NCBI GenBank assembly: GCA_963851265.1
Contig: CAWKNZ010000008.1
Location: 96,001 to 160,000 of the forward strand
DNA: 64,000 nucleotides
Reading direction: 5' to 3'
From: an uncultured Gemmatimonadales bacterium
Lineage (GTDB): Bacteria; Gemmatimonadota; Gemmatimonadetes; Gemmatimonadales; Gemmatimonadaceae
How positions within the stretch are numbered: position 1 is the stretch's first letter; each line of letters begins with the position of its first letter. This document shows, one piece after another, positions 1-64,000 of the stretch. A program made the position numbers and the translations under genes. The notes beneath the pieces were generated by a model, which was not told the origin of the DNA, made no database searches, and saw nothing but the letters and a program-made list of their open reading frames with translations.

Positions 1-1
1 G

Positions 2-187
2 TTCGAGCAGGTGTTCGTCGACAACATCCAGTGGTCGGGCTCGTCGGGCGGCGACGACACGCCCACGGAGTCGGTGTCCTTCTCGTTCGGCAAGGTCAAG
101 GTCACCAATTACGCGCAGGACAAGGCCGGCAAGGTGGGCAACGGCGTCGAGGGCAAGTGGGACCTGCGCACGCTCACGGCGACCTGA
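2..187 (+). CDS. hcp: T6SS tube protein Hcp, C-terminal part (5' end outside the window)
   Basis: Manual translation of frame 2: FEQVFVDNIQWSGSSGGDDTPTESVSFSFGKVKVTNYAQDKAGKVGNGVEGKWDLRTLTAT*. This matches the Hcp C-terminus (P-x-E-S-V-S-F-x-F ... W-D-L). T6SS genes follow. Confidence 0.85.
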   Translation, partial: FEQVFVDNIQWSGSSGGDDTPTESVSFSFGKVKVTNYAQDKAGKVGNGVEGKWDLRTLTAT

Positions 188-228
188 GCCCGAGCGTGTC
201 CGCCGCCCCCGCCTCGGCCGCGCGTCCG

Positions 229-930
229 ATGTCCGCGCGTGCACTCTACGACGCCGGCCAGCTCGAGGCGGCGGCGGCCCTGCTCGGCGCCGAGCTCCGG
301 CACCACCCGCTCGACGCCGGGCGCCGCACCTTCCTCTTCGAGCTGCTCGCCTTCGCCGGCGAGTACGACCGCGCCGGCAGGCAGCTCGACGTCCTCGCCT
401 CCGCCGGCGGTCCGGCGGAGGCGGGGACGCTGGTCTACCGCGCCGCGCTCGAGGCCGAGCGCGTGCGTGAGCACATGTTCGCGACCGGCGACTTTCCCGC
501 GGGCGAGGCGCCCGGGCCGGTGGCCGGCACGCTCAACGGCCGGGCGTTCGCCGAGATCGCCGACGCCGACCCGCGGGTCGGCGCCCGGCTCGAGGTGTTC
601 GCGGGCGGGCGCTACCTGTGGCTTCCGTTCGCCCACCTCGCGTCCCTCCGCGTGGACGCGCCCGCGCGCCTGCGCGACCTGCGCTGGGCGCCCGCGCGCC
701 TGGCCACCGGGCCCAGCGTGCGCGACCTCGAGCTCGGCGAGGTGCTGCTCCCCGCGCTCACGCCCGCGGCGTGGCGCCACGCCGACGCCGAAGTGCGGCT
801 GGGGCGCGCGACCGACTGGGACGAGCTCCCGGGCGGCGAATGGGCGCCCGCGGGGCAGAAGCTCCTGCGCGTCGACGGCGAGCTGGTGCCGCTCGTCGAC
901 GTGCGCGAGCTGACGGTCGCGACCGCCTAA
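229..930 (+). CDS. tagJ: T6SS accessory protein TagJ (ImpE/SciE family)
   Basis: RTFLFELLAFAGEYDRA, DADPRVGARLE, YLWLPF and LRDLRWAP motifs. ATG at 229 lies within ORF 31..930. Confidence 0.85.
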   Translation: MSARALYDAGQLEAAAALLGAELRHHPLDAGRRTFLFELLAFAGEYDRAGRQLDVLASAGGPAEAGTLVYRAALEAERVREHMFATGDFPAGEAPGPVAGTLNGRAFAEIADADPRVGARLEVFAGGRYLWLPFAHLASLRVDAPARLRDLRWAPARLATGPSVRDLELGEVLLPALTPAAWRHADAEVRLGRATDWDELPGGEWAPAGQKLLRVDGELVPLVDVRELTVATA

Positions 931-954
931 CGTCCGCCGAACGGCTCCACCCAC

Positions 955-2910
955 GTGGCCGACGCCGAGCTGCTCGCCGCGGTCCTCGCGCCCGTCCCCG
1001 GCCCCGCGCCGGCCGGGCGCGACCTGCGCTACGACCCGCGCTACGACGCCCTGCGCGAGGCGAGGCGCGAGGACGCCGACCTGCCCCAGGGCGGGCTCGC
1101 CGTCGAGCGCAAGCTCGCCGACTGGCCGCGCGTCGCGAAGGACGCCGCGACGCTCCTCGCGACCGCGTCCAAGGACCTCCAGATCGCCGCGTGGCTCACC
1201 GAGGCGCTGCTGCGGCGCGACGGGCTGCGCGGGCTCGAGACGGGCCTTATCGCGTTAGGCGGGCTACTCGACGCGTTCTGGGACGGGCTGTACCCCGAGC
1301 TGGACGACGGCGACGCGGAGCTGCGGCTCGGGCCGCTCGACTGGGTCGGGGCGCGGCTCGACCTCGCCGTGCGGCAGAGCGCGGTGGCGCGCGACGGCCT
1401 CTCGCTGCTCGCCCACGAGGTGTCGCGCAGCGTGCCCACCGAGGAGGCCGCGCGGGACGACAAGGAGAAGGCCACCGCGCGCGAGGCGGCGCTCGCCGAA
1501 GGAAAGCCCTCCCCCGAGGCGGCGGACGCCTCGGTCGCGGCGACGCCCAAGGCGTTCTACAAGGAGCTGGTCGCGGCGGGTGGGGGCGTCACGGCCGCGC
1601 TCGACACACTGGAGCGCGCGGGCGAGGCCCGATTCGGCGGCGACCCGCCGAGCTACCGCGGGCTGCGTCTGGCGCTGGCGGACCTGCAGCGCTTTGCGGC
1701 GGCGACGCTCGCGCGCAAGCTCGAGCAGGACCCCGATCCGGTCGAGCCGCTCGCGCCGGTGGACGTCGGTACCTACGCGCCCCCCTCCGCAGCCGACGCG
1801 AGCGGGACGCTGGCCGCCGAGCCCGCGAGCGCCGCGGACGCGGCGGCGCGCGTGGCGGGGGCGGCCCGCTTCCTCCGCCAGCAGGACCCGACCGCGCCCG
1901 CCTCGTACCTGCTGCTGCGCGGGCTGCGCTGGGGCGAGCTGCGCGGCAACGACGGCGCCGGCGCGAACGGCGCCGGCGCGAACGGCGCCGGCGCCCCCGA
2001 CCCGCGGCTTCTCGAGGCGCCGCCGACGGCGGTGCGGACGCGGCTCAAGGGACTGCTGCTCGACGCGCGGTGGCCCGAGCTGCTGGAGCAGGGCGAACTC
2101 GTGATGGCCACCCCGGCCGGGCGCGGCTGGCTCGACCTGCAACGCTACGCGCTCACCGCCTGCGCCCGGCTCGGCGCGCCGTACGACGCGGTGGCCACGG
2201 CCGTGAGCAGCGAACTCGCCACCCTCCTCACCGCCGTGCCGGGGCTGCCGGCGATGACCCTCATGGACGACACGCCGACGGCCAACGACGAGACGCGACG
2301 CTGGCTGGACGCGCTGCTGGACGGCGGCGCGGCACAGCACGGCGCCGAACACCCGGACGCCGACGGGGGGGAGGACGCCCGCCTCCCGGACGGCAGCGAC
2401 GCACTCCTTATCGCGCTCGACGCGGAGATGGACGGCGACGCGCTCGCCGCCACGGCCCGCGGTGGCGCGGCGCGGCGCTCGACGGGGGGCCACGCCGCCC
2501 ACCACGTCGGCGCGCAGGGCGACGCGCGCGTCGCGGCCGACGCGTTCGCGCTCGCGCGCCTCGAACTCGCCCGCGGGCGCCCCAACCGCGCCGTCGAACT
2601 CCTCGTGGCGGAGCTCGACCGCGAGCGCTCGGCGCGGGGGCGCTTCGTGCGGCAGACGCAGGTCGCGCAGGTGATGGTCGAGGCGGGATTCGAGGCGGTC
2701 GCGCGCCCGATCCTCCAGCGCCTCGTGCAGACGATCGACGAGCGCACACTCGAGGACTGGGAGTCCGGGCCGCTCGTCGCGCAGCCGATGGTGCTCATGT
2801 GCCGCGTGATCGACCGGCTCGAGCTCGACGCGGACGAGCGCGAACAGCTCTACCTGCGGGTGTGCCGGCTCGACCCGCTGCAGGCGCTCGCGCTGCGGCG
2901 CGACGCCTAA
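955..2910 (+). CDS. tssA: T6SS protein TssA (ImpA N-terminal domain)
   Basis: N-terminal P-x-G-x-D-L-R-Y ... DW ... SKDLQIAAWLTEAL ... FWDGLYP (ImpA_N); C-terminal RGWLDLQRY and LEDWE. Confidence 0.9.
   Translation: MADAELLAAVLAPVPGPAPAGRDLRYDPRYDALREARREDADLPQGGLAVERKLADWPRVAKDAATLLATASKDLQIAAWLTEALLRRDGLRGLETGLIALGGLLDAFWDGLYPELDDGDAELRLGPLDWVGARLDLAVRQSAVARDGLSLLAHEVSRSVPTEEAARDDKEKATAREAALAEGKPSPEAADASVAATPKAFYKELVAAGGGVTAALDTLERAGEARFGGDPPSYRGLRLALADLQRFAAATLARKLEQDPDPVEPLAPVDVGTYAPPSAADASGTLAAEPASAADAAARVAGAARFLRQQDPTAPASYLLLRGLRWGELRGNDGAGANGAGANGAGAPDPRLLEAPPTAVRTRLKGLLLDARWPELLEQGELVMATPAGRGWLDLQRYALTACARLGAPYDAVATAVSSELATLLTAVPGLPAMTLMDDTPTANDETRRWLDALLDGGAAQHGAEHPDADGGEDARLPDGSDALLIALDAEMDGDALAATARGGAARRSTGGHAAHHVGAQGDARVAADAFALARLELARGRPNRAVELLVAELDRERSARGRFVRQTQVAQVMVEAGFEAVARPILQRLVQTIDERTLEDWESGPLVAQPMVLMCRVIDRLELDADEREQLYLRVCRLDPLQALALRRDA
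1954..1995 (+). repeat. 15-bp in-frame tandem repeat (GAGAN) inside tssA
   Basis: About 2.8 copies of ggcgccggcgcgaac. Confidence 0.7.
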
Positions 2911-2930
2911 CGCCTGACCTCCCGCGCCCC

Positions 2931-3449
2931 GTGCCCCGCACCGAGCTCGAGCGCGCCGTCCGGCAGTCGCTCCTGGACCGGCTGACCGACGACGAGCCGC
3001 GCACGCCGGCCGACCCGCCGGAGACGCGCGAGGGGTCGGCCGCGCGCTACCGCGCGTCGGTGCTGCGCGACGTCGAGTGGCTGCTGAACACGCGCCGGAC
3101 GCCGGTGCCGGTGGCGCCCGCGCTGGCCGAACTCGGGCGTTCGGTGTTCGCCTACGGGCTGCCCGACACCACCGGCGCCGCGCTCGGGACCCCGCAGGGG
3201 CGCGAGCGGCTGGTCCGCTGGGTGGAGGAGACGGTCACCACGTTCGAGCCACGGCTCTCGGGCGCGCGCGTGACCCTCGCGGCGGCGGACCAGCTCCGGT
3301 CGCCGCAGGTGCACTTCGTCCTGACCGCGACGCTGCGCATGGATCCGAGCCCCGAGCGGGTCGTCTTCGACACGGTGCTGGACCTGGCGAGCGGCGGGTA
3401 CGCGGTGCGCGACGCGGTGACCCGCGACGCAGCGGAGGCGTCGCCGTGA
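2931..3449 (+). CDS. tssE: T6SS baseplate subunit TssE (gp25-like)
   Basis: C-terminal part of ORF 618..3449: SLLDRL ... VLRDVEWLLNTR ... YGLPD ... FEPRL. GTG start at 2931. Confidence 0.9.
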   Translation: MPRTELERAVRQSLLDRLTDDEPRTPADPPETREGSAARYRASVLRDVEWLLNTRRTPVPVAPALAELGRSVFAYGLPDTTGAALGTPQGRERLVRWVEETVTTFEPRLSGARVTLAAADQLRSPQVHFVLTATLRMDPSPERVVFDTVLDLASGGYAVRDAVTRDAAEASP

Positions 3450-5320
3450 GCACGGACGCGGCGGGCGGCGGCGGGGCGCAGGGCGACCTGCTGCTCTACT
3501 ACGAGCGCGAGCTGACCTACCTGCGCCGGCTCGGCGCGGAATTCGGGGCGAAGTACCCCAAGATCGCGGCGCGCCTCCAGCTCGAGCCCGGCAAGTGCGA
3601 CGACCCGCACGTCGAGCGGCTCCTCGAAGGCGTCGCGTTCCTCAACGCGCGGTTGCACCACCGGCTCGACGACGACCTGCCCGAGCTCTCGGGCGCGCTG
3701 CTCGACGCGCTGTACCCGCTCCACGTGCGGCCCGTGCCGTCGCTGTCGGTGGTCGAGTTGGCGCTCGACCCGGAGCTCGGCGCCCTGCCCGGCGGGCACC
3801 GCGTGCCGCGCGGTGCGGAGCTACGCTCGCGCCCCGCGCACGCGGTACCGTGCCGCTTTCGCACGTGCTACGACACCGTACTCTGGCCGGCCGCCGTCGC
3901 CGCGGCCGAGTGGACGGGCCCCGAGCGCGCCGGCCCCGGGGTGCCGCTCGCCGACGCGGTCGGCGCGCTCCGCATCGAGTTGCGCGCCTTCGCGGGGCTG
4001 CGGCTGGCGCAGGTGGAGCTCGACAGCCTGCGACTGCACCTGGCCGGCGACCCGGCGGTGGCCGACACGCTCTACGAGCTGCTGTCGAGCAACGTGGCGC
4101 GCGTCGCGGTGCGCGACCCCGACCAGCCGGCACGCACGCCGACGTTGTTAGGCCCCGACGCGGTGCGCCCCGTGGGGTTCGCCGACGACGAGGCCCTGCT
4201 GCCGCTGCCGCGGCGCACGCTCGCCGCGCACCGGCTCCTGCAGGAGCTGTTCGTACTGCCACAGAAGTTCCACTTCATCGATCTCGCCGGCGTCGGCGCG
4301 GCGTTGCGCGCGCTCGGGTGCGGCCCGCGGGCGGAGCTCGTCGTGCTCGTCACGCCGTTCGAGCGGGCCGAGCGGCGCGCGGCGCTCGAGCTCGGGGTCG
4401 ACGCGGGTGCGGTCCGCCTCGGCTGCACGCCGGTGGTCAACCTGTTCGCCCAGACGGCCGAGCCGATCTTGCTGACCGAGCGGCAGCTCGAGTACCCGGT
4501 GGTCCCCGACGCGCGGCGCCGGCTCGAGATCGAGGCGTGGTCGATCGACGAGGTGGTCTCGCTGACGCCCGGCGAGGGCGACGCGCGGCCCGTGGCGCCG
4601 CTCTACGGCGTACACCGCGGCGGCGCGGCCGACCGGGGGATGGTCTACTGGCACGCCGCGCGGCGGCCGAGCGGGTGGCGTACTGACCGGTCGAGCGAGC
4701 TGTTCCTCTCGTTCGCCGACGCGGGCGGCGCGGCGCGCGCGCCCGACGCGGAGGTGGTCTCGTGCACGCTCACCTGCTGCAACGGCGACCTGCCGAGTCG
4801 GCTGCCGTTCGGGGCGGACGAGCGCGGCGACTTCGAGCTCGCGGCCGGCGGGCCGGTGCGCAGCGTGCGGTGCCTGGTGAAGCCGACCGCCGTGATCGAG
4901 CCACCGTTAGGCACGTCGCTACTCTGGCGCCTCACGTCCGCGCTCACGCTCAACCACCTCTCGCTCGTCGAGGGCGGGCGCGACGCGCTGCGCGAGCTGC
5001 TGCGGCTACACAACGCGGGCGACCGCCCCGCGGGCGAGCGGCAGATCCGGGGGCTGGCGGACGTGCGCAGCGCGCCGGCCTACGCGCGGGTGGCGAGCGA
5101 GTACGGCGTCGCCTTCGCGCGCGGGCGGCGGGTCGAGCTGGAGTTCGACGAGGAGCACTTCCCGGGCGGCGGGGCGTTCCTCTTCGCGAGCGTGCTCGAG
5201 CGCTTCCTCGCGCTCTCGGCGTCGATGAACAGCTTCACGCAGGTTGAGGCGCGGAGCCGGCAGCGGCGGCGTCCGGTAGGCGCGTGGGCGCCGAGGGCGG
5301 GGTGGCGGCCGCTGGTGTAG
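3446..5320 (+). CDS. tssF: T6SS baseplate subunit TssF
   Basis: LLYYERELTYLRRLGAEF...YPKIA...DPHVERLLEGVAFL; LGCTPVVNLF; C-terminal FLFASVLERFL...NSFTQ. GTG start overlaps the tssE stop. Confidence 0.95.
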   Translation: MSTDAAGGGGAQGDLLLYYERELTYLRRLGAEFGAKYPKIAARLQLEPGKCDDPHVERLLEGVAFLNARLHHRLDDDLPELSGALLDALYPLHVRPVPSLSVVELALDPELGALPGGHRVPRGAELRSRPAHAVPCRFRTCYDTVLWPAAVAAAEWTGPERAGPGVPLADAVGALRIELRAFAGLRLAQVELDSLRLHLAGDPAVADTLYELLSSNVARVAVRDPDQPARTPTLLGPDAVRPVGFADDEALLPLPRRTLAAHRLLQELFVLPQKFHFIDLAGVGAALRALGCGPRAELVVLVTPFERAERRAALELGVDAGAVRLGCTPVVNLFAQTAEPILLTERQLEYPVVPDARRRLEIEAWSIDEVVSLTPGEGDARPVAPLYGVHRGGAADRGMVYWHAARRPSGWRTDRSSELFLSFADAGGAARAPDAEVVSCTLTCCNGDLPSRLPFGADERGDFELAAGGPVRSVRCLVKPTAVIEPPLGTSLLWRLTSALTLNHLSLVEGGRDALRELLRLHNAGDRPAGERQIRGLADVRSAPAYARVASEYGVAFARGRRVELEFDEEHFPGGGAFLFASVLERFLALSASMNSFTQVEARSRQRRRPVGAWAPRAGWRPLV

Positions 5321-6399
5321 AGGCGCGCGAGGACGCGCGCGTGGGTGCGTTGGACCCTGCCCCGCCGGCGGCACCGCCGGCCGAGGCGCGCGGCGCGGCG
5401 CCGCCGCACCGCCTCTGGGCGGAGCCGACGGGCTTCGCCGCGTTCCAGGCCGTGCGGCTGTTAGGCCGCATGCAGCCCGGACGGGCCCCGGTGGGCGGCT
5501 GGGCCGACCCGGCGCGCGAGGTGGTGCGCTTCGCCGTGCCGCCCACGCTCGCCTTCCCGAGCGCGGAGGTGCTCGCGCTCGACCCGGGTGCGCCTAACTC
5601 GGACGGCGGCGACGGGCCGCCGCGGCTCGCGGTCGCGTTCTTCGGGCTGGTGGGGCCGCAAGGCGTGCTGCCGCAGGCGTACACGCAGCACGCCGGGGCG
5701 CGGGCCCGCGCACGCGACCCGGCGTTCCGCGACTTCGTCGACCTCTTCCAGCACCGGGCGCTCTCGCTCTTCTACCGCACGTGGACGCAGTCCAAGCCGG
5801 TGTTGGGGCACGAGGCGGGCGCGCGCGACTGGCTCCTCGACCACCTGCTCGACGTCGCGGGGCTGGGCACCGCGGGGTTGCGCGGCCGGCTCGCGGTCCC
5901 CGACGCGGCGCTCGGCTACTACGCGGGGCTCCTCGCGACGGCGGGCCGCCCCGCGGAAGGCCTCGCGCGGCTCGTCGGCGACTACTTCGGCGTGCCGGCC
6001 GCGGTCGAGCAGTTCGTCGGCGAGTGGCGGCCGGTAGGCGGCGACGGGCAGTGCGCGCTCGGCACGGACGACGACGGGGCTCGGCTCGGGCTCGGGGTGT
6101 TGGGCGACGAGGCATGGGACCCCGAGGCGCGCGTTCGGCTGCGACTCGGGCCGCTGTCGCGCGCCGATTTCGACGGGTTCCTGCCCGGCGGGGCGGCGCA
6201 CGCGGCCCTGCGGGACCTTGCGGGCGTGTACGCGGACGCGCAGGTAGGCGTCGACGCGCAGCTGGTTCTCGACCGTGCGGCGGTGGCGCCGGTGGTGCTG
6301 GGCGACGACGCGGAGCCGCCTACGTTAGGCCGCGGAATGTGGCTGGTCAGCCGGCCGCTGAGGCGGGACCCGGATGAGACGACGTTCGCGCTGTGTTAG
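5284..6399 (+). CDS. tssG: T6SS baseplate subunit TssG
   Basis: FQAVRLL, LAFP, FFGLVGPQGVLP, FRDFVDLFQHR, EQFVGEW, FLPGG motifs; overlaps the end of tssF. Confidence 0.92.
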   Translation: MGAEGGVAAAGVEAREDARVGALDPAPPAAPPAEARGAAPPHRLWAEPTGFAAFQAVRLLGRMQPGRAPVGGWADPAREVVRFAVPPTLAFPSAEVLALDPGAPNSDGGDGPPRLAVAFFGLVGPQGVLPQAYTQHAGARARARDPAFRDFVDLFQHRALSLFYRTWTQSKPVLGHEAGARDWLLDHLLDVAGLGTAGLRGRLAVPDAALGYYAGLLATAGRPAEGLARLVGDYFGVPAAVEQFVGEWRPVGGDGQCALGTDDDGARLGLGVLGDEAWDPEARVRLRLGPLSRADFDGFLPGGAAHAALRDLAGVYADAQVGVDAQLVLDRAAVAPVVLGDDAEPPTLGRGMWLVSRPLRRDPDETTFALC

Positions 6400-6434
6400 C
6401 GACACTCCTTTAGGACCGGCCTGGTTCTTAGCAG

Positions 6435-6917
6435 TCAGCGAACGAACAGTGGATTGTCCGTGAGGGTCTGGGTCAGCTGGCCGAGGTACGTGTCGAATGG
6501 GTACGCGGTCGGCGCGACGGAGGTGAGCGGGTCGTCGACGAAGAGGGTTCCGGCGTCGGTATCGATGCCCACCACGATCACGACGTGGCCGTTGAACGAG
6601 TTACCCCACGTGCCGGAGTAGACGATCGGCCCGCGCTGCGACAGCGTGCTGTACACGCCTGCGGCAGTGGGCGTCATCTCGATCGACTTGAAGCCACACC
6701 GCGCGGCCCACAGGGGCCACTCGGCCCACGATGGGTTACCGCCGCCAGTGAACCGTGTCTGCATGTCAGGGAACGTCTCGGGTCCACGCAGATCCGCTAA
6801 CGACCCCCCGGCGCGGTTTTCGAAGTACCGTACTTCCATCTGCAGGCCCGTGTACCAGCATGCTCGGGGGTTGAGCTGATGTTGGTGAGTCACTCCGGAA
6901 ATTCGGATGCTTGGCAT
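6435..6917 (-). CDS. Papain-like cysteine protease family protein (C39/C70-like)
   Basis: Q..ACWY (catalytic Cys), GHVVIVVG (His), VDDP (Asp). Lower GC than the flanks. Confidence 0.7.
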   Translation of the reverse strand: MPSIRISGVTHQHQLNPRACWYTGLQMEVRYFENRAGGSLADLRGPETFPDMQTRFTGGGNPSWAEWPLWAARCGFKSIEMTPTAAGVYSTLSQRGPIVYSGTWGNSFNGHVVIVVGIDTDAGTLFVDDPLTSVAPTAYPFDTYLGQLTQTLTDNPLFVR

Positions 6918-7032
6918 GCCGTGTTCTCCTGATTTGTCCGTATTGTGTGGTCGTATCGCTACCTGCCACGGCCCTGACTCACGTAGTTGCCCGCGCCGGC
7001 GGGAAGCACGGTGGATCCATTCCTTGCCTCGT

Positions 7033-8046
7033 CTACGGGCTGCTCACGGATTGGAGTGGGGCCACCCACTCGCCCCGCCCTACCTCTCCCTCTTCGACGA
7101 CCGCCAGGAACGCCCGCCGCAGCGGCCGCCCATGCGCCGCCCGCTCCGCGTACGCCTCGCGCAGCTCCGTTAGGCCGTCGCACTCGTAACGGTTGCACGT
7201 GTCCGACCGCAGCGCGCGCGGCAGCGCGCACCCTCCCGGGGTGTGGTACACGCACGACCCGTCCAGCGACGCCGCGGGCAGGTGCGCCGCGTACGCCGCC
7301 GCGGCCGCGCGCACCCCCGCCCCCGGGTGCTCGGCGAACCACCGCCGCAGTGTGTCCGCCGTGAGGTAGGCCCGCTCGCCGCCCATGCGGCAGCAGCGGC
7401 CGCCGCACGCCGCGCAGGCCGCGCCGACGAACGGCGCCTCGCCGGCGGCTGGGGGCGCCGGAGGCGCGCCCGGCGGGGATGCGCCCGGCGGGGGTGCGGA
7501 GGCGCGGGTGTCGAACGCGAGGCGCGCGACCCGGCGCACGTGCGCGCGGAACGCGCGCCCCCGACGCCGCGGCAGGCGCACCGGCGGCGGCGGGCGCGGC
7601 GGGATGAACATCGGAAAGCCGCACGGGTCGGCCGACGGCAGCAGCACCACCGGCGCCTCCGCACGCGCGTCGGGCCCGACGCGCGCGTCCGCGTCGCGGA
7701 GCGCCCGCGCCGCCGCGCCGAGCCGCACGGATGCCTCCGCGGCGATCGCGGCGCGCTGGCGGGCGTGCTCGCGCCCGAGTGTGGCGGCGCGGCACTCCGG
7801 CGTGCCGCAACGCCCCGCGGCGCGCGCCGATGGCGTGTCGACCGCCCGGCCGCACTCGGCGCACGTGACGAGGGCCGGGGCCGTCATGGCGCGGCGTCGG
7901 CACGCCGAGCGGCCGCAGACCGCCACCGCGCACCGCTCCCCCCGCAGGCTGGCGGGCATGGAGAGCGGCGGGGCGCCCGGGGGCACCGGCGCGGCGCAGA
8001 CCGCGCAGGGGGCGCTGCGGGGCGGCGCGTGCGGGGCAGCAAACAT
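7033..8046 (-). CDS. Cys-rich protein with a YkgJ-like CxxCxxCC Fe-S/zinc domain
   Basis: CAACGGRCC ... CVYHTPGGC ... RSDTCNRYEC, plus N-terminal CxxC pairs. GAGGAG RBS before ATG at 8046. Confidence 0.55.
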   Translation of the reverse strand: MFAAPHAPPRSAPCAVCAAPVPPGAPPLSMPASLRGERCAVAVCGRSACRRRAMTAPALVTCAECGRAVDTPSARAAGRCGTPECRAATLGREHARQRAAIAAEASVRLGAAARALRDADARVGPDARAEAPVVLLPSADPCGFPMFIPPRPPPPVRLPRRRGRAFRAHVRRVARLAFDTRASAPPPGASPPGAPPAPPAAGEAPFVGAACAACGGRCCRMGGERAYLTADTLRRWFAEHPGAGVRAAAAAYAAHLPAASLDGSCVYHTPGGCALPRALRSDTCNRYECDGLTELREAYAERAAHGRPLRRAFLAVVEEGEVGRGEWVAPLQSVSSP

Positions 8047-8183
8047 GGGCCTCCTCGGAAAGGGCACGTCCCGCGGCACGGCCGGCCGGGGAGCACGCGC
8101 CGTCTCGCTATCTCGTCTCGCTATACCGATTCGCGACGCCGGGCGCGTCGCCCGCGATCCGCCCTTCCGGGGCCCACGGCGCC

Positions 8184-8474
8184 GTGATGCCGCCCGTACA
8201 GGGGCTCGGGCGCTTCCACCACTCGGTGTTCGCGCGATTCCGCTTCGCGCAGAACCTGGTGCCAGCCTCGAAGATCCTCGGCGCGCAGGTCGGCGTGCAG
8301 CTGTCGCTGGATCTCATCAAGCACCACCTGACGGGATTCCGCAAACACGCGGTGGGCGGGTGCACAACGCTGCACGACAGCGCGGGCCCGGCCGGCCAGT
8401 CCGTGTTCGGCCAGCAGGGCACGCTGGAGTTGACGTACCGGTTCGAGCTCTGGCAGCCGGGCCAGGGACGCTGA
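8184..8474 (+). CDS. Hypothetical small protein
   Basis: 96-aa ORF with coding-like codon usage and a non-shadow composition, directly upstream of clpV. Confidence 0.5.
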   Translation: MMPPVQGLGRFHHSVFARFRFAQNLVPASKILGAQVGVQLSLDLIKHHLTGFRKHAVGGCTTLHDSAGPAGQSVFGQQGTLELTYRFELWQPGQGR

Positions 8475-8577
8475 GCGCGGGCGGCACCGGCGGGGGGTGT
8501 GATCGGCGCCGCCCCGCTCTCCGGAATTAGCTCACGCCCGCCGCACGCGCCCCCGCTCCCGCCGCACCCCACGCCGC

Positions 8578-11364
8578 ATGCCGGTCACCCTCCGCGCCCT
8601 CATCGGCAAGCTCAACGCCCCGACCCGCTCGACCATCGAAGCGGCGGCCGGACTCTGCCTCTCGCGCACGCACTACGACGTCGAGGTCGAGCACTTTCTG
8701 CTCAAGGCGCTCGACGCCACCGACGGCGACCTCGCGCAGATCCTGCGGCACTACGGGGTGAACCGCGCGCGGCTCGCCGACGACCTCGCGCGCGGGCTGG
8801 ACCGGCTCAAGAGCGGGAACGCACGCACGCCGGCCCTCGGCCCGCACCTCGTCCAGATGCTCGTCGAAGCCTGGACGATCGGCTCGATCGAGTTCGGGGC
8901 GCCGCAGGCGCGCATCGGGCACTGCGTGCTCGCCCTCGTCTCGCACGACGAGCTGCGCCGCATGGCCGGCGAGATCAGCCGCGAGCTGGAGAAGATCCCC
9001 GCCGACGCGCTGCGCAAGGACTTCGTCGCGGTCACCGCGCCGTCGGCCGAGGCGGCCGCGGAGCTGCGCGGCTCGGACGGCGCAGCGTTAGGCACGGGCG
9101 CGGCGGCGGACGGCGCCCCCCGCCCGCCCGCGGCCGGTGGCCGCACGCCCAACCTCGACCAGTACACCGTCGACCTCACCGCCCGCGCCCGCGCCGGCAA
9201 GCTCGACCCGGTGTTGGGCCGCGACGCGGAGGTGCGGCAGGTGGTCGACATCCTCACCCGCCGCCGCCAGAACAACCCGATCCTCGTCGGCGAGGCGGGC
9301 GTGGGCAAGACGGCCGTCGTCGAGGGCTTCGCGTGCCGCATCGCGGAGGGGGACGTGCCCGAGCCGCTCCGGCACGTCACCCTCCGCACGCTCGACCTCG
9401 CCCTGCTGCAGGCCGGCGCGGGGGTCAAGGGCGAGTTCGAGAACCGCCTCAAGGGACTCATCGAGGAGGTCAAGAACTCGCCGACGCCGGTCATCCTCTT
9501 CGTCGACGAGGCGCACACGATGATCGGCGCCGGCGGGCAGGCGGGGCAGAACGACGCCGCCAACCTGCTCAAGCCGGCCCTCGCCCGCGGCGAGCTGCGG
9601 ACGATCGCCGCGACCACGTGGGCGGAGTACAAGAAGTACTTCGAGAAGGACCCCGCGCTCTCACGCCGCTTCCAGCTGGTCAAGGTCGAGGAGCCGGGGG
9701 AGGAGCAGTGCCTCGTGATGCTGCGCGGCGTGGTCCCGGCGCTCGAGGCGCACCACCGGGTCCGCATCACCGACGACGGGCTCGACGCGGCCGTGCGCCT
9801 CTCGCACCGCTTCCTGCCCGACCGCCAGCTCCCCGACAAGGCGGTGAGCGTGCTCGACACCGCGTGCGCGCGGCTCGCGTTAGGCCAGCAGGCGACGCCG
9901 GCCTCGGTCGAGGCCGCGCGGCGCGAGCTCGACGACCTCGCCGTGCAGGCCCGTGTGCTCGGCCGCGAGGCCGCGCTCGGCGCCGACCACGGCGAGCGCC
10001 TCGGGGCGATCGCGGCGCGGCGCGCGGAGCTGGACGCGCACCTCGCCGCGCTGACCGAACGCTGGAACGCGGAGAGCGCCCTCGTCGGCAAGGTGCGCGC
10101 GCTGCGCGCCCGGATCGAGGACGGGGCGGACGACCTCCCCGCCTTACGGGCAGAGCTCGCGGCGCGGCAGACGGCGCTCGAGGCGCTCCAGGGCGAGACC
10201 CCGCTCGTGCGCGTCGCGGTCGACGCGTCGATCGTCGGCGAGGTGATCTCGGGGTGGACCGGCGTCCCCGTCGGCAAGATGCTCCGCGACCAGCTCGGCC
10301 TCATGCTGCAGCTCGAGCGCCGCCTCGGCGAGCGCATCATCGGGCAGGACCACGCGTTGGGCGCGGTCAGTCGCCGCGTGCGCACCTCGGCGGCCAAGAT
10401 CGAGGACCCCAACAAGCCCAAGGGCGTCTTCATGCTCGTCGGCCCCTCGGGCGTCGGCAAGACCGAGACGGCGCTCGCGCTGAGCGACCTGCTCTACGGC
10501 GGCGAGCAGAACCTCGTCACCGTCAACATGAGCGAGTTCCAGGAGGCGCACACCGTCTCCACGCTCAAGGGCTCGCCGCCCGGCTACGTGGGCTACGGCG
10601 AGGGCGGCGTGCTCACCGAGGCCGTCCGGCGCCGCCCGTACTCGGTGGTGCTCCTCGACGAGGTCGAGAAGGCGCACCCCGACGTGCTCGAGCTGTTCTT
10701 CCAGGTGTTCGACAAGGGCGTGCTGGAGGACGGCGAGGGGCGGCAGGTCGACTTCCGCAACACGCTCATCCTGCTCACGACCAACGCGGGCACGGACACG
10801 ATCATGAAGCTGACGGCGGACCCCGAGACCGCGCCCGCGCCCGACGCGCTCGCCGCCGCGCTCAAGCCCGAACTCGACCGCGCGTTCAAGCCGGCCTTCC
10901 TCGGCCGCATGGTCGTGGTGCCCTACCTCCCGGTGCGCGACGAGCACCTCCGGCGCATCGTCCGCCTCAAGCTCGGGCGGATCGCGCGCCGGCTGCGCGA
11001 GACGCACGCCGTCACGCTCGCCTACGACGACGCGCTCGTCGACGCCGTGGCCGCGCGCTGCACCGAGGTGGAGAGCGGCGCGCGCAACGTCGACCACATC
11101 CTGACCAACACCATGCTCCCCGAGCTGTCGCGCCTGCTGCTCGAGGCGGCCGGCGCGGGCACGCGGCCGGGTGCGTTGCGCGTCGGCGTGGACACGACCG
11201 GCGAGCTGACCTACGCGGCGGGCGACGGCGCACCGTCCGCCGGGGCGACGCCAGACGGGGCGACGAACGACCCCGCGTCCGAAGCGGCCGACGTCCGCGC
11301 GGCGGTGCGCGACCCCGGGTACTCGGTCGCGCCGCCCGAGGCCGCGCCGCTGGCGGCCCGGTGA
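8578..11364 (+). CDS. tssH: T6SS ATPase ClpV (TssH)
   Basis: Two AAA+ modules (GEAGVGKT, GPSGVGKT), RRRQNNPIL, LKGSPPGYVGYGEGGVLTEAVRR, and a ClpV-type N-terminus. Confidence 0.97.
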   Translation: MPVTLRALIGKLNAPTRSTIEAAAGLCLSRTHYDVEVEHFLLKALDATDGDLAQILRHYGVNRARLADDLARGLDRLKSGNARTPALGPHLVQMLVEAWTIGSIEFGAPQARIGHCVLALVSHDELRRMAGEISRELEKIPADALRKDFVAVTAPSAEAAAELRGSDGAALGTGAAADGAPRPPAAGGRTPNLDQYTVDLTARARAGKLDPVLGRDAEVRQVVDILTRRRQNNPILVGEAGVGKTAVVEGFACRIAEGDVPEPLRHVTLRTLDLALLQAGAGVKGEFENRLKGLIEEVKNSPTPVILFVDEAHTMIGAGGQAGQNDAANLLKPALARGELRTIAATTWAEYKKYFEKDPALSRRFQLVKVEEPGEEQCLVMLRGVVPALEAHHRVRITDDGLDAAVRLSHRFLPDRQLPDKAVSVLDTACARLALGQQATPASVEAARRELDDLAVQARVLGREAALGADHGERLGAIAARRAELDAHLAALTERWNAESALVGKVRALRARIEDGADDLPALRAELAARQTALEALQGETPLVRVAVDASIVGEVISGWTGVPVGKMLRDQLGLMLQLERRLGERIIGQDHALGAVSRRVRTSAAKIEDPNKPKGVFMLVGPSGVGKTETALALSDLLYGGEQNLVTVNMSEFQEAHTVSTLKGSPPGYVGYGEGGVLTEAVRRRPYSVVLLDEVEKAHPDVLELFFQVFDKGVLEDGEGRQVDFRNTLILLTTNAGTDTIMKLTADPETAPAPDALAAALKPELDRAFKPAFLGRMVVVPYLPVRDEHLRRIVRLKLGRIARRLRETHAVTLAYDDALVDAVAARCTEVESGARNVDHILTNTMLPELSRLLLEAAGAGTRPGALRVGVDTTGELTYAAGDGAPSAGATPDGATNDPASEAADVRAAVRDPGYSVAPPEAAPLAAR

Positions 11365-11398
11365 ACGGTCGGCGCCCGACCCGCCGGGTGCGGACCCG

Positions 11399-13360
11399 AT
11401 GAGCACCGCGGCGGGCGCGGTCGCGCAGGCGGGGCGCCCGGCCACGGCGGCGACCCCCTTAGGCGGTGACGCGCTCGTCGTGGTGCGCGTCGCCGGCACG
11501 GAAGAGCTGAGCCGCCCGTTCCTGTTCACCGTGGACTTCGTGTCGCGCGAGGGCGGCGTCGCGCCCGCGGCCCTGCTCGGCAAGCCGATGGCCCTGTCGT
11601 TCGAGCTGCCCGAGGGGGGCGCGCGGCCGGTGCACGGCCTCGTGCGCCGGTGGACGGCGCTCGGGTCCGCGGGGCCCGCCGGGCTGTTCCGCTACCGCGC
11701 GGAGCTGGTGCCGTGGGTCTGGATGCTCTCGCTCTCGAGCGACTGCCGCACCTTCGAGCGCCAGTCGCCGCTCGACGTGATCGAGGCGGTGTTCACGCAG
11801 GCGGGCTACCACGACTTCCGCCGCCGGGTCGCGTCGCCGCCGCCGGTCGCGCCCTACGTCGTGCAGTACGACGAGACCGACCTCGCCTTCGTCTCGCGCC
11901 TGCTCGAGGACGCCGGGCTGTACTACACGTTCGAGCATTCGGCGGACAAGCACACGCTCGTGCTCACCGACGCGCGCGGCGGGGCGGTGCCGGCCGGGCA
12001 GGTCGCGTCGGTGCCGATCGTCGGCCCCGAGCCGCACGGCGGGAACGCCGGCGACGTGGCGAGCGTGCCCAACGCGATCACCGGCTTCGAGCGCGACTAC
12101 GTGGTGCACGCCCGCGCCGTCGCGTTAGGCGACGCGCACCTGCTGCGCGCCGCGGACCGCGGTTCGTCGACCAGCGACCGCCCGGGTGCCGCGGGAGAAC
12201 GCTTCGCCTTCCTGGGCGACCTGGACGGCACGCCCGAGGCGGGGGTCGCTGCCGCGCGGGCGCGCCGCCGGATCGAGGCCGAGGAGGCGCTCGGGGACGT
12301 GGCGCACGGCACGTCGAGCTGCCCCGGGCTCGCGGCGGGCACGCGCGTCACCGTCACCGGCGGCCCGCACGGCGCCGCGGGCGCGGACTACCAGATCGTG
12401 CGCGTCACGCACGCGCTCGAGATCGGCGACGTGGCCGCGGGCGGCGGCCTCACGTCCAAGTACGAGAACACGTTCACCGCGATGCCGGCGGCCACGCTCT
12501 ACCGCCCCGCGAGCGTGACGCCGCGCCCCGCGGTGCGCGGCACGCAGACCGCGCTCGTCGTCGGCGCGGGGGGCGCCGGACAGATCGACGTCGACGCGCA
12601 CGGCTGCATCCTGCTGCAGTTCCCCTGGGACCGCGGCGCGGGCAAGGACGGCCGCTCGCAGCACCGCGTGCACGTGGCGTCGGTCTGGTCGGGCACGGGC
12701 TGGGGCGCGGTCCAGCTGCCGCGCCTCGGGCAGCGCGTGCTGGTCGAGTACCTCGGCGGCGACCCCGAGCGGCCGATCGTCACGGGCCGGGTGTACACGA
12801 GCGACAACGCGCACCCGTACGGCCTGCCCGGGAGTAAGACGCAGAGCGGCATCAAGACCCGGTCGGTCGGCGGCGGGGCCGACAACTGCAACGAACTGCG
12901 CTTCGAGGACAAGCAGGGCGACGAGCACGTCTACCTGCAGGCCGAGAAGGACCTGCAGGTCCACGTCAAGCACGACGAGACGCGCGAGGTGCTCAACGAC
13001 CGCACGGCCACGATCACCAACAACGAGACGCTGACCGTCAAGCAGGGCGACCGCACCGCGACCGTGGAGATGGGCAACGACGCGCTCGCGGTCAAGATGG
13101 GCAACCTCACGATCGGCGTGTCGCTCGGGAACGTCTCGATCAAGGCCGACGTCGGCAGCATCACGCTGGAGGCGTTGCAGGGGGTGACGCTCAAGTCGGG
13201 CCCGATGAGCTCGCTGCAGGTCACGCCCGCCGGGATCACGGTCAAGGGCGCGATGGTGAGCCTGGAGGGCCAGGTGACGGCGCAGATCAAGGCGCCGATG
13301 GTGCAGGCCAGCGCCGACGCCATGCTCATGGCCAAGGGCGCGATCACGATGATCGGCTGA
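11399..13360 (+). CDS. vgrG: T6SS spike protein VgrG (TssI)
   Basis: VQYDETDLAFVSRLLE, PRLGQRVLVEYLGGDPERP, NELRFED...QAEKD, followed by gp5-like C-terminal beta repeats. No effector extension. Confidence 0.95.
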   Translation: MSTAAGAVAQAGRPATAATPLGGDALVVVRVAGTEELSRPFLFTVDFVSREGGVAPAALLGKPMALSFELPEGGARPVHGLVRRWTALGSAGPAGLFRYRAELVPWVWMLSLSSDCRTFERQSPLDVIEAVFTQAGYHDFRRRVASPPPVAPYVVQYDETDLAFVSRLLEDAGLYYTFEHSADKHTLVLTDARGGAVPAGQVASVPIVGPEPHGGNAGDVASVPNAITGFERDYVVHARAVALGDAHLLRAADRGSSTSDRPGAAGERFAFLGDLDGTPEAGVAAARARRRIEAEEALGDVAHGTSSCPGLAAGTRVTVTGGPHGAAGADYQIVRVTHALEIGDVAAGGGLTSKYENTFTAMPAATLYRPASVTPRPAVRGTQTALVVGAGGAGQIDVDAHGCILLQFPWDRGAGKDGRSQHRVHVASVWSGTGWGAVQLPRLGQRVLVEYLGGDPERPIVTGRVYTSDNAHPYGLPGSKTQSGIKTRSVGGGADNCNELRFEDKQGDEHVYLQAEKDLQVHVKHDETREVLNDRTATITNNETLTVKQGDRTATVEMGNDALAVKMGNLTIGVSLGNVSIKADVGSITLEALQGVTLKSGPMSSLQVTPAGITVKGAMVSLEGQVTAQIKAPMVQASADAMLMAKGAITMIG

Positions 13361-13379
13361 GCCGGGGGAGCCCCTCCGC

Positions 13380-14063
13380 ATGCCCGCCCTCACCTGGCTC
13401 CGCGAGCGCGCCGCGCTCGACGCCGCCGTCCCCGACGCCGCCGACCCGGGGCGCCTCGCCGAGGCGCTGGTCGCGGGCGGAGAGCTGGCGGCCGCGCTCC
13501 GGCTCACGGCGTGCGCGCTCCCCCCGCGCGAGGGGGTGTGGTGGGCGCTCGTGGCGGCGCGCCGCGCGCAGCGGACGGCCGCGCGCGTGGGGGCCGCGGG
13601 CGACGCCGGCGCGCTGGCGGGCGCGGCGCGGGAGGCCGCAGCGCTCAAGGCCGCCGAGCGCTGGATCGCGGAGCCCACCGACGCGCACCGGCGCCAGGCG
13701 TGGGACGCCGCGCAGGCCGCGGGGCTCGAGACGCCGGCGGGCGGGGCGGCGGCCGCCGCGTTCTTCGCGACCGGCAGCCTCGCGCCGGCGACGAGCCCGA
13801 TGGCCGTGGCCCCCCCGCCCGGCGCGCACGCGACGCTGGCCGCCGGCGCGGTCCTGCTCGCCGCCGCGCGCACCAGCCCGGCACGTCTCGCCGAGGCCGT
13901 CGGCGAGTCCGTGGCCCAGGGCGCCGAGATCGCGCGCCGCCTGGGCGGCTGGGACGCCGCGGCGGCCGCCGCGCGCCGGCACTTCGAGGCGCAGGCCGAG
14001 GCGCACGCCGAGGCCGCGCGGCCGCCAGCCCCGCCCGGGGTGCCGGCCGCCGGGGGGGCCTGA
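13380..14063 (+). CDS. VgrG/PAAR-associated hypothetical protein (DUF6931-like)
   Basis: LPPREGVWWA ... AAERWIAEPTD..RR ... FF..GSL; conserved position between vgrG and PAAR. Confidence 0.65.
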   Translation: MPALTWLRERAALDAAVPDAADPGRLAEALVAGGELAAALRLTACALPPREGVWWALVAARRAQRTAARVGAAGDAGALAGAAREAAALKAAERWIAEPTDAHRRQAWDAAQAAGLETPAGGAAAAAFFATGSLAPATSPMAVAPPPGAHATLAAGAVLLAAARTSPARLAEAVGESVAQGAEIARRLGGWDAAAAAARRHFEAQAEAHAEAARPPAPPGVPAAGGA

Positions 14064-14065
14064 GC

Positions 14066-14359
14066 ATGGGCCTCCCCGCGGCGCGGATCACCGACATGCA
14101 CGTCTGCCCGATGATCACCGTGCTCGTGCCGCACGTCGGCGGCCCGATCGCGGTCCCGGGCGCGCCGATGGTGCTCGTCGCGGGCCTGCCCGCGGCCACG
14201 GTCACGAGCATGTGCGTCTGCGTCGGCCCACCCGACCTGATCGTGATGGGCTCGACCTCCGTGCTCATGGGCGGGATGCCCGCCGCCCGGCTCACGAGCC
14301 TGACGGCGCACGGCGGCACCGTGGTGTTCGGCGCGCCCACGGTGCTCGTCGGGCCGTAA
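14066..14359 (+). CDS. PAAR domain spike-tip protein
   Basis: MGLPAARITDMHVCP...PHVGGPI...PAAT...CVCVGPPD...PAARLTSLTAHGG. Confidence 0.92.
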   Translation: MGLPAARITDMHVCPMITVLVPHVGGPIAVPGAPMVLVAGLPAATVTSMCVCVGPPDLIVMGSTSVLMGGMPAARLTSLTAHGGTVVFGAPTVLVGP

Positions 14360-14420
14360 CCCCCGCCCCGCCCCCTTCCCCCGGCGATCGGTTCGAGCGC
14401 GTCCGCCGGTATCTCCTGGC

Positions 14421-16881
14421 ATGCGCAGCCTCACCCCGTCCACGTTCTGCCCGTCGTGCGGCTTCACCGCGGCCGCCGACGCGCGCTTCTGCCCCAACTG
14501 CGCGACGCCCGTCGTCGTGCCCGGCGGCGACCCGCTCTTCACCCGCGTGCGGACCGCGGTCGCGCACGAGTACGAGGTGCTGCGCGAGATCGGCCGCGGC
14601 GGGATGGCCGCGGTCTTCCTCGCGCGCGAGCTGAATCCGCGGCGCATGGTCGCCCTCAAGGTGATGCTCCCCGAGCTCGCCTACTCCGAGTCGATGCCGC
14701 AGCGCTTCCTCGCCGAGGCGCAGACCGCGGCGTCGCTCGAGCATCCCAACATCGTCACGGTCTTCAGCAGCGGCGAGGCCGGTGGCGTGCGCTACTTCGC
14801 GATGCGCTACATCGACGGCGCCTCGCTCGAGCAGCTGCTCCTGGTCGGCGGGCGGCTGCCGGTGCGGCTCGCCTGCTACGTGCTCGCGGAAGTCACGCGC
14901 GCGCTCGACTTCGCCCACGCCGAGGAGGTCGTGCACCGCGACGTGAAGCCCGGCAACGTCATGCTCGACCGGCGCTGGGGCCGCGCGATCGTGACCGACT
15001 TCGGCATCGCCAAGGTCGCCGACGGCGAGAACCTCACGCGCACCGGGCTGGCGATCGGCACGCCGGCCTACATGAGCCCCGAGCTCTGCAGCGGCCTTCA
15101 GCCGACCAGCGCGTCCGACCAGTACGCGCTCGGCGTCGTCGCCTACCAGCTGCTCACGGGAGCGCCGCCTTTCGTCGGCAACGCGCTGGAGGTGCAGAAC
15201 GCGCACGTGCGCGGCGCCCCGCGGCCGCTGCGCGAGGGGTGCCCCGATTGCTCGCCCGCGCTCGAGGCGGCAATCCTGCGCATGCTCGAGAAGTCGCCCG
15301 ACGCGCGCTGGCCCCGGCTCGCCGACGCGATGCCAGCCCTGCTCGCGCACGTCGGCCCCGAAGCCGAGTGCCAGGACGAGCTGCGGGCGAGGCTCGCGCG
15401 GCTCGCCCACTCGCCGGATTTCCCCGGGCAGGACCGCCGCGAGCACGAGCGGCGGTCGGGGCAGAATGGCACCGCGCCCGCCGCGACCCCGGTCGTCCTG
15501 ACACCGACCGGGACACCGGCCGGGACGCCGGCCGCGTACCCCGTCCTGACACCAGCGGCGCTGCCAGCCGCGATGCCCGCCGCGATCCCAGCGGCACCCG
15601 CCGTCGTACCCCTCCCAATCGCGATCCCCGCGGCAGCGGCCCAGCCTGTGGCCATGCCGCCTGTCGTGATCCCGCCGTTCGTGATCCCGCCGGTCGCGAT
15701 GCCGTCGGTCATGGCGACGTCCGTGATGGAGTCGCCGGTTATGGCCCCGCCGTCCACGGCCCCCGCGGTCATCCCGCCGCCCATCACCCCGGCGCCCATC
15801 ACCCCGGCGCCCATCACCGGCGCCCATCACCCCGGCGTTCATCGAGCCAGCGCCCATTGCCCCGGCGCCTCCCGCGCCGGCCACCGCGATCACGCTGCTA
15901 CCGCGCACCCTGCAGCTCGTCGCGGGCGAGACCGCGTCGCTGTGCGCAATCGCGACGACGGCCGACGGCAGTCCGGCGCGCGACGCGACGCTCACGTGGT
16001 CGGCGAGCGACGCCGGCGTGGTCACGGTCGACGCGATGGGGACGGTCTACGCGGTCGGACCGGGCTACGCCGGCGTCTGGGTGGCGGCGGGACTGGTCAG
16101 CGCGAGCGCCAGCGTGGTCGTCGTTGCTGCCGTGCCGGCGCCGGTGCCCGCCGTGGCCGGCGCGCCGCCGGCGACCGAGCCGGCCCGCGTCGCGGAGCTC
16201 GTGGAGGCCGCGCCGTTCGACGACGTCCCGGCATACGAGCACGCCGGCCGGTCGGGCGCGGGAGGTCGCCGGGTGCGCCCCGGCGTCGCACTCGCGGTGA
16301 CCACCTTCACCGCGCTGCTCCTCGGCACGACGGTCTACCGGCTGCAGAGCCACGCGCCAGTCCCACCCACGCGTGTTGCGGTCGGCGGTGCCGCCGCCCA
16401 CCAGCCCGAGGTGGCCCTCCCCCGGGACCCGGTGCCAACGCCCAACGTCGTGTCTCCCCCGACCGTTGCCACCGGCGATTCGGTCCCCAAGGCGGACAGC
16501 ACACACGTTCGCCAGCCGAAGGTGCGGACACCGAAGGACCCGCTCGCGGCCGGGCACGTCCTCATCGAGCGGCACGTCGGCGTTCCGACGCTCCACGTGG
16601 GCGAGACCATGCCGCTCGTCGCGTGGCTGGTCGACAACACCGGCCACGTGCTCGCCGACGGGGCCGTGCGCTGGTCGTCGAGTCAGCCCTCGGCGCTCGA
16701 CGTCACTGGCGGGGTCGCGCGCGCCCGGCACGCCGTCGACGAGCCGTTGATCGTGACGGCGCGCATCGGCAACAAGCGTGGGGAGTTGCGCGTGCGTGTT
16801 GTCTCGGCCTCCGCCGACGCGACCTCGGCGTCGGCTCCTCCGCCGAGCACCCCGGCGATCCCGCCGCCGGGCGCGCCGTAG
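14421..16881 (+). CDS. Ser/Thr protein kinase with N-terminal zinc ribbon, Pro-rich linker, Ig-like (Big_2) domains and a TM helix; frameshift near 15818
   Basis: CPSCG..CPNC, GRGGMA, HRDVKPGN, DFG, GTPAYMSPE. After a 2-nt-short repeat unit the reading continues in the frame of ORF 16018..16881 (TLTWSASDAGVVTVDAMGTV). Confidence 0.8.
15783..15840 (+). repeat. 15-bp tandem repeat (ITPAP); the third unit is 2 nt short
   Basis: atcaccccggcgccc x2, atcaccggcgccc, atcaccccggcgttc. Confidence 0.85.
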
Positions 16882-16903
16882 CGCCGCGCCGTAGCGCCGC
16901 GCC

Positions 16904-18775
16904 TTAGCGGTGCACCCGGCGGCGGAGGGCCGCGGCTTCGACCGCCGCGGAGTCCGCCACGGCGAGCCGCGCGGCCGTCACCGTCCTCGGCACCCGCTCT
17001 CCTTCGTCCACGGCGGACGGGTCGCCGTGGTCGAGGTGCCAGCGAATGGTCGCCGCCCGTCCCGCCACGCGCCGCGCCGCTGCCGAATCGCCGACCTGGT
17101 CCCACGCGCTCGCGATCGTGGTGAGCAGCTCGGCCTCCGCCTCGGGGCGCCCGGCAAGCGCGGCGGCCGCGCGTTCGCCGTGGGCCAGCATGCGGACGGC
17201 GAGGGAGTCCGGCCTTCCGCCGCGGAACGCGTGCGCGTCTACCAGATCTCGCACGGCCGAGCGCAGGCGCGCGGCACTCGCGACGGCGCGCTGCGTCTGG
17301 CGCGCCGCCTCTTGCTGGCGCGCGTACGCGCCGGCGGCGGCGCCCGCCAGGCCGGCGGCGACGAGCGCGACGCCGAGCGCGAGCCGGTGCCGCTGCACGG
17401 CGCGCAGCATCCGGAACGCCAGGCGCGCCCCGCTGCCTGCCGCGCGGGCCTCGACCGCCTCGCGCGCGAGCACACGCAGCACGTCGGCCCGGAGCGCGTC
17501 CGCCGTCGCATAGCGGTCACCCGGGTCGGGCGCGAGGGCACGCCGGACCACCGCGTCGAGGTCGCCGCGGAGGGCACGGCGCAGCGCGCGGGGCCGCGTG
17601 GCGCGCACGGCGGCGCGCACGGCGGCCTCGGGGTCCGCCGTCACGACCGCGGACGGCGGCACGAAGCGGGCCGCGAGCACGGTCTGCACCGCCTCGCGCC
17701 GCGTCCGGCCCCGCACCTCGTACGCGCGCCGCCCGGTGAGCAGCTCGTAGAGCATCAGGCCGAGCGCATACACGTCGCCGGCCGTGGAAGGCGGCTCGTC
17801 GCGGACCTGCTCGGGCGCGGCATATTGGGGGGTGAGCGGCCCCGGAGCGGCCGCCTCAAGCGTCCCGCCCGCGGCACCCGTGGCCGGGTCGAGCACCGCG
17901 GCGACCCCGAAATCGAGCAGCATCGGGCGCCCGTCGTCGGTGACGAGCACGTTGGACGGCTTGAGGTCCCGGTGGACGACGCGCCGGCGGTGCACGGCCT
18001 CGACCGCGCCGCACACCTCCGCGAACACGGCGAGGCGCTCGCGGACCCCGAGCCGACGACGGTCGCAGGCCTCGTCGAGGGGGAGCCCGTCCACGTACTC
18101 CATGGCGACCCAGGGCGCACCCTGCAGTGGTCCGTCGGCGATGATCCCGGCGTCCAGCAGGCGGGCGATGTTGGGGTGGGAAAAGCGCGCCATGGCTCGC
18201 CGCTCAGCGAGGAATCGGGCGCGCGCGCGCGCGCTGTGGGCGAGCGTCGCCCGCACCACCTTGAGCGCCACCGTCGCGCCGACGTCCTCGCGCTCGGCCA
18301 GGTACACGGTCCCCATCCCGCCCTGGCCGAGCAGCCGGACGATCCGGTAGACACCGACCGCATCGCCCGGCGCGAGCCGCACGGGCGCGGGGCGCGCGCG
18401 TCGCGCGCCCGACGTCAGGATGTCGGGGTCTCGCGTGCCCGCGGTGCGGTCCGTCCCGGTGTCGGCGTCGGGGACCAGGTCGGCCAGGAAGCCCACGGGC
18501 TGGCTGAGTGGCCCATCCGGGCGGACCGCGGCCGCGTCGGCCGCGAGCAACGCGAGCACGTCGCGGACGAGTTCGGGGCGGTCGGCGCACTGCGCGCGGA
18601 GCCACGAGGCGCGGTGCCGGGGCTCGCGCGCGAGCGCACCATGAAACAGGTTCTCGGTGCGTTCGAGCGCCTCGCGCTCGGCGGCCAGGTCGGCGTCGGG
18701 CTGGCGCGGCGGAGCCGCGTGCGGCCGCGCCGCGCCGGGCGCAGCGTGGTCCGGGAGGCGCGAATGGAGGCGCAT
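16904..18775 (-). CDS. Membrane Ser/Thr protein kinase (ECF-associated, PknS-like)
   Basis: N-terminal R.SWLRAQCADRPEL...V..LL typical of ECF-linked kinases; GQGGMGTVY, HRDLKPSN, DFG, TPQYAAPEQ, LRGDLDAVV; one TM segment. Confidence 0.9.
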   Translation of the reverse strand: MRLHSRLPDHAAPGAARPHAAPPRQPDADLAAEREALERTENLFHGALAREPRHRASWLRAQCADRPELVRDVLALLAADAAAVRPDGPLSQPVGFLADLVPDADTGTDRTAGTRDPDILTSGARRARPAPVRLAPGDAVGVYRIVRLLGQGGMGTVYLAEREDVGATVALKVVRATLAHSARARARFLAERRAMARFSHPNIARLLDAGIIADGPLQGAPWVAMEYVDGLPLDEACDRRRLGVRERLAVFAEVCGAVEAVHRRRVVHRDLKPSNVLVTDDGRPMLLDFGVAAVLDPATGAAGGTLEAAAPGPLTPQYAAPEQVRDEPPSTAGDVYALGLMLYELLTGRRAYEVRGRTRREAVQTVLAARFVPPSAVVTADPEAAVRAAVRATRPRALRRALRGDLDAVVRRALAPDPGDRYATADALRADVLRVLAREAVEARAAGSGARLAFRMLRAVQRHRLALGVALVAAGLAGAAAGAYARQQEAARQTQRAVASAARLRSAVRDLVDAHAFRGGRPDSLAVRMLAHGERAAAALAGRPEAEAELLTTIASAWDQVGDSAAARRVAGRAATIRWHLDHGDPSAVDEGERVPRTVTAARLAVADSAAVEAAALRRRVHR

Positions 18776-18884
18776 TGCATGGGCGATCGGTCCACGTCGC
18801 GACGGCGCCGCCGTCGCGTGGCCGACCGTCAGTTGCCACTACCGGGGGGCGCCGGCGTTCCGATCACGGGTGCGCCGGCCATGC

Positions 18885-19490
18885 TCAGGCCGCCCGCGTC
18901 GCGCACGGCCGGGGGGCACCCGCCCGTTCCGCGCCGGCGGGGTCCTCCTCGAGCGCCCGCTGCAGCCAGGCGCGCGCGAACCGCCAGTCGCGCTGCACCG
19001 TCGCCGTGCCGACGCCGAGCGCGGCGGCGGTCTCCTCGACCGAGAGGCCGGCGAAGTATCGGCACTCGACGACGCGCGCCTGGCGCGGGTTGAGCTGCCC
19101 GAGGCGGGCGAGCGCCTCGTCGAGCGCCAGCACCTGCTCGGGGCGCGCGGGCGCCGTCGCGCCGAGTTCGTCGTCGAGCGTCACCGCCCACGCCCCGCCG
19201 CCGCGTTTGGCCGCGACGCGGGCCTCGGCGGCGTTGACCAGCAGCTGCCGCATCGCGCGCGCCGCCGTGTTGAGGAAGTGCTCGCGGCTCATCCATCCGC
19301 CGCTCCCGCGCAGCTTGAGGTATGCCTCGTGGACGAGGCCCGTCGTGCTCAGGGTGCGCGGCGCGCCCTGGCGGCGCACGCCGTGCGCGCGGCGGTGGAG
19401 TTCTGCGTAACAGGCGACGAAAAGCGCGTCTGCCGACGACGGGGCCGAGTACTCGACGGCCTGGTGTTGGGCGATGGCCACGGGATTCAT
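18885..19490 (-). CDS. ECF RNA polymerase sigma factor (TIGR02999/ECF43-like)
   Basis: YAELHRRA, TLSTTGLVHEAYLKL, AMRQLLV..A....AAKRGGG, VVECRYFAGLS.EETA, RDWRFARAWL. Confidence 0.9.
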   Translation of the reverse strand: MNPVAIAQHQAVEYSAPSSADALFVACYAELHRRAHGVRRQGAPRTLSTTGLVHEAYLKLRGSGGWMSREHFLNTAARAMRQLLVNAAEARVAAKRGGGAWAVTLDDELGATAPARPEQVLALDEALARLGQLNPRQARVVECRYFAGLSVEETAAALGVGTATVQRDWRFARAWLQRALEEDPAGAERAGAPRPCATRAA

Positions 19491-20074
19491 AGGCGCGGCG
19501 GGGAACGCAGCAGAACGGGCGGGGGGGGGACGGGGCTGCTACAGTACGACCTGTCGCGGGGGCGCGCCATACGTGGCAGGGCGCGTCATCGCGGTGTGCG
19601 ACATCGCCGGCGCCCCAGCCGGCGGGCGCGCGGCCGTTGCGCACGCTCGCCGGTGCAGCCGGCTCTCCTCTACTATGCGGAATCGGGCCGCAAACCGGCT
19701 CACGAGTGGGTCCGCGACGTGCCGCCGGGTTCCTCGCGCAACGATCCGATTTGCCGTGCCGACGCCCGATAACGTGCGATGTGACAAGAACACGACGCTG
19801 CCGCGTTCCGGCGGGCGGAGCGGCGCGTCCGGCGCGCAGACTCGCCGCATTCGACCGCGGCCCGTGCGTGCCCACGACCGGCCGCGGGCGCGACGCTCCT
19901 CACGACGTCGAGGGTCTTCCCCGCCCCACGACGCGGCTGCCCGACCACGCCCGGGCGCGCGCCGGGCCCGACGCCGGGCCGGCCGGTCGAGCGCCGCCGC
20001 TAGCTTCGACCGCGCGCGATGCACACCGGACATCACGCCGCGCACGCGCCGCACGCCCCCCCGCCGCCCCCGAC

Positions 20075-22222
20075 ATGCTCCGATCGATCACCGCGGCCCG
20101 CGCGGCCGCACGCCGCGCCGCGCCGTTGCTCGCCGCGATGACGCTCGTGGCCCTCCGAACCGCAGGTGCGCAGTCGCTGCACCCGTCGACGTCGCCCGCA
20201 CCGGCGGCGGCCGGCCCGGCGGGTGACTGGCCCGTGTATGGCGGCGGCGACGATCACTCGCACTACACCACGCTCGACCAGATCTCGCCGGCGAACGTGC
20301 GGCACCTGAAGGTCGCGTGGACCTACGCGACGCACGACGAGTTCTCCGGCTCGGAGATGCAGGCGAATCCCGTCGTCGTCGACGGGGTGCTGTACGCGAC
20401 CACGCCCAAGCTGCAGGTGTTCGCGCTCGACGCCGCGACCGGGAAGGAGCGCTGGCGCTTCGACCCGAACAACGGCGTCCCGCCGACGTCACGCATCCGC
20501 CACCGCGGCGTCGTCGTCACCGGCGACCGCGTGCTCTTCAACTACCGCAACCGCCTGTACGCCCTCGACCGTGCGACCGGACGGCCGATCCGCACCTTCG
20601 GCGACAGCGGATGGGTGGACCTGCGCGCCGGGCTCGGGCGCCCCGTCGAGGGCCTGTCGGTCTCGGCGAGCACGCCGGGGGTCGTGTTCGAGGACCTGCT
20701 CATCATGGGGAGCACCGTCCCCGAAGTCCTGCCCAGCGCGCCCGGCGACATCCGCGCGTACGACATCCACACCGGCGCGCTGCGCTGGAGCTTCCACACC
20801 ATCCCACACCCGGGCGAGTTCGGGTACGAGACGTGGCCGCCTAACGCCTGGACGATCAGCGGCGGCGTCAACGCCTGGGCGGGCGTGACGCTCGACCGCC
20901 GGCGCGGCGTGGTGTACGCCGCGACCGGCTCGGCGTCGTACGACTTCTACGGCGCGAACCGCGTCGGCGACGACCTGTTCGCCAACACGGTTCTCGCGCT
21001 CGACGCGCGTACCGGCAAGCGCATCTGGCACTACCAGGTGCTGCGGCACGACCTGTGGGACCGCGACCTGCCGGCCGCGCCGGTGCTCGTGACCGTGCGG
21101 CGCGACGGCCGGCCGGTCGACGCCGTCGCGCAGATCACCAAGACGGGGCACGTCTACGTGCTGGACCGCGACACGGGCGCGCCGCTCTTCCCCGTCGAGG
21201 AGCGCCCGATGCCGCCGGCCGTCCTCCCGGGCGAGCGCACGGCCGCGACGCAGCACTTCCCCCTGCGGCCGCCGCCGTTCACGCGCCAGCGGCTGACGCG
21301 CGCCGACCTCACCACGCGCACGCCGGCGGCGCACGCGGCCGCGCTCAAGCTGTTCGACGCGTACGGCACGCGGCACCCCTACGACCCGCCCAACCTGCAC
21401 GGCACGATCATCTTCCCGGGCGTCGACGGCGGCGGCGAGTGGGGCGGGCCGGCGTTCGACCCGACGACGGGACTGCTCTACGTGAACGCGAACGAGATGG
21501 CGTGGCTGCTCAAGCTCGTGCCGCGGAGCGACCGGTCGCTCTACGCGGCGAACTGCGCCAACTGCCACGGCGCCGACCGGCAGGGGACGGCGATGGCGCC
21601 GTCGCTCGTCGCCGTCGGCGGCCGACGGACGCCGGCGCAGATCACGCAGATCATCCGCGAGGGCACGGGGCGCATGCCGGCGTTCGGCAGCGCGCTCGAG
21701 GGGCGCGCCGTGGCCGACATCGTGAACTACCTGCGCACCGGCCACGACGCGTCGGTGGCGGCGGGCCCCGACCCGTTCGGCGTGCCGTACCGCACGGCGT
21801 ACTTCGACATCTTCTCCGACCCGGACGGCTACCCGGCGATCAAGCCGCCGTGGGGCACCCTCTCGGCGATCGACCTGAACGGCGGGACCATCCGCTGGTC
21901 GGTCCCGTTCGGCGAGTACCCCGCGCTCGCCGCGCGCGGCCTGCGCAACACCGGCAGCGACAACTACGGGGGCGCGATCGTCACCGAGAACGGCCTGCTC
22001 CTCATCGGCGCGACGACGCACGACAACACCTTCCGCGCGTTCGACAAACGCACGGGACGCCTGCTCTGGTCCGCCCCGCTCCCCGCCGCCGGCAACGCCA
22101 CGCCGGCCACCTACATGGCCGGCGGCCGGCAGTACGTCGTGATCGCCTGCGGCGGCGGCAAGAACGGCGCGCCGAGCGGCGGGACCTACGTCGCGTTCGC
22201 GCTGCCCGACGGCGCGCGTTAG
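20075..22222 (+). CDS. PQQ-dependent dehydrogenase (quinoprotein glucose dehydrogenase-like) with an internal cytochrome c domain
   Basis: Signal peptide, DWPVYGG, PQQ beta-propeller W motifs, HDLWDRDLP, GGGEWGG, CANCH heme motif, PPWGTL. Confidence 0.88.
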   Translation: MLRSITAARAAARRAAPLLAAMTLVALRTAGAQSLHPSTSPAPAAAGPAGDWPVYGGGDDHSHYTTLDQISPANVRHLKVAWTYATHDEFSGSEMQANPVVVDGVLYATTPKLQVFALDAATGKERWRFDPNNGVPPTSRIRHRGVVVTGDRVLFNYRNRLYALDRATGRPIRTFGDSGWVDLRAGLGRPVEGLSVSASTPGVVFEDLLIMGSTVPEVLPSAPGDIRAYDIHTGALRWSFHTIPHPGEFGYETWPPNAWTISGGVNAWAGVTLDRRRGVVYAATGSASYDFYGANRVGDDLFANTVLALDARTGKRIWHYQVLRHDLWDRDLPAAPVLVTVRRDGRPVDAVAQITKTGHVYVLDRDTGAPLFPVEERPMPPAVLPGERTAATQHFPLRPPPFTRQRLTRADLTTRTPAAHAAALKLFDAYGTRHPYDPPNLHGTIIFPGVDGGGEWGGPAFDPTTGLLYVNANEMAWLLKLVPRSDRSLYAANCANCHGADRQGTAMAPSLVAVGGRRTPAQITQIIREGTGRMPAFGSALEGRAVADIVNYLRTGHDASVAAGPDPFGVPYRTAYFDIFSDPDGYPAIKPPWGTLSAIDLNGGTIRWSVPFGEYPALAARGLRNTGSDNYGGAIVTENGLLLIGATTHDNTFRAFDKRTGRLLWSAPLPAAGNATPATYMAGGRQYVVIACGGGKNGAPSGGTYVAFALPDGAR

Positions 22223-25200
22223 GCGCCGGGCGCCGGCCGGGCGTCGACGGCCGGCACGTCGAGTTCCCGGAGGAGCCGGTTGAACGCGGCGACGTCGCCG
22301 GCCTCGAGCGCGCGCAGGCGGCCGAGCTGCGCGTCGACCTTCCCGGCCAGCTCCGCGTAGACCTGCAGCGACTGCGCGGTCGGCCCGCGGTCGAAGCTGT
22401 GGACGTTGCGGTTGGCGGTGAGCAATTGGTTGTACAGCGCGACCGGGTAGTGCAGGGTGATCTGGTCGGCGTGCGAGTTCACGTCGGCGAGCGCGCTCCG
22501 CACCGCCTCGAGTTGCGCCCGCAGCGGCTGCGCGGCCGCGGCGACCCGCGCCGCGTACGGCCGCGCGTGCGTCTGCTCGACGCGCGCCCCGAGTTGCGCC
22601 TGCATGGCCTCGATGCGGCGCACCGCGTCGGCGAGCTCGTTCACCTTGTCGACGGTGCGCCGCGTGAGGTCGAACGTCGCCGCGTGCTCGGCGGCGGAGG
22701 CGCCCACGCGCGGGTCGTCGACGACGCGCAGCGGCTGCGTCTGCGGCCGGCCGTCGACCGTCAGGCGCACGGCGTACGCCCCGGGTACCGCCGTCGCGCC
22801 GGCGTACGTTCCCTCGTCGTTCACCACGTCCTTGAGCGCCCGCACGCCGGCGTAGCGCAGGTCCCACACGAAGCGGTTGAGCCCCGCCCGCGCGGGCACG
22901 ACCGAGTCCGCCGGGGCGTAGCTCGCGCTGTCCGACTCGACGCGGCGCCGCTGCGACGACTGCCCCGTGGTATCGTAGGCGGTAAGGCGCGCGAGCGAGT
23001 CGGCCGCCGTGTACGCCCTGGCCGACGTGCCCGACGAGTCGCGGCCGCCCCCGCGCGTCGTCGCGGCCCGGCCGGCCGAGTCGTGGCTCGTGTAGGTCCG
23101 AATCACCGCGCCCGCGGCGTCGAGGAACTCGAGCCGGATGGGGGTCTTCGGCCGTTCGCGCAGCCAGTAGTCGACGTACGCGCCGGCGGGCGGGTTCTCC
23201 CCCGCGTCGCCCTCGGCGCGCCGCGACCGGCCGGCCGCGAAGCGCACCGCCGTGGCCGGGGCGAACAGGTGCGCCGGCTCGGCACGCACGGCGTCGGTCA
23301 TCTGGCGCAGCGGCGCGATGTCGTCCATCACCCAGAAGGCGCGCCCGTGCGTCGCCGCGATGAGGTCGTTGTCCTTGACCGCCAGGTCGCGCACGCTCAC
23401 GCGCGGCAGGTTGAGCTGCAGCGGCCGCCAGCGCGCGCCGTCGTCGAACGACACGAAGACGCCGGTCTCGGTGCCCGCGAAGAGCAGCCCGCGCCGCCGC
23501 GGGTCCTCGCGCACGGCGCGCGCATAGCTGCCGGCCGGGATGCCGGCGTCGATGCGCGTCCAGCTGCGGCCGTAGTCGGTCGTGCGCAGCAGGTACGGGC
23601 GGAAGTCGTCCTGCTGGTAGCGGTTGGCCGCGATGTACGCGGTGCCCGGGTCGAAGTGGCTCGGCTCGACGACGCTCATCTTCGTGAACGGGCCCAGGCC
23701 GGGCGGGGTGACGTCCTGCCAGGTCACGCCGCCGTCGCGCGTGAGGTGCACGAGCCCGTCGTCGCTCCCCGCCCAGATCAGCCCCTTCGTCAGCGGCGAC
23801 TCGGCCACGGCGAACGCCATCGCGTACCACTCCGTGCCGGTCATGTCGCCGTGAATCGGGCCGCCCGAGCGCCCGAGCGTGCGCGGGTCGGCGCGCGCGA
23901 GGTCGGGCGAGATCCGCTCCCACGAGTTGCCCCCGTTGGTCGAGCGGAAGAGGTACTGGGCCGCGGCGTAGAGCGTCTTGGGGTCGTGCGGCGAGAAGAA
24001 GAGCGGGAAGGTCCACGCGAACCGGTAGGGCACGTCCTTCGCCGCCCACCCGTCGTAGTTGTCGAGCCAGACCGCGACGTTGCGCGACTGGTTGGTGCGG
24101 CGGTCGTGGCGCCAGATCTCGCCCATGTAGCCGCCGCCGTAGGTGACGTTCGGGTCGGTCGGGTCGACGGCGATGTACGCGCTCTCGCCGCCGGCCACGG
24201 GCCACCAGTCCTGCCGCGTGATCGCGCCGTTGTCCGACCGGCTGGCGATCGACACGGTGGTGTTGTCCTGCTGCGCGCCGTAGATGCGGTAGGGGAACTG
24301 GTCGTCGGTGGTGACGTGGTAGAACTGCGACGTCGGCTGATTGTAGATGCTCGACCAACTCGCGCCGCCGTCGTAGCTGACCGTCGCGCCGCCGTCGTTG
24401 CCGTGGACGAGGCGCCGCGGGTCGCTCGGGTCGACCCAGAGCACGTGCGTGTCGCCGTGCGGCACGGCGACGCGCGCCCACGTGCGCCCGCCGTCGACCG
24501 AATGCCAGGTGCCTAACGTGTTGACGTACACGCCGTTCTCGTCGCGCGGGTCGGCCGTGACGCCCGAGTAGTACCACGCGCGCACCTGCCAGCGCTGGTC
24601 GCCGTTGACGCGCTGCCAGGTCGCGCCGGCGTCGTCGGAGCGGAAGATGCCGCCGCGCGGCTGCCCGGCGGAGTCGGGCGCCTCGACCGCGGCGTACACG
24701 CGGCGCGGGTTGGCCGGCGAGACCGCGACGCCGATGCGGCCGAGCGCCGTGTTGGGCAGGCCCGGGTTGGCGCTGACGTCGGCCCACGTGTCGCCGCCGT
24801 CGGTCGACTTCCAGAGGCCGCTCCGCCCGCCGCCGGCGCGCATCCCCCACGGCAGGCGCTGGACCCGCCACATCGCCGCGAACAGCACGCGCGGGTTGCT
24901 CGGGTCCATCGCGAGGTCGACCGCGCCCGTCGAGTCGTCGACGAACAACACCTGCTTCCACGTCCTGCCGCCGTCGGTGGTGCGGTAGACGCCGCGCTCG
25001 CGGTTGGGCCCGAAGGCGTGCCCGATCGCGGCCACGTAGGCCACGTCGGGGTCGCGCGGGTGGACGCGCACCGCGCCGATCTGCTGCGTGCCCGCCAGCC
25101 CGAGGTGCTGCCACGTCTCGCCGCCGTCCGTCGTGCGATACACGCCGGTACCGTAGGTCACGTCCTCGCGCAGCCCCGACTCGCCCGTGCCCACCCAGAT

Positions 25201-25581
25201 CACGTTCGGGTCGCTCGGCGCCACCGCGATCGCGCCGACCGACGCGATCTCGGGTGCGTTGCCGCGCACCCGGAAGTCGGAGACGTTCTGCCACGACTGC
25301 CCGCCGTTCGTGGTCTTCCACACGCCGCCGTCGACCGCGCCGAAGTAGAACACGCGCGGGTCGGTGTACGAGCCCGACACGGCGACGACGCGCCCGCCGC
25401 GGAACGGCCCGATGTTGCGCCAGCGCAGCGAGCGGAACTCCGACGCGCCCGGGCGCCGTGCGCTGTCGTCGGGGGCGGACGCGGACGCGCGGACGCGCTG
25501 CGCCCCCGCGTCGGCGGCTGGGACGGCGAGCAGGGCGCACAGCCCGGCGATGCCGGCGAGCGGACGGAGCATGACGGGCAT
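22219..25581 (-). CDS. Secreted VPS10/sortilin-like BNR-repeat glycosyl hydrolase
   Basis: WRNIGPFRGGR, many S/T-x-D-G-G-x-T-W Asp-boxes, GAQQDN, ATHGR; signal peptide. Confidence 0.88.
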   Translation of the reverse strand: MPVMLRPLAGIAGLCALLAVPAADAGAQRVRASASAPDDSARRPGASEFRSLRWRNIGPFRGGRVVAVSGSYTDPRVFYFGAVDGGVWKTTNGGQSWQNVSDFRVRGNAPEIASVGAIAVAPSDPNVIWVGTGESGLREDVTYGTGVYRTTDGGETWQHLGLAGTQQIGAVRVHPRDPDVAYVAAIGHAFGPNRERGVYRTTDGGRTWKQVLFVDDSTGAVDLAMDPSNPRVLFAAMWRVQRLPWGMRAGGGRSGLWKSTDGGDTWADVSANPGLPNTALGRIGVAVSPANPRRVYAAVEAPDSAGQPRGGIFRSDDAGATWQRVNGDQRWQVRAWYYSGVTADPRDENGVYVNTLGTWHSVDGGRTWARVAVPHGDTHVLWVDPSDPRRLVHGNDGGATVSYDGGASWSSIYNQPTSQFYHVTTDDQFPYRIYGAQQDNTTVSIASRSDNGAITRQDWWPVAGGESAYIAVDPTDPNVTYGGGYMGEIWRHDRRTNQSRNVAVWLDNYDGWAAKDVPYRFAWTFPLFFSPHDPKTLYAAAQYLFRSTNGGNSWERISPDLARADPRTLGRSGGPIHGDMTGTEWYAMAFAVAESPLTKGLIWAGSDDGLVHLTRDGGVTWQDVTPPGLGPFTKMSVVEPSHFDPGTAYIAANRYQQDDFRPYLLRTTDYGRSWTRIDAGIPAGSYARAVREDPRRRGLLFAGTETGVFVSFDDGARWRPLQLNLPRVSVRDLAVKDNDLIAATHGRAFWVMDDIAPLRQMTDAVRAEPAHLFAPATAVRFAAGRSRRAEGDAGENPPAGAYVDYWLRERPKTPIRLEFLDAAGAVIRTYTSHDSAGRAATTRGGGRDSSGTSARAYTAADSLARLTAYDTTGQSSQRRRVESDSASYAPADSVVPARAGLNRFVWDLRYAGVRALKDVVNDEGTYAGATAVPGAYAVRLTVDGRPQTQPLRVVDDPRVGASAAEHAATFDLTRRTVDKVNELADAVRRIEAMQAQLGARVEQTHARPYAARVAAAAQPLRAQLEAVRSALADVNSHADQITLHYPVALYNQLLTANRNVHSFDRGPTAQSLQVYAELAGKVDAQLGRLRALEAGDVAAFNRLLRELDVPAVDARPAPGA

Positions 25582-25647
25582 CGGCGATTCGTTGGCGGGA
25601 GAGGGGCCGGAGCTTCGGTACGAACGGGACCGACGGGACGGACGCGA

Positions 25648-26949
25648 CTAACGGACCGGGGCGGGATCGCGCCGCACCACGCGCCCGTCCTTCATCACGA
25701 ACGCGACGCGCTCGGCGGCCTCGATCGTCTCCGACGGGTCGCCCGCGGTCGCGACGAGATCGGCCGCGAAGCCGGGCCGCACCTGACCGATCCGGTCCCC
25801 GAGTCCGAGCGAGCGCGCCGCGCGCGAGGTGGCGCTCACGACCGCGTCCATCGCGGGCTCGCCGCCGCGGCGCACGCGGCACACCAGCTCCTCCGCGTTG
25901 CGCCCGTGCGCGCCGGCGACGGCATCGGTGCCGAACACCAGCTGCAGCCCCGGCGTCGCGACCGCGTCGCGAATCCCGCGCTCGGCCAGCGGGAGCGCGC
26001 GCTCCATCGCCGCGAACCCGGCCGCGTTGTAGTTGCCGATCCCGTCGAACACCGGCCGGTTGTCGAGGTAGTTGCGGAAGACGAGCCCGCACTGCGGGTC
26101 GAAGTACGTCCCGCGGTCGGCCATCAGCCGCCGCGCGGCGTCGTCGGCGAACACGCCGTGCTCCACCTGCGTGCACCCCGCGCGGGCGGCCCGCGTCACG
26201 GCCTCGGCCGAGTGCGCGTGCACGAGGGCGCGCAGGCCCGACGCCCGCGCCTCGCCGCACGCGGCCGCGAGCTGCGCGTCGGACATCGTCGCGGTGCCGC
26301 CCTCGCGGATGCTCTTCGAGGCGAAGATCTTGATCAGGTCCGCGCCGTCGGCCTTGAAGCGGCGCACCGCCGCGCGCAGCGAGTCGGGGCTGCCGCCGCC
26401 GGTGCGTTCGTTGAGCGAGCCGAGCGAGGTGAGCACGCGCGGGCCCGGGATCGCGCCGCGGGCGATCGCGTCGCGCAGGGCGCGGTTCTCGGGCTCGCCG
26501 ACACTCTGCACGGTCGTGAAGCCCGCGCGCAGCGTGGCCCACGCGTTCGCCGCGCCGGCGAGCGCCTGGACGTCGGCGGGGTCGCCGTCGTCGGGCGTGT
26601 GCAGGCGACCGTGCGCGTTCACGTACCACGACAGGTGCACGTGCGTGTCGATGAGCCCCGGGAGGAGCGTGAGCGGCCCGAGGTCGACGCCGCCCGCGGG
26701 GAGCGGCCCGCGCGCCGGGCGTACCGCGGCGATGTCGCCGCCGACGACCACGACGTCCACGTTCTGCTGCCGCCCGCCGGTGCCGTCGAGCACGCGCGCG
26801 GCGCGCAGCACGACCGTGTCGCCGTCCGCGGCGAGCGGCGCGGGCCGCTGCGCGTGCAGCGCGGCGGCGCCCAGCGTGAGGCCTAACGCGGCGCCTATGG
26901 CGGCGCGGACGCGGGCCCCGGCGGCGCGCGCGAACCGCGGCACGCTCAA
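25648..26949 (-). CDS. Secreted metal-dependent amidohydrolase (imidazolonepropionase/prolidase-like)
   Basis: PGLIDTHVH, GFTTVQ, KIFAS, HAH, EHG, GTDA, G...PG..ADLV. Confidence 0.85.
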   Translation of the reverse strand: MSVPRFARAAGARVRAAIGAALGLTLGAAALHAQRPAPLAADGDTVVLRAARVLDGTGGRQQNVDVVVVGGDIAAVRPARGPLPAGGVDLGPLTLLPGLIDTHVHLSWYVNAHGRLHTPDDGDPADVQALAGAANAWATLRAGFTTVQSVGEPENRALRDAIARGAIPGPRVLTSLGSLNERTGGGSPDSLRAAVRRFKADGADLIKIFASKSIREGGTATMSDAQLAAACGEARASGLRALVHAHSAEAVTRAARAGCTQVEHGVFADDAARRLMADRGTYFDPQCGLVFRNYLDNRPVFDGIGNYNAAGFAAMERALPLAERGIRDAVATPGLQLVFGTDAVAGAHGRNAEELVCRVRRGGEPAMDAVVSATSRAARSLGLGDRIGQVRPGFAADLVATAGDPSETIEAAERVAFVMKDGRVVRRDPAPVR

Positions 26950-29900
26950 CGCTCCGCGCCGGTGACCGGCGGCAGGCCGTGCGAGACGACGGCGAGGTTG
27001 AGCGCGGCCACGTCGCCCGCGACGACCTGGTCGAGCGCGCGCAGCTCGCGGTCGAGTTCGGCGGAGAGCTCGCGGTAGACGACGTAGGCCGCGGCCGTCG
27101 GGCGCGCGTCGCCGGTCTCGACGCTGCGGCCGAGGGCGGCGAGTCGGTTGTTGAGCTTGATCGGGAAGTTGAGCGGGTCCTGGCCGCTCCGATTGCGGAC
27201 CTGGTAGAGGTGCTCCTCGACCGTCGCGAGGCGCGCCGCCGCGGCGCTCGCCGCGCGGGCGACGTCGGGCGCGTTCGCGCGCGCGGCGCGGTCGGCCGCC
27301 TGGCTGCGCAGGCGCCGGATGCGGAGGACGGCGTCGTTCGCCGCGGACACGCGGTCACGGATCTGCCGCGCGAGCGCGAACTGCGCCTGCAGGTCGGCCG
27401 CGGTCACGCCGGTGAGCCGCGGGTCGGCACGCACCGCGAGCGGGCGCGTTTCGGTGGCGCCGCCCGCCGTGACGCGCACCTGGTACGCGCCGGGCACGGC
27501 GAGCGGCCCCTCCTCGGGCGAGGCGCTCCAGAGCACCATGCATTCGAACTTCGTCGCGCCCGGGTAGCGCAGGTCCCACGTGAAGCGGTTGAGCCCCGCG
27601 CGGCCGGTCGGGCGCGCCACCGCGGGGCGGCGGCGCGGCGTCTCGCACCCGCTCGGCTGCATGATCGTGTCGCGCGTGGCGGCGCTCGAGGGCTCAGCCG
27701 CGGGGCGTCGGGCGAGGCTCGCGCTGTCGCGCTCGGCGGCCGCGCGCGACTCGGCGGAATCGCTGGCGTACTGCCCGCCGCCGGTGTACGCGCGGACGAC
27801 CTTCCCCGCGCGGTCGAGGATCTCGACGCGCACCGTGTCGGCGGGGCGCGCGAGCGCGTACTGGATGCTCGCCTCGGTCACGCCGCGCGTGGCGACGCCG
27901 GGCGTGAAGAGCTGGAGCGCGGCGGCCGGCGCCGACGCCGCGCGCGCCTCGCGGATCGGCGTCACGTCGTCGAGCACGTAGAGCGAGCGGCCGTGCGTCG
28001 CGACGACGAGGTCGCGCCCCTCGACCACGACGTCCGACACCTGCGTGTCGGGCAGCTTGAGCGAGAGCGACCGCCAGTTCGCCCCGTCGTCCCACGACAC
28101 GTAGATCCCGTGTTCCGTGCCGGCGTAGAGCAGCCCGGCGCGCACGGGGTCCTCGCGCACCGCGTGCACATAGTCATCGGCGCGGATCCCGCCGACGATC
28201 TTGGTCCACGTTCGGCCGAAGTCGTGCGTCCGGTACAGGTACGGCGCGCGGTCGTCCAGCAAGTAGTTCTTCGCGGCGAGGTACGCCGTGCCGGGCGCGT
28301 GGGGCGACGCGTCGATCAGGCTGACGCGCGCGAACTTGGGCAGGCCCGCGGGCGTCACGTCGGTCCACGTCCGCCCGCCGTCGCGCGTGACGTGCGCGAG
28401 GCCGTCGTCCGATCCCGTCCAGATCACGTTCGCGTCGCGCGGCGACGGCGCCACGGTGAAGATGGTGCCGTAGATCTCGGGGCCGTTCATGTCCTGCGTG
28501 ATCGGCCCGCCCGTCGGGCCGAGCGTCGCGGGGTCGGCGCGCGTGAGGTCGGGCGACATGCGCGTCCACGTCTGCCCCTCGTCGCGCGTGCGCCAGAGGT
28601 GCTGCGACGCGGTGTAGAGCGTGCGCGGGTCGACGGGCGAGAAGACGATCGGGTACGTCCACTGCCAGCGCTCGGGGAGCGCACTCGCCGGCTCGCCGGA
28701 GAAGAAGCGCGGGTACACCTGCACGTCGCGGATCTGCCCGTTGGACCGGTCGTAGCGCGTCAGCAGCGCGCCCTGGCTGCCGGCGTAGAAGACGTCGGGG
28801 TCGCGCGGGTCCGGCGCGATGTACCCGCTCTCGCCGCCGCCGACGTCGTACAGCCAGTCGCCGAGCGTGCGCGAGCGCGCGCCGCGCAGGTTGGCCCAGT
28901 CGTTGGAGGGCAGACAGAGCGTCGTGTTGTCCTGCTGGGCGCCGCACACGTGGTAGGGGAAGTGGCGCGTGGTCGCCACGTGGTAGAGCTGCGCGGTCGG
29001 GAAGGTCTGGTCCGTCCACGTCGCGCCGGCGTTCACGCTCACCGTGCCGCCGCCGTCGTTCGCCTCGATCATGCGCCGGTTGTCGTTAGGCGCGATCCAG
29101 AGGTCGTGGTTGTCGCCGTGCGGCACCGCGAGCGTGCTGTCGAAGTGCAGGCCGCCGTCGTCGGAGCGGAAGAAGTTCACGTTGAGCACGTACACGCGGT
29201 CCTTCACCTGCGGGTCCGCGGTGACGTGCGTGTAGTAGAAGGCGCGCTGCCGCAGCTTGCGCTCCTCGCTCGTGCGCCGCCACGACGCGCCCGCGTCGTC
29301 GGAGCGGTACACGCCGCCGTCGGCCGCTTCGACCACCGCGTACACGCGCCGGCCGTCGACCGGGGACACCGACACGCCGATGCGGCCGACCACCCCCGTC
29401 GGCATTCCCGGCGCGCGCGTGAGCTCCGTCCAGTGCTCGCCGCCGTCGGTGCTCTTGAACAGCCCGCTCCCGGGCCCCCCGCTCTCCATCTTGTAGCTGA
29501 TGCGGTACGCCTGCCAGAGGGCGGCGTAGAGCACGTTCGGGTCGCGCGCGTCCATCGAGAGGTCGATCGCGCCCGTCCGGTCGTCGCGGTAGAGCACCCT
29601 GCGCCAGTGCTGCCCGCCGTCGGTGCTCTTGAACACGCCGCGCTCGGCGTTGCGGCCGGCGGGGTGGCCGAAGGCGGCCACGTACACCACGTCCGGGTTG
29701 CGCGGGTCGACGCGGATCTTCGAAATGGCCTGCGTCTCGGCGAGGCCGACGTGCGTCCAGGTCTTGCCGCCGTCGGCGGAGCGGTACACGCCGTCGCCCT
29801 GCATGATGTTGCCGCGGATGCACGTCTCGCCCATCCCGATGTAGACCACGTCGGGGTTGGATTCCGACACCGCGACCGCGCCCACCGAACTCGATCGCAA

Positions 29901-30209
29901 TTGGCCGTCGGTGACCGGCTTCCACGTCTGGCCGCCGTCGGTGGTCTTCCACAGCCCGCCGCCGACCGCGCCGAAGTAGTACTCGAGCGGGCGCTGCACG
30001 CTGCCGGCGGCCGCGATCGAGCGCCCGCCGCGGTTGGGACCGATGGAGCGCCACTGCATCCCGCGAAACTGGACGGAGTCGACCGCCGCGGGGAGCGGCG
30101 CGCGTTGGGCGAGGACCGGTCGCGCGAGGGTCGGGAGCGCGACGAGCAGGCAGGCGATCGCGGGGAGGCGCATGCGGGGCGTGGGCGGGCGGTGGGCGGT
30201 GCTGCGCAT
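26946..30209 (-). CDS. Secreted VPS10/sortilin-like BNR-repeat glycosyl hydrolase (paralog of 22219..25581)
   Basis: WRSIGPNRGGR, Asp-boxes, HGDNHDLWI, GAQQDN, ATHGR. Start is ATG 30209 or 30173. Confidence 0.88.
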   Translation of the reverse strand: MRSTAHRPPTPRMRLPAIACLLVALPTLARPVLAQRAPLPAAVDSVQFRGMQWRSIGPNRGGRSIAAAGSVQRPLEYYFGAVGGGLWKTTDGGQTWKPVTDGQLRSSSVGAVAVSESNPDVVYIGMGETCIRGNIMQGDGVYRSADGGKTWTHVGLAETQAISKIRVDPRNPDVVYVAAFGHPAGRNAERGVFKSTDGGQHWRRVLYRDDRTGAIDLSMDARDPNVLYAALWQAYRISYKMESGGPGSGLFKSTDGGEHWTELTRAPGMPTGVVGRIGVSVSPVDGRRVYAVVEAADGGVYRSDDAGASWRRTSEERKLRQRAFYYTHVTADPQVKDRVYVLNVNFFRSDDGGLHFDSTLAVPHGDNHDLWIAPNDNRRMIEANDGGGTVSVNAGATWTDQTFPTAQLYHVATTRHFPYHVCGAQQDNTTLCLPSNDWANLRGARSRTLGDWLYDVGGGESGYIAPDPRDPDVFYAGSQGALLTRYDRSNGQIRDVQVYPRFFSGEPASALPERWQWTYPIVFSPVDPRTLYTASQHLWRTRDEGQTWTRMSPDLTRADPATLGPTGGPITQDMNGPEIYGTIFTVAPSPRDANVIWTGSDDGLAHVTRDGGRTWTDVTPAGLPKFARVSLIDASPHAPGTAYLAAKNYLLDDRAPYLYRTHDFGRTWTKIVGGIRADDYVHAVREDPVRAGLLYAGTEHGIYVSWDDGANWRSLSLKLPDTQVSDVVVEGRDLVVATHGRSLYVLDDVTPIREARAASAPAAALQLFTPGVATRGVTEASIQYALARPADTVRVEILDRAGKVVRAYTGGGQYASDSAESRAAAERDSASLARRPAAEPSSAATRDTIMQPSGCETPRRRPAVARPTGRAGLNRFTWDLRYPGATKFECMVLWSASPEEGPLAVPGAYQVRVTAGGATETRPLAVRADPRLTGVTAADLQAQFALARQIRDRVSAANDAVLRIRRLRSQAADRAARANAPDVARAASAAAARLATVEEHLYQVRNRSGQDPLNFPIKLNNRLAALGRSVETGDARPTAAAYVVYRELSAELDRELRALDQVVAGDVAALNLAVVSHGLPPVTGAER

Positions 30210-30403
30210 TGTAGCGCCCCGTTCGCGGCGTGCACGCGCCGGAGACTCCGCGGGGAGGCGCCCTGCACACCCGAGATGCACACGGCGCGCATGCCGCCCC
30301 GGCTCGAGGCACCACCGGGATGCGCGCAGCGCGGGCAACGCCTGGCGACCGTGGATCCCGTCTCGAGAAACCTCTCAACGCATCGTTCGGCGGCACGTCC
30401 GCG

Positions 30404-30808
30404 TCAGATCGCCCTGGACGCCTGAAGCAGCATCCATGACGTGCCGAAGCGATCCCGCAGCATCGCGAAGCGATTCGCGAACGGCGTCCGCTCGAGCTTC
30501 ATGAATACTTCGCCACCGTCCGCGAGCACGGCGTACGTGCGATCCGCGTCCGCCTCGCTGTCGACGGACAGGGCGAGGTAGGCACTTCGCATCGGCTCGG
30601 CCGCCGGGATGTCCGCCCCCATCAGCACCGTCGTGCCGATTTCGAGCCGCGCGTGAAGGATCTTCTCGCCCCACTCGGCCGGGATCGCGGGGTTCGGCGT
30701 CTCCCCATGACGGACGAGACCGGTGATCCTGCCGCCAAGGTGTTGCTCGTAGAAGCGGAACGCCTCCTCACAGCAACCCCGATAGTTCACGTAGACGTCC
30801 AATCGCAT
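30404..30808 (-). CDS. VOC/PhnB family protein (integron cassette 5)
   Basis: YVNYRGCCEEAFRFY...ILHARL...LMGAD...FAMLRDRFGTSWML. Confidence 0.85.
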   Translation of the reverse strand: MRLDVYVNYRGCCEEAFRFYEQHLGGRITGLVRHGETPNPAIPAEWGEKILHARLEIGTTVLMGADIPAAEPMRSAYLALSVDSEADADRTYAVLADGGEVFMKLERTPFANRFAMLRDRFGTSWMLLQASRAI

Positions 30809-30885
30809 TTCGGCAGTTCGTGCGTGCGCGCGGTTCGAGGCCGTCGCGCCGTGCGTCCGATCGAGCGACAGCGGGCGGGGGTGCC

Positions 30886-31003
30886 GCCGACCCTCCAACC
30901 TCAGTTGCGAGCTTTCGGTGCGCAACCCCGGTTGCTCGTGATGCCGCCAAGGGCCGCGCTGCGGCGTCCCCGCATAAGCGACAGCTGCAGCGACTCGTGC
31001 GAC
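30886..31003 (-). other. Degenerate attC site after lysE
   Basis: GTCGCAC-gagtcg-CTGCAGCTGTC ... CGCAACTGAG-gttggag-GGTCGGC. Confidence 0.55.
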
Positions 31004-31013
31004 GTCGAGCGCC

Positions 31014-31640
31014 TCATCGCCGGCCGGCGACGGCCAGCCGCACGCCGAGCCCCACGAACAGCGCGCCCGTCGCGCGCTCCATCAGCCGCGCCGCTCGGCC
31101 GCTCCGCCGCAATCGGGCTGACGCGCGGCTGGCGCCGAGGGCGACGACCAGGTTGACGAGCGTGCCCGACGTGTCGAAGAGGAGCCCGAGCGCGAGAACC
31201 TGCAGAGCGGGGCTGCCACGGGCTGGGTCGACGAACTGCGGCAAAAAGGCCAGGAAGAACAGCGCGACCTTGGGGTTGAGTACGTTGGTCACCACCCCCT
31301 GCCGGAACACCGCCCAGCGCGACGCGGGCGCGAGCGCGCGCTCGGCGAGCCCCGACGGCCGTAGGAGTGCGCGCCCCCCGAGGTACACGAGGTAAGCCGC
31401 GCCGGCGAGCCGCACTGCGGCGTAGGCGACCGGCACCGCGGCGAGCAGCGCGACCAGGCCGCCCGCGACGAGCGCGATGTGCACGAGGGTGCCCATCGCG
31501 ATCCCAAGCGCCGAGGCGACGCCGGCCGGCCGGCCCTCCGACGCGCTCCGGGCGGCGACGTAGAGCATGTCGGGCCCGGGTGTCACGTTGAGCGCCAGCC
31601 CGGCCGCGAGAAACGGGAGTAGCGAGTGGAGTGGTAACAT
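31014..31640 (-). CDS. LysE/RhtB family translocator (integron cassette 4)
   Basis: TPGPDMLYV, GAAYLVYLG, QGVVTNVLNPKVALFFLAFLPQFV. Confidence 0.92.
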   Translation of the reverse strand: MLPLHSLLPFLAAGLALNVTPGPDMLYVAARSASEGRPAGVASALGIAMGTLVHIALVAGGLVALLAAVPVAYAAVRLAGAAYLVYLGGRALLRPSGLAERALAPASRWAVFRQGVVTNVLNPKVALFFLAFLPQFVDPARGSPALQVLALGLLFDTSGTLVNLVVALGASRASARLRRSGRAARLMERATGALFVGLGVRLAVAGRR

Positions 31641-31662
31641 TGGGACCGCGACTTGTGGTGAC

Positions 31663-31781
31663 GCCGAACGCCCGAGGTCGGTTTCCGGCTGTGGGCGGGC
31701 GACGAAGGCAGCGTGCGTCACCGCCGAGGGCGGGGCCGGAGCGTCCCTGCATACCCGGACAGCTTCAGCGCCTCGTTGGGC
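31663..31781 (-). other. attC site after the lipoprotein cassette
   Basis: GCCCAAC-gaggcg-CTGAAGCTGTC ... GTTCGGC. Confidence 0.65.
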
Positions 31782-31801
31782 GGCGGCGCGCCGATCCCGG
31801 G

Positions 31802-32194
31802 TTACGCCCCCGTGCAGTCCTCCGCCAACGCCGGACGAACTTCCAGCACCTCGCGAACGTCCAGCGCCCAAGCGCCTGGATGCGGGCCGAGTTGGATGTC
31901 GCCGTCCTGCGCGCGCGCCGCGCGCCAACGGACGTACAGGGGAGCACCCGGCGCAACCCCGTGCGCCGCCCGCGCGCTGTCGAGTTGCGGCCCGGCCCGA
32001 CCCTCGAGCGTCACCCACCACCGCGCGTCGGCGCGCGCCGCGCCGCAAGGTCGGAACCAAATGTCGCCGGACCCACTCGTGTAGTGCCCGCGATACTCGC
32101 GCGCGGGCAGCGCGGCCACGGACGGGCGACCATGTGTGCATCCGGCGAGAGCGAGAACCGCGGCAAGTGCGAACAGCGGGTGAGCGTCCCTCAT
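31802..32194 (-). CDS. Hypothetical lipoprotein (integron cassette 3)
   Basis: LAGC lipobox after a hydrophobic signal; flanked by attC-like sites. Confidence 0.65.
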   Translation of the reverse strand: MRDAHPLFALAAVLALAGCTHGRPSVAALPAREYRGHYTSGSGDIWFRPCGAARADARWWVTLEGRAGPQLDSARAAHGVAPGAPLYVRWRAARAQDGDIQLGPHPGAWALDVREVLEVRPALAEDCTGA

Positions 32195-32218
32195 GGGCGT
32201 GTGGGCGAGGAGATTGGG

Positions 32219-32328
32219 GGCGAACCGGCCGCGGCGCCGACCGGCCTGCTACGGGGCCGCAGCGCGCCGAGTGTTGACCGGGCCAAGAGCGACTGTGCAC
32301 ACCGGTCAGCTTCAACGATTCGTTCGGT
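32219..32328 (-). other. attC-like site after cassette 2
   Basis: ACCGAAC-gaatcg-TTGAAGCTGAC; the right end is degenerate. Confidence 0.55.
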
Positions 32329-32357
32329 GACACGCGCGGCGGCGGTCGCCCGCGCGT

Positions 32358-32750
32358 TCAGGGCCTGCGACGCCACGCATCGAGCTTCTCCTCGCCGTCC
32401 GGATCGCGCGGAGCCGTCCCCTGCGTCTTGGCCGCACGGCTGAGTTCCGCGCAAAACCCCACGCGTCGCCCGAACCCCACGTCGCCAGCGCCCGCGCTGA
32501 CACCGGCCGGCCACCCGCCGGCAGGTGCCACTACGGAGACAAATTCTACCCCCTCGTACGCGCGAGCGAACCGGTCCACGACCGTGTCGACCGGGAGCGG
32601 AGAGCGGTACACCGTCTACCACCAGTAGTCCTCGCTCGCGACGATCGCCGCGGGGCCGGGTGTCGGCACCGTCCGCGCGGGGGCACGGCAAGCCGCGGCC
32701 ATGCCGGATACTGCGGCCAGCGCAGCACGCCCAACGAATCGGCACGGCAT
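32358..32750 (-). pseudogene. Probable lipoprotein gene with an in-frame TAG (integron cassette 2)
   Basis: ATG 32750 MPCRFVGRAALAAVSGMAAAC...EDYWW*TVYRSPLP..., in frame with ORF 32358..32612. Confidence 0.45.
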
Positions 32751-32781
32751 GAGGATCGGGTTCGGACCGCGATTGGGTGTC

Positions 32782-32901
32782 ACCGAAGGCCCCAGCTCAG
32801 CTGCGGCGTCGTCCGAGCGCGACGCGGGTTGCGGGTGAGAGTGGCTGCGGAGGCGTCGGAGGGTCCCGGCGCACGCCGACCGCTGCAGCGCAACGTTAGG
32901 C
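32782..32901 (-). other. attC site after hicB
   Basis: GCCTAAC-gttgcg-CTGCAGCGG ... CCGCAGCTGAG-ctgggg-c CTTCGGT (degenerate R'). Confidence 0.7.
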
Positions 32902-32916
32902 GTCGGCTCGCCGGGC

Positions 32917-33132
32917 CTACGCCGCCACGTCCACGTACGCCGCCGCCGCGCTCGGGCGCGGGACGGGTTGTCCGTCCTCCCGCAGCCCGTCCAGGTGGAA
33001 CGCGATCGCCTCGCGCATCTCGCGCTCGACGTCCGCGCGCGAGCGACCCGTCGCCACGCACCCGGCCACGTCGGGCGAGTACGCCGAGAAGCCGGTCGCG
33101 GTCGGCTCGACGATGATCAGGTACCGGCTCAT
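32917..33132 (-). CDS. hicB: HicB family antitoxin
   Basis: MSRYLIIVEPTATGFSAYSPDVAGCVATG...MREAIAFHLDGLREDGQPVP; ATGA overlap with hicA. Confidence 0.9.
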   Translation of the reverse strand: MSRYLIIVEPTATGFSAYSPDVAGCVATGRSRADVEREMREAIAFHLDGLREDGQPVPRPSAAAAYVDVAA

Positions 33133-33335
33133 GGGTCCTCCGGGCCGGGCTCCTTCAGGCCGGCCTGCTTCAGGATGCTGTTGAGGGTGCCGGGCGCGAG
33201 GTCGTCGCCACCCGCCCCGGCCACCGTGACGAGCCCCGCCTTGCTCGGGTGCTTCTACTGGGCGTGGCTGCCCCGGGTCCGGGCGAGGTACCAGCCGTCG
33301 TCGGCCAGCAAGCGGAGCACGTCGCGCACCTCCAC
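33129..33335 (-). pseudogene. hicA: HicA mRNA interferase toxin with a premature TAG at 33255-33257
   Basis: VRDVLRLLADDGWYLARTRGSHAQ*KHPSKAGLVTVAG...DLAPGTLNSILKQAGL. Confidence 0.85.
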
Positions 33336-33728
33336 CGCCGAACGATGCCCCGGCGCCGGGCCGCGCGCAACAGCCCCGCCCGCCACTCCCCACAGCGCGC
33401 CGAGCGCGGGGAACGCAGGCTGCCGACGCGGTGACGATCGGAGACGCCTAACGCCGACCAAACAGGTCCGCGTACCAGCGCCAGCCCGGCGCGGCAGTCT
33501 GCCTATCGTGCGCCGGCGCGAGTGTAACACCCGCCCTCCCGGGCAACCAGCACCCGGCGAAACCATTGCAGCATCCTCCCATCGCCGGCCACCGTCAGTG
33601 CCCACCGGGCGGGGCCGGACTGGAAAGCGCAGCCCCGCACATCGCGCGCCCGCCACGGCCGGCCACACCGCCGAGCCGACCGGCCCGAGTGGGCACTTCC
33701 GAGTGGGCCGGCAGATCGCTCGGGCTGA

Positions 33729-33880
33729 TCACGCCGCGCCCTCCCGGTTCAGCAGGTGCGTGTAGCTCATCGTCGTCCGCACGACCCGGTGCCAGAGCAG
33801 CGCCCGCACGGTCCGGATCTCGTTACCAACCTTCATCGCGTGCGTGAGGAACGAGTGCCGGAGCGCGTGGCGAGTGCGGC
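33729..33880 (-). pseudogene. intI: Degenerate C-terminal remnant of an integron integrase (tyrosine recombinase)
   Basis: [42 protein letters not shown] aligns by eye to the IntI consensus HTLRHSFATHLLE.GYDIRTVQELLGH.DV.TTMIYTHVLNR. Confidence 0.75.
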
Positions 33881-34058
33881 GCATCGAGCGCGACTTGGGA
33901 GCGGAACAGGAGACCGGCCCGTTGGGGGCACGCCTAACAGATCCGCGTGACGCGGGCGCGGCGGCCCCGGCGGGCCGCGGGGCGCCGGCCCTGGCACTCT
34001 CGGCGCGATGCTCTACCCTTCCTGAAGTACGGCCACCTCCCCCGTTTTCCCCCGCCGC

Positions 34059-36785
<2,727 letters not shown>

Positions 36786-36873
36786 GCGCGGGAACGGCGG
36801 GGCAGACCTTCACAGGCCGGTCCCGCCCCCCCGGCCGGGCGGCGATCCCGGAACGCTCAGCGCACGAGCACCG

Positions 36874-37221
36874 CTACCACTTCGCGGCGGGGTTGTCGTC
36901 GACCCACTGCGAGTCGCCCTGCCCCGGGATCCACCCCGCGCCGCCCGCGACCGTCTCGAGCGCGGCGTCGTCCAGCTCGCCGTCCGTGCTCGCCGCCGGG
37001 CGCGCCGCCATCGGCAGCACGATCAGCGCGTCGGTATCGGCCCCGCGCTCGACGAACTTGATGCGGAAGCTGGTCGGGATCTCGACCCCGAACGTGTCGC
37101 GGATGGCCGCGTGCGGCGCGGCGAGAAGCCACTGGCGGAACTGCGCGTCGGTGGTGGCCCGGTCGAGCACCTGCTGCAGGCGCGGGTCGCGGGCGGGCTG
37201 GGCGTCGAAGGACTGGCTCAT
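36874..37221 (-). CDS. NHLP-leader RiPP precursor (core AGWIPGQGDSQWVDDNPAAKW)
   Basis: RATTDAQFRQWLL..P...I, KFVE, IVLP, ELDDAALETVAGG cleavage motif. Confidence 0.85.
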   Translation of the reverse strand: MSQSFDAQPARDPRLQQVLDRATTDAQFRQWLLAAPHAAIRDTFGVEIPTSFRIKFVERGADTDALIVLPMAARPAASTDGELDDAALETVAGGAGWIPGQGDSQWVDDNPAAKW

Positions 37222-37335
37222 GGTCGAACCTCTCGGGGACGAGGGGTGGTGGACGCGGCGGCGGTCGCCGCCGCGGGGAACACGGAGCCCGGTGCGGCTC
37301 CCGTGGTAGGCACGGACGGTCAGGTCGTTAGGCGG

Positions 37336-38568
37336 TCAGCCCGGGTGCAGCCCGGCGCGAGCCAGCTCGCGCCGGGCCGCGGCGTGCGCGGCGAGCAGGC
37401 GCCGCGGCGCGTCGACGGTGGTGAGCAGTTCGACGGGCGTGCGCGCGAGCGCGACGAGCACGTCGAGGCCGTCGCGCATCGGGTCGGCGGCGCGCGGGCG
37501 GGCGCGGTCGTACGCCTCGATCGCGCCCGCCGCGCGCGCGGCGGCGCGCGCCAGCACGGCGAACGCCGCGTCGGAGAGCGGCGGGGCACCGCGGTACGTG
37601 TGCAGCCGGCCGTCGGGGCGCACCGCGTCGCCTTCGAGCCCGAAGAAGCGGAGCGCCCACCCGGCGCGGTACGGCGCGCGCGCGCGCCCGTCGCCGGCGG
37701 TCATGCCGAGGTAGTCGGCGATGAGCTCGTCGTGGAGCGCGTTGCGCATCGTGCCGAACAGGCGCTTCGTCGCGTAGTGCGCACATTCGTGCTCCAACCG
37801 GATGCGCAGCGACCGGGACCGCCAGGCCGCGTCGTCGAGCCCGAACGCCGCCGCCGCGACGCCGCTGTACGGGCCGTCGCTCAGCAGGACGAAGCGGTCC
37901 TGGTACCGCTCGCGCTCGGCCACGAGCGCGGCGAACGCCGCGCGCCACCCCGCCTCGTCGTCGGCGCCGCGGGCCGCGGCCCAACGGCGTCGCTCCTCGC
38001 GCACGCGGCCCCAGTTGTTGTAGCCGGCGACCATGCACGCGCCCATCGCGGGCGCGATGACGTCGGGCTCGTTGCGGCGCGTGAGCGACCGGACGAGCCG
38101 TTCGAAGTCGGCGCGGGCGCCGGCGACCACGACGGGGAGCGGGCCGACCACGGTCTGGTGCACGAACAGGTGCACGCGCGCGGAGTCCGCGAACGCGGGC
38201 GCACGGTCGGGCGCGGGCGCGGCGCTTTCGTCACCGCGCCGCGTGGCCGCCAGGTACGCGGCACCCTCGCTCGCCCCCGCGGCGACCGGGAACCGCAGCT
38301 GCACCAGGTGGCGCGTGAGGCACGCGGCCGCGCCAGTCGCGTCTGCCTCGGCCGCGTACCCGGCCCACACCGCGGCCGAGGGTTCCGCGGCCAGCGGTAG
38401 CGCGGGCAGCGGCGCCGTGCCGAGCGGGCTGTTGTTGTAGGCGAGCAGCTCGGCGACGGTCGCGTCGTCGGCGCCGAGCGCCGCGAGGGCCGCGGCGCGC
38501 GCCGGCGTGTCGTCCGGCGCGGGCCTCCGCGCGGACGGGGTCGCGGTGGCCCCGGTGACGATCGGCAC
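37336..38568 (-). CDS. Uncharacterised HExxH protein (DUF7005-like)
   Basis: GYNNW, YQDRFVLLSDGPYS, IRLEHECAHY...RNALHDELIADY. Family assignment is from memory, not a search. Confidence 0.6.
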   Translation of the reverse strand: MPIVTGATATPSARRPAPDDTPARAAALAALGADDATVAELLAYNNSPLGTAPLPALPLAAEPSAAVWAGYAAEADATGAAACLTRHLVQLRFPVAAGASEGAAYLAATRRGDESAAPAPDRAPAFADSARVHLFVHQTVVGPLPVVVAGARADFERLVRSLTRRNEPDVIAPAMGACMVAGYNNWGRVREERRRWAAARGADDEAGWRAAFAALVAERERYQDRFVLLSDGPYSGVAAAAFGLDDAAWRSRSLRIRLEHECAHYATKRLFGTMRNALHDELIADYLGMTAGDGRARAPYRAGWALRFFGLEGDAVRPDGRLHTYRGAPPLSDAAFAVLARAAARAAGAIEAYDRARPRAADPMRDGLDVLVALARTPVELLTTVDAPRRLLAAHAAARRELARAGLHPG

Positions 38569-38569
38569 G

Positions 38570-39811
38570 TCAGTGCGCCACGGCCACGGTGGTCACGCCC
38601 CGGCCGGGGCGCGACGCCGACAGGTACTCGAACTGCCCGTTGCGCACCTGCAGCCGCACGATCGGCTTCTCGACCGGGTCCCCGCTCGCGTCGAAGTGGA
38701 ACGACCCGGTCACGCCGGCGTAGTGCGTCGAATCGCGGAGCGCGCGGGCGACGTCGTTAGGCGCGGCAGAATGGGCGCGTCCCATCGCCGCGGCGAGCAC
38801 GTGCACCGCGTCGTAGCCGCTCGCGCTGAACATGTCGGGCTCCTGGCCGTAGCGCGCGCGGAACGCCGCGCTGAAGCGCTGGACTTCGGGGCGCGGGTCG
38901 TGCGGGTGGAACATCGACGCGACCACCGTCCCCTCGGCGGCGCGGCCGGCGACGCGCACGAGCGCGTCCGCGTGCATCGCGTCGCCGCCGAGGATGGGCG
39001 CGGTGATCCCCTGGCGGCGCGCCTCGGCGACGAGCGCCCCGGCCGCGGGCACCTCGCCCGCGACGAACAGCGCGTCGAGGTCGCGCGCCTTCCACTCCGA
39101 GAGCGTGCGCTCGAAAGCGCGCCCCGAGACCTCGTCGGTCGGGTCGTACGCCTCGCGCACCTCGACCCCCACGCCCAACGCCTGTGCGCGGTCCTCGAAG
39201 GCGTTGGCGAGGCCGCGCCCGTACGAGTTGCGGACGTAGTACACGCCGATGCGACGGTAGCCCCTCTCGGCCGCGTACTCGGCCATCTGCTTGCCCACCG
39301 CGTCCTGCGTGAACGTGCCGCGGAAGACGTGGTCGAGACCCTGCGACGTCAGCGCGGGGTCGGTGCTCACGGGCGCGAAGAGCAGGAGCCCGTTCTGGTC
39401 GTAGATCGGCGCGGCGGGGACGGTCACGTACGACTCGAGGTGGCCGATCACGGCGACCACGTTCGCGCTGTCGGCAAGGCGCTGTGCGACGAGGCGGCCC
39501 TCGTCGACGCTCTCGTGGTCGTCGACGCGGATCACGCGGAGCCGGCGGCCGCCGACGCCGCCGGCGCGGTTGACCTCGTCGACGGCGAGGTCGACGCCCG
39601 GGCCGTAGCGGAAGTCGGGGCGCTCGGCCCACGGCCAGACCGCCGCGACGACCACGTCCCCCCGGCCGCTGGACGCTCCCGCGATGCGACGCTCGGCCGG
39701 CGACTGGCGCTGGCACGCCGCGCCGGCGGCGAGCGCGGCGGCGGTGAAGAGTGCGGTCAGGGCGCGCAGGCGCGGGGCGGCGGCGCGGGCGGGCGTGGCG
39801 GGGTGGCGCAT
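38570..39811 (-). CDS. Periplasmic ligand-binding lipoprotein (LivJ/branched-chain amino acid SBP family)
   Basis: AAC lipobox, LAVDEVNRAGGVGGR, VIGH..S, YGRGLA, GYDAV, GVTGSFHFD. Confidence 0.88.
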   Translation of the reverse strand: MRHPATPARAAAPRLRALTALFTAAALAAGAACQRQSPAERRIAGASSGRGDVVVAAVWPWAERPDFRYGPGVDLAVDEVNRAGGVGGRRLRVIRVDDHESVDEGRLVAQRLADSANVVAVIGHLESYVTVPAAPIYDQNGLLLFAPVSTDPALTSQGLDHVFRGTFTQDAVGKQMAEYAAERGYRRIGVYYVRNSYGRGLANAFEDRAQALGVGVEVREAYDPTDEVSGRAFERTLSEWKARDLDALFVAGEVPAAGALVAEARRQGITAPILGGDAMHADALVRVAGRAAEGTVVASMFHPHDPRPEVQRFSAAFRARYGQEPDMFSASGYDAVHVLAAAMGRAHSAAPNDVARALRDSTHYAGVTGSFHFDASGDPVEKPIVRLQVRNGQFEYLSASRPGRGVTTVAVAH

Positions 39812-39859
39812 GGGGACGGGCCTCGGGTGGGCGGCTTGGGTGGTCGAAGCGGTCGGGCG

Positions 39860-42800
39860 TTAGGCGATCTGACGTCGGGCGAGCTCGGCGAAGAGGCCGG
39901 GCTGCGCCATGAGCTCGTCGTAGCGCCCCTGCTGGACGACGCGCCCGCGTTCGACGACCACGATCCGGTCGGCGTGTACGATGGTGCTCAGGCGGTGCGC
40001 GACGACGATGCGCGTCGCCTTGAGTCGGTCGAGGCTCTCGGTGACGACCGCCTGGGTCCGGTTGTCGAGCGCGCTCGTCGCCTCGTCGAAGAACATCAGA
40101 CGCGGGCGGTGGACGACGGCGCGGGCGATCATCAGGCGCTGGCGCTGGCCGCCGCTGAGGGTGCCGCCGCCCTCGCTCACCACGGTGTGCATGCCCATCG
40201 GCATCGCCTTCACGTCGGCGTCGAAGCCGGCCATGCGGGCCGCCTCCCACGCGTCGTCGAGCGAGGCGGGGGACGAGCCGGCGATGTTGGTGAAGATGTC
40301 GCCCGACATGAGCTGGCCGTTCTGGAGCACGACACCGATCTGGCGCCGCACCTCCTGCACGTCGAGCTGTTCCAGCTCCTGGCCGTCGTAGAGTACCGTG
40401 CCGGTCTCCGCGCGCTCGAAGCCGAGTAGAAGTCGCAGGATGGTACTTTTCCCCGACCCCGACGGGCCGACGAAGGCGACGAACTCGCCGGGCTCGATGC
40501 GCAGCGACACGTCGCGCAGCACCGGCGCGCCCTCCGGGTTGTAGCGGAAGTACAGGTTGCGCAGCTCGATCGCGCCGGCGAGCGGCCCGGGGTCGCTCTT
40601 GGCCTCGTCCACCTCCGGCGCGGTGGCGAGGATGGGGCGCGCCTGCTCGTACAGCGGGACCGTGGCGAGCGTTTGGAGCAGTGCGGTGCACATGCTCAGC
40701 AGCGCGCCCTGGCAGGCGGCGTACGCCGACAGGAAGGCGAGGAAGTCGCCGGTGGTGAGGCGCGGGCTCGAGGCGTCGCCGGCCTCGTTGGCACTGCCGA
40801 GCAGGCCTAACGCCGCCCAGAAGATCACCATGTTGGCGACCACCGGGAACGCGGACTGGATCGCCGACACGCCGCCCCCGACGCGCTCGGCGCGGAACTG
40901 CAGGCGGCGCTGCTCGCCGAAGCGGGTCGCCCAGCGCGTGAAGGCGCGCGCCTCAGCGCCCGCCACGCGCAGCTTGGTCACGCCCGTCAGCAGCTGCAGC
41001 ACGAGCCCCGACACGCGCGCCTGGACTTCGGCCACGCGGCGGTTCTGGCGCAGCTGCAGCCAGCTGCCGACGCTCGCGATGCCGACCGCGACGGCGATCA
41101 GCAGCGTGGCCCACCACGCCATGCGCGGGCTGTACGAGAACATCAGCGCGAAGTTGACGAGCGAGAACAGCCCGCCGAGGAGCGCCGTGACGGTCACGCC
41201 CGAGACCACCTGGCGGATGCCGTCGATGCCCATCGCGCGCACGGCGAGGTCGCCGGCCGAGTAGGGGCGGAAGAAGGGCATCGGGAGCGCGAGCAGCCGG
41301 TCCCACACCGCCGCCTGGACGGCGGCGCCCATCCGCCCCTCGACGCGCAGCAGGGCGACCGCGCGGGTGACGTTGAAGAGCGCGGTGGCGAGCGCGCAGA
41401 CGAGCAGCACGACGGCCAGTTGGACGAGCTGCGGGCGCTGGGCGCCCGGGATCACGGTGCTGAACAGCGCCCCCGTGGCCATCGGTGGGACCAGGCCGAG
41501 CAGGGCGCCCGCCGCGCCCACCGCGGTCACGAGCGCAAGGTCGCGCCCGCAGCCGCGCAGCCCGAAGCGCGCCACGTCGGTGATCGAGAGGGCCCGCGCC
41601 GGAAACGGTCGGTAGAACGTGTGCGCGAACGGCTCGAGCAGCGCGCCCTCGGCTAGACCGACCGGGTAACCGCGCCCGGTGAACGGGTCGTGCAGGGTGT
41701 AGCCCCGACCCCGTGCGGCCGGGATGAGCGCCACCGGGCGCGGGGTGGGCGCGTCGAGCAGCGGGTGGCGCGCGGGCGCGCTGCCGCCGGCGTCGCCGGC
41801 GCCCTCGGGCGCGGCCGCGGGGGCCGCAACGCGGGCGAGCAGCGGCCCGTGGTCGTGCGCCCACCACGCGTCGCGCAGCACCACCTGCCGGGTGCGCAGG
41901 CGCGAGGCGCGGGCGATCGCGGCGAGCGGGTCGCGGGGCGGCGCGATGCCATCGCCGCGCACGTACGGCCGCACGGTGACGCCGGCTGCCTCGCCCACGC
42001 GCTGGCACACCGCGAGCAGCGCGTCCTCGTAGCCCGCGACAGCGTGTTCGCCGGCGGCCGCGCGCAACGTGACCGCGAGCGTGGTCGCGTCGGCGCTGCC
42101 CACGCGGGGGTCGAGCGTGTCGGCGAGGCGGGCGCAGGCGCCCTGGAGCGCGCGCCGGTCGGCCGCTGCGCGGCGCGCGAGCCGCTCGTGGGCCGCGGCC
42201 GCGCCGCGCCCGACCGCCACCGCCGTGCCGCGCAGCACGAGCGCGTGCAGCCGCGCCACGCCCGCCCAGAGGGCGTCGGGGTCGTTGATCGCGAGCCCCT
42301 CGACGAGGAGGACCTCGCCGGGCTCGCGCGCCTCGAGCCACGCGCGGTGCGACACCGGCGTAAAGCCGACGCCGTTGACGGCCAGCTCGTCGACGCCTAA
42401 CAGGTGCGAGTGCCCCGCGAGGTGCCGCACCCAGGCCACCCCCGCGGTCGGCCGCGCGCTGGTGCCCGCGTCGAAGCGCGCCGGCGCGCCGTCCGGGGTG
42501 CAGCCGATCGCGCGGCAGTCGCGCGGCGCCGCGTGCCGCCCGTGGGCGCCGCCGCTCGCGCGGGCGAGCGCCTCGCCCAGGCCGGCGTAGAGCGCCTCGG
42601 CCCACCCCTCGACCGCGGCGACCACGTCGCGCGCGCCGTCGACGGTCTCGCCGTGTGCGCGTAGGGCGCCGAGCGGCACGCGCCGGAGCAGCGTACCCGA
42701 CGCGCCGACGGCCAGCAGGCCGCGCTCGGCGAGGTCGCGCTCGGCGAGGTCGCGCTCGGCGAGGTCGCGCTCGGCGGCGGCGGATGTGTTCGGCGCGTCG

Positions 42801-43075
42801 GCGTGCGGGTGCGCGTGCGGATGCGCGTGCGCGTCGTCCACGGCGAAGAGCACGGCGCCGGGTCCGGCGCGGAGGAGGTGCGCGCGGGCGCCGACGGGCT
42901 CGTGCGCCCGCAGCTCGACGGCGAACACGTCGACGGTGCCCTCGACCACCTGCCAGGCCTGGCCACCGGCGAGGAGGAACGGGGTGCCCGCGCCGACCGG
43001 CTGCGGCTCCCCGAGCCGGGCGAAGACGTCGAGCGCCGGCGCCAGCGTGTCGGGGATCGTCTCCATCGTGTCCAT
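39860..43075 (-). CDS. NHLP bacteriocin export ABC transporter, permease/ATPase subunit
   Basis: QAAVWDRLLALP..FF, GPSGSGKST, LSGGQRQR, FFDEATSALDN; long N-terminal domain without a peptidase Cys. Confidence 0.92.
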   Translation of the reverse strand: MDTMETIPDTLAPALDVFARLGEPQPVGAGTPFLLAGGQAWQVVEGTVDVFAVELRAHEPVGARAHLLRAGPGAVLFAVDDAHAHPHAHPHADAPNTSAAAERDLAERDLAERDLAERGLLAVGASGTLLRRVPLGALRAHGETVDGARDVVAAVEGWAEALYAGLGEALARASGGAHGRHAAPRDCRAIGCTPDGAPARFDAGTSARPTAGVAWVRHLAGHSHLLGVDELAVNGVGFTPVSHRAWLEAREPGEVLLVEGLAINDPDALWAGVARLHALVLRGTAVAVGRGAAAAHERLARRAAADRRALQGACARLADTLDPRVGSADATTLAVTLRAAAGEHAVAGYEDALLAVCQRVGEAAGVTVRPYVRGDGIAPPRDPLAAIARASRLRTRQVVLRDAWWAHDHGPLLARVAAPAAAPEGAGDAGGSAPARHPLLDAPTPRPVALIPAARGRGYTLHDPFTGRGYPVGLAEGALLEPFAHTFYRPFPARALSITDVARFGLRGCGRDLALVTAVGAAGALLGLVPPMATGALFSTVIPGAQRPQLVQLAVVLLVCALATALFNVTRAVALLRVEGRMGAAVQAAVWDRLLALPMPFFRPYSAGDLAVRAMGIDGIRQVVSGVTVTALLGGLFSLVNFALMFSYSPRMAWWATLLIAVAVGIASVGSWLQLRQNRRVAEVQARVSGLVLQLLTGVTKLRVAGAEARAFTRWATRFGEQRRLQFRAERVGGGVSAIQSAFPVVANMVIFWAALGLLGSANEAGDASSPRLTTGDFLAFLSAYAACQGALLSMCTALLQTLATVPLYEQARPILATAPEVDEAKSDPGPLAGAIELRNLYFRYNPEGAPVLRDVSLRIEPGEFVAFVGPSGSGKSTILRLLLGFERAETGTVLYDGQELEQLDVQEVRRQIGVVLQNGQLMSGDIFTNIAGSSPASLDDAWEAARMAGFDADVKAMPMGMHTVVSEGGGTLSGGQRQRLMIARAVVHRPRLMFFDEATSALDNRTQAVVTESLDRLKATRIVVAHRLSTIVHADRIVVVERGRVVQQGRYDELMAQPGLFAELARRQIA
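42721..42775 (-). repeat. 15-bp in-frame tandem repeat (AERDL) in the ABC transporter gene
   Basis: About 3.6 copies of cgcgctcggcgaggt. Confidence 0.8.
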
Positions 43076-43077
43076 GG

Positions 43078-45408
43078 TCACTCCGCGGCGATGAGGGTGC
43101 GGTACGGCCCGGGTACGGCGGCCATGGCCTCGTGCGTGCCGCGCTGGATGACGCGCCCGTGTTCGAGCACGAGGATCTCGTCGCAGTCGCGGATGGTGCT
43201 CAGCCGGTGCGCGACGATGAGGCACGTGCAGCCGCGGCGGCGCAGATGGTCGTCGATGCGCTGCTCGGTCGCGGGGTCGAGCGCGCTGGTCGCCTCGTCG
43301 AGCACGAGCATCGTGGGGTTACCGGCGAGGGCGCGCGCGATCTCGAGGCGCTGGCGCTGGCCACCGCTGAAGTTGCGGCCCCCCTCTTCGAGCACGGCCG
43401 CGTATCCGCCCGGGCGCGCCGCGACGTCGTCGTGGATGCACGCATCGCGCGCCGCCTGCACCAGCTCGGTCTCCGACACCGTATCGTCCCAGAGGGCGAT
43501 GTTCTCGGCGACGGTGCCTTCGAAGATGCTCACGTCCTGGTCGACCACCGCGACCGACGCGGTGATCGTGGCACGCGGGTAGTCGCCGCGCGGCCGGCCG
43601 TCGAACAGCACTTCGCCGCCCCACGGCGCGTAGAGTCCCGAAACGACCTTGGCGATCGTGCTCTTGCCACACCCCGAACCGCCGACGAGGGCGACGCGGC
43701 TACCCGGGCGCAGCACGAGGTTGAGGTCCTGCACGAGCGGCGGGTCGAGCGGGCTGTAGCCGAAGCTCACGTTCCGGAGCTCGAGGTGCCCGGAGAGTTT
43801 GGCCGGCGCGGCGTGGACGCCGTCGCGGGCGGGCTCGCCCGGCCGGTCGTCCCCGAGCTGCGGGTCGCGTCGCGCGCGCAGGACGTCGTCGAGCCGCGCG
43901 AGGTCGCCTTTCACGTCCTGCGCCGAGCCGGCGAGCTGGACGAGCCCGTTGACCGGCGCCATGAAGGCGAACATCAGCGCCTGGAACGCGATGAGCGAAC
44001 CCATGCTCAGCCGCCCGTCCATCACGCGCACGCCGCCCACGCCGAGCACGAGCGCGCTCGTGGCCGCCACGAGCAGCGGGGGCACGGCCGAGAGCAGCGC
44101 GCCGCCGAATTGCTGCTGTTGGTATCCGTTCGACACTTTGGCGTGGTAGCCCGCCCAGCGCGCGAAGAAGTCCGACTCCGAGCCCGTCGCCTTGAGCGTC
44201 TCGATCACCTGGAGCCCGTTCATCGCCGCGCCCATCATCTTGCCGCGGTCCTGCAGCAGCCGCCGGCTCGAGTCCTCGCGGCGGCGCGCGACGAGGCGCG
44301 TAACCGTCACGTTGGCCGCGGCGGCCGCGACGCCGATGAGCGTGAGCACCACGTCGTACTGGAGGAGCAGCGCGGCGTAGAACACGACTACAACCGCGTT
44401 GAGGGCGGCCGTCGCGAGGTCGCCGGCGACGAGGCGCGCCACGCGGTCGTTGACGGCCACGCGCGCGCCCACGTCTCCGGCGAAGCGCTGGGCGAAGAAC
44501 TGCGCGGGCAGCCGCAGGACGTGCCAGAGGAACTTCCCCGACGTCTCGACGGCGAGCTTGGTCTGCAGCCGCAGCAGGTAATGCTGCTGCAGCCAGACGA
44601 GCGCACCCTGGACGAGGGCGCCGACGCCCATGAACCAGAGCAGCGGCCGGACCCACTCCGTGAGGCCGCCGACGAGCACGTTGTCGACGAACACCTTCTG
44701 GAAGGCCGGCGCCACCACGCCCGGCACGACCAGCGCGAGCCCGGCGAGCAGCACGTACGCGATGGCGACCTGCGAGCCGGGGAGCCGTTGACGCACCGAG
44801 CGCACGAGGCTCGGCGCCTGGCCGCCCGCGGCGAACTCGGGCCCGCGCTCGAAGGTGAGCGCCACGCCGGTGAACGCCTGATCGAACTCGGCCTCGCTCA
44901 GCGCGGTGGGGCCGCTGCCCGGGTCGTTGATGTACGCCTTCCCCTTGCGGAACCCTTCGAAGACCACGAAGTGGTTGAAGTTCCAGTGCAGGATCATCGG
45001 CCCGGGCATCGCGCGCAGATCGGCCGGCTCGCGCTTGAAGCCCTTGGCGACGAGCCCGTACTGGCGCGCGGCCTTGAGCACGTTGCTCGCCTTGGAGCCG
45101 TCGCGCGAGACGCCGCACGACACGCGCAGCTCCTCCAGCGGCACGCGGCGCCCGAAGTGGGCGAGCACCATCGCGAGCGAGGCGGCGCCGCACTCCACGG
45201 CCTCCATCTGGAGGATGGTGGGCGTGCGCACGCGCGGCGCGGGGCGCGCGGGCGCCGCGGGCGCCCCCGACGCGGCGTTAGGCGTCGGGGCCGGCGCGGG
45301 GGGGCGCGCCGCCGGCCGCGCGGCCGCACGCACGCGGTCCCACGCGCGGCGGACCCGCGCGGGGCGGGCGCCCGCGTCCGGGGGCGGGCTCGCGACGCCG
45401 GCGCTCAC
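43078..45408 (-). CDS. NHLP bacteriocin export ABC transporter, C39 peptidase/permease/ATPase subunit
   Basis: TPTILQMEAVECGAA (Cys), HWNFNHFVV (His), INDP (Asp), GGSGCGKST, FSGGQRQR. Confidence 0.95.
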   Translation of the reverse strand: MSAGVASPPPDAGARPARVRRAWDRVRAAARPAARPPAPAPTPNAASGAPAAPARPAPRVRTPTILQMEAVECGAASLAMVLAHFGRRVPLEELRVSCGVSRDGSKASNVLKAARQYGLVAKGFKREPADLRAMPGPMILHWNFNHFVVFEGFRKGKAYINDPGSGPTALSEAEFDQAFTGVALTFERGPEFAAGGQAPSLVRSVRQRLPGSQVAIAYVLLAGLALVVPGVVAPAFQKVFVDNVLVGGLTEWVRPLLWFMGVGALVQGALVWLQQHYLLRLQTKLAVETSGKFLWHVLRLPAQFFAQRFAGDVGARVAVNDRVARLVAGDLATAALNAVVVVFYAALLLQYDVVLTLIGVAAAAANVTVTRLVARRREDSSRRLLQDRGKMMGAAMNGLQVIETLKATGSESDFFARWAGYHAKVSNGYQQQQFGGALLSAVPPLLVAATSALVLGVGGVRVMDGRLSMGSLIAFQALMFAFMAPVNGLVQLAGSAQDVKGDLARLDDVLRARRDPQLGDDRPGEPARDGVHAAPAKLSGHLELRNVSFGYSPLDPPLVQDLNLVLRPGSRVALVGGSGCGKSTIAKVVSGLYAPWGGEVLFDGRPRGDYPRATITASVAVVDQDVSIFEGTVAENIALWDDTVSETELVQAARDACIHDDVAARPGGYAAVLEEGGRNFSGGQRQRLEIARALAGNPTMLVLDEATSALDPATEQRIDDHLRRRGCTCLIVAHRLSTIRDCDEILVLEHGRVIQRGTHEAMAAVPGPYRTLIAAE

Positions 45409-46667
45409 AGCCCGACCGCCTGCTTGATCATCGGGACCACCATCTCGATGGGCCGGCGCGTGGCCACGGCGACGTTGGCCGAAGCGAGCGTCCCGCTCGC
45501 GACCTTGACCGGCGGACCGCCCGAGGACGTCCAGCGGTACTGGCTCACCGTGCGCGGGTCGACCACGAGGTCGGCGCGCACCTCGTAAGGCGCGTCCTGG
45601 CCGGAGAGCGACTGCACGAGGCGGTCGTTCTTCAGCACGCGCATCATGCCGCGCGCCGTGGCCGGGAACTCCGAGACGTAGGTGACCCGCGCGAGCATGA
45701 AGCCGTACTCCTCCTGCTTCACGGTCGTCGGCGCGATCTGGATGGTCATGCCGGGCTTGATGCGCTTGCCGTGCATCGAAGGCACGTAGACCACGGCCTC
45801 CAGTCCCTTGACCGCGCGCCCTTCGAGGTCGACGGTCAGCACCGGCTCGCCGGCGCCGACCATCGCGCCGCGGTCGGCGAGCACCTCGAGCACACGCCCG
45901 CTCGCGGGCGCGACGACGCGCGACGCCTCGCCGAGCTGGCGTTCGAGTTCCGCGACGTGCGCCGCCTGCTCGTCGACGTGCGCCTGGCTCGCGCGCGCGT
46001 CGCCGGCCGCGCCGAAGCGCGTGTCGGCCCCGCGGGCGTCGATCGAGGCGAGCTGGCTCTTCGCGTCGGCGATCTTTTCGCGGGTCGCGTCGAACGACTG
46101 GCGCGTCCCGAGGAGGCTGGAGCGCGTGAGCAGCCCCTTCGCGACCAGCTGCTGCTCGGCCTCGAGCTTCTCGCCTAACGACGCGAGCGCGTGTTCGTCG
46201 GCCTCGATCCCCTGGGTGAGGGCCAGGCGCTGGCGGTCCTGGAACTCGCCCTGCAGCCGGACGTTCTCGACGCCGCGGCGCAGCTGCTGCGCGTGCTGGT
46301 CACGCAGGGTGGCGAGCGTGGCCTTGGCCTGGTGCAGCTGGTTGGCGAGGTCGGGCTGCTCGATCCGCGCGACGACCTGCCCCTCGTGCACCTCGTCTCC
46401 GACGGCCACGGCGACGTCGGCCACGCGCCCCGGCGTCGCGGGCACCACCTGCGCCACGCCGCCGCTCTTGACGAGCATGCCGAGCCCGGCGACGGTCTCG
46501 GGGATGCTACCGAGGCAGCCCCACGCGATCCCGGTGACGAGCAGCGCGCCTAACGCGGCGAGGGCCACCCACCCGCGGCCGTCCGTGACGGTCATGAGCT
46601 GGTCGAGCTGCTCGGGCGACGCGAGGCGGTCGAGCGAGACTTTGCGGAACACGGACGACTGGCTCAC
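45405..46667 (-). CDS. NHLP bacteriocin system secretion protein (HlyD-like membrane fusion protein)
   Basis: FRKVSLDRLASPEQLDQL, KQEEYGFM, YRWTSSGGP, RRPIEMVVP. Confidence 0.93.
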   Translation of the reverse strand: MSQSSVFRKVSLDRLASPEQLDQLMTVTDGRGWVALAALGALLVTGIAWGCLGSIPETVAGLGMLVKSGGVAQVVPATPGRVADVAVAVGDEVHEGQVVARIEQPDLANQLHQAKATLATLRDQHAQQLRRGVENVRLQGEFQDRQRLALTQGIEADEHALASLGEKLEAEQQLVAKGLLTRSSLLGTRQSFDATREKIADAKSQLASIDARGADTRFGAAGDARASQAHVDEQAAHVAELERQLGEASRVVAPASGRVLEVLADRGAMVGAGEPVLTVDLEGRAVKGLEAVVYVPSMHGKRIKPGMTIQIAPTTVKQEEYGFMLARVTYVSEFPATARGMMRVLKNDRLVQSLSGQDAPYEVRADLVVDPRTVSQYRWTSSGGPPVKVASGTLASANVAVATRRPIEMVVPMIKQAVGL

Positions 46668-48559
46668 GGGGCTCTCCGGGGGGCGGCGCGGGTGGACGGG
46701 GCAACCGCGGGTGGCGCTGGCGGCGGCGCTGCTGCTGGCGCTGCGGGCGGCGCAGCCGGTGCGGCATCGGGGTACGGGTCGCGGGCGAGTACGGCGGCGA
46801 GGCTGACCGCGGCCGTCGCGGCGGCGCTCTCGGGCCCGCCCTGTGCGCCGGGGTCGACGGCCATGCTCGCTGCGCCGAGGTCGCCGGCGACGTAGCGCAG
46901 CGTGCCGACCGCGCCCGCGTAGGTGCGGCGTGCGCCGATCTCGGCGAGTTGCGCGTTCACCAGCCCGTCCTCGGCGTAGATGACGTCGATCTGCGTGCTG
47001 ACGCCGAGGCGGAACTTCTGCTTCTCGTTCTCGACGACCTCGCGCGCGAGGCGGACGGCGTCGCCGGCCTCGGCGAGGGCGCGGCGGCCGCGCTCGACGC
47101 CCGCGGCGGCCACGCCCATCGCGCTCTCGACCTGGCGCGCGAGGTCGCGTTCGCCGATGCGCGCCTGCTCGAGCGCGGCCTCGGCCTCCTCGGCGCGCCC
47201 GCGCGCGGCGAGGCGACGCGCGGGCAGCTCGTACTGCAGCTGCACGACGGTGTTGGTGCCGGGCAGCGTGCGGCCGAGCGGCGAGACGAAGCCGTTGAGC
47301 CCGAAGCCCTGCGTGAGGCCCGCGTAGCTGGCGCCCACGGTGAGGTCGACGCGCGGGCGCAGGTCGTGGTTGGCCGCGGCGAGGGCCTGGGACGCGGCCT
47401 CGCGCCGCGCGGCGGCGGCGAGGATGTCGGGGCGGCGGCCGAGCGCCGCCGCCGACACGGTGCGGGCCCAGGCCGCCGCGCGGCGCTCGTCGGCGGCGGC
47501 GGCGCGGTCACCCGGCGCGTCCGGCGCCACGTCGGACTTCGCGTTAGGCACGACGTTAGGCGAGGCGTTGGGCGCCGCGTCGAGCCGTGCGGGCGGGAGC
47601 GACGCGATCTGCTCGGCGGGCAGCCCGAGTACGACGCCGAGGCGCTGCCGGGATTCGGCGACGGCCTGCTCGGCGGTGATGCGCTGCGCGCGCTTCCCGG
47701 CGAGGCTGCCGCGGAACTGCCGCAGGTCGGCCGCCGGGCGCGCGTCGGCGCGCACCAGCTCGGCCGTCTCGTCGACGAGCACGCGGGCGCGCTGCTCGGA
47801 CGAGCGATAGGCGGCGAGGCGCTCGCCCGCGGCGGCGTAGTCCCAGTAGGCCACGGCCGCGTCGTAGCTCGCCTGGACCGCGGCCTGGCGCAGGTCGGCG
47901 CGCGCGGCGTCGAAGCCGGCGACCGCGGAGCGGCGCGCGGCAGCGAGCGCCGCGCCCATGCGGTTGCGGGCGAGCGGCACCGTGAGGTTGAGGCCGGCGG
48001 TGGCGCGGTTGGCCGGCGCGCTCGGCAGGCCGGCGACGGTCGCCTGCTGCACGTCGAGGGTGGGCGCGATCGAGAGGCCGTTGCTGAACTGCCGCCCGAC
48101 GCTCACCTGGTAGTCGAGCACGCGCTGGCGCGTGTTGATCACGGGGTTGGCGGCGAGCGCATCCGCCGGGGCGATCGCGCCGAACTCCAAGTCGCTCTGG
48201 GTGGTGTTCGCGACCGTGGTGCGGACGACGGGGTCGAGCGGCGACTCGGCGACGGCGACCGCGCCGCGGCCGGCGCGTACCTGCTGGCGCGCGGCGCGCA
48301 GCGCGGGGCTGAGGTCGAGCGCGGCGCGCAGGGCGTCGGCGAGGGAAAAGAGGGGGGCGGGCGCGGCGGCCGCGGTGTCGGCCGAGGGGGCCGGGCGCAC
48401 GGCGGGCGCGCCGGCAGGCGGGGCGCCCACGGCGGCGCGGGGCGCCGCGGCGTGCGGCTGCGCGCCGGCCGCGACGGCGACGGCCGTGCTGGCGAGCAGC
48501 GCGCCGGTACCGAACACGCCGGCGCGGGCGAGGGCGAGCAGTCGGGGGGACGGGGGCAC
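46664..48559 (-). CDS. TolC family outer membrane efflux protein
   Basis: LSL.DAL..AL, AYWD, ENEKQKFRLGVSTQIDV..AE. AGGAG RBS before GTG 48559. Confidence 0.85.
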   Translation of the reverse strand: MPPSPRLLALARAGVFGTGALLASTAVAVAAGAQPHAAAPRAAVGAPPAGAPAVRPAPSADTAAAAPAPLFSLADALRAALDLSPALRAARQQVRAGRGAVAVAESPLDPVVRTTVANTTQSDLEFGAIAPADALAANPVINTRQRVLDYQVSVGRQFSNGLSIAPTLDVQQATVAGLPSAPANRATAGLNLTVPLARNRMGAALAAARRSAVAGFDAARADLRQAAVQASYDAAVAYWDYAAAGERLAAYRSSEQRARVLVDETAELVRADARPAADLRQFRGSLAGKRAQRITAEQAVAESRQRLGVVLGLPAEQIASLPPARLDAAPNASPNVVPNAKSDVAPDAPGDRAAAADERRAAAWARTVSAAALGRRPDILAAAARREAASQALAAANHDLRPRVDLTVGASYAGLTQGFGLNGFVSPLGRTLPGTNTVVQLQYELPARRLAARGRAEEAEAALEQARIGERDLARQVESAMGVAAAGVERGRRALAEAGDAVRLAREVVENEKQKFRLGVSTQIDVIYAEDGLVNAQLAEIGARRTYAGAVGTLRYVAGDLGAASMAVDPGAQGGPESAAATAAVSLAAVLARDPYPDAAPAAPPAAPAAAPPPAPPAVAPSTRAAPRRAP

Positions 48560-48593
48560 GGCGGGCTCCTGCGGCGCGGGCGGTGAGGACGCG

Positions 48594-48794
48594 TTAGGCC
48601 TGGTGGTGGTGGCCGGCGCGGAGCGCCTCGGTCCAGGTGCGGGCGAGGCCGCCGACGACGGCTTCGAGGTCGTCTTCCGAGAGCTCGTCGTCGGCGGATG
48701 CCGCGCGCGGGGTTGCCGGCGCGTGGGCGATCGGGGTGAAGGCGATCGGAGGGAGGGCGGCGGCGGGGCGCGCGGGGGTGGGCAGCAAAGACAT
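48594..48794 (-). CDS. Short double-glycine precursor-like peptide (core LARTWTEALRAGHHHQA)
   Basis: ELSEDDLEAVVGG motif; first gene behind a sigma54 promoter. Confidence 0.65.
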   Translation of the reverse strand: MSLLPTPARPAAALPPIAFTPIAHAPATPRAASADDELSEDDLEAVVGGLARTWTEALRAGHHHQA

Positions 48795-48874
48795 GGGTCG
48801 GGGCCGGGAAGGGCGTGACACCGGGTCCGGTCGCGTGGGGCGCCGGGTGGGGGCGGTCTGACGCGCTGTCGAAG

Positions 48875-49001
48875 GGCAACCGCCGTTCCGACCTTGTCAC
48901 GAACGTAAGCGACGGCGTCGCAACGACTTGCGTTCGAAGCCGGGGCCGCGTTCCGGTCCGAATGCGCCACCCGCCACTATCTCGTAGAGCGCGGGGTCTA
49001 C
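48875..49001 (-). promoter_or_regulatory. sigma54 promoter + IHF-like site + UAS of the export operon
   Basis: cGGAACGGCGGTTGCc (48890-48875); CAACGACTTG near 48920; GTAGAGCgcggGGTCTAC at 48984-49001. Confidence 0.75.
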
Positions 49002-49095
49002 GGGCGGCGGCGGACGTCGTGAGCGCCCGAGCAGCCGCGCGGTTGCCTAACGATCCGGACCCGTCTGAGGCGGCGTCGGGCGGCGCGAACGCACC

Positions 49096-49126
49096 GCGGG
49101 CCCCCGCCGTGGTGGCGGGGGCCCGC
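49096..49126 (-). terminator. Perfect 13-bp GC hairpin downstream of the precursor at 49156
   Basis: gcgggcccccgcc-gtggt-ggcgggggcccgc; no U-tract. Confidence 0.5.
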
Positions 49127-49155
49127 GCGCATCCACCCGCACAGGCGTCGAGCCG

Positions 49156-49350
49156 TCAGGCGGTCGTGTCGCCGAGGACCGTGCCGATCGTGGGCAGCAC
49201 GGGATCAAGGATGATGATCGGAGCGATGATCGGGCCGCCGATCGGGCCGAAGTGGCCGACGGACGCGCCGCCGGCGACCGACTCAAGGGCCTCGTCGCTC
49301 AGGGTTTGCTCGTCCGACGGCTTGACGTTCTGCTCGCTGTTGCTGGACAT
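49156..49350 (-). CDS. Short double-glycine precursor (core ASVGHFGPIGGPIIAPIIILDPVLPTIGTVLGDTTA)
   Basis: TLSDEALESVAGG; GAGAGG RBS. Confidence 0.8.
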   Translation of the reverse strand: MSSNSEQNVKPSDEQTLSDEALESVAGGASVGHFGPIGGPIIAPIIILDPVLPTIGTVLGDTTA

Positions 49351-49402
49351 CAGAATACCTCTCACGGTTGGGATTCGGCCCGGGGTGGGCGACCGCCCGA
49401 GG

Positions 49403-49531
49403 GGCAAGCGCGGGACCGGCCGGCGGGGTCGGCGCAAGTCGCACACGTGCAACACGTTAGGCTCGCGCGCGCGGCCGCGCCGCAGGCCCGGCCTGGCGCC
49501 CTGCCGCGACCGGCTAGAGCTGTGGCTCCAC
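49403..49531 (-). promoter_or_regulatory. sigma54 promoter + IHF-like site + UAS
   Basis: cGGTCCCGCGCTTGCc (49418-49403); CAACACGTTA near 49450; CTAGAGCtgtgGCTCCAC at 49514-49531. Confidence 0.75.
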
Positions 49532-50140
49532 AGGCGGCGGCCCTCTACCGGGGGGCGCCTCGTGCGGCACGTCGCCGGTATCGAGGAGGAGCTCGACGCG
49601 CGAACGGTTCGCAGCAGCGCCGGTGCGCCGAACGGCGCGGTACGCGCGGTCGAAGCCGCGCGCGACCGCCGCACCCGGTTCGGGGACGACCTGCCCGAAA
49701 GATTCCGTTAGACGCTCGCGGCTACCCGCGATCCCGCCGTCGACCGACCCGCGCTCAGTCGCGTCGGCATACGCGCTCGGGAACAGACTTGTGCTGAGCA
49801 GCGTCGCGTCGTAGATCGCGCGGCGCGCTCACGCCCGCTGCGCCGTCGGGGTGAGCGCCGCCTCGAGGTCGAGGAGCAGCGGGTGCTCGCCGGACGGGAC
49901 GACGCTCTCGGATTGCGCTCTCCATCGCCGCCGTCGAGCGTCGACCGTCGAACATCCGAGAGACCGCGCGGAACGCCGAGAGCCTCCGGGCGGCAGCCGG
50001 GGTGGGAACGCTGCCCACTGGCGCGACACGCCGGCGGCCGACCACGGTCGGCCGCCGGTCGTCCAGCACCCGCGATGCCTAACACACGCGAGGGCGTCCG
50101 GCTGCTATCCGCCGGACGCCGCCCAACGTGCCACGCATCA

Positions 50141-50335
50141 CTACAGTTGTGGAAGCGTCGGGACGATCCACGGCGGCAGGCCTCCCGGGCCGCTGGTACC
50201 CATTTCGCAGCCGCCGGCGACGTTTTCCAGGGCCTCGTCGCTCAACTCCTCAACGGGCGGTTCGGTCGTGTCAATCTGGGACGCGCGCTGCGTGTTGTCC
50301 TGGGCGACCTTCTGCTGCTTGGTGTCGTCCTGCAT
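50141..50335 (-). CDS. Short double-glycine precursor (core CEMGTSGPGGLPPWIVPTLPQL)
   Basis: ELSDEALENVAGG; GGAGA RBS. Confidence 0.82.
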   Translation of the reverse strand: MQDDTKQQKVAQDNTQRASQIDTTEPPVEELSDEALENVAGGCEMGTSGPGGLPPWIVPTLPQL

Positions 50336-50391
50336 GTGAGCAATCTCCGTGAGGGGTGGTCGGTGCGTGTCACCGCGGCGGTACCGACGAG

Positions 50392-50487
50392 GGCAAGTAC
50401 ACGGCCGCCCACCCCTGGCCCGTAACTCGTTGAGCCGCTTGTGATTGCGGCTCGGATGTCACGGCACAGATAGACCTGGGGCTCTAC
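50392..50487 (-). promoter_or_regulatory. sigma54 promoter + IHF-like site + UAS
   Basis: cGGCCGTGTACTTGCc (50407-50392); TCAACGAGTTA near 50423-50433; ATAGACCtgggGCTCTAC at 50470-50487. Confidence 0.75.
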
Positions 50488-50505
50488 GCGGTAGTACCGG
50501 GTCGC

Positions 50506-53499
50506 CTAACTACAGCACGCACGAGCGGGCAGGTCGGCTTGCAGCGGCGACGGGACGGCGCTCGGGTCGGATACGCGGAGGAGCGTGTACGCAACACCGG
50601 CGACGCCCCGCAGCAGCCCGGGCGAGAGCGATTCCGCGAGTGCCGGGTACGCGTAGCTCCGGCGGCGCCTCGCGCCCGCGACGACGCGCCCCGCGAGCAC
50701 GCGGGCGTTGTGGACGAACTCGGGCCGTCCAAGCGCCGCGGCCGCGGCGAGGTTGACCTCGACTCGCGCGAAGGCACCGCAGCAGAGCGTCCACGGTGCC
50801 CGGCCGTCCATCGCGGCGTCCGACGCCGCGCCAGCCAACGCGGAGCGCCACAGCGCCTGCTCGTCGCCCGTGCCGGCCTCCGCGGCGAGCGCCGCCGCGC
50901 ACGCAAGGCCCAATCCGGGCGTGCCGCGACACCAACCACGGATCGTCGACGGACCACGCCCGCACTCGCGGCCGTCCGCCGCAGCGGTCAACGCTGCGCG
51001 CACCTCCGGCGACGCGAACCGTTCGTCACCGGCGCGCGTGCCGAGCCGGAGGAGTGCGGCCACCACGCCGGGGGGCCCGTGACCGAACCCGGGCTCGCCA
51101 ACCCTCCACTCGCACCGCACTAGGAGCCACTCGCCCCAGGCCAGGGCGAGATCAAGGGCGTCGGCGTCACCCGTAACGCCGTGTACGGCGAGGGCCCCGA
51201 GTACGCCGCCCGCCGCGCCGGCGAAAACGTCCGCCAGCACGCGGGGACGCGGCGGGCCCATTCGCACGAGCGCCGCGCGTGCCGCTTCGAGTAAACCGGC
51301 GTCGCCGAGGAAAGCCGCCGCACTCGAGAGCGCATACGCGATGCCGCCCCACCCCACCGCCAGCCCGGGTCCGGACGACACGGTACGGCGCGCCGGCTGC
51401 CGCGCGGAGTCGCACACCGGGCGCAGCGCGCGGTACGCCCACTCAGTCGCCTCGTCCGCATCGATTCCGTGTCCGCGCAGCACGTACGCGTGTGCGGCGA
51501 AAAACAACCCGATCCCTGCCCGTCCCGCCTCCAACCCGTCGCCGGCGGCAGCGATCCACCGCTGACCCCCGCCGACATCCTGCGCGTACCAGCGCGCGCC
51601 GCCCCCGGGCGACGTCGCAGCGACCGACCGGAGCAACGCGGCGAGTTGCCCCGCCTCGGCGAGCGCCTGGTCCGGCGTCAGCGGAGCGCCGTCGACCGGC
51701 GCTGCGGCGTCATGATCGCTGTCCCTCCTGCGTCGATGCCGGTCGGCGGCTAACGCGATCTTGATGTGATGAAGTTGACGGCGAAGCCGCGCGTCGCTCA
51801 TCTGCGCGACCCCGCGCCGGACGCTCGCGTACCCCGACATGCTGGCGTACCCCGCGACGAGTACTTCGCCCCCGGGCCCACACAAGTCCGTGCCGTCGGC
51901 AGGGACGGTGAAGATGGGCACGTCCGACCGCTGCATGGCATCGCGCTCCGCGTCCAACGTGGGCCACAGCCCCGGCCGTTCAGCGGCGCGGAGGTACGGG
52001 CCGCGGAGGACGTCGAGCTCCGCCAGACGCTTGGCCTCCCCGCCGAGGAAGTCGGGGTGCGTCGTGCGGCGCAGCAGCACCAGATACACCGACGTCGCCC
52101 GCAATAACACGCGTGACGCTCCGCCCGCGAACGCGGCGAGCGGGCCGGTGCCGGAGAGGAGTTCGGCCCGGCGCGCGCCCAGAACCTGATACGTCCGCCG
52201 AAACCCGCGCTGCACGGCCGCCGCAGCCGCCGTCGCGTCATACCCCCGGACCGCGGTTCGCGGCTCACGGGCTTGCGCTTCCGATTGCGGGTCCGTTGGA
52301 AGGCGCGTACGCGAGCCCCAGTGCATGGCGTCCGTGTTGACCTGCGTCCACCACGGCCCGTCCTGCCCGGGCGCGGCGGCGCGGGCACTCGTGTCGAAGT
52401 TAGGCAATAGGATTCCGCCTTCTAGGTAGCCGACGCCGTTGCCGGCCACCCTCGCTTCGGGCAGCAACCCGGTGTCGAGCACGCTCGGCTCGAGCCCGTC
52501 GTGGGCGTGTGCTCCCTCCGACGGAACCGGCCGGCAAAGCACCTCCAAGTCGATCATCACGGGATGTTCACCGGCCGCCACCACGTTCTCGGAGTGCAAA
52601 TCGCTGCCGCGCAGCACGTGCGCGAGGCAGAGGACCGCGCCCATGCGCTCGAAGTAGCGCGCGGACGCTGCCTCGTCGGCACACGGCGACGCAGCCGCGT
52701 GCTCGGCCCACCCGTGCGTGCCGCGGTCCAAGACTCGCAGCGCACGTGGACGCGGGGTGCCAGGCGGTAAAGCCTTGTCTAGCCAGGCTACGAGTTCGGC
52801 GTACGCGACGTCGAACACCAGCGAACGCGGCTTGTAAACGACCGGGCCCCCATGCGGGGGGTGGAGGATGGCGACTTGTCGCGCGTGGGCGTGTGGGTCG
52901 GAAAGACCCGCCTCGACGCGCAGGATGCGCCCGACCTTCCCGCGCCCCAGCGCCGCCGCAACAGCACACGCGTCCGCGGCGAACCGGACGAGCAGCTCCG
53001 CCGTCGCGTCGACCCAGTCGGCGACTAACGTCGCGACGAGGCGCGCGAGCACGGGGTGGGCAGCGAACAGGTCGCCGAGCCCACCCGCGAGCTGCGCACG
53101 AACGAACGCGGCGTACGCGCCAGGGGGCCGGTCCGGGTACCCGGAGTTGTAAACCCGGTAGAGCGCGCGCGTCGACAGCTCGGAGACGCGGGCCAGCAGT
53201 ACCCGCTCAACCCCGGCGTGCGCGGCGCCGGTGAAGCACGCGTACGCCCGCCGTCCGGATGCACGGCGCACGCGCCGCCGCGCCACAACGAGCAGGGGCG
53301 CCCAGACGTGCTCGAAGGGGACCGGCGCCCCCGGCGTGAACGCGCGGTCGCGCGGCAGCACTGTGGCGCCGGGCGCAGCACGCGTCGCAATCCGGTATGA
53401 CGCGTGCCGCAGCTCCGTTAGGAGGGCCGCTCCGAGCCCGTCTTCCCTTGCGCCGTTCCCGCACCGCACGGACTCATTTCTGCGCGTCGTACCAGTCAT
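50506..53499 (-). CDS. lanM: Class II lanthipeptide synthetase LanM (copy 1, WC...CCG cyclase)
   Basis: SDPH, VVYKPR, DLHSENV, IDLE, SVLDTGLLP, DVPIF; cyclase GFGHG, WCRG, LCCG. Exact start is uncertain. Confidence 0.9.
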   Translation of the reverse strand: MTGTTRRNESVRCGNGAREDGLGAALLTELRHASYRIATRAAPGATVLPRDRAFTPGAPVPFEHVWAPLLVVARRRVRRASGRRAYACFTGAAHAGVERVLLARVSELSTRALYRVYNSGYPDRPPGAYAAFVRAQLAGGLGDLFAAHPVLARLVATLVADWVDATAELLVRFAADACAVAAALGRGKVGRILRVEAGLSDPHAHARQVAILHPPHGGPVVYKPRSLVFDVAYAELVAWLDKALPPGTPRPRALRVLDRGTHGWAEHAAASPCADEAASARYFERMGAVLCLAHVLRGSDLHSENVVAAGEHPVMIDLEVLCRPVPSEGAHAHDGLEPSVLDTGLLPEARVAGNGVGYLEGGILLPNFDTSARAAAPGQDGPWWTQVNTDAMHWGSRTRLPTDPQSEAQAREPRTAVRGYDATAAAAAVQRGFRRTYQVLGARRAELLSGTGPLAAFAGGASRVLLRATSVYLVLLRRTTHPDFLGGEAKRLAELDVLRGPYLRAAERPGLWPTLDAERDAMQRSDVPIFTVPADGTDLCGPGGEVLVAGYASMSGYASVRRGVAQMSDARLRRQLHHIKIALAADRHRRRRDSDHDAAAPVDGAPLTPDQALAEAGQLAALLRSVAATSPGGGARWYAQDVGGGQRWIAAAGDGLEAGRAGIGLFFAAHAYVLRGHGIDADEATEWAYRALRPVCDSARQPARRTVSSGPGLAVGWGGIAYALSSAAAFLGDAGLLEAARAALVRMGPPRPRVLADVFAGAAGGVLGALAVHGVTGDADALDLALAWGEWLLVRCEWRVGEPGFGHGPPGVVAALLRLGTRAGDERFASPEVRAALTAAADGRECGRGPSTIRGWCRGTPGLGLACAAALAAEAGTGDEQALWRSALAGAASDAAMDGRAPWTLCCGAFARVEVNLAAAAALGRPEFVHNARVLAGRVVAGARRRRSYAYPALAESLSPGLLRGVAGVAYTLLRVSDPSAVPSPLQADLPARACCS

Positions 53500-53650
53500 T
53501 CATCTTCTGTATCACCCAATCGATCACGTCACCGCCGGCAACGGACTCGAGTTCGTCGTCGTTGAGCACCCCATCGGCGTCCTCACGTGCCGGGGCGGTC
53601 GCGGTATCAGGGGTAGGGGGGGTGCTCGGGGTCTGCTCGGAATCCGCCAT
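53474..53650 (-). CDS. Short double-glycine precursor (core DVIDWVIQKMNDWYDAQK)
   Basis: LNDDELESVAGG; GGAGG RBS before ATG 53650. Confidence 0.8.
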   Translation of the reverse strand: MADSEQTPSTPPTPDTATAPAREDADGVLNDDELESVAGGDVIDWVIQKMNDWYDAQK

Positions 53651-53720
53651 GGTGGTGTCCTCCGGTGTGCGAAGCAGTGTGCGATTCGCCGCGTACGGCC
53701 GCCTTCGACCGTGATTCGAG

Positions 53721-53847
53721 GGCAGACGGCGTGCACGGCCCGCGGCTTTGCGCAAATCGTTGGTGCCTTGGACTTGCACGTTTCGATCGGCACCGTCGCC
53801 GCACGCATGTTGCGCCCCCGTGCCGGCCCGTAGAGCCAGGGCGCTAT
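53721..53847 (-). promoter_or_regulatory. Degenerate sigma54 promoter + IHF-like site + UAS
   Basis: gTGCACGCCGTCTGCc (the -24 GG is TG); CAACGATTTG near 53755; GTAGAGCcaggGCGCTAT at 53830-53847. Confidence 0.6.
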
Positions 53848-54135
53848 CGCCGCCCTGGTGGCGCGTCCTGAACATCGGCGCCGAACACCGCACAGCGATG
53901 TCCGCGGGGAAGGCCGGCAGCAATGTCACCACTCACCGCGGTGAAGCCGTGCAGCGCCCAACGACGCCGAGGGCGCGGACGCACACCGCCATCAAGGGCC
54001 GGTGCCCGTCGACGTGCCGGCCGAGTGGATCACAGCCACGCGGCGTATCGCCTAATACGGCTACGGCGCTGGGGCGACTGGAGCGTCGTCGGCAGAATGT
54101 CGGCCACGGCGTCAGCGTTGCCCGTTCGAACTCCG

Positions 54136-55285
54136 TCACTCGTACGCGTACACCACCTTCCCGAAGCGCTCGCGGTCGTTGAATGTGCGATTGAGGAACG
54201 GCGCGACGTCGTCACCGGTGAATACGGAATCTGTCACCACGAGCAGCGCGCCCGCGGCATAGTCGCTCAATGCCCGCTCAAGTCCGTCGCTGAGGCCGAT
54301 GCAGTTGCCGACGATCGACAAGTTCTTCATGATCGCGGTCTGGAGGAGACTGGTCAGCCCGAACGGATTCCACACCGGCAGTGCGCGCCGCGTGAGGACT
54401 CTGGCCCGCGAAGCCGCACGTGATGTACGTCCCGAACGGCTGCCAGCAGCTCCAACGCGTCTTCCGCGACATGCAGGTCGAAGAACGGATCCAGCACAGC
54501 TTGGAAGCTGGAGGCCCGCCGCGGCCACGGCCGCCGCAAGCGCGCCGGCAGTCCCGGGCTCACGGGGTGCCCCAGCAGCCGCACGCGGCACGACGAGGAC
54601 CTCGGACACTCCGAGCGCCCGAATCTCGTCGGCGCGATCTTCCGACGTCGTCGACGCGTAAATCTCCGCGCTGCTGGACGCGGAGTGCCCCGATGAGCGC
54701 GAGCGACGTGTTGGAACTTCCCGCCGTCACCAGCACCCGCGTCCCCGGGCCGATGCCGGCGCGCCGAACCATGCTGTATGCGGTCTGTGCGTTCAGCGCG
54801 AACCCGGCGGCGACTGCGTCCGGCATGCACGCCGGGATCGCGGCGAGCTTCTGTTCCGGGATCACCTGCCACTCGCGCGACGCACGGTTACTGACGACCC
54901 CTTCCCGCACGCCGCCAGGCGGCGTGGCCGCACCCGTGTAGTGCTGGTCGGGGACCACGCGGTCGCCCGGGCGGAGCCCCGTCACCTCCCGCCCGACCGC
55001 GGCGACGACGCCGGTGAATTCTGAGCATATCGGAACGAAGCGGCGCGGCGGCACCGACGCCATCAGGCGGACGAAGGCGCGGTCACGGTAGTTGCACGAT
55101 GTGGCCGTGACTCGTACGAGCACCCGGCGCGCATCGTCCGCCCCCTGCGGGTCGAACCGCGGCGGCGACGTGTGAACGACGCCGCACCCGACGGTCGCGC
55201 CGTCTACGGTGACGGCCCGAGGGGCGCCGAGCCCAGCGGTGCTCAGCCGGCGCGCGCGGCCCCCAAATACGACGACGTTTCGCAT
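54136..55285 (-). pseudogene. Zn-dependent MDR dehydrogenase, LanJ(A)/LtnJ-like, with about 4 frameshifts (real or sequencing errors)
   Basis: SCNYRD, SEFTGVV..VG..V..L.PGDRV, QTAYSMVRR, VLVTAGSSNTS; then in shifting frames AEIYASTTS, VLDPFFDLH, FGTYITCG, KNLSIVGNCIG, RFGKVVY. Confidence 0.7.
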
Positions 55286-55322
55286 CAGCGTGAGGGGCAG
55301 GGTAGGTGGGGACCCCAGCGTG

Positions 55323-58300
55323 TTAGGCCCACAGGAGCACATTCGGGACGACGTCCGGCGCCGCCAGCCGCAGCAACTGGTAGCCGATCCCGGCGCTCCC
55401 CTGTGCAAGTCCTACCGCGATCGCCCCCCATCCGGTGTTGTACGCGCCGTCGACGCTGGCGCGCGCCATCACGTGGTCGGCGGCACCGCGGGCCTCGGCG
55501 ACGAGTTCGGGGCGGCGGAGGTGCCGCCCCGCACTCAGCAGAAGCTCGGTACGCCCCATGACGCCGCAGCACAGCGTGTCCGGGCCGGCGAGGAGCCGGT
55601 CCCGCGTGCGGCGCACGGCGGCATGCACCTCGGGTGAGACGTCCGGCCACGCGTCGGCTGCATCGGTCGCGGGACGGGTCACGGCCAGCCGGGCCAGACC
55701 GATGCCGCCCGCGCCGCGAGCCCACGCGGCCCGCGCGTCGTCGTCCCCCGAGAGCCCGCAGAGTTCTGGGCCCAGCACGGTGCGCTCGTACGCGAAGGCG
55801 TCCGCCGACGCCGACGCGAAGCGGGCCTCGCCGGTCGCTGTGGCCAGGCGGTGCAGCGCGTACGCGATCCCCGCATGCCCGTGCGCCATGCCAGTCTCGG
55901 GCTGGCCGCGCGGGCCGGGCCAGTACCCCGCCGCCGTCGCGCCGGCGCCTTCCCGCCGCCGCAGCAGGTGGTCGCCCAGCGCCACGGCGCGCTCCAGCGC
56001 CGCGCCGCCCGGCGCGTCGGCGAGCGCGAGCAGGCCGAGGATCGCGCCAGCCGACCCGGCCATCAGGTCACCACTGTCCCGTTCCTCGACGCACGCGACG
56101 TCGATCAGCGCGGCAACATCGGCGGCGGCGTGCATTGTCGCGGTGTCGTTAACGAGGGTACCCAGGCGGGCGAGGGCGTACGCCGTGGAGCCGAGGCCGG
56201 TGCCGGCGCCTACGTCCGTCCAGCGCCGCACGCGCACGGAGCGTCGCAGGTCGGGGAGGTGGGCGTGGAGCGGACGCAGTGACGCGAGCGCCTGGTCCGC
56301 GAACCGCCCGTCGCCTGTGACCCTGGCCAGCACCGCCAGGAAGAGGGCGAAGCCCACGTATCCGTCGAGCAGGTTCGCTGGCGCCGCGCCGAGCACGTAG
56401 CGTCGCGACGCCGCGTGGTACATGGGCGCGACCCACGCCCCCACCGCACACCGCCGCGCGCGCGACCGGGCGATCACGCGCTCCGCGATGGCGACGCCTG
56501 CGGCGAGCGCGCGGTCCGTGAAACCGTCGCCGGCCGCGGCGGCCGTGTCCGAGGGAATCGGCACCCCGGCGACCTTCGCGCGGCGGGCCCGCCGCTCCGC
56601 CGGCGGAGCGGCGGGCCCGCGCACGTCGTCCACGTCGACGGCCGCGAACGAGGCGCGGATGAGCTCGACCTGCGCCTCCTCGTCCTCGGGGCTGAGCGCG
56701 CGCATGCGCCGTACGGCCATGTCGAATGCCGAGGTCCGGAAGCACCCCTCGATCACGTCTCCGGTCGGAAGCACCAAGGCGGTGCTGTCCGCGTCGGCCG
56801 TGAACAGGGGAATGTCGAGCCGCTCGAGTGCTTCTTGCTCGGCGCGCAGGACGGGCCAGATCGTCGGCCGATCGGCGCGCGTCAGGAACGTGCGGCACAG
56901 CACGTCCAGCTCCACGCCGCGGCGCACGCCGTCGCGCAACAGGTTGGGGTGGTTGCAGCGCTCGAGCAGCGCCGCGTACAGGCTGGTGTTGCGCAGGATG
57001 AAGCGGACGCGCTGCCGCCGCATGCACGCGATCGGGCCACCCGGCGCCAACACCTCGTCGCGGCCGGCGAGGAGGGCGGCGTAGGTCCGCCGGAACCCCA
57101 CGACGAGCGCCTCCACGTGCTCACGCGCGGTAACCGCGCGGCCGTTCACCATCGGGAGGTTCGCGGGGTGCCGTTGGGCCGGCGCGCGCACTCGAACGGG
57201 CCGCATGGCCGCCGTATTCGCGGCAACCCACGTGCTGACCACCGAGTCGTCGGTGGGCTGCGCGCCCGCGCGAAACGCGCCCACCTCAACCGCCCCCCCC
57301 GAGTCGTCGACCTTGAGTTGTGGCAGCATGTGCAAGGCGAGCACGGAATCGAACAGGAAACGGCGGGCGGTTCCGTCGGCCATCGCCTGGTCGGGCGGCT
57401 CGTCGGTCGGCGCGAAGTCAGGGCTGAGCAGCGTCTCCAGATCGATGAGCACCGGCTGGTCGCCGGCAGCGATCAAGTTTTCGAAGTGGAAGTCCGATCC
57501 GTTGAGCGCGTACGCGATGCACAACAGCGCCCCGCACCGCTCGTAGAACCGGGCGACGTCGCCCTCGCGCGCGCACGGGGCGTGGGCGGCGAACTCCAGC
57601 CACCCGTGTGTCGGGCGCGCCACCACGCGCAACGGCGCCAGCGACAGCGCGGGCGCGCGGGCGTTGAGCCACCGCGCGAGGTCGCCGAAGCACTCCTCCA
57701 GCCCGACCGGGCGCGGCTTGTAGACCACCCGGTGGCCGCCGGCAAAGTGTAGGATCATCACGCCGCGGCCGCCCTCGTGCGGATCGGAGAGCGAGCACGA
57801 GAGGTCGACGACGGGGCCGAGCGGCTTCCCACCCGCCAGCACGTCGCGGATGCGCTCCGCGTCGTCGGCGAGGCGCGCGATCAGCTCCGCTGCGGCTTCA
57901 ACCCACAGGTCGACGATCGTCGCACACAGCCGAGCGGCCACGGGATACTCGACGAAGAACGCCCGCATGCCGCCGGCGCGCATGCCCGCGACGAAATCCG
58001 CGTACGCGTCGCCCGCCGTCGGCCCCATGCCCAGTGCCGCGTGCCGGCAGACCCGGTCGACCGAGAACGACACGAACAGCGCGCGCGCGCACGTCTGGCT
58101 GAGCCGCTGGAGGGCGGCTCCTTCCAGCGCGGCGTGCGCCTGCGGGGTCAGGAGGTCGTGCGCCGGCCCGACTCGCGCCCGTACGCGCTCGCGAGCGACC
58201 CGCATGAGCGGCGCGAATACGTCGCCGAACGCCACGGCAGCCGCGCCGCCGGCGGACGGCACCTCGACCGCTTCGGCGGCGGGCGCCGCTTGTAGCCGCG

Positions 58301-58610
58301 GCCCGTACGCGGCTGTGAGTGTGGCCGACCACCCGAGGTCGGCCGGCGTCGGGTCGGTGTCCCCCAGCATCCGCGCGACCACCGCGGGATCGAGCCCGTC
58401 CCACGTGAGGCGCCGATGAAGGCTGGGCCAGTCACCGCGGCTGAGGGTGGCGCACCACCCCTGCAGCTCGGGCGGTTGGACGCCCGCGTCGTGGCCCGCG
58501 TCGTGGCCCGCGCTACGCCGCCGCACACCATCGAGCCGAGACTGAAGTGTGGCGGCGCGCGTGAGCGAGAGCAGGACGGCGCCGTCGCGGGCGGTGTGAG
58601 CAAGCGTCAT
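55323..58610 (-). CDS. lanM: Class II lanthipeptide synthetase LanM (copy 2, cyclase motif WC changed to WA)
   Basis: SDPHEGG, VVYKPR, DFHFENL, IDLETL, DIPLF; cyclase GMAHG, WARG, LCCG. Confidence 0.92.
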   Translation of the reverse strand: MTLAHTARDGAVLLSLTRAATLQSRLDGVRRRSAGHDAGHDAGVQPPELQGWCATLSRGDWPSLHRRLTWDGLDPAVVARMLGDTDPTPADLGWSATLTAAYGPRLQAAPAAEAVEVPSAGGAAAVAFGDVFAPLMRVARERVRARVGPAHDLLTPQAHAALEGAALQRLSQTCARALFVSFSVDRVCRHAALGMGPTAGDAYADFVAGMRAGGMRAFFVEYPVAARLCATIVDLWVEAAAELIARLADDAERIRDVLAGGKPLGPVVDLSCSLSDPHEGGRGVMILHFAGGHRVVYKPRPVGLEECFGDLARWLNARAPALSLAPLRVVARPTHGWLEFAAHAPCAREGDVARFYERCGALLCIAYALNGSDFHFENLIAAGDQPVLIDLETLLSPDFAPTDEPPDQAMADGTARRFLFDSVLALHMLPQLKVDDSGGAVEVGAFRAGAQPTDDSVVSTWVAANTAAMRPVRVRAPAQRHPANLPMVNGRAVTAREHVEALVVGFRRTYAALLAGRDEVLAPGGPIACMRRQRVRFILRNTSLYAALLERCNHPNLLRDGVRRGVELDVLCRTFLTRADRPTIWPVLRAEQEALERLDIPLFTADADSTALVLPTGDVIEGCFRTSAFDMAVRRMRALSPEDEEAQVELIRASFAAVDVDDVRGPAAPPAERRARRAKVAGVPIPSDTAAAAGDGFTDRALAAGVAIAERVIARSRARRCAVGAWVAPMYHAASRRYVLGAAPANLLDGYVGFALFLAVLARVTGDGRFADQALASLRPLHAHLPDLRRSVRVRRWTDVGAGTGLGSTAYALARLGTLVNDTATMHAAADVAALIDVACVEERDSGDLMAGSAGAILGLLALADAPGGAALERAVALGDHLLRRREGAGATAAGYWPGPRGQPETGMAHGHAGIAYALHRLATATGEARFASASADAFAYERTVLGPELCGLSGDDDARAAWARGAGGIGLARLAVTRPATDAADAWPDVSPEVHAAVRRTRDRLLAGPDTLCCGVMGRTELLLSAGRHLRRPELVAEARGAADHVMARASVDGAYNTGWGAIAVGLAQGSAGIGYQLLRLAAPDVVPNVLLWA

Positions 58611-58745
58611 GGTGCGGCGTCGGGCGTGGCGAGGGCGGTGACCGAGGACGTGGTGAACTCCTGCCGGCAGGCCGGCCCGAGGCGCGGGCAGCGGTGGTCG
58701 GCTGCCGCGCGCCCCGAACGTCGGCGTGGCGCCGGCGGGAGTGGG

Positions 58746-59126
58746 TCAGTGCGTGGCCAGGTAGACGTCGGCGCCGGCGAGCGCGCCGGCAAGCGCCCAG
58801 AGGGCGATGGCAGCTAGCGGCGGCGACCCGCCGGCGACGGCTTCCAACTCCTCGGCCGACAGCTCGACGTTCGGGTCGACGAAGTCCGGCAGCACGAGCG
58901 TCGCGTCGCCCTGGTTCTCGACGAACTTCACGTTCCACGTGGCGTGCAGCTCCTCGGCTGGGCGGCCGACGAACTCGGCGAGCGCGGCGCGCGGGTCGGC
59001 GATGAGCTTGGTGCGGAAGCCGCGGTCCGTGGCCGACCGGGAGAGCATCGACCGGATGGCATCTTCGGCCTGTTTGGCGAAGGCAGGATTCGTGGCGAAC
59101 AGTTCGGCAGTCTGGCGCGTGTCCAT
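58746..59126 (-). CDS. NHLP-leader precursor (core SPPLAAIALWALAGALAGADVYLATH)
   Basis: SRSATDRGFRTKLIADP, KFVEN..DATLVLP, ELSAEELEAVAGG. Confidence 0.9.
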   Translation of the reverse strand: MDTRQTAELFATNPAFAKQAEDAIRSMLSRSATDRGFRTKLIADPRAALAEFVGRPAEELHATWNVKFVENQGDATLVLPDFVDPNVELSAEELEAVAGGSPPLAAIALWALAGALAGADVYLATH

Positions 59127-59164
59127 GACGGGGCCCTCTGGGGTGAAGGTGTTGGGTGGGAGCG

Positions 59165-59533
59165 CTACTTGGTGGCGGCCTGCGCCGCCCATGCGCCGAC
59201 GGCCATGCTACCGACGAAGATCATGAGCCCGATGGCGATCGGATCCGAGCCGCCGGAGACCGCCTCGAGCTCCGACTCCTGCAGCTCGGCGTCGGGGTCG
59301 ACGAACGGGGGAAGCACGAGGGTGGCGTCGGCCGTGTTCTCGACGAAGCGCACGTCCAGGCGCTCGGGGAACGCGGCGCCGAGCGCCTCGTGGAGGGCCG
59401 CACGGGGCTCGTCGAGGAGCTTGCGGCGGAAGTCGGCGTCGGTGGCGGAGCGCGTCAGCACGGAGCGGATTTGGGCGATCCCCTGCTCCGCGAGCTCGGG
59501 GTGCTGCTGGGCGATGGCGACGGTCGTGTTCAT
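59165..59533 (-). CDS. NHLP-leader precursor (core SDPIAIGLMIFVGSMAVGAWAAQAATK)
   Basis: TRSATDADFRRKLLDEP, RFVENTADATLVLP, ELQESELEAVSGG. Confidence 0.9.
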   Translation of the reverse strand: MNTTVAIAQQHPELAEQGIAQIRSVLTRSATDADFRRKLLDEPRAALHEALGAAFPERLDVRFVENTADATLVLPPFVDPDAELQESELEAVSGGSDPIAIGLMIFVGSMAVGAWAAQAATK

Positions 59534-59633
59534 GAGAGTGGGTGGCGGTGGGTCAGGGTGGTGGGACGCGCGGGCTGGCGTCGGCGGACGTTAGGCGTTC
59601 GGGGGCGCCCCGCGGCGGGGGCACCGGCCGCCG

Positions 59634-60001
59634 CTACTTCATGTCCGAGATCATCTTGATCGCGGAGATGACCCCGAGGATGCTCGCGACGATCGAGCCG
59701 ATGCACGGGTCCGTTCCGCCGGCGATGGCCTCGAGCTCCGACTCTTGGAGCTCGGCCTCGGGATCGATGTAGTCCGGGAGCACGATCGTGGCGTCCGCCG
59801 TGTTCTCGACGAAGCGCAGGTCGAGGTCGCCGATGTCGCCGCCGGTCGCCTCCTGGAGCGTCTCGCGGGGCTGCGCGATCAGGCGCTGGCGGAACGCGTG
59901 GTCGGTGGCCGACCGGCTGAGCACGGTCCGGATCCTGTCGTGGTACTCGCGGACCTCCTCGGGCGGTCGGCGGCGATGCGCTCGATCGTTTCGACGTTCA
60001 T
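59634..60001 (-). CDS. NHLP-leader precursor (core TDPCIGSIVASILGVISAIKMISDMK); 1-nt frameshift near 59962
   Basis: AGGAG RBS + ATG 60001 MNVETIERIAADRP, then after a shift in a C-run EEVREYHDRIRTVLSRSATD...ELQESELEAIAGG. Confidence 0.85.
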
Positions 60002-60081
60002 GGTGCGGCTCCTGTTGGGAGAAGGGTGATGGTAACGACATGCAACAAAATCGGGGTGCTGTCCGATCGGTCCTCTCGGAG

Positions 60082-60208
60082 GGCAACGCGCGTACCTCGC
60101 GCGGCGGTCACGTAAGCCGTTGGTGTACAACGACTCGCACGTACGCGCCGTCGCCGCGACCGGCGCCGCGGCGCGCCCGCGCTCTACGGCGTAGGGCCAC
60201 GGCTCCAC
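60082..60208 (-). promoter_or_regulatory. sigma54 promoter + IHF-like sites + UAS of the NHLP-lanM operon
   Basis: aGGTACGCGCGTTGCc (60097-60082); TAAGCCGTTG...CAACGACTCG at 60113-60137; GCTCTACggcGTAGGGCcacgGCTCCAC at 60181-60208. Confidence 0.8.
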
Positions 60209-60355
60209 CGCCGGGCGGCGGGTGGGTCGGGCGGCGAGCGCACCCGACGGAGGGCGCGGCAGGCGGGCGCGGGCGCACGGGTCTTGCACGCGCCGACGGC
60301 GTGCGCGGGGGCGCCCCGCGAGTCCGCGCCGCCACCATCTTCACATAAAAGCGTC

Positions 60356-60526
60356 ATGACAACAAACCAGCAGTACGGCGTCACGTACTTTGCCGTCGGC
60401 ACGGCGATGATCGCCTTCTACGGATTCACCTGGTACCGCCGACAGCCCCTCACGTTGATGCTCGTCATGGGGATCCTCTGCTTGGGGATGGGCGTGCTGC
60501 GCTACTTCGCCCGCGCACGCCCGTAA
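60356..60526 (+). CDS. Small membrane protein with two TM helices
   Basis: MTTNQQYGVTYFAVGTAMIAFYGFTWYRRQPLTLMLVMGILCLGMGVLRYFARARP. Confidence 0.6.
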   Translation: MTTNQQYGVTYFAVGTAMIAFYGFTWYRRQPLTLMLVMGILCLGMGVLRYFARARP

Positions 60527-60665
60527 TGCGGAGCCGTTAGACGCGCGCCCGTTCGGGGAGGAACGGGCGTGGCGCCGCGACGACGGCCGCCCGCGCGAGC
60601 AGGCCAGGGTGTGACCGGGAAGCACGGTAAGGCGCGCGCGACGTCCGCGGGCGTCCGCGGCGGCG

Positions 60666-60710
60666 GTGTACGAGCGCTTCCGGCGCTGGTCGCGGGCGGG
60701 CGTGTGCCGG
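60666..60710 (+). pseudogene. Possible short IS5-family transposase scar
   Basis: VYERFRRWSRAGVC resembles the IS5-family TVYxRFRRWxxxGVW motif. Confidence 0.3.
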
Positions 60711-61093
60711 GTCGTACGCTGGGGGGAGGCCGCCCGGCCGCATGCCGGCGCGCGACCGCGCCTCGTACCGCCGGTGCAACGTCGTCGGGCGCCTCGCGGC
60801 GCGGCGCACCGAGCGCCGCCCGCTGGTAGGCGCTGCGCGAAGCTCGTGCGACGCGACCTCGCCGTCGGGAAGCCCGCGAGGCTCGCGTGGCACCTCGCGC
60901 TCATCCGACCCGACATACCGCGCCCCGCTGCGCCAGCGTGGGGCGCCGCGGGGGTGAGTCAGTTACTTGCTGAACTGCGCGATCGCGGCCCGCGCGTCCT
61001 GCACGAACAGCTGGCGGAAATCAACCGCACGCCGATTTCCGCTTCGGTAGTACTCACGCGATTCGCGGTGAGGTGCCCCGTACTGGGCACACG

Positions 61094-62392
61094 TCACCGC
61101 TCGGTCGACGGCGCGCCCACCCGCGCACTGGCCGCGCCCGGTTTGAGGTCGTGGTGCCGCAGAAAGTCCATAAACTTCAAATAGTCCCCTTCCGCGATCG
61201 CAAACAGCCCGAGCACCCGCTTGTAACTCCCCCGCGTCGCCACGAGCCCCCGCTCCACCACCAGCCGCACCTCGGCGCGACTCAGCTCGCGCTCCATGTA
61301 CGGCCCGTGCACCAGCTCCCAGAACGTCCCCTCCCCCGCCAGCATCCGCGCGTACGGGTCCGCCCCCGCGGCACCGACGGCCCGCGTGCCGCCCGGCGGC
61401 GTCATCACCGGCACCCCCCGCAGCTCCTCGCTGCACGCCGCCCCCTCCAGCGCCTCGCCGAAGTCCCGGGCCTCGATGGTCGCCCCCTCGCACACGTAGT
61501 AACCCGTGTCGACGAGGCTCCGGAGCTCGCGCACGTTCCCGGGCCACGCGTACCGGCCTAACACCACGAGCGCGTGCGCCGAGAACCGCTTGCGCGACCC
61601 CTCCGCCTTCACCACCCGCTCCAGGTAGTGCTCCAGCACCAGCCGCCAGTCGTCGCCGCGCTCCCGGAGCGACGGCACGCGCACGTGCAGGTGCCGCAGC
61701 CGGTAGTAGAGGTCCGCGCGGAACCTCCCGCTCTCGACCATCGGCCGCAGGTCGCGGCTCGTCGCGGCGACCACCCGCACGTTGATCCGCTTGCTCTGCG
61801 TCGTCCCCACCGACAGGATCTCGCCCTCGCCCAACACGCGCAGCAGCATCGCCTGCGCCGTGACCGAGAGCTCGCCGACCTCGTCGAGGAACACCACCCC
61901 ACCGTCGGCCTCCTCGAACACGCCGCGGTGGTCACCGACGGCGCCCGTGAACGAGCCCTTGCGGTGCCCGAACAGCTCGCTCGCCAGCAGCTGGCCGTCG
62001 TGGTACTGCGCGCAGTTCACGGCGAGGAACGGCTTGCGGCTGCGGCGACTCAGCAGGTAGACCGCCCGGGCGAACAGCTCCTTGCCCGTGCCCGTCTCGC
62101 CCGTCACCAGCACCGGCCCGTCCGCCTCCGCGAAGCGCGCCGCGCGCTCCAGCGCCTGCGTGAGCGTCTCGTGCGACCCCACCACCGACACCTCGCGCGC
62201 CTCACCCCACCGTTCGCGCGACAGCTCGGCGATGCGCCGGCTGACGAACGACGCGGCGGGGGCGTCGGCCGCGCCGCGATCCGCCAACGTGTGCCCCAGT
62301 GCTCCACCGGCCGCCGGACTGTACGCGGCTCCTCCGGCCGTCCCGCCGAGCCCGCGCCGCGTGACGACCGACTGCTCCACCGCACTCATCAT
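61094..62392 (-). CDS. sigma54-dependent enhancer-binding protein with no N-terminal receiver or sensor domain
   Basis: GETGTGKE, SELFGHRKGSFTGA, FLDEVGEL, RFRADLYYRL, WPGNVREL. Confidence 0.93.
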   Translation of the reverse strand: MMSAVEQSVVTRRGLGGTAGGAAYSPAAGGALGHTLADRGAADAPAASFVSRRIAELSRERWGEAREVSVVGSHETLTQALERAARFAEADGPVLVTGETGTGKELFARAVYLLSRRSRKPFLAVNCAQYHDGQLLASELFGHRKGSFTGAVGDHRGVFEEADGGVVFLDEVGELSVTAQAMLLRVLGEGEILSVGTTQSKRINVRVVAATSRDLRPMVESGRFRADLYYRLRHLHVRVPSLRERGDDWRLVLEHYLERVVKAEGSRKRFSAHALVVLGRYAWPGNVRELRSLVDTGYYVCEGATIEARDFGEALEGAACSEELRGVPVMTPPGGTRAVGAAGADPYARMLAGEGTFWELVHGPYMERELSRAEVRLVVERGLVATRGSYKRVLGLFAIAEGDYLKFMDFLRHHDLKPGAASARVGAPSTER

Positions 62393-62523
62393 GTGTCGCT
62401 CCGGATGCCCGCCCGTACGCCAGTGGTGCCGGCGAGCGGGGCCGCGCCGGCGCGTGAGCGGCGGGAGGCCCGCCCTCACGCCCCGACGGTATGGTCGGAC
62501 GCGCGGCCCGCGGACCTCTCCGG

Positions 62524-62653
62524 GACGAGCGGAGCGAACCGCGTGACGGACGGGGTCTGGCGCGTGACCAACGGGCGCGCGGCCCGCGGCGGGCGGTGTG
62601 CCGCCGCCCGAGCCCGGCTGCCGTCCGCTCGTCCGGCCCGGCCTCCGCTCGTC
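62524..62653. promoter_or_regulatory. LytTR/AlgR-like direct-repeat boxes in a divergent intergenic region
   Basis: Minus strand: CCGCTCGTC, CCGTCCGTC, CCGTTGGTC at 62524/62545/62566 (21-bp period). Plus strand: CCGCTCGTC at 62625 and 62645. Confidence 0.6.
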
Positions 62654-62829
62654 ACGCCGCGGGGCGGGTTGGCACATGTGGGACGCGACACCGGCGCCGG
62701 GCGCACCTATCGTCTCGCCCGCCGGACGTCAGGCTACCGGCGCCGGAGCGGTCCCACGTCGCACGGCACCCCCCGAGACTCGCCCCCGCTCGACCCCCCT
62801 CCGACGACCGCCCCGGCGGCAGGTGTCAC

Positions 62830-62916
62830 ATGGAAACGATCCTCCACTGGCTCGGCATCCTGCACGGCGTCATCTCGCCCACACCGGTCCACGCCGACCC
62901 GCCGCCCTCCGCCTAA
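62830..62916 (+). CDS. Putative 28-aa peptide METILHWLGILHGVISPTPVHADPPPSA
   Basis: AGGTG RBS-like sequence, ATG 62830, TAA; coding-like codons. Confidence 0.45.
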   Translation: METILHWLGILHGVISPTPVHADPPPSA

Positions 62917-62997
62917 CCGACGACCCCGGCCGGCGTCCGCGCCGGCCCGCCCGCCGGCCCGAACGACGGCTACGTCGTGGCCGTCACCTCGTCGTCG

Positions 62998-63873
62998 TCA
63001 CGTCGTGAAGTAGAGCCGCTGCTCCAGGCGCTCGCGGTATCGCCGGCTGCACGCCACGCGCGTGCCGTCGTGCAACACCAGATCCACGTCGCCGTGGTCG
63101 CCCGGGTCCACGACCGCGACGCGCGACAGGTTGACGATCGTCGACCGGTGCACGCGCACGAACCGCGACGGGTCGAGCACCTCGCGCTCCAGCGTGGCGA
63201 GCGACTTCGAGACGAGCCGCGGCCGCTTCTGCACGTACACGCGCGAATAGTTGCCGTCCGCCTCGATCCAGTCGACGTCGGCCACGCGCACCACCGCGTA
63301 CTGCGCGCCCGCCCGGATCGCGAGCGCGTCGGGGTAGCGGGGCCGGCCGGGGTTCGCGACGAGCTCGAGCAGCAGCTGCATCCGGGGGTCGGCCGCGAGC
63401 GCGTCCCCGCGCGGCAGTTCCGGCGCGGGCGCCGCGGCGCCTGCCGAGGTCCGGTCGCCGGCCCGGTCCCGGCGCACGGCGAGCTCGCGGCGCACGCGCT
63501 CGAGCGCCTGCAGCAGCCGCCCCGCGTCGAACGGCTTCAGCACGTAGTCGATGGCGCACGCCTCGAACGCGCGCACCGCGAACTCGGAGTACGCCGACGT
63601 GAAGATCACCGGCGGCATGGCCTCCGCCCCGACGCGGCCCACCACCCCGAAACCGTCGAGCCCGGGCATTTGTACGTCGAGCAGCACTAAATCCGGGCGC
63701 GCGGCGCCGATCAGGGCGACCGCGGACTCGCCGTCGCCGCACTCGCCGACGATCTGCACGTCGGGACTCGCGTCGAGCACCTCGCGCGCGCGGCGTCGCG
63801 CGCCGGCGTCGTCGTCGACGATGAGGACGCGGAGGGTCACGTCGGGTCCTGCCGCGGGAAGGGGAGCGGACAC
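62998..63873 (-). CDS. LytR/AlgR family response regulator (REC + LytTR)
   Basis: VLIVDDD, LLDVQMPGLDG, DYVLKP, WIEADGNY, FVRVHRSTIVN. Confidence 0.95.
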   Translation of the reverse strand: MSAPLPAAGPDVTLRVLIVDDDAGARRRAREVLDASPDVQIVGECGDGESAVALIGAARPDLVLLDVQMPGLDGFGVVGRVGAEAMPPVIFTSAYSEFAVRAFEACAIDYVLKPFDAGRLLQALERVRRELAVRRDRAGDRTSAGAAAPAPELPRGDALAADPRMQLLLELVANPGRPRYPDALAIRAGAQYAVVRVADVDWIEADGNYSRVYVQKRPRLVSKSLATLEREVLDPSRFVRVHRSTIVNLSRVAVVDPGDHGDVDLVLHDGTRVACSRRYRERLEQRLYFTT

Positions 63874-63911
63874 GGGGGTGGGCGGAGGCGACGCGGGTGG
63901 CGGACGCGGGA

Positions 63912-63998
63912 TCAGCCGCCGGCCGCGGCCAGCAACGGCGTGGACGCGCCGGGCGGGGCGATGCGGTGATACGGAAGAGTTACGCGCGCGATCGTCCC
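63912..63998 (-). CDS. C-terminal end of a probable LytS-type histidine kinase (5' end outside the window)
   Basis: GTIARVTLPYHRIAPPGASTPLLAAAGG*, resembling an HATPase end, directly upstream of the LytTR regulator. Confidence 0.5.
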   Translation of the reverse strand, partial: GTIARVTLPYHRIAPPGASTPLLAAAGG

Positions 63999-64000
63999 GC

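What the first reader, a model, noticed from the sequence alone, without database searches (positions are those of the whole stretch)
925..62917. Heptamer GTTAGGC/GCCTAAC strongly over-represented across the window
Seen: by eye at least 41 exact copies (about 23 GTTAGGC and 18 GCCTAAC). Examples: 925, 1254, 2905, 4147, 4906, 5460, 6324, 9087, 12124, 22218, 26881, 39859, 47543, 47555, 55322, 62911. A simple base-composition estimate at about 75% GC gives roughly 5. Copies lie inside genes, where they force the rare TTA or CCT/CTA codons, and they supply many stop codons (tagJ, tssA, the convergent pair at 22219, ABC gene, lanM2). The motif is non-palindromic and shows little strand bias, unlike Chi/KOPS. 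It also matches the integron core GTTRRRY. Inference: a genome-wide iterated signal (uptake sequence, HIP1-like modification-linked motif, or nucleoid-protein site).
Basis: seen in the sequence. Interest (0 to 1): 0.7.

Follow-up and report, generated by a model that had tools for sequence, protein, structure and literature searches.

The report
Genome-wide DNA word with GC halo
Some soil bacteria of the Gemmatimonadaceae write the word (C)GTTAGGC into their genes hundreds to thousands of times, and in this genus each copy sits in a patch of a few hundred bases where A/T at silent positions is roughly halved, which suggests the word marks spots where DNA is recombined or repaired.

Summary
Confirmed: 41 copies in the window (shuffles 2.1) and 1,762 in the genome, 8-30x over a codon-aware null in every usable frame; 78% of TTA codons lie in it. 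It is non-polar and rich in 19 of 60 genomes (this one and 59 relatives), with several gains or losses. The scan noted the word before in other windows of this genome (uptake-like, reader unknown). Not in those short notes: (1) neighbours under 300 bp are depleted 3.5-4.5x in both orientations; (2) each copy has a symmetric halo of lower silent A/T (3.7% within 100 bp, 9.6% beyond 8 kb), flat in controls, repeated in two congeners, mainly on transitions; (3) all four ParB-like loci lie in word-free gaps of 15-45 kb, the chromosomal one conserved in congeners but not in two other genera. Best reading (0.5): a recombination tag working like DUS/HIP1, spread by biased conversion. Main rival (0.27): an in-cell beacon for C-to-T repair. 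It fails ComP, palindrome, Chi-polarity and attC-hairpin tests, though it equals the attC end CGTTAGGC. No reader found; an order-wide adenine methylase plus SNF2 pair is only a candidate.

The parts
925..931 (-). word; supplies TAA stop of gene 229-930+
1254..1260 (+). word; Leu(TTA)-Gly in 955-2910+
2905..2911 (-). word; TAA stop of 955-2910+
4147..4153 (+). word; Leu(TTA)-Gly in 3446-5320+
4906..4912 (+). word; Leu(TTA)-Gly in 3446-5320+
5460..5466 (+). word; Leu(TTA)-Gly in 5284-6399+
5592..5598 (-). word; Pro(CCT)-Asn in 5284-6399+
6324..6330 (+). word; Leu(TTA)-Gly in 5284-6399+
7169..7175 (+). word; Leu(CTA)-Thr in 7033-7887-
9087..9093 (+). word; Leu(TTA)-Gly in 8578-11364+
9879..9885 (+). 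word; Leu(TTA)-Gly in 8578-11364+
12124..12130 (+). word; Leu(TTA)-Gly in 11399-13360+
20839..20845 (-). word; Pro(CCT)-Asn in 20075-22222+
22218..22224 (+). word; one copy gives the TAG stop of 20075-22222+ and the TAA stop of 22219-25581-
24511..24517 (-). word; Leu(TTA)-Gly in 22219-25581-
26881..26887 (-). word; Leu(TTA)-Gly in 25648-26943-
29085..29091 (+). word; Pro(CCT)-Asn in 26946-30173-
32895..32901 (+). word; intergenic or no gene call
33446..33452 (-). word; intergenic or no gene call
33932..33938 (-). word; intergenic or no gene call
36688..36694 (-). word; Leu(CTA)-Thr in 34059-36785+
37327..37333 (+). word; intergenic, just past the end of 37336-38568-
38756..38762 (+). word; Pro(CCT)-Asn in 38570-39811-
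39859..39865 (+). word; TAA stop of 39860-43081-
40805..40811 (-). word; Leu(TTA)-Gly in 39860-43081-
42395..42401 (-). word; Leu(TTA)-Gly in 39860-43081-
45277..45283 (+). word; Pro(CCT)-Asn in 43078-45408-
46173..46179 (-). word; Leu(TTA)-Gly in 45405-46667-
46548..46554 (-). word; Leu(TTA)-Gly in 45405-46667-
47543..47549 (+). word; Pro(CCT)-Asn in 46664-48559- (rare close pair with 47555)
47555..47561 (+). word; Pro(CCT)-Asn in 46664-48559-
48593..48599 (+). word; TAA stop of short call 48594-48788-
49045..49051 (-). word; intergenic or no gene call
49456..49462 (+). word; intergenic or no gene call
50077..50083 (-). word; intergenic or no gene call
50504..50510 (-). word; TAG stop of 50506-53361-
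52399..52405 (+). word; Pro(CCT)-Asn in 50506-53361-
55322..55328 (+). word; TAA stop of 55323-58526-
59590..59596 (+). word; intergenic or no gene call
61556..61562 (-). word; Leu(TTA)-Gly in 61094-62392-
62911..62917 (-). word; intergenic or no gene call

Best explanation
(C)GTTAGGC is a protein-read DNA tag that raises the chance that the DNA around it is recombined into the chromosome, as DUS/USS do at uptake and methylated HIP1 does during transformation. SHOWN: the word is kept at DNA level in all usable frames, stops and spacers; a second copy within about 300 bp is strongly depleted in either orientation; silent A/T falls to about half next to each copy and recovers over several hundred bases on both sides; conserved genes use it most. 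INFERRED: alleles carrying the word win conversions (drive), short tracts around it are converted with a bias to G:C at transition mismatches (halo), and one copy per tract is enough (spacing). INFERRED, weaker: the reading step is inside the cell or needs a free recipient duplex, because ParB-coated centromere zones lack the word in this genus.
For: O/E 8-30x in four frames and about 10x intergenic; no replichore polarity (terminus fixed by dif and the KOPS flip); coding pairs under 300 bp: same orientation 19 vs 86, opposite 11 vs 38; halo +1.72 points GC3 at 9-30 bp to -0.64 at 600-900 bp, equal on both sides, flat around unused [ATPS]-Leu-Gly sites and negative around other TTA/CTA codons; same kernel from copies at stop codons; repeated in G001 and G004; stronger in the genome that owns the copy in 4 of 4 ortholog contrasts; compatible sites used at 24-30% in proteins at least 80% identical to congeners against 8-15% below; [ATPS]LG tripeptide 102 vs 79 and 64 vs 47 against word-poor orthologs, as for uptake sequences (PMC2817400, passages); 38-48% of sites shared with congeners, 12 of 30 with another genus, 0 of 32 with a word-poor genome; dialect CGTTAGGY in G012; comEC, comEA-like, dprA and pilin-type genes present. 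DUS spacing tracks conversion length (PMC2397512, passages); methylated HIP1 raises transformation over 100-fold (bioRxiv 10.1101/2024.09.10.611283, abstract).
Against: No ComP_DUS match in G000 and no pattern over 37 genomes (the family also rang in 0 of 14 controls). Competence genes are equally present in word-poor kin. No excess of close inverted pairs. C-G divergence is not raised near copies, whereas DUS flanks are more divergent (PMC2397512). The halo (hundreds of bp) is shorter than the 0.6-1.7 kb conversions reported for Neisseria. A surface receptor does not explain word-free ParB zones. The densest genome, G012, has only a weak halo (odds ratios about 0.87), and G031, G008, G019 samples were too small to show one. 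One paper found a strong GC-recombination correlation in only 1 of 10 species (PMC4866539, passages).
Confidence: 0.5

Rival explanations
1. In-cell repair or protection beacon: a protein bound at (or a methyl mark on) the word lowers C-to-T change within about 300 bp, by steering T:G/U:G repair to C:G or shielding cytosines; each copy is selected because it lowers the mutation load of the linked gene. Candidate reader: the order-wide adenine methylase plus SNF2 translocase pair (G000 C7:579.7-585.5 kb).
For: Halo is transition-biased: transition-only codon pairs odds ratio 0.57-0.65, transversion-only pairs 0.92 [0.72-1.17] (three congeners); orientation-free saturation; more use in conserved proteins; all four ParB-like loci in gaps of 45, 21, 15 and 14.6 kb, 0 of 65 compatible sites used in the chromosomal zone, 2 of 50 and 1 of 58 in congeners; ParB spreading and DNA-bound roadblocks interact (PMC7053999, passages; that ParB/SopB spreading blocks Dam access is recalled); methylase folds like BseCI, CamA, PglX, MmeI, a class with asymmetric one-strand targets (recalled); a rough load calculation gives the needed order of selection (inference).
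Against: The methylase is in 60 of 61 and the helicase in 57 of 61 genomes, word-poor ones included; no target-recognition column separates the classes. No Vsr, MutH or NucS in G000; MutS and UDG are everywhere. No gap at parB in G012 or G031, and none at two of three congener secondary ParB-like loci. Word-free sister G035 has higher GC3 (0.965) than this genus. No methylome data found.
Confidence: 0.27
2. Nucleation site of a nucleoid protein that spreads a few hundred bases over G+C-rich DNA; flanks are selected for G+C, and the protein is kept out of ParB zones as a roadblock.
For: Graded flanks around a strict core, spacing, ParB gaps; HIP1 was argued to be architectural (PMC5861425, abstract).
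Against: Selection for G+C should act on transversion pairs too, which it hardly does; no 10.5-bp periodicity in the flanks; inserted genes next to parB in congeners keep their copies; patchy gain and loss between sister clades.
Confidence: 0.1
3. The tag is tuned to the integron cassette end: a receptor that prefers CGTTAGGC picks up cassettes, and drive then writes the word through the chromosome; this is a special case of the best explanation that would explain why separate lineages reach the same word.
For: attC ends are CGTTAGGC in 8 of 8 hairpins of G000 and 6 of 7 of word-poor G037, including the -1 C preference; about 7 independent changes of state on a 59-row tree; transformation feeds cassettes to chromosomal integrons (PMC12614218, abstract).
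Against: Integrase hits in 14 of 19 word-rich and 28 of 37 word-poor genomes; G000's own integrase is interrupted; a conserved ancestral reader would explain recurrence equally well.
Confidence: 0.08
4. Dispersed copies are scars of cassettes or integrase products; or Chi/KOPS-like polar signals; or a bldA-type TTA control; or assembly errors.
For: Identity to the attC end; 78% of TTA codons are in the word.
Against: No partner box or hairpin (115 upstream vs 76 downstream, control 91 vs 68); in-frame in core genes and shared with orthologs; no polarity and a two-sided halo; other frames and spacers enriched too; found in fragmented assemblies as well as near-complete ones.
Confidence: 0.05

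Closest known systems
DNA uptake sequences (DUS of Neisseriaceae, USS of Pasteurellaceae)
   Same: Non-palindromic, non-polar, hundreds to thousands of copies in genes, shapes tripeptides, richer in conserved genes, evenly spaced, has dialects (PMC2397512 and PMC2817400, passages).
   Different: 7-8 letters rather than 9-12; no terminator pairs; no ComP match; patchy within families and genera; word-free ParB zones; a GC halo, which I did not find described for DUS (search) and could not test on them.
HIP1 (GCGATCGC) of cyanobacteria
   Same: Hyper-abundant 8-mer against codon use, positions partly conserved, proposed links to methylation, mismatch repair and transformation (PMC4390886 passages; PMC5861425 and bioRxiv 2024.09.10.611283 abstracts).
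   Different: Not palindromic; no C5 or N4/N6-beta methylase family hit in G000 or G001; no methylase tracks the word.
Integron attC end (R' box GTTRRRY)
   Same: Same 8 letters as the attC ends of this order's cassettes.
   Different: Dispersed copies are single, lack the partner box and hairpin, and lie in frame in core genes.
Chi and KOPS
   Same: Short asymmetric repeated word tied to DNA transactions.
   Different: No replichore skew, two-sided effect; KOPS-type GGGNAGGG exists separately and is polar.

Membership tests
DUS/USS | Strong over-representation on both strands without polarity, in coding frames | tested here: met
DUS/USS | Enriched in conserved genes, poor in atypical genes; encoded tripeptides raised | tested here: met
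   (0.13 vs 0.49 per kb by GC3)
DUS/USS | Competence machinery encoded | tested here: met
   comEC, comEA-like, dprA, pilin-type genes; also in word-poor kin
DUS/USS | ComP-type receptor | tested here: not met
   PF16732: no match in G000, no pattern in 37 genomes; Pasteurellaceae use another receptor (recalled), so this does not exclude uptake
DUS/USS | Inverted pairs in terminators | tested here: not met
   8 neighbour pairs within 20 bp vs 13 expected, 3 of them inverted
DUS/USS | Raises uptake of DNA that carries it | not testable with these tools
   needs an assay
HIP1/HIP | Palindromic word | tested here: not met
   sequence itself
HIP1/HIP | Cognate methylase that co-occurs with the word | tested here: inconclusive
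   PF00145 0 of 5, PF01555 absent in G000 and G001; gamma-class methylase in 60 of 61 regardless of word; target unknown
Chi | Co-oriented with replication, one-sided action | tested here: not met
   2.46 vs 2.62 per 10 kb in leading vs lagging genes, intergenic 75 vs 64 (C2, C5, C7 only); symmetric halo
attC | R'' and R' boxes 50-150 bp apart forming a bottom-strand hairpin | tested here: not met
   met by 8 sites in the two arrays examined, not by the dispersed copies
Dam/MutH-directed mismatch repair | MutH nickase and a fully methylated palindromic site | tested here: not met
   PF02976 0 of 5 genomes; word asymmetric
DISARM class I / BREX (for the candidate reader locus) | Methylase and SNF2 helicase with the other system genes alongside | tested here: not met
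   DrmMI/IIG-like and DrmD-like hits but neighbours are an ECF sigma factor, DUF4097 proteins and a glycosyltransferase

The most novel reading that the evidence does not exclude
The word is a cis-acting 'GC keeper': an order-wide, defence-derived adenine methylase and SNF2 translocase mark (C)GTTAGGC, and the mark steers transition mismatches within about 300 bp back to G:C, so that a bacterium's local base composition and mutation rate are written by a selectable 8-letter word, absent where ParB clamps cover the DNA and identical to the integron cassette end.
Probability: 0.15. Interest if true: 0.95.

Novelty: new variant of a known kind. Interest (0 to 1): 0.8.

Why it matters
Only two bacterial families are known to have uptake sequences (listing of PMC7811141), and HIP1 has resisted explanation; a further hyper-abundant word in a common soil phylum, gained or lost several times, gives natural paired controls. 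The halo ties one short word to local G+C content with a measurable length scale, which makes the long-running question of what keeps bacterial genomes G+C-rich (biased conversion, repair or selection) testable within one genome. The identity with the integron cassette end may link cassette capture to host DNA handling.

Tried and rejected
Profiles that did not separate word-rich from word-poor genomes: integron integrase (46 of 61), integrase N-terminal domain, ComEC (59 of 61), pilin leaders, ComEA-like and DprA (5 of 5), ComP_DUS, MutS, Vsr (2 of 5), UDG (61 of 61), NucS and MutH (0 of 5), Ku (3 of 5), the methylase-SNF2 pair (first suggested, where G035 was missed) and its neighbours (best p 0.004 uncorrected). 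XerD link: the dif arm does not contain the word. Universal origin exclusion: not seen in G012 or G031. Helical periodicity in flanks: none. A general antimutator effect on C-G changes: none between congeners. Phe-to-Leu ratchet at word-ready sites: not general (3 of 46 vs 90 of 1,322). Faster removal of A/T alleles near the word: a hint only, confounded by gene class. Expression proxy: unusable, built on 9 genes. Sequencing runs: one small-share DNA holder, no RNA holder listed; its listed pieces did not inform on the word. PDB sequence search with the methylase: 0 hits. Methylome literature: nothing for this phylum or word (six supplement files of PMC4752239); bioRxiv supplements were closed and may hold such data.
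Full report
Observation. The window holds 41 exact copies, 23 plus 18, against a shuffle mean of 2.14. The genome (G000, 4.60 Mb, about 73% G+C, 12 contigs) holds 1,762, evenly over contigs and strands. Relatives carrying the same marker gene are titled Gemmatimonadaceae or Gemmatimonadales, which places the lineage; G000 itself is unnamed. The core is sharp (ATTAGGC 14, CTTAGGC 10, GTTAAGC 15, GTTAGGT 27) with graded flanks: -1 is C 79%, T 14%, and this holds in both reading directions. With my own gene caller (3,709 genes) 1,285 copies are inside genes, 190 overlap ends and 287 are outside; O/E under a codon-aware null is 29, 13, 8 and 30 in the four usable frames, and 991 of 1,275 TTA codons are in the word. 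Genes ending GCC-stop-C use TAA in 123 of 256 cases against 309 of 3,363 elsewhere; xGT-stop-GC uses TAG in 83 of 90. The signal is therefore on DNA, not on protein or tRNA.

Distribution. Against the control GTTAGHC, 19 of 60 genomes (G000 and 59 relatives; unpublished G011 left out, though the tools' tallies of 61 include it) are at least 7-fold enriched, 4 intermediate, 37 below 3-fold. In an even draw of 160 genomes from the phylum, clear cases were 5 of 33 in the family and 2-3 of 78 in a second family, none clear among 46 outside the order (judged by eye against the reversed word). Ten of 80 named loci were word-rich, 30 had none, 40 were short or intermediate. On a tree of 59 methylase rows the state changes 7 times (shuffles 15.6), with well-supported sister clades of opposite state. 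G012 (62% G+C, 7,758 copies) uses CGTTAGGY.

Orientation and spacing. The terminus is fixed by a dif-like site at C2 1.369 Mb and the KOPS flip at 1.368 Mb (motifs recalled). On C2, C5 and C7 the word follows gene direction, not fork direction. Coding pairs closer than 300 bp are depleted against a null that reshuffles copies among compatible amino-acid sites within 30-kb blocks: 19 vs 86 in the same orientation, 11 vs 38 in opposite orientation, near the null beyond 300 bp. G012 shows the same under 100 bp, 9 vs 35. One copy per few hundred bases is enough, whichever way it points.

The halo. Within genes, after correcting for amino acid and position, GC3 is +1.72 points at 9-30 bp, +0.77 at 100-150, and -0.64 at 600-900, alike on both sides; it is flat around unused compatible sites and slightly negative around other TTA/CTA codons; the one-mismatch word GGTAGGC shows a small positive halo. 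Genome-wide, silent A/T rises from 3.7% within 100 bp to 9.6% beyond 8 kb. Copies at stop codons cast the same kernel into genes without an inner copy. It repeats in 0.5 Mb each of G001 and G004; G012 shows a weak trend, and G031, G008, G019 were too small. In orthologs the halo is deeper in the genome that owns the copy in all four contrasts, with a residue in the other; an earlier, smaller test was mixed. It acts mainly on transitions: odds ratios 0.57-0.65 for transition-only pairs, 0.92 [0.72-1.17] for AGG/CGG plus ATA/ATC; four-fold families are less clear. C-G divergence between congeners is unchanged near copies. The word-free sister G035 has GC3 0.965 overall, about the near-word level of this genus.

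The gaps. The largest gap, 45 kb on C1 (expected number 0.0003), holds gidA-parA-parB and three copies of a parS variant. The other three ParB-like genes also lie in gaps of 21, 15 and 14.6 kb; the C8 one is parA, parB-like and a DnaA_N-domain protein, so the window probably lies on a secondary replicon (inference). A random 10-kb stretch is empty 4% of the time; three of the four are empty at plus/minus 5 kb and the fourth has one copy. Orthologs of the C1 zone carry 2 and 1 copies in 34 kb in the congeners, whose nearby copies sit mostly in genes with GC3 0.92-0.99 that were not matched to genes of the G000 zone. Against generality: no gap in G012 or G031, a gap at only one of three congener secondary ParB-like loci, and a 22-kb gap over core translation genes without ParB.

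Integron link. G000 has an interrupted integrase and cassette arrays; its 8 attC hairpins, and 6 of 7 in word-poor G037, end in CGTTAGGC. Dispersed copies have no partner box or hairpin, and integrase presence does not track the word. An exact 8-letter match is unlikely by chance but unexplained.

Reader. Not found. The only intact DNA-methylase-like gene my motif scan found in G000 is a 1,141-aa gamma-class adenine methylase followed by an intact-looking SNF2 helicase; the model (pLDDT 77) resembles BseCI, CamA, PglX and MmeI. The pair is nearly universal in the order (60 and 57 of 61; adjacent in 19 of 23 loci), so it cannot by presence explain the patchiness. Its residue 271 is Leu in 13 of 19 word-rich and 6 of 41 word-poor genomes, at a site one base from the word (G012 spells it), probably a footprint of the word rather than a sign of function.

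Mechanism. Drive by recombination with G:C-biased conversion of short tracts explains abundance against codon use, spacing, conserved-gene bias and halo with known parts (0.5). An in-cell repair beacon explains the transition bias and ParB gaps better but has no precedent known to me and no enzyme that tracks it (0.27). Both need only modest strength: log O/E of 3-4.5 corresponds to a scaled advantage of a few units (inference).

Novelty. Whole-word searches found one paper with GTTAGGC (a bladder-cancer study) and one with GCCTAAC (integrons), listings only (one search gave nothing relevant); searches for methylomes and for a GC effect of uptake sequences found nothing on it. The library lacks most subscription papers. 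Earlier agents of this scan noted the word in other windows of the same genome, with the uptake and attC readings; the short notes shown do not mention halo, ParB gaps or the methylase pair. It works like DUS/HIP1 but fails defining tests of each: a new variant of a known kind. Papers seen: passages of PMC2397512, PMC2817400, PMC4390886, PMC4866539, PMC7053999, PMC13340088; abstracts of PMC5861425, PMC12614218, bioRxiv 10.1101/2024.09.10.611283; supplement search of PMC4752239.

Noticed in passing
G000 C7:579,717-585,511 (L143:7717-13511, minus strand): Type IIG/DrmMI-like adenine methylase followed by a DrmD-like SNF2 helicase, single copy in nearly all Gemmatimonadales searched, without other defence genes; looks like a domesticated orphan methylase module of unknown target.
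   Followed up: partly
G000 C1:186,276, 192,709, 195,715: parS variant TGTGGCACGTGCCACA, shared by G001 and G004, in place of the canonical parS seen in G012, G019, G031.
   Followed up: partly
G000 C8:256-260.5 kb, C6:80-85 kb, C9:122.8-127 kb: Three further ParB-like loci; C8 has parA and a DnaA_N-domain protein, C9 four repeats of a 14-bp near-palindrome: probably secondary replicons, one carrying the window.
   Followed up: partly
G000 C6:1-6,044 (L058) and C10:188-205 kb (L057): Integron integrase split by a serine-recombinase element; cassette arrays with BrnT, DUF433/DUF5615 and DUF4926/DUF6883 gene pairs.
   Followed up: partly
G000 C2:1,368,975: dif-like site coinciding with the flip of GGGNAGGG orientation, near xerC/D.
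   Followed up: yes
whole genome: CTAG strongly avoided (1,108 vs 6,043 expected); AGCGCT, GAGCTC and CTCGAG also under-represented, AGGCGCT over-represented.
   Followed up: no
G000 C7:771.4-772.5 kb and C9:0.9-1.9 kb: Two type I methylase (HsdM-like) genes matched in several pieces, apparently broken.
   Followed up: no
G000 C2:11,211 and C2:116,118: Two of the rare inverted pairs of the word form perfect short hairpins between genes.
   Followed up: no

What the first reader, a model, noticed from the sequence alone, without database searches (positions are those of the whole stretch)
36874..62392. Large combinatorial RiPP locus: 8 precursors of two leader classes, two LanM enzymes, a LanJ-like reductase and one NHLP exporter
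Seen: four long nitrile-hydratase-like-leader precursors (36874, 58746, 59165, 59634) and four short acidic-leader precursors (48594, 49156, 50141, 53474). All end in L-x4-L-E-x-V/I-x-G-G, and their cores are unrelated. They share one C39-peptidase ABC/HlyD/TolC exporter. Only 2 of the 8 cores contain Cys, so most cannot form lanthionines. Inference: this is not a classical lantibiotic cluster but a peptide library of mostly linear, dehydrated or D-amino-acid-containing products, in a lineage (probably Gemmatimonadota) where RiPPs are little studied.
Basis: partly seen in the sequence, partly recalled or inferred. Interest (0 to 1): 0.9.

Follow-up and report, generated by a model that had tools for sequence, protein, structure and literature searches.

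The report
Two-enzyme dehydrated-peptide gene cluster, mostly ringless
A soil bacterium carries a large gene cluster for eight secreted peptides, most of which cannot form the sulfur rings typical of lantibiotics, and one of its two modifying enzymes belongs to a little-known branch that has lost its ring-forming metal site.

Summary
Eight minus-strand ORFs (36874-60041) all end their leaders in L-x4-L-E-x-V/I-x-G-G. That motif occurs 10 times in the six-frame translation of the whole genome, 8 of them here. Four carry NHLP leaders. Only 2 of 8 cores contain Cys, and one (S4) has no Ser, Thr or Cys at all.

There are two LanM enzymes and a complete NHLP exporter. The exporter has two ABC subunits, not one, plus HlyD and TolC.

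New points:
- LanM2 lacks the first zinc-ligand Cys. It sits in a clade of 39 LanMs, none with a complete zinc site.
- LanM1 is an intact ProcM-like CCG enzyme.
- In relatives, NHLP precursors sit directly upstream of the zinc-less LanM and short-leader precursors sit beside the intact one.
- The reductase is a true LanJA (LtnJ) relative, but here it needs at least 3 frame changes, so D-amino acids are unlikely in this strain.
- A sigma-54 activator, a lipoprotein binding protein and DUF7005 (invariant HExxH) travel with the cluster.

The closest known system is the published npn cluster of Nostoc punctiforme, which this scan has already met on other DNA. I rate this a new variant of a known kind, resting on computation only.

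The parts
62998..63999 (-). LytTR-type response regulator. Its start lies at or just beyond the window edge. Its LytS-type histidine kinase lies outside the window at G000:C8:159912-162383.
   Evidence: Response_reg and LytTR domains. The kinase carries PF06580 and HATPase_c. An 82% identical orthologue lies beside the related cluster of G004.
61094..62677 (-). Sigma-54 enhancer-binding activator that travels with the cluster. The true start is uncertain because the N-terminal ~150 aa are low-complexity.
   Evidence: Sigma54_activat, E 2.6e-61. A full-length 73% orthologue occurs only in G004 among 4 genomes of the genus; the others have only paralogues at 46% or less. Homologues lie beside the LanM in L057 (53%) and L038 (46%).
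60356..60526 (+). Small 56-aa ORF with two hydrophobic stretches, divergent from A4. A candidate small membrane protein; lead only.
   Evidence: ORF. GC3 0.88. Weak DUF202 hit, E 0.023.
59634..60041 (-). Precursor A4. NHLP leader and a 26-aa hydrophobic core beginning with Thr, with one Cys. Start codon uncertain.
   Evidence: TIGR03793, E 2e-11, 43.6 bits, below the cut-off. Core. Candidate starts.
59165..59533 (-). Precursor A3. NHLP leader and a 27-aa hydrophobic Cys-free core beginning with Ser.
   Evidence: TIGR03793 55.5 bits, above the cut-off. TIGR03949 (class IIb bacteriocin) 22.3 bits against a cut-off of 21.5.
58746..59126 (-). Precursor A2. NHLP leader and a 26-aa hydrophobic Cys-free core beginning with Ser.
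   Evidence: TIGR03793, E 2.6e-10, below the cut-off. TIGR03949 28.4 bits against 21.5. AGAGGG upstream of the start.
55323..58610 (-). LanM2 (1095 aa). Conserved DUF4135 dehydratase domain plus a LanC-like domain whose first zinc-ligand Cys is Ala (W-A-R-G). It keeps the Cys-Cys pair (CCG) and the catalytic His.
   Evidence: TIGR03897 703.5 bits. Alignment to LicM2 6st5. Zinc-site columns. Clade of 39 with 0 intact zinc sites.
54136..55285 (-). LanJA-type (zinc/NADPH MDR) dehydroalanine reductase gene, broken. It needs at least three frame changes, near 54680-54666, about 54590-54500 and about 54429-54400.
   Evidence: ADH_N domain. 43% identity to the intact G004 orthologue, spread over three reading frames. 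One TAG inside the match. The orthologue matches the LtnJ position of pMRC01.
53474..53650 (-). Precursor S4. Short acidic GG leader and an 18-aa core with no Ser, Thr or Cys. It overlaps the LanM1 start by 26 nt.
50506..53499 (-). LanM1 (997 aa). Complete ProcM-like zinc site: W-C-R-G plus a Cys-Cys pair in a CCG motif, and the catalytic His.
   Evidence: TIGR03897 493.9 bits. Zinc-site columns. All-intact clade of 21 that includes the second LanM of L059.
50141..50335 (-). Precursor S3. Short leader and a 22-aa Pro/Gly-rich core beginning with Cys. It is the only short-leader core able to form a ring.
   Evidence: Similar Cys-first cores follow the intact LanM in L059.
49156..49350 (-). Precursor S2. 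Short leader and a 36-aa Pro/Ile-rich Cys-free core.
   Evidence: The only core with a related-locus match at E 0.003 (L011). That one hit is not above the shuffled background.
48594..48794 (-). Precursor S1. Pro/Ala-rich leader and a 17-aa Cys-free core. The least certain of the eight, with no clear ribosome site.
   Evidence: GC3 0.90.
46664..48559 (-). TolC-like outer-membrane channel.
   Evidence: OEP domain. TIGR01844, E 6.7e-19, below the cut-off. Start chosen at a GTG preceded by AGGAG and followed by a signal-like peptide.
45405..46667 (-). NHLP-system HlyD-type adaptor.
   Evidence: TIGR03794 355.1 bits against a cut-off of 156.2.
43078..45408 (-). ABC1: C39 peptidase, permease and ATPase. 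The predicted double-glycine leader peptidase and exporter.
   Evidence: TIGR03796 1082.8 bits against 853.3. Peptidase_C39, E 1.9e-34.
39860..43075 (-). ABC2: permease/ATPase subunit without a peptidase, with a long conserved N-terminal extension.
   Evidence: TIGR03797 912.3 bits against 709.4. Start at an ATG just after the ABC1 stop. The N-terminal region aligns in G004, L045 and L057.
38570..39811 (-). Periplasmic binding protein of the Leu/Ile/Val type with a lipoprotein-like signal. Role unknown.
   Evidence: Peripla_BP_6, E 9.9e-51. N-terminus. Conserved next to ABC2 in G004 (56%) and L057 (50%).
37336..38568 (-). DUF7005 protein with an invariant HExxH. A candidate cytoplasmic zinc peptidase, inferred from the motif only.
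   Evidence: PF22541, E 1.2e-108. E259, H260, E261 and H264 invariant in 9 of 9 sequences. Homologues in 9 of the 81 related loci searched. No significant fold match.
36874..37221 (-). Precursor A1. NHLP leader and a 21-aa Gly/Asp/Trp-rich core ending in Trp, with one Ser and no Cys. It lies downstream of the exporter, far from both LanMs.
   Evidence: TIGR03793 52.9 bits, above the cut-off. Sequence. NHLP precursors with similar-looking W-terminal cores in G004 and L038.

Best explanation
This is a two-module RiPP locus of about 27 kb, all on one strand and built on class II lanthipeptide chemistry.

Module I:
- It comprises the three NHLP-leader precursors A4, A3 and A2, then LanM2, then a LanJA-type reductase gene.
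- LanM2 phosphorylates Ser/Thr in the hydrophobic, helix-like cores and eliminates the phosphate, giving dehydroalanine or dehydrobutyrine.
- It does not cyclise them. Its LanC-like domain has lost a zinc ligand, and most of these cores have no Cys.
- In relatives, the reductase would then turn dehydroalanine into D-Ala.
- In this strain the reductase is a pseudogene, so the dehydro residues should persist.
- All three cores begin with Ser or Thr. Leader removal would therefore expose an N-terminal dehydro residue, which is expected to hydrolyse to a 2-oxoacyl cap.

Module II:
- It comprises S4, LanM1 with its intact ProcM-like CCG zinc site, and S3, S2 and S1.
- LanM1 serves the short non-NHLP leaders.
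- Only S3 can gain a thioether, S1 and S2 can only be dehydrated, and S4 cannot be modified by a LanM.

Export and regulation:
- All eight share the same 12-residue leader end. The C39 domain of ABC1 cleaves after GG, and ABC1/ABC2-HlyD-TolC exports the products.
- A cluster-specific sigma-54 activator and a LytS/LytTR pair regulate the locus.
- The binding lipoprotein, DUF7005 (HExxH) and A1 form a conserved accessory group of unknown role.

Shown and inferred:
- Shown by computation: gene content, motifs, zinc-site state, phylogeny and synteny.
- Inferred: every chemical step, the pairing of each enzyme with a leader class, and the biological activity.
For: Gene content:
- Family hits are above the curated cut-offs for both LanMs and the three exporter genes.
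- All eight leaders share an invariant end.

LanM2 zinc site:
- LanM2 has W-A-R-G where LicM2 has W-C-H-G.
- In a 199-sequence tree, LanM2 lies in a clade of 39 (support 0.89). None of the 39 has the Cys-Cys-Cys/His site, against 144 of 199 overall.
- The dehydratase motifs stay invariant across 27 clade members: D276, H278, K298, N378, D390 and E392.

LanM1:
- LanM1 lies in an all-intact clade (21 of 21) together with the second LanM of the Longimicrobium locus L059. That locus also carries a zinc-less LanM, so the pair recurs.

Pairing of enzyme and leader class:
- In all 10 related loci with sequence upstream of a zinc-less LanM of this kind, the ORFs directly upstream hit the NHLP model. 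These are L011, L012, L038, L057, L059, L069, L098, L112, L113 and L158.
- In one search, 18 of 39 candidate precursors hit NHLP with E 5.5e-10 or better.
- All 7 candidate precursors in L050 and beside the intact LanM of L059 gave no NHLP hit.

Reductase:
- A homologue follows the zinc-less LanM in the window, L011, L038, L057, L094, L095 and L103. It does not in L059, L069, L096 or L098.
- Across all loci it was found in 9 of 80 genome loci and 5 of 80 metagenome loci. In 11 of those 14 the LanM has an incomplete zinc site or no LanC-like part was matched.
- Its G004 orthologue matches the MDR gene right after the second LanM-like gene of the lacticin 3147 plasmid pMRC01 (32% identity, 91% coverage, E 1e-30). 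It also matches Staphylococcus aureus plasmids of about 36-60 kb. The rodencin paper names LtnJA and SacJA as LanJA enzymes (passages).

Cores:
- 12 of the 18 NHLP cores in those loci, and 3 of the 4 here, lack Cys. This is my tally.
- Cores A2 and A3 pass the class IIb bacteriocin model.
Against: - No experiment, transcript or product is available. No sequencing run could be listed.
- LanM2 keeps two of the three zinc ligands and the catalytic His, and A4 has one Cys. Residual cyclase activity is therefore not excluded.
- 6 of the 18 NHLP cores in related zinc-less loci do contain Cys (up to three in L113).
- The reductase is absent from 4 of the 11 zinc-less loci that have enough flank, so the coupling is not obligatory.
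- L096 shows short-leader Cys-free precursors beside a zinc-less LanM, so the pairing of leader class with enzyme is not strict.
- L011 and L095 carry near-identical precursors and are probably not independent.
- A 99% identical fragment from another assembly (P0002) goes out of frame after LanM2 residue 650. This points either to decay of the locus in close kin or to indel errors in such assemblies. The second case would weaken the pseudogene call.
- The TIGR03949 hits include the GG leader end, so they say little about the cores alone.
- The motif scan for precursors is crude and includes chance matches.
Confidence: 0.6

Rival explanations
1. Shared-exporter reading. Most of the Cys-free peptides (A1, A2, A3, S1, S2, S4) are unmodified double-glycine peptides, either class II-like bacteriocins or signalling peptides. 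They only use the C39 exporter, and the LanMs act on A4 and S3 alone.
For: - A2 and A3 pass the class IIb lactobin A/cerein 7B model (28.4 and 22.3 bits against 21.5).
- S4 has no Ser, Thr or Cys, and A1 has one Ser and lies 13 kb from the nearest LanM.
- A LytS/LytTR pair sits at the head of the locus. This recalls the peptide-pheromone circuits of class II bacteriocin loci, which is my recollection only.
- One L050 precursor weakly hits the BlpC pheromone model (E 5.9e-4, far below the cut-off).
Against: - The zinc-less LanM clade keeps its dehydratase motifs invariant.
- That clade is found next to NHLP precursors in every locus with upstream sequence. Most of those precursors lack Cys, so they are its likeliest substrates.
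- A LanJA reductase makes sense only if dehydroalanine is made.
- 9 of the 10 hydrophobic NHLP cores next to the LanM in the Gemmatimonadota loci begin with Ser or Thr (window, L011, L059, L069; my reading).
Confidence: 0.2
2. Decaying locus. The cluster is being lost in this lineage and makes no mature product.
For: - The reductase gene needs at least 3 frame changes.
- A 99% identical LanM2 fragment from another assembly goes out of frame.
- Only 1 of 4 other genomes of the genus has any LanM.
Against: - About 21 kb of the other cluster genes are open and full length with coding-type GC3.
- All eight leader ends are intact.
- At the reductase's density of frame breaks, roughly 50 would be expected in those 21 kb, and none is seen.
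Confidence: 0.1
3. Dehydrazole-like pathway. LanM2 behaves like the zinc-independent LanMbC enzyme CcaM and dehydrates only cores first heterocyclised by the YcaO/SagB pair just beyond the window.
For: - A ThiF-YcaO fusion (TIGR03604, 219.7 bits against 219.25) and a SagB dehydrogenase (TIGR03605, 161.8 bits) lie 3-6 kb past the window end, about 7 kb upstream of A4.
- The dehydrazole paper describes DUF4135 enzymes with zinc-free cyclase domains, YcaO partners and NH-like leaders (abstract and passages).
Against: - That YcaO has its own Cys-rich precursor directly upstream (L091:4586-4921, repeated C-x-V-C).
- No homologue lies beside any LanM2-clade locus. There are only 2 weak hits among the 81 loci, and both are in unrelated loci.
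- The same YcaO/SagB pair occurs in G003 with different flanks.
- The cores here are not rich in Ser, Thr or Cys.
Confidence: 0.05
4. Classical lanthipeptide cluster in which all the products are ring-containing lantibiotics.
For: Two LanMs well above the family cut-off, and a complete exporter.
Against: 6 of 8 cores have no Cys. LanM2 lacks a zinc ligand.
Confidence: 0.03

Closest known systems
[quoted passage not shown] That paper is not held here. I saw a passage in the 2026 nostolanthin preprint, review passages and a note of this scan.
   Same: A LanM-type dehydratase plus a zinc/NADPH LanJA reductase acts on leader-bearing precursors that lack Cys, giving linear dehydro or D-Ala peptides. 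The natural products have never been detected.
   Different: - The dehydratase here keeps a LanC-like domain with a damaged zinc site.
- A second, intact CCG LanM with its own short-leader precursors is present.
- The reductase is broken.
- The host has an outer membrane, and the locus carries TolC, a binding lipoprotein, DUF7005 and a sigma-54 activator.
- I could not test whether NpnM belongs to the LanM2 clade, because no sequence was in hand.
Prochlorosin-type systems (ProcM with NHLP/Nif11 leaders) and the three-gene NHLM exporter (Haft, Basu and Mitchell 2010, seen as a citation). The ProcM CCG zinc site is recalled.
   Same: - LanM1 has the Cys-Cys-Cys site in a CCG motif.
- Leaders are conserved and cores diverse.
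- TIGR03794, TIGR03796 and TIGR03797 are all present above their cut-offs.
   Different: Prochlorosin cores carry Cys and become ringed. Here 6 of 8 cannot, and there are two enzymes with different leader classes rather than one promiscuous enzyme.
Lacticin 3147 locus of pMRC01 (two LanMs, LtnT, LtnJ).
   Same: Two LanMs, a C39 ABC exporter and a LanJA gene directly after the second LanM-like gene. The G004 orthologue of the window's reductase is 32% identical to it over 91% of its length.
   Different: Lacticin peptides are ringed two-component lantibiotics of a Gram-positive host, with short leaders and an intact reductase.
Dehydrazole LanMbC enzymes (CcaM; PMC10676384, abstract and passages read).
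   Same: A DUF4135 dehydratase is fused to a cyclase-like domain without a working zinc site. Products keep dehydro residues and have no rings. The cyclase-like domain is still needed for activity there, which would explain why it is conserved here.
   Different: CcaM needs azoles made by a YcaO partner and ignores the leader. LanM2-clade loci have no YcaO partner, and LanM2 still keeps two Cys ligands and a strong LANC_like match (126.7 bits).
Class IIb two-peptide bacteriocins of the lactobin A/cerein 7B family (TIGR03949).
   Same: Double-glycine leader end and small hydrophobic Gly-rich helical cores. A2 and A3 pass the model.
   Different: Those peptides are unmodified, have short leaders and come from Gram-positive bacteria. 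These carry roughly 95-110-aa NHLP leaders and sit beside a dehydratase.

Membership tests
Class II lanthipeptide synthetase LanM (TIGR03897) | N-terminal DUF4135 dehydratase domain with its kinase-like motifs | tested here: met
   DUF4135 E 1.5e-112 (LanM2) and 4.3e-90 (LanM1). Both are above the TIGR03897 cut-off. Motif residues are invariant in 27 clade members.
Class II lanthipeptide synthetase LanM (TIGR03897) | C-terminal LanC-like cyclase domain with three zinc ligands (Cys, Cys, His or Cys) | tested here: not met
   - LanM2: the domain is present (126.7 bits), but the first ligand is Ala (W-A-R-G against W-C-H-G of LicM2). None of the 39 members of its clade is complete.
- LanM1 meets the feature (W-C-R-G plus CCG).
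Lanthipeptide precursor | Core with Ser/Thr and at least one Cys | tested here: not met
   Met by A4 and S3 only. 6 of 8 cores have no Cys, and S4 has no Ser or Thr either.
NHLP leader peptide family (TIGR03793) | Nitrile-hydratase-alpha-like leader ending in a double-glycine site | tested here: met
   A1 (52.9) and A3 (55.5) are above the 50.9 cut-off. A2 (40.0) and A4 (43.6) are below it, with E 2.6e-10 or better. All end in GG. The four short precursors gave no hit.
NHLM bacteriocin export system | C39 peptidase ABC subunit, second ABC subunit and HlyD adaptor encoded together | tested here: met
   TIGR03796 1082.8 against 853.3, TIGR03797 912.3 against 709.4, TIGR03794 355.1 against 156.2. 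The genes are adjacent with overlaps or gaps of a few bases.
LanJA dehydroalanine reductase | Zinc-type MDR fold, homologous to a characterised LanJA | tested here: met
   ADH_N domain in the window copy. 43% identity to the G004 orthologue. That orthologue matches the gene at the LtnJ position of pMRC01 at E 1e-30.
LanJA dehydroalanine reductase | Intact open reading frame | tested here: not met
   The homology runs through three reading frames with at least 3 switches, and one TAG lies inside the match. Raw reads to confirm this were not available.
npn-type LanM/LanJA system | Dehydratase, LanJA and Cys-free leader-bearing precursors in one locus | tested here: met
   All three are present, with the reductase broken. 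Whether LanM2 is orthologous to NpnM could not be tested.
Dehydrazole (LanMbC plus YcaO) system | A YcaO/dehydrogenase pair serving the same precursors, and cores rich in Ser/Thr/Cys | tested here: not met
   - The nearby YcaO/SagB pair has its own Cys-rich precursor.
- It is not syntenic with LanM2-clade enzymes elsewhere.
- A2 and A3 have 2-3 Ser/Thr in 26-27 residues.
Class IIb bacteriocin, lactobin A/cerein 7B (TIGR03949) | HMM score above the cut-off | tested here: met
   A2 28.4 and A3 22.3 against 21.5. The matched stretch includes the GG leader end, so this is weak evidence about the mature peptide.
Zincin-type metallopeptidase (for DUF7005) | HExxH motif and a zincin fold | tested here: inconclusive
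   - HExxH is invariant in 9 of 9 sequences.
- The model has pLDDT 77.
- Foldseek gave no match with E 0.001 or better.
- In VIA-align the best Z was 6.2 to an unrelated partial match. Thermolysin gave Z 4.6 over 184 residues, which is within the noise.

The most novel reading that the evidence does not exclude
The LanM2 clade is a distinct family of cyclase-dead LanM dehydratases that I could not find described in print. It has 39 sequences here, from Gemmatimonadota, Rhodothermales, Bacteroidota and soil metagenomes.
- It is dedicated to NHLP-led, membrane-helix-like, mostly Cys-free cores.
- Together with a LanJA reductase it makes linear peptides carrying dehydro residues or D-Ala and a modified N-terminus.
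- It is habitually paired with a second, intact CCG LanM that serves short-leader Pro-rich peptides.
- The whole system is exported through one NHLP transporter under sigma-54 control.

Standard lanthipeptide mining would miss these precursors, because the RODEO procedure discards ORFs without Cys in the core (passage).
Probability: 0.4. Interest if true: 0.65.

Novelty: new variant of a known kind. Interest (0 to 1): 0.55.

Why it matters
- If LanM2-type enzymes really are dedicated dehydratases for long-leader hydrophobic peptides, they define a widespread route to linear dehydro or D-amino-acid peptides in soil phyla with an outer membrane. No product of that route has yet been seen.
- Current mining rules exclude such precursors by design, because they require Cys.
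- The locus also offers a clean natural test of leader-class specificity. Two LanMs and two leader classes share one cleavage motif and one exporter.
- The enzymes could serve as tools for installing dehydroalanine or D-Ala without rings.
- For this particular strain the broken reductase lowers the value. The intact versions in G004, L011, L038 and L057 are better starting points.

Tried and rejected
- **Close relatives by single protein.** A scan of genome contigs with LanM2 found no relative among 187 pattern matches. The best database homologues are 47% identical or less, apart from one 99% fragment. No near-identical characterised cluster was found.
- **Orthologues of the cores.** I suspected that each core has orthologues in related loci. 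A short-query BLAST of the 8 cores against 151 candidate cores gave 1 hit at E below 0.05. Shuffled versions gave 13 hits in 160 queries, so the similarity is at the level of type only.
- **Sigma-54 promoter scan.** TGGCAC-N5-TTGC with up to 2 mismatches gave 32 matches against 51 expected, so there is no evidence. Two minus-strand sites upstream of A4 (60083-60097) and S1 (48876-48890) keep GG-N10-GC and remain leads only.
- **DUF7005.** No PDB sequence match, no Foldseek match at E 0.001 or better, and VIA-align Z of 6.2 or less. The protein atlas returned only DUF7005 clusters.
- **Sequencing runs.** No run and no RNA holder was listed. Neither expression nor the frameshifts could be checked, and read laying was not used.
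- **Link to the neighbouring YcaO/SagB genes.** Rejected.
- **Papers not held.** PMC4599312 (NpnJ), PMC4851115 (bicereucin) and PMC5408752. What I say about them is recalled or second-hand.
- **Literature searches.**
  - 'Gemmatimonadota' + 'lanthipeptide' + 'LanM' returned 0 papers.
  - The searches turned up no description of a zinc-ligand-less LanM clade paired with LanJA outside the YcaO-linked LanMbC enzymes.
  - The library lacks most subscription journals, so this is not proof of absence.
- Two references contained stop codons and were corrected and resent.

Full report
**Setting**

The window is G000:C8:96001-160000, from a 4.6 Mb genome in 12 contigs with 74% GC. In such DNA long spurious ORFs abound, so I picked genes by codon-position GC and by family searches.

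Everything in the finding lies on the minus strand between 36874 and about 64000. The left part of the window holds unrelated genes: a type VI secretion set, an ECF sigma factor, kinases, a PQQ dehydrogenase and two BNR/sortilin-like proteins.

**Observation**

The eight precursor ORFs are real features.
- All end their leaders in L-x4-L-E-x-V/I-x-G-G. Five columns are invariant across all eight.
- A slightly looser form of the motif, followed by at most 60 residues to a stop, occurs 10 times in the six-frame translation of the whole genome. Eight of those are here.
- All eight have coding-type composition, with GC3 0.75-0.98.
- The four long ones hit the NHLP leader model. Two score above the curated cut-off and two below it, with E 2.6e-10 or better. 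The four short ones hit nothing.
- Only A4 and S3 contain Cys. S4 has no Ser, Thr or Cys, and A1 has a single Ser.

Both LanM genes are far above the family cut-off, and they are the only LanMs in the genome.

The exporter is the full NHLM set. It has a C39 peptidase ABC protein, a second ABC protein without a peptidase, a HlyD adaptor and a TolC-like channel. These genes overlap by 4 nt or are separated by 2 nt.

**The two LanMs differ**

Aligned to LicM2 (PDB 6st5), LanM2 has W-A-R-G where the first zinc-ligand Cys should be. It keeps the second-site Cys-Cys pair (CCG motif) and the catalytic His. LanM1 has W-C-R-G and CCG, the three-Cys site that I recall from ProcM.

The zinc-site state follows the phylogeny.
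- Among 120 aligned sequences (the two window LanMs, the G004 LanM and 117 database homologues of 900 aa or more), the first-ligand column reads C 85, S 21, A 7, G 4, V 1 and gap 2.
- In a FastTree of 199 LanMs, 144 have an intact site.
- LanM2 falls in a clade of 39 (support 0.89) in which none is intact.
- That clade contains sequences named Longimicrobium, Gemmatimonadaceae/Gemmatimonadales, Rhodothermales and Bacteroidota, plus soil metagenome proteins.
- Its dehydratase motifs are invariant. The enzymes are therefore under selection as dehydratases, and the LanC-like domain is conserved without its metal site.
- LanM1 falls in an all-intact clade (21 of 21) next to the second LanM of Longimicrobium locus L059. 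That locus also has a zinc-less LanM, so the pair recurs.

**Modules**

I compared 80 genome loci, 80 metagenome loci and a same-genus locus, G004.
- In all 10 related loci that have sequence upstream of a zinc-less LanM of this kind, the ORFs directly upstream hit the NHLP model. 18 of the 39 candidate precursors tested hit it at E 5.5e-10 or better.
- All 7 candidates in L050 and beside the intact LanM of L059 gave no NHLP hit.
- The window has the same layout: A4-A3-A2 then LanM2, and S4, LanM1, then S3-S2-S1.
- 12 of those 18 NHLP cores lack Cys. In the window 3 of 4 do.
- By my tally, 59 of 73 motif-bearing candidates contain Cys in loci whose LanMs all have intact sites. The figure is 14 of 28 in the six genome loci of the LanM2 clade, and 2 of 8 here. 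The scan is crude, and the loci are related to one another.
- The hydrophobic NHLP cores next to the LanM in the Gemmatimonadota loci begin with Ser or Thr in 9 of 10 cases (my reading). If that residue is dehydrated, leader removal should leave a 2-oxoacyl cap. This rests on established lantibiotic chemistry, which I recall.

**Reductase**

Between LanM2 and S4 lies an MDR/ADH_N gene.
- It is 43% identical to an intact orthologue in G004. The homology, however, runs through three reading frames with at least three switches, and one TAG lies inside the match.
- The genome has no close intact paralogue.
- About 21 kb of neighbouring cluster genes show no frame break, so a uniform sequencing-error rate is an unlikely cause. 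Reads were not available to settle the matter.
- A 99% identical LanM2 fragment from another assembly is itself out of frame, which keeps some doubt alive.
- The family is LanJA. The G004 orthologue matches the MDR gene that directly follows the second LanM-like gene on the lacticin 3147 plasmid pMRC01 (32% identity, 91% coverage, E 1e-30). It also matches Staphylococcus aureus plasmids of about 36-60 kb.
- The rodencin paper lists LtnJA, SacJA and NpnJA as zinc/NADPH LanJA enzymes (passages).
- A homologue follows the zinc-less LanM in 7 of the 11 such loci that have enough flank. L011 and L095 among them are probably the same population.
- Over all loci it occurs in 14 of 160. In 11 of those 14 the LanM has an incomplete zinc site or no LanC-like part was matched.

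**Accessory genes**
- A full-length orthologue of the sigma-54 activator (73%) exists only in G004 among four genomes of the genus. Homologues sit beside the LanM in L057 and L038.
- The binding lipoprotein is conserved next to ABC2 in G004 and L057.
- DUF7005 is conserved in G004, L057, six cyanobacterial loci and one acidobacterial locus. It has an invariant HExxH, but no fold match supports a peptidase assignment.

**Outside the window**

Beyond the right edge lie the LytS-type kinase and then a separate thiazole/oxazole cluster. That cluster has its own Cys-rich precursor, a ThiF-YcaO fusion and a SagB dehydrogenase. It is not linked to LanM2-type loci elsewhere, and it occurs with different flanks in G003. 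I therefore reject a dehydrazole-type reading (paper passages).

**Comparison with what is known**
- Cys-free LanM substrates with a LanJA are known from the npn cluster of Nostoc punctiforme. I saw the statement that NpnA3 and NpnA6 fully lack cysteine in the 2026 nostolanthin preprint.
- This scan has already met the npn cluster on other DNA (e1-2695260). It has also met a sigma-54-controlled mixed-leader LanM locus in a Verrucomicrobium (e1-3942756).
- Zinc-independent cyclase domains fused to DUF4135 are known from the dehydrazoles.
- The variant features here are: a coherent zinc-less clade without a YcaO partner, its pairing with an intact CCG LanM and a second leader class, the broken reductase, and the conserved regulator, lipoprotein and DUF7005 set.
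- The large RODEO survey discards ORFs without Cys in the core, which helps explain why such loci are little described.
- No paper held here combines Gemmatimonadota, lanthipeptide and LanM.

**Verdict**

This is a new variant of a known kind. All mechanism is inferred from sequence.

Noticed in passing
Outside the window: L091:4586-8205 (G000:C8:162586-166205, + strand): A separate thiazole/oxazole (TOMM) cluster, divergent from the histidine kinase. It has a 111-aa precursor with many C-x-V-C repeats, a ThiF-YcaO fusion (TIGR03604 at its cut-off, TIGR03882) and a SagB dehydrogenase. An 80% identical copy in G003 lies in a different context and has one in-frame TGA.
   Followed up: yes
L009/L010/L003 (G004:C6:7200-47199): The same-genus genome G004 has a related but differently equipped cluster.
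- A Nif11 precursor with YcaO and TfuA (thioamide-type).
- An intact LanJA-type gene.
- A LanM whose LanC-like part scores below the Pfam cut-off.
- An FAD_binding_4 oxidoreductase.
- An NHLP precursor with a Cys-free core ending in W.
- The same exporter, lipoprotein, DUF7005, sigma-54 activator and LytTR regulator, plus a CAAX protease.
   Followed up: partly
window 37336-38568 (-): DUF7005 carries an HExxH motif that is invariant in 9 of 9 homologues. It recurs in NHLP/Nif11 LanM loci of cyanobacteria, Bacteroidota, Acidobacteriota and Gemmatimonadota. It may be an uncharacterised leader-processing or leader-degrading metallopeptidase. No fold match supports this.
   Followed up: partly
L037, L040, L052 (cyanobacterial loci): LanM relatives of only 670-708 aa, with no LanC-like part matched, sit next to a LanJA-type gene (39-41% identical to the G004 reductase). 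They look like stand-alone dehydratase plus reductase pairs.
   Followed up: no
L016, L022, L039 (Nostoc and Cylindrospermum loci): Pairs of LanMs in which the catalytic His and/or zinc ligands are replaced (QCCC+DSSC, ECSC+HSDC, QSCW+HSDC). They sit next to 7-10 candidate precursors, almost all Cys-free and Lys-rich.
   Followed up: no
window 60356-60526 (+): A small 56-aa ORF with two hydrophobic stretches and GC3 0.88, divergent from the first precursor. Possibly an immunity-type membrane protein.
   Followed up: partly
window 36874-37221; G004 (L009:16247-16606); L038:1492-1791: Three NHLP precursors from three genomes have short Gly/Asp/aromatic-rich, Cys-free cores that all end in Trp. 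The similarity is of type only and was not shown to be significant.
   Followed up: partly
P0002 (protein from another assembly): An 813-aa protein is 99% identical to LanM2 residues 285-650 and then goes out of frame. This indicates either decay of the gene in a near-identical strain or an indel error in that assembly.
   Followed up: partly
window 931-13360 (+): A type VI secretion gene set (TssA/ImpA, TssF, TssG, a ClpV-like ATPase, VgrG). It is unrelated to the finding.
   Followed up: no
window 22219-25647 and 26946-30374 (-): Two paralogous 1142-aa BNR/sortilin-Vps10-like proteins flank an amidohydrolase.
   Followed up: no

Follow-up and report, generated by a model that had tools for sequence, protein, structure and literature searches.

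Five phased enhancer-promoter units suggest a sigma-54 regulon in a Gemmatimonadales NHLP/LanM peptide cluster

The window analysed here is a stretch of 64,000 nucleotides from an uncultured Gemmatimonadales bacterium (CAWKNZ010000008.1:96001-160000), and all positions are counted from its first letter. On its minus strand, at 39860-60100, lies an NHLP/LanM peptide cluster organized in five transcription units, named P1 to P5 after their promoters. Unit P1 (promoter 48873..48889) is an operon in which a peptide gene (48594-48794) is followed by export genes for a TolC-like protein (46664-48559), an NHLP HlyD protein (45405-46667) and the transporters ABC1 (43078-45408) and ABC2 (39860-43225). 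P2 is a stand-alone GG-leader peptide gene (49156-49350) and P3 another stand-alone peptide gene (50141-50335); strong hairpins are found 3' of both, and none 3' of the peptide genes at the head of operons. P4 comprises a peptide gene (53474-53650) and a LanM gene (50506-53499), and P5 three NHLP precursors (58746-60001), a second LanM gene (55323-58610) and an ADH-like gene (54136-55408), all on the minus strand.

The exporter genes score above their NCBIfam cut-offs (TIGR03794, 355 bits; TIGR03796, 1083; TIGR03797, 912), the two LanM genes, for which the cut-off is 304, reach 703 and 494 bits, and one of the three NHLP precursors exceeds the TIGR03793 cut-off of 50.9 with 55.5 bits, the other two scoring 40 and 37. 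Leader precursors, a dedicated HlyD and two ABC exporters, by which an NHLP bacteriocin system is recognized, are all present. A first-pass annotation had described five units of precursor genes or operons; double-glycine-leader peptides do come first in each, but they are not all lanthipeptide precursors (Cys occurs in only two of the seven peptide cores). In class II lanthipeptide clusters a LanM enzyme is accompanied by precursors with Cys and Ser/Thr in the core. An Rfam search of 48000-63100 returned no family.

Each unit is preceded on the minus strand by a sigma-54-type element. At P1 (GGAACGGCGGTTGCCCT, 48889-48873), P2 (GGTCCCGCGCTTGCCCC, 49417-49401), P3 (GGCCGTGTACTTGCCCT, 50406-50390) and P5 (GGTACGCGCGTTGCCCT, 60096-60080) it has the form GG-N8-TTGCCCY, with GG and GC exactly 10 nt apart and TTGC at -12, and at P4 (TGCACGCCGTCTGCCCT, 53735-53719) it is degenerate, with TG for GG and CTGC for TTGC. 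These GG-N10-GC elements and the degenerate TG had been noted in the first pass and are all visible, its coordinates for them being one base too high. The -24 elements of all five promoters are weak beyond the GG. TG at -24 is strongly deleterious in studied sigma-54 promoters, and P4, lacking the first G, may be weak. A similar element at 53768-53750 was discarded, as its GG-N12-GC arrangement has the wrong spacing. The genome has a single rpoN (one Sigma54_DBD match, 216 bits, in a 711-aa open frame).

Further upstream lie 18-bp imperfect palindromes, at 48984, 49514, 50470, 53830 and 60191, just where they had been reported, each with one or two mismatches to GTAGAGC-N4-GCTCTAC. The earlier reading took this pair of half-sites for the enhancer. 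The palindrome is indeed its core, but the enhancer has a third half-site, which is new here. On the minus strand the P1 enhancer reads GTAGACC-ccgc-GCTCTAC-gag-ATAGTGG (48974..49001), that of P3 GTACTAC-cgc-GTAGAGC-ccca-GGTCTAT (50470..50497), with the third half-site on the upstream side, and that of P5 GTGGAGC-cgtg-GCCCTAC-gcc-GTAGAGC (60181..60208); P2 has GTGGAGC-caca-GCTCTAG (49514..49531) and an extra half-site, GTAGAGG, 17 bp further upstream (49548-49542), and P4 has ATAGCGC-cctg-GCTCTAC (53830..53847).

These motifs are rare. With up to three mismatches allowed, the window contains 13 matches to the palindrome against 2.47 expected, and none of 100 shuffles reaches 13. Genome-wide there are 36 palindromes with at most two mismatches, six of them within 14 kb at the cluster (Poisson P ~2e-9). 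Both strands of the 4.6-Mb genome, 9.2 Mb in all, contain 54 exact copies of GG-N8-TTGCCCY; four of these copies have a palindrome (at most two mismatches) 30-160 bp upstream, and all four are in the cluster. Allowing one mismatch in the promoter word gave no enrichment (23 observed, 26.9 expected). When 6-mers were counted without bias in the regions upstream of the five units, GCTCTA/TAGAGC and CTCTAC/GTAGAG rank first (5/5 regions) and CAACGA/TCGTTG third (4/5). Three other palindromes and one promoter-like site were considered as further regulon members and put down to chance: the palindromes at C2:724620 and C11:3562 lie inside long open frames; the sixth in the window, at 63010, has no promoter partner and falls in the last codons of the LytTR gene described below, where it codes for LEQRLY; and a GG-N8-TTGCCCC with CAA-N4-TTG at C2:420523 is in a coding-looking stretch.

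The spacing between the two elements is fixed and phased. Counted between the opening base of the palindrome and the leading G of the promoter, it is 112, 114, 81, 112 and 112 bp for P1 to P5, and the promoter-palindrome distances reported before (94, 96, 63, 94 and 94 bp) were reproduced. When loci beside orthologues of the activator described below are included, the spacings fall at 81, 91-93, 102, 110-115 and 123 bp, in steps of about one helical turn. At a 10.5-bp period the Rayleigh statistic is R = 0.74 for 18 distances (P ~5e-5) and R = 0.79 once the 110-114 class is collapsed to one value (P ~0.007); one orthologue locus, with a spacing of 99 bp (L023), is out of phase.

Between enhancer and promoter, 26-42 bp upstream of the GG in all five units, sits a conserved A/T-richer box. 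An IHF-like CAA-N4-TTR site had been proposed here; it is exact in four units, at -26 in P3 (CAACGAGTTA, 50432-50423) and P5 (CAACGGCTTA, 60122-60113), -27 in P4 (CAACGATTTG, 53762-53753) and -41 in P1, and P2 instead has TAA-N4-TTG at -42. The P1 block (48904..48930, minus strand like the others) combines CAAGTCGTTG at -41 from the GG with CGCTTACG, whose TTA lies 19 bp before the GG. Genome-wide there are only 401 occurrences of CAA-N4-TTR. P1 and P2 have the box in a shifted or degenerate form, and T-rich tracts take its place in several Longimicrobium promoters. The IHF consensus is WATCAANNNNTTR, and the boxes do not match its WAT part. Two HU/IHF-family genes are present, one of which scores best against the IHF models, with 88 and 83 bits, below the NCBIfam cut-offs of 115 and 111. 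The CAA-N4-TTR/TTACG block would be a bend site, most likely for the IHF-like protein of this genome. Between the motif blocks the DNA of the five regions is not conserved; what is conserved is the blocks and their spacing.

Beside the cluster, at 61097..62392 on the minus strand, lies a gene for a sigma-54 activator of about 431 aa, in which a short N-terminus is followed by an AAA+ domain and by a conserved helical C-terminal domain whose final residues are DYLKFMDFLRHHDLKP. The AAA+ domain matches Sigma54_activat (PF00158) with 206.6 bits and AAA_lid_14 with 58.6 bits, has Walker motifs and carries the loop KGSFTGA, of the GAFTGA type found in bEBPs. The bEBP placed at 61094 by the first-pass annotation is thus an intact activator, but it starts at 62392, the Met at which conservation with a same-genus assembly (G004) begins, and not at 62677, and it has no sensory domain: Pfam recognized no domain before residue 166 of the long frame, neither receiver, GAF, PAS nor V4R. 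An N-terminal regulatory domain is present in most bEBP groups and absent in the PspF/HrpRS group. The PspF model TIGR02974 gives 229 bits against a cut-off of 443, so the protein is not a PspF equivalog. Since it lacks a sensor, its amount is the probable point of regulation; no sigma-54 promoter was seen upstream of the gene itself. About 11 true sigma-54 activators are encoded in the genome, and only this one lies within the cluster.

In the C-terminal domain Pfam recognized no HTH, a PDB sequence search with its profile gave only chance-level rows (E >=0.3), and Foldseek against the PDB found no match at E <=0.001, with Fis rows at E >4. The AlphaFold model has five helices and a pLDDT of 82, and in the VIA structural search all Z scores were <=4.2, the best rows including the DNA-binding domains of NtrC4 (3.9), NtrC1 (3.8) and TyrR (3.6) and Fis (3.8) beside unrelated helical proteins at equal Z. 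The last helix, DYLKFMDFLRH, shows no substitution in any of the 19 orthologues compared.

Assemblies of Gemmatimonadales, Longimicrobium and Kofleriaceae have the same layout beside orthologues of the activator; the sources of related loci are Longimicrobium, Kofleriaceae, Rhodothermales and one gammaproteobacterial assembly. With a position weight matrix built solely from the cluster's own five sites, 325 kb of orthologue loci yielded 11 palindromes and 12 pairs with a downstream GG-N9-TGC, whereas 957 kb of paralogue loci yielded nine palindromes and no pair. In a laxer scan, 17 of the 128 sites resembling promoters near orthologues were paired with a palindrome, vs seven of 542 in control loci (P = 2.5e-8 by Fisher's exact test, a value that is overstated because the relatives are not independent). 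The orthologue sites depart from the consensus in at least three positions, and only reading and weight-matrix scans revealed them: a strict consensus scan (at most two mismatches) of 21 orthologue loci (293 kb) gave one match and no enrichment, and a composite expression of GG-N8-TTGC and YAA-N4-TTR had no match there. Promoters at these loci are often of the canonical GGCAY-N5-TTGC form (GGCATGTAGAATGC, GGCATCCGAGTTGC, GGCATGGGGATTGC). By the script's choice of open reading frame, seven of 11 sites precede GG-leader or NHLP precursors, with a probable eighth in L027. The same-genus assembly G004, with coding DNA about 70% identical, keeps GCTCTAT-cga-ATAGATC, a CAA-N4-TTG at -27 and GGTACGGGCGTTGC.

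Next to the activator gene lies that of a LytTR-type response regulator (62998..63873, minus strand), and directly upstream of the latter, beyond the window at window-equivalent 63912-66308, that of a LytS-type histidine kinase, so that the three genes are adjacent. Three direct repeats resembling the AlgR core site, CCGTTGGTC, CCGTCCGTC and CCGCTCGTC, likewise new here, occupy 62522..62574 on the minus strand, with copies at 62574, 62553 and 62532, 130-180 bp upstream of the activator start. Repeats of about 9 bp spaced about 21 bp from start to start are those of a LytTR operator, and this is the only CCGYYSGTC triple at 21-bp spacing among 2147 single matches in the genome. G004 retains the triple, one copy there being identical to the AlgR core CCGTTCGTC given in PMC4064291; no 21-bp repeats were found in L014, though that locus has a LytTR gene. 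The arrangement suggests a putative cascade from histidine kinase through LytTR regulator to activator by way of the AlgR-like repeats.

What the computations show directly is that the motifs exist and are rare, that their spacing is fixed and phased, and that they are conserved beside orthologous activators. On these grounds we regard it as likely that the five regions are enhancer-dependent sigma-54 promoters and together make up a pathway-specific regulon, switched by the neighbouring activator, for this RiPP/bacteriocin cluster of NHLP/LanM double-glycine peptides. The first-pass proposal of a sigma-54 regulon of the adjacent bEBP is thereby supported by rpoN, the intact activator, recurrence beside orthologues and not paralogues, the phased spacing and the invariant last helix. 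Sigma-54 RNA polymerase would sit closed on GG-N10-GC, and the activator, through its predicted DNA-binding domain, would bind the enhancer, in which 7-bp half-sites of the TAGAG type alternate in orientation at intervals of 10-11 bp, with the 18-bp palindrome as core, and which precedes the GG by 81 or 112-114 bp on one helix face. A bend at the CAA-N4-TTR/TTACG block, presumably with IHF-like protein, would carry the activator oligomer onto the polymerase, and ATP hydrolysis would open the promoter at the predicted start sites. Seven peptide genes, two LanM enzymes, the reductase-like gene and the TolC/HlyD/ABC export operon would then be co-induced. One tier above, the LytS-type kinase and the LytTR regulator may activate the activator gene through the three 21-bp-spaced repeats.

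It is unlikely that the promoters, though sigma-54 dependent, are driven by another of the roughly ten remaining activators, with the palindrome as operator of a different factor such as a repressor or other cluster protein. Such a reading draws on the number of activators encoded, on the lack of a recognized HTH in the local one and on the selection of the orthologue loci by way of the activator itself, so that another factor always co-occurring with it could also account for the pattern. However, a palindrome centre about 100-130 bp from the start site, in helical phase, is enhancer-like and not operator-like, the layout tracks the activator orthologues across phyla and is absent from the 957 kb around paralogues, and the C-terminal helix is invariant.

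LytTR regulators control Gram-positive bacteriocin loci, and here the genes of such a regulator and its kinase flank the cluster; the regulator could then bind the palindrome or the CAA-N4-TTR/TTACG block and activate the five promoters directly, GG-N10-GC being incidental. We consider this improbable, as LytTR sites are direct repeats and are present separately upstream of the activator gene, the promoters of the relatives are of canonical sigma-54 type, and palindromes with GG-N10-GC recur where no LytTR gene is found (19 of 21 orthologue places, in the DNA compared). As the LytTR regulator is missing from most palindrome-bearing loci, the activator is the best candidate binder. A consensus scan of 48000-61000 found no sigma-70 promoter, which at 73% GC is weak evidence in the same direction; the terminator scan in that run gave three terminator-like sites, as chance predicts. 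Recent duplication of a promoter cassette together with its peptide genes, under no present regulatory constraint, would account for several blocks shared in the same order by the five regions and for an L014 promoter identical to P5 over 17 bp, but is highly improbable given that conservation is limited to motif blocks and spacing while the DNA between differs, that the same blocks occur in other orders and phyla before different peptides, and that spacing changes by whole helical turns.

The regulon proposed for the neighbouring activator resembles the classical enhancer-IHF-sigma-54 layout of the NifA/nifH and NtrC/glnA type, as outlined in PMC7910581, in combining an AAA+ protein that has a GAFTGA-type loop with a GG/GC promoter, with an activator site (here predicted) located 80-150 bp upstream of it and with a bend element (here putative) between the two. 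It differs in its RiPP/bacteriocin target, its three alternating TAGAG-type half-sites, and an activator that has no receiver, GAF or PAS domain and a predicted DNA-binding domain unrecognized by Pfam. PspF and HrpR/HrpS are likewise activators without an N-terminal sensory domain, with only AAA+ and C-terminal DNA-binding (here predicted) domains; as in their case, the missing sensory domain therefore points to control by expression level or by a partner protein. Unlike them, the present activator has a different C-terminal domain, and no partner resembling PspA or HrpV turned up.

In Myxococcus xanthus, according to PMC7910581 and the promoter survey PMC3665592, Nla28 acts at sigma-54 promoters to regulate natural-product genes, and so offers a parallel for a (here predicted) enhancer-binding protein acting with sigma-54 on secondary-metabolite genes through repeated half-sites. 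Nla28, however, is a developmental regulator that acts globally, on PKS/NRPS loci, and recognizes the half-site CT(C/G)CG(C/G)AG, whereas the present activator is cluster-encoded and would be dedicated to ribosomal peptides. The upper tier recalls AlgZ/AlgR in its adjacent kinase and LytTR regulator and in its 9-bp AlgR-like direct repeats at 21-bp spacing; PMC4064291 names AgrA and PlnC/D as LytTR-family members. Unlike in those systems, the repeats precede the activator gene and not the peptide genes, which would place the LytTR step one tier above the sigma-54 regulon. With its NHLP leader precursors, NHLM HlyD and ABC1 and ABC2 exporters the cluster matches the NHLP system of Haft et al. 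2010 (PMC2887384), a paper in which the words sigma, regulator, transcription and promoter are all absent; the cluster here adds a predicted regulatory circuit. A literature search found sigma-54 control described for PKS/NRPS genes and none for NHLP or lanthipeptide clusters. Co-activation by the neighbouring activator is most likely a textbook bacterial switch on a kind of gene cluster for which this search found no earlier description of it.

Few members of the Gemmatimonadota have been cultured, and the phylum has almost no genetics; for a silent-looking ribosomal-peptide cluster from it, this provides a complete and testable wiring diagram, with one activator named and an 18-28 bp target predicted. 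Co-expression of the sensor-less activator in any sigma-54-proficient host should turn on all five units. In genome mining, the C-terminal domain of the subfamily, missed by Pfam, could flag regulated NHLP/double-glycine peptide clusters. More speculatively, and with only a slim chance of being right, the locus may be a peptide-signalled three-tier circuit in a Gram-negative phylum, in which the LytS-type kinase and LytTR regulator are followed by the sensor-less activator as amplifier and by the five phased enhancer promoters, one regulon member being the autoinducer. Once secreted, the latter would close a positive loop through the co-induced exporter; candidates would be the small double-glycine peptide that is conserved (VVGG|L-x-R-x-W/Y) or, in relatives, short cores of the DTDxCxxW type. 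If so, NHLP-type RiPP clusters of several phyla would have a portable master switch in the activator family, with its unrecognized DNA-binding domain. The subfamily comprises at least 86 sequence clusters, with lengths of 258-466 aa across all 86, and is present in five of 301 sampled genomes of the phylum.

The genome around the window (4.6 Mb, 73% G+C, 12 contigs) has Gemmatimonadaceae assemblies as its closest public relatives, judged by the activator gene. The NHLP/LanM peptide cluster runs along the minus strand between 60100 and 39860. It opens with three precursors that have NHLP leaders (58746-60001), followed by a first LanM (55323-58610) and a gene of alcohol-dehydrogenase type (54136-55408). 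A small double-glycine peptide (53474-53650) then overlaps the second LanM (50506-53499). Next come two stand-alone peptides of the double-glycine type, at 50141-50335 and 49156-49350, and a further small peptide, the fourth (48594-48794). The export genes complete the cluster: one for a TolC-like protein (46664-48559), the HlyD of the NHLP system (45405-46667) and two NHLP ABC exporters (43078-45408 and 39860-43225). Upstream of the cluster are a sigma-54 activator (61097-62392, minus strand), a LytTR response regulator (62998-63873, minus strand) and a LytS-type histidine kinase that extends past the window end. Control regions P1 to P5 precede, respectively, the fourth small peptide with the export genes, the two stand-alone peptides (P2 that at 49156-49350, P3 that at 50141-50335), the peptide 53474-53650 with the second LanM, and the NHLP precursors with the first LanM. 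Each of the two stand-alone peptides has a strong hairpin behind its gene (z = -3.5 and -4.9), and the same scan found none behind the peptide genes that lead operons, which fits five transcription units.

When the five upstream regions were aligned by anchoring on GG, the three-part layout proposed in the first-pass annotation, comprising a sigma-54-type promoter element, an IHF-like box (CAA-N4-TTR) and a palindrome (GTAGAGC-N4-GCTCTAC), was borne out in all five. Four regions carry the exact promoter word GG-N8-TTGCCCY; the fifth, P4, already described as degenerate, reads TGCACGCCGTCTGCCCT; here the initial G of the -24 pair is missing, and transcription may rely on read-through from P5. 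The GC of the element lies at 48876, 49404, 50393, 53722 and 60083 in P1 to P5. Measured from the start of the palindrome, GG is reached after 112, 114, 81, 112 and 112 bp, reproducing the 94, 96, 63, 94 and 94 bp reported earlier. An unbiased count of shared 6-mers places GCTCTA/TAGAGC and CTCTAC/GTAGAG at the top, with CAACGA/TCGTTG in third position, and so recovers the annotated palindrome and IHF-like box.

The genome-wide scan that the annotation had called for showed the motif to be concentrated here: with up to two mismatches the palindrome has 36 matches in the genome, six of them inside a 14-kb stretch of this locus (Poisson P ~2e-9), and with up to three it has 13 in the window against 2.47 expected. 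The exact promoter word occurs 54 times on both genome strands, and a palindrome (up to two mismatches) lies 30-160 bp upstream of four of these, all in this cluster. The promoter word alone with one mismatch allowed was not enriched; thus, the signal comes from the exact word and from its pairing with the palindrome. The sixth match (63010-63027, two mismatches) falls within the closing codons of the LytTR gene, which encode LEQRLY; no promoter accompanying it was found, and the same place in the same-genus genome G004 has three mismatches. On the minus strand at 53750-53768, AAGGCACCAACGATTTGCG resembles a strong sigma-54 promoter and overlaps the P4 IHF-like box, but was rejected as a promoter because its GG-GC gap is 12 nt, not 10. 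Elsewhere in the genome, GGCCGCGTACTTGCCCC is a repeated element: it occurs in three identical copies that also share the sequence upstream of them (C10:194797, C10:214713 and C6:1164).

Regions P1, P3 and P5 have an extra TAGAG-type half-site 3 bp from the 18-bp palindrome, so that the enhancer resembles a series of 7-bp half-sites that alternate in orientation and whose centres are spaced 10-11 bp. In the interval from enhancer to promoter, two blocks line up to within 1 bp across the five regions: a GCAAGTCGTTG-like one starting 42 bp before GG, and CAACGNNTTRCG at -26. The CAA-N4-TTR box is exact in four of the five (401 genome occurrences in total), and T-rich tracts replace it in several relatives. 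Its assignment to IHF is a weak point, as the box matches the IHF consensus in part and the IHF-like protein scores below family cut-offs.

We compared full-length activator orthologues (51-84% identity) at 21 places, in G004 and 20 public assemblies from Gemmatimonadaceae, Gemmatimonadales, Longimicrobium/Longimicrobiaceae, Kofleriaceae, other Myxococcota, Rhodothermales and one gammaproteobacterial MAG. Double-glycine or NHLP peptides are present at 11 of these places, NHLP HlyD at 10 and LanM at five. A strict consensus scan of the orthologue loci found no enrichment of the palindrome; the same layout was visible on reading the 260 nt upstream of their peptides. For example, a Longimicrobium contig has ATAGAGC-cgga-GGTCTAG-cgg-CTAGAGC 114 bp before GGCATCCGAGTTGCCCA, and in a Gemmatimonadaceae contig ATAGATC-cccg-CCTCTAC-gcg-CTAGCAC precedes, by 102 bp, a promoter whose sequence is that of P5. 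A weight matrix derived solely from the five sites of this cluster was run on 325 kb of orthologue loci, where it picked up 11 palindromes and 12 pairs of palindrome and promoter; in 957 kb around paralogous activators it gave nine palindromes and no pairs. At a laxer threshold, a palindrome lies 60-139 bp upstream of 17 of 128 sigma-54-like sites in orthologue loci versus seven of 542 in controls (P = 2.5e-8 by Fisher's exact test, which is overstated because related genomes are not independent); the control pool takes in one 3.8 kb locus of another genome, G011, on which no claim rests. A double-glycine or NHLP precursor stands behind seven of 11 such promoters by the script's choice of ORF, and by inference behind an eighth. 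Spacings fall into classes of 81, 91-93, 102, 110-115 and 123 bp, with a single outlier at 99, and are phased at a 10.5-bp period (Rayleigh R = 0.74 for 18 distances; 0.79 with the dominant class counted once). The enhancer thus stays on one helix face, as would be expected with looping.

The LytTR gene is found beside the activator in only two of the 21 places, the two closest relatives, and the palindrome-promoter layout is present in many places that have no LytTR gene; the activator is the only cluster-encoded factor that tracks the motif. As a sigma-54 promoter requires an activator, these results support the earlier proposal, and the palindrome is quite probably the binding site of the neighbouring activator. 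The genome encodes one rpoN and about 11 genuine sigma-54 activators. In that of the cluster, the sigma-54 interaction domain scores 206.6 bits, and an AAA lid and a KGSFTGA loop are also present; no sensory domain was found, and conservation with the same-genus orthologue starts at Met 62392, the part upstream not being conserved as protein. Its last 60 residues are highly conserved among 19 orthologues from several phyla, with an invariant final helix, DYLKFMDFLRH. This C-terminal domain (about residues 340-431) was unrecognised in Pfam and PDB sequence searches, and is common to 86 database clusters, all of 258-466 aa and bearing generic names only. An AlphaFold model gives a five-helix bundle (pLDDT 82), whose best structural matches are weak and include Fis, along with the DNA-binding domains of NtrC4, NtrC1, NtrX and TyrR (Z 3.6-3.9), among unrelated helical proteins; the modelled likeness to Fis/NtrC-type domains is no more than suggestive. 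The family is sparse, being found in five of 301 sampled genomes of the phylum (16 candidates scored per genome).

Three 9-bp direct repeats, CCGTTGGTC, CCGTCCGTC and CCGCTCGTC, lie 130-180 bp upstream of the activator start (62522-62574, minus strand; L093 8910-8962) at a start-to-start spacing of exactly 21 bp, a triple unique in the genome among 2147 single matches. The triple is kept in G004 as CCGCTCGTCAC, CCGTTCGTCAC and CCGCTCGTCAT. The LytTR regulator AlgR has the 9-bp core CCGTTCGTC (PMC4064291); the middle G004 copy is identical to this core and the window repeats resemble it. Slightly further upstream are two inverted copies (~62625-62655, plus strand). Together with the kinase and LytTR genes directly upstream, the AlgR-like repeats point to a circuit in which the kinase would act through the LytTR regulator on transcription of a constitutively active activator, and this in turn on the five promoters. 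We consider such a step about evenly balanced, and weaker than the palindrome assignment: the 21-bp repeats were not found in the orthologue locus L014, and a LytTR gene is missing from the majority of orthologue loci within the stretches examined.

Control of natural-product genes by sigma-54 and enhancer-binding proteins is described for PKS/NRPS loci of Myxococcus (PMC7910581; PMC3665592), whereas the targets here would be those of an NHLP/LanM peptide cluster. The literature searched contains no report of sigma-54 control for NHLP or lanthipeptide clusters, and the words sigma, regulator, transcription and promoter are all absent from the founding NHLP paper (PMC2887384). The mechanism is the textbook one; new within it are the regulon, as read from sequence and models, the half-site array and the activator subfamily.

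Several gene models deserve comment. The alcohol-dehydrogenase-like gene, 3' of the first LanM, is spread across two reading frames, with a switch between 54680 and 54378 relative to the intact 377-aa G004 orthologue, the result of a frameshift or of misassembly. At 59955-60045, in the stretch around the start of the first NHLP precursor, a good Shine-Dalgarno sequence precedes the ATG at 60001, but the frame of this ATG differs from that of the NHLP homology, which starts at 59963; the ATG at 60041 is in frame but lacks a Shine-Dalgarno sequence. A one-base indel or an unusual start would account for this. Between P5 and the activator gene, the plus strand has an open frame of 80 aa (60284-60526) with two stretches of hydrophobic residues; it matched no family and may encode a membrane protein of the immunity type. 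Beyond the window and divergent from the kinase gene (C8:162587-165435; L097 3587-6435), a Cys-rich precursor with repeated CxVC motifs is followed by a YcaO-ThiF fusion (PF02624, 197 bits; PF00899, 76 bits); the region before this precursor showed no palindrome-promoter pair.

Despite the two LanM genes, just two of the seven double-glycine peptide cores (48594-60001) contain Cys; several are hydrophobic and class II bacteriocin-like, and that of peptide 53474-53650 is devoid of Cys, Ser and Thr. The P1 export operon begins with a gene (48594-48794) whose product belongs to a small peptide family with a conserved leader, ...EL(E/D)xVVGG, and core opening, L-(A/E/S)-R-x-(W/Y), with further members in fetched loci L014 (20734), L016 (6352), L018 (11203), L026 (1330) and L037 (8040). 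In L014, L016, L026 and L037 the member lies directly 3' of a short-core NHLP-like precursor, of the GGGDTDxCxxW type in the last three, and the family is a possible candidate for a signal peptide.
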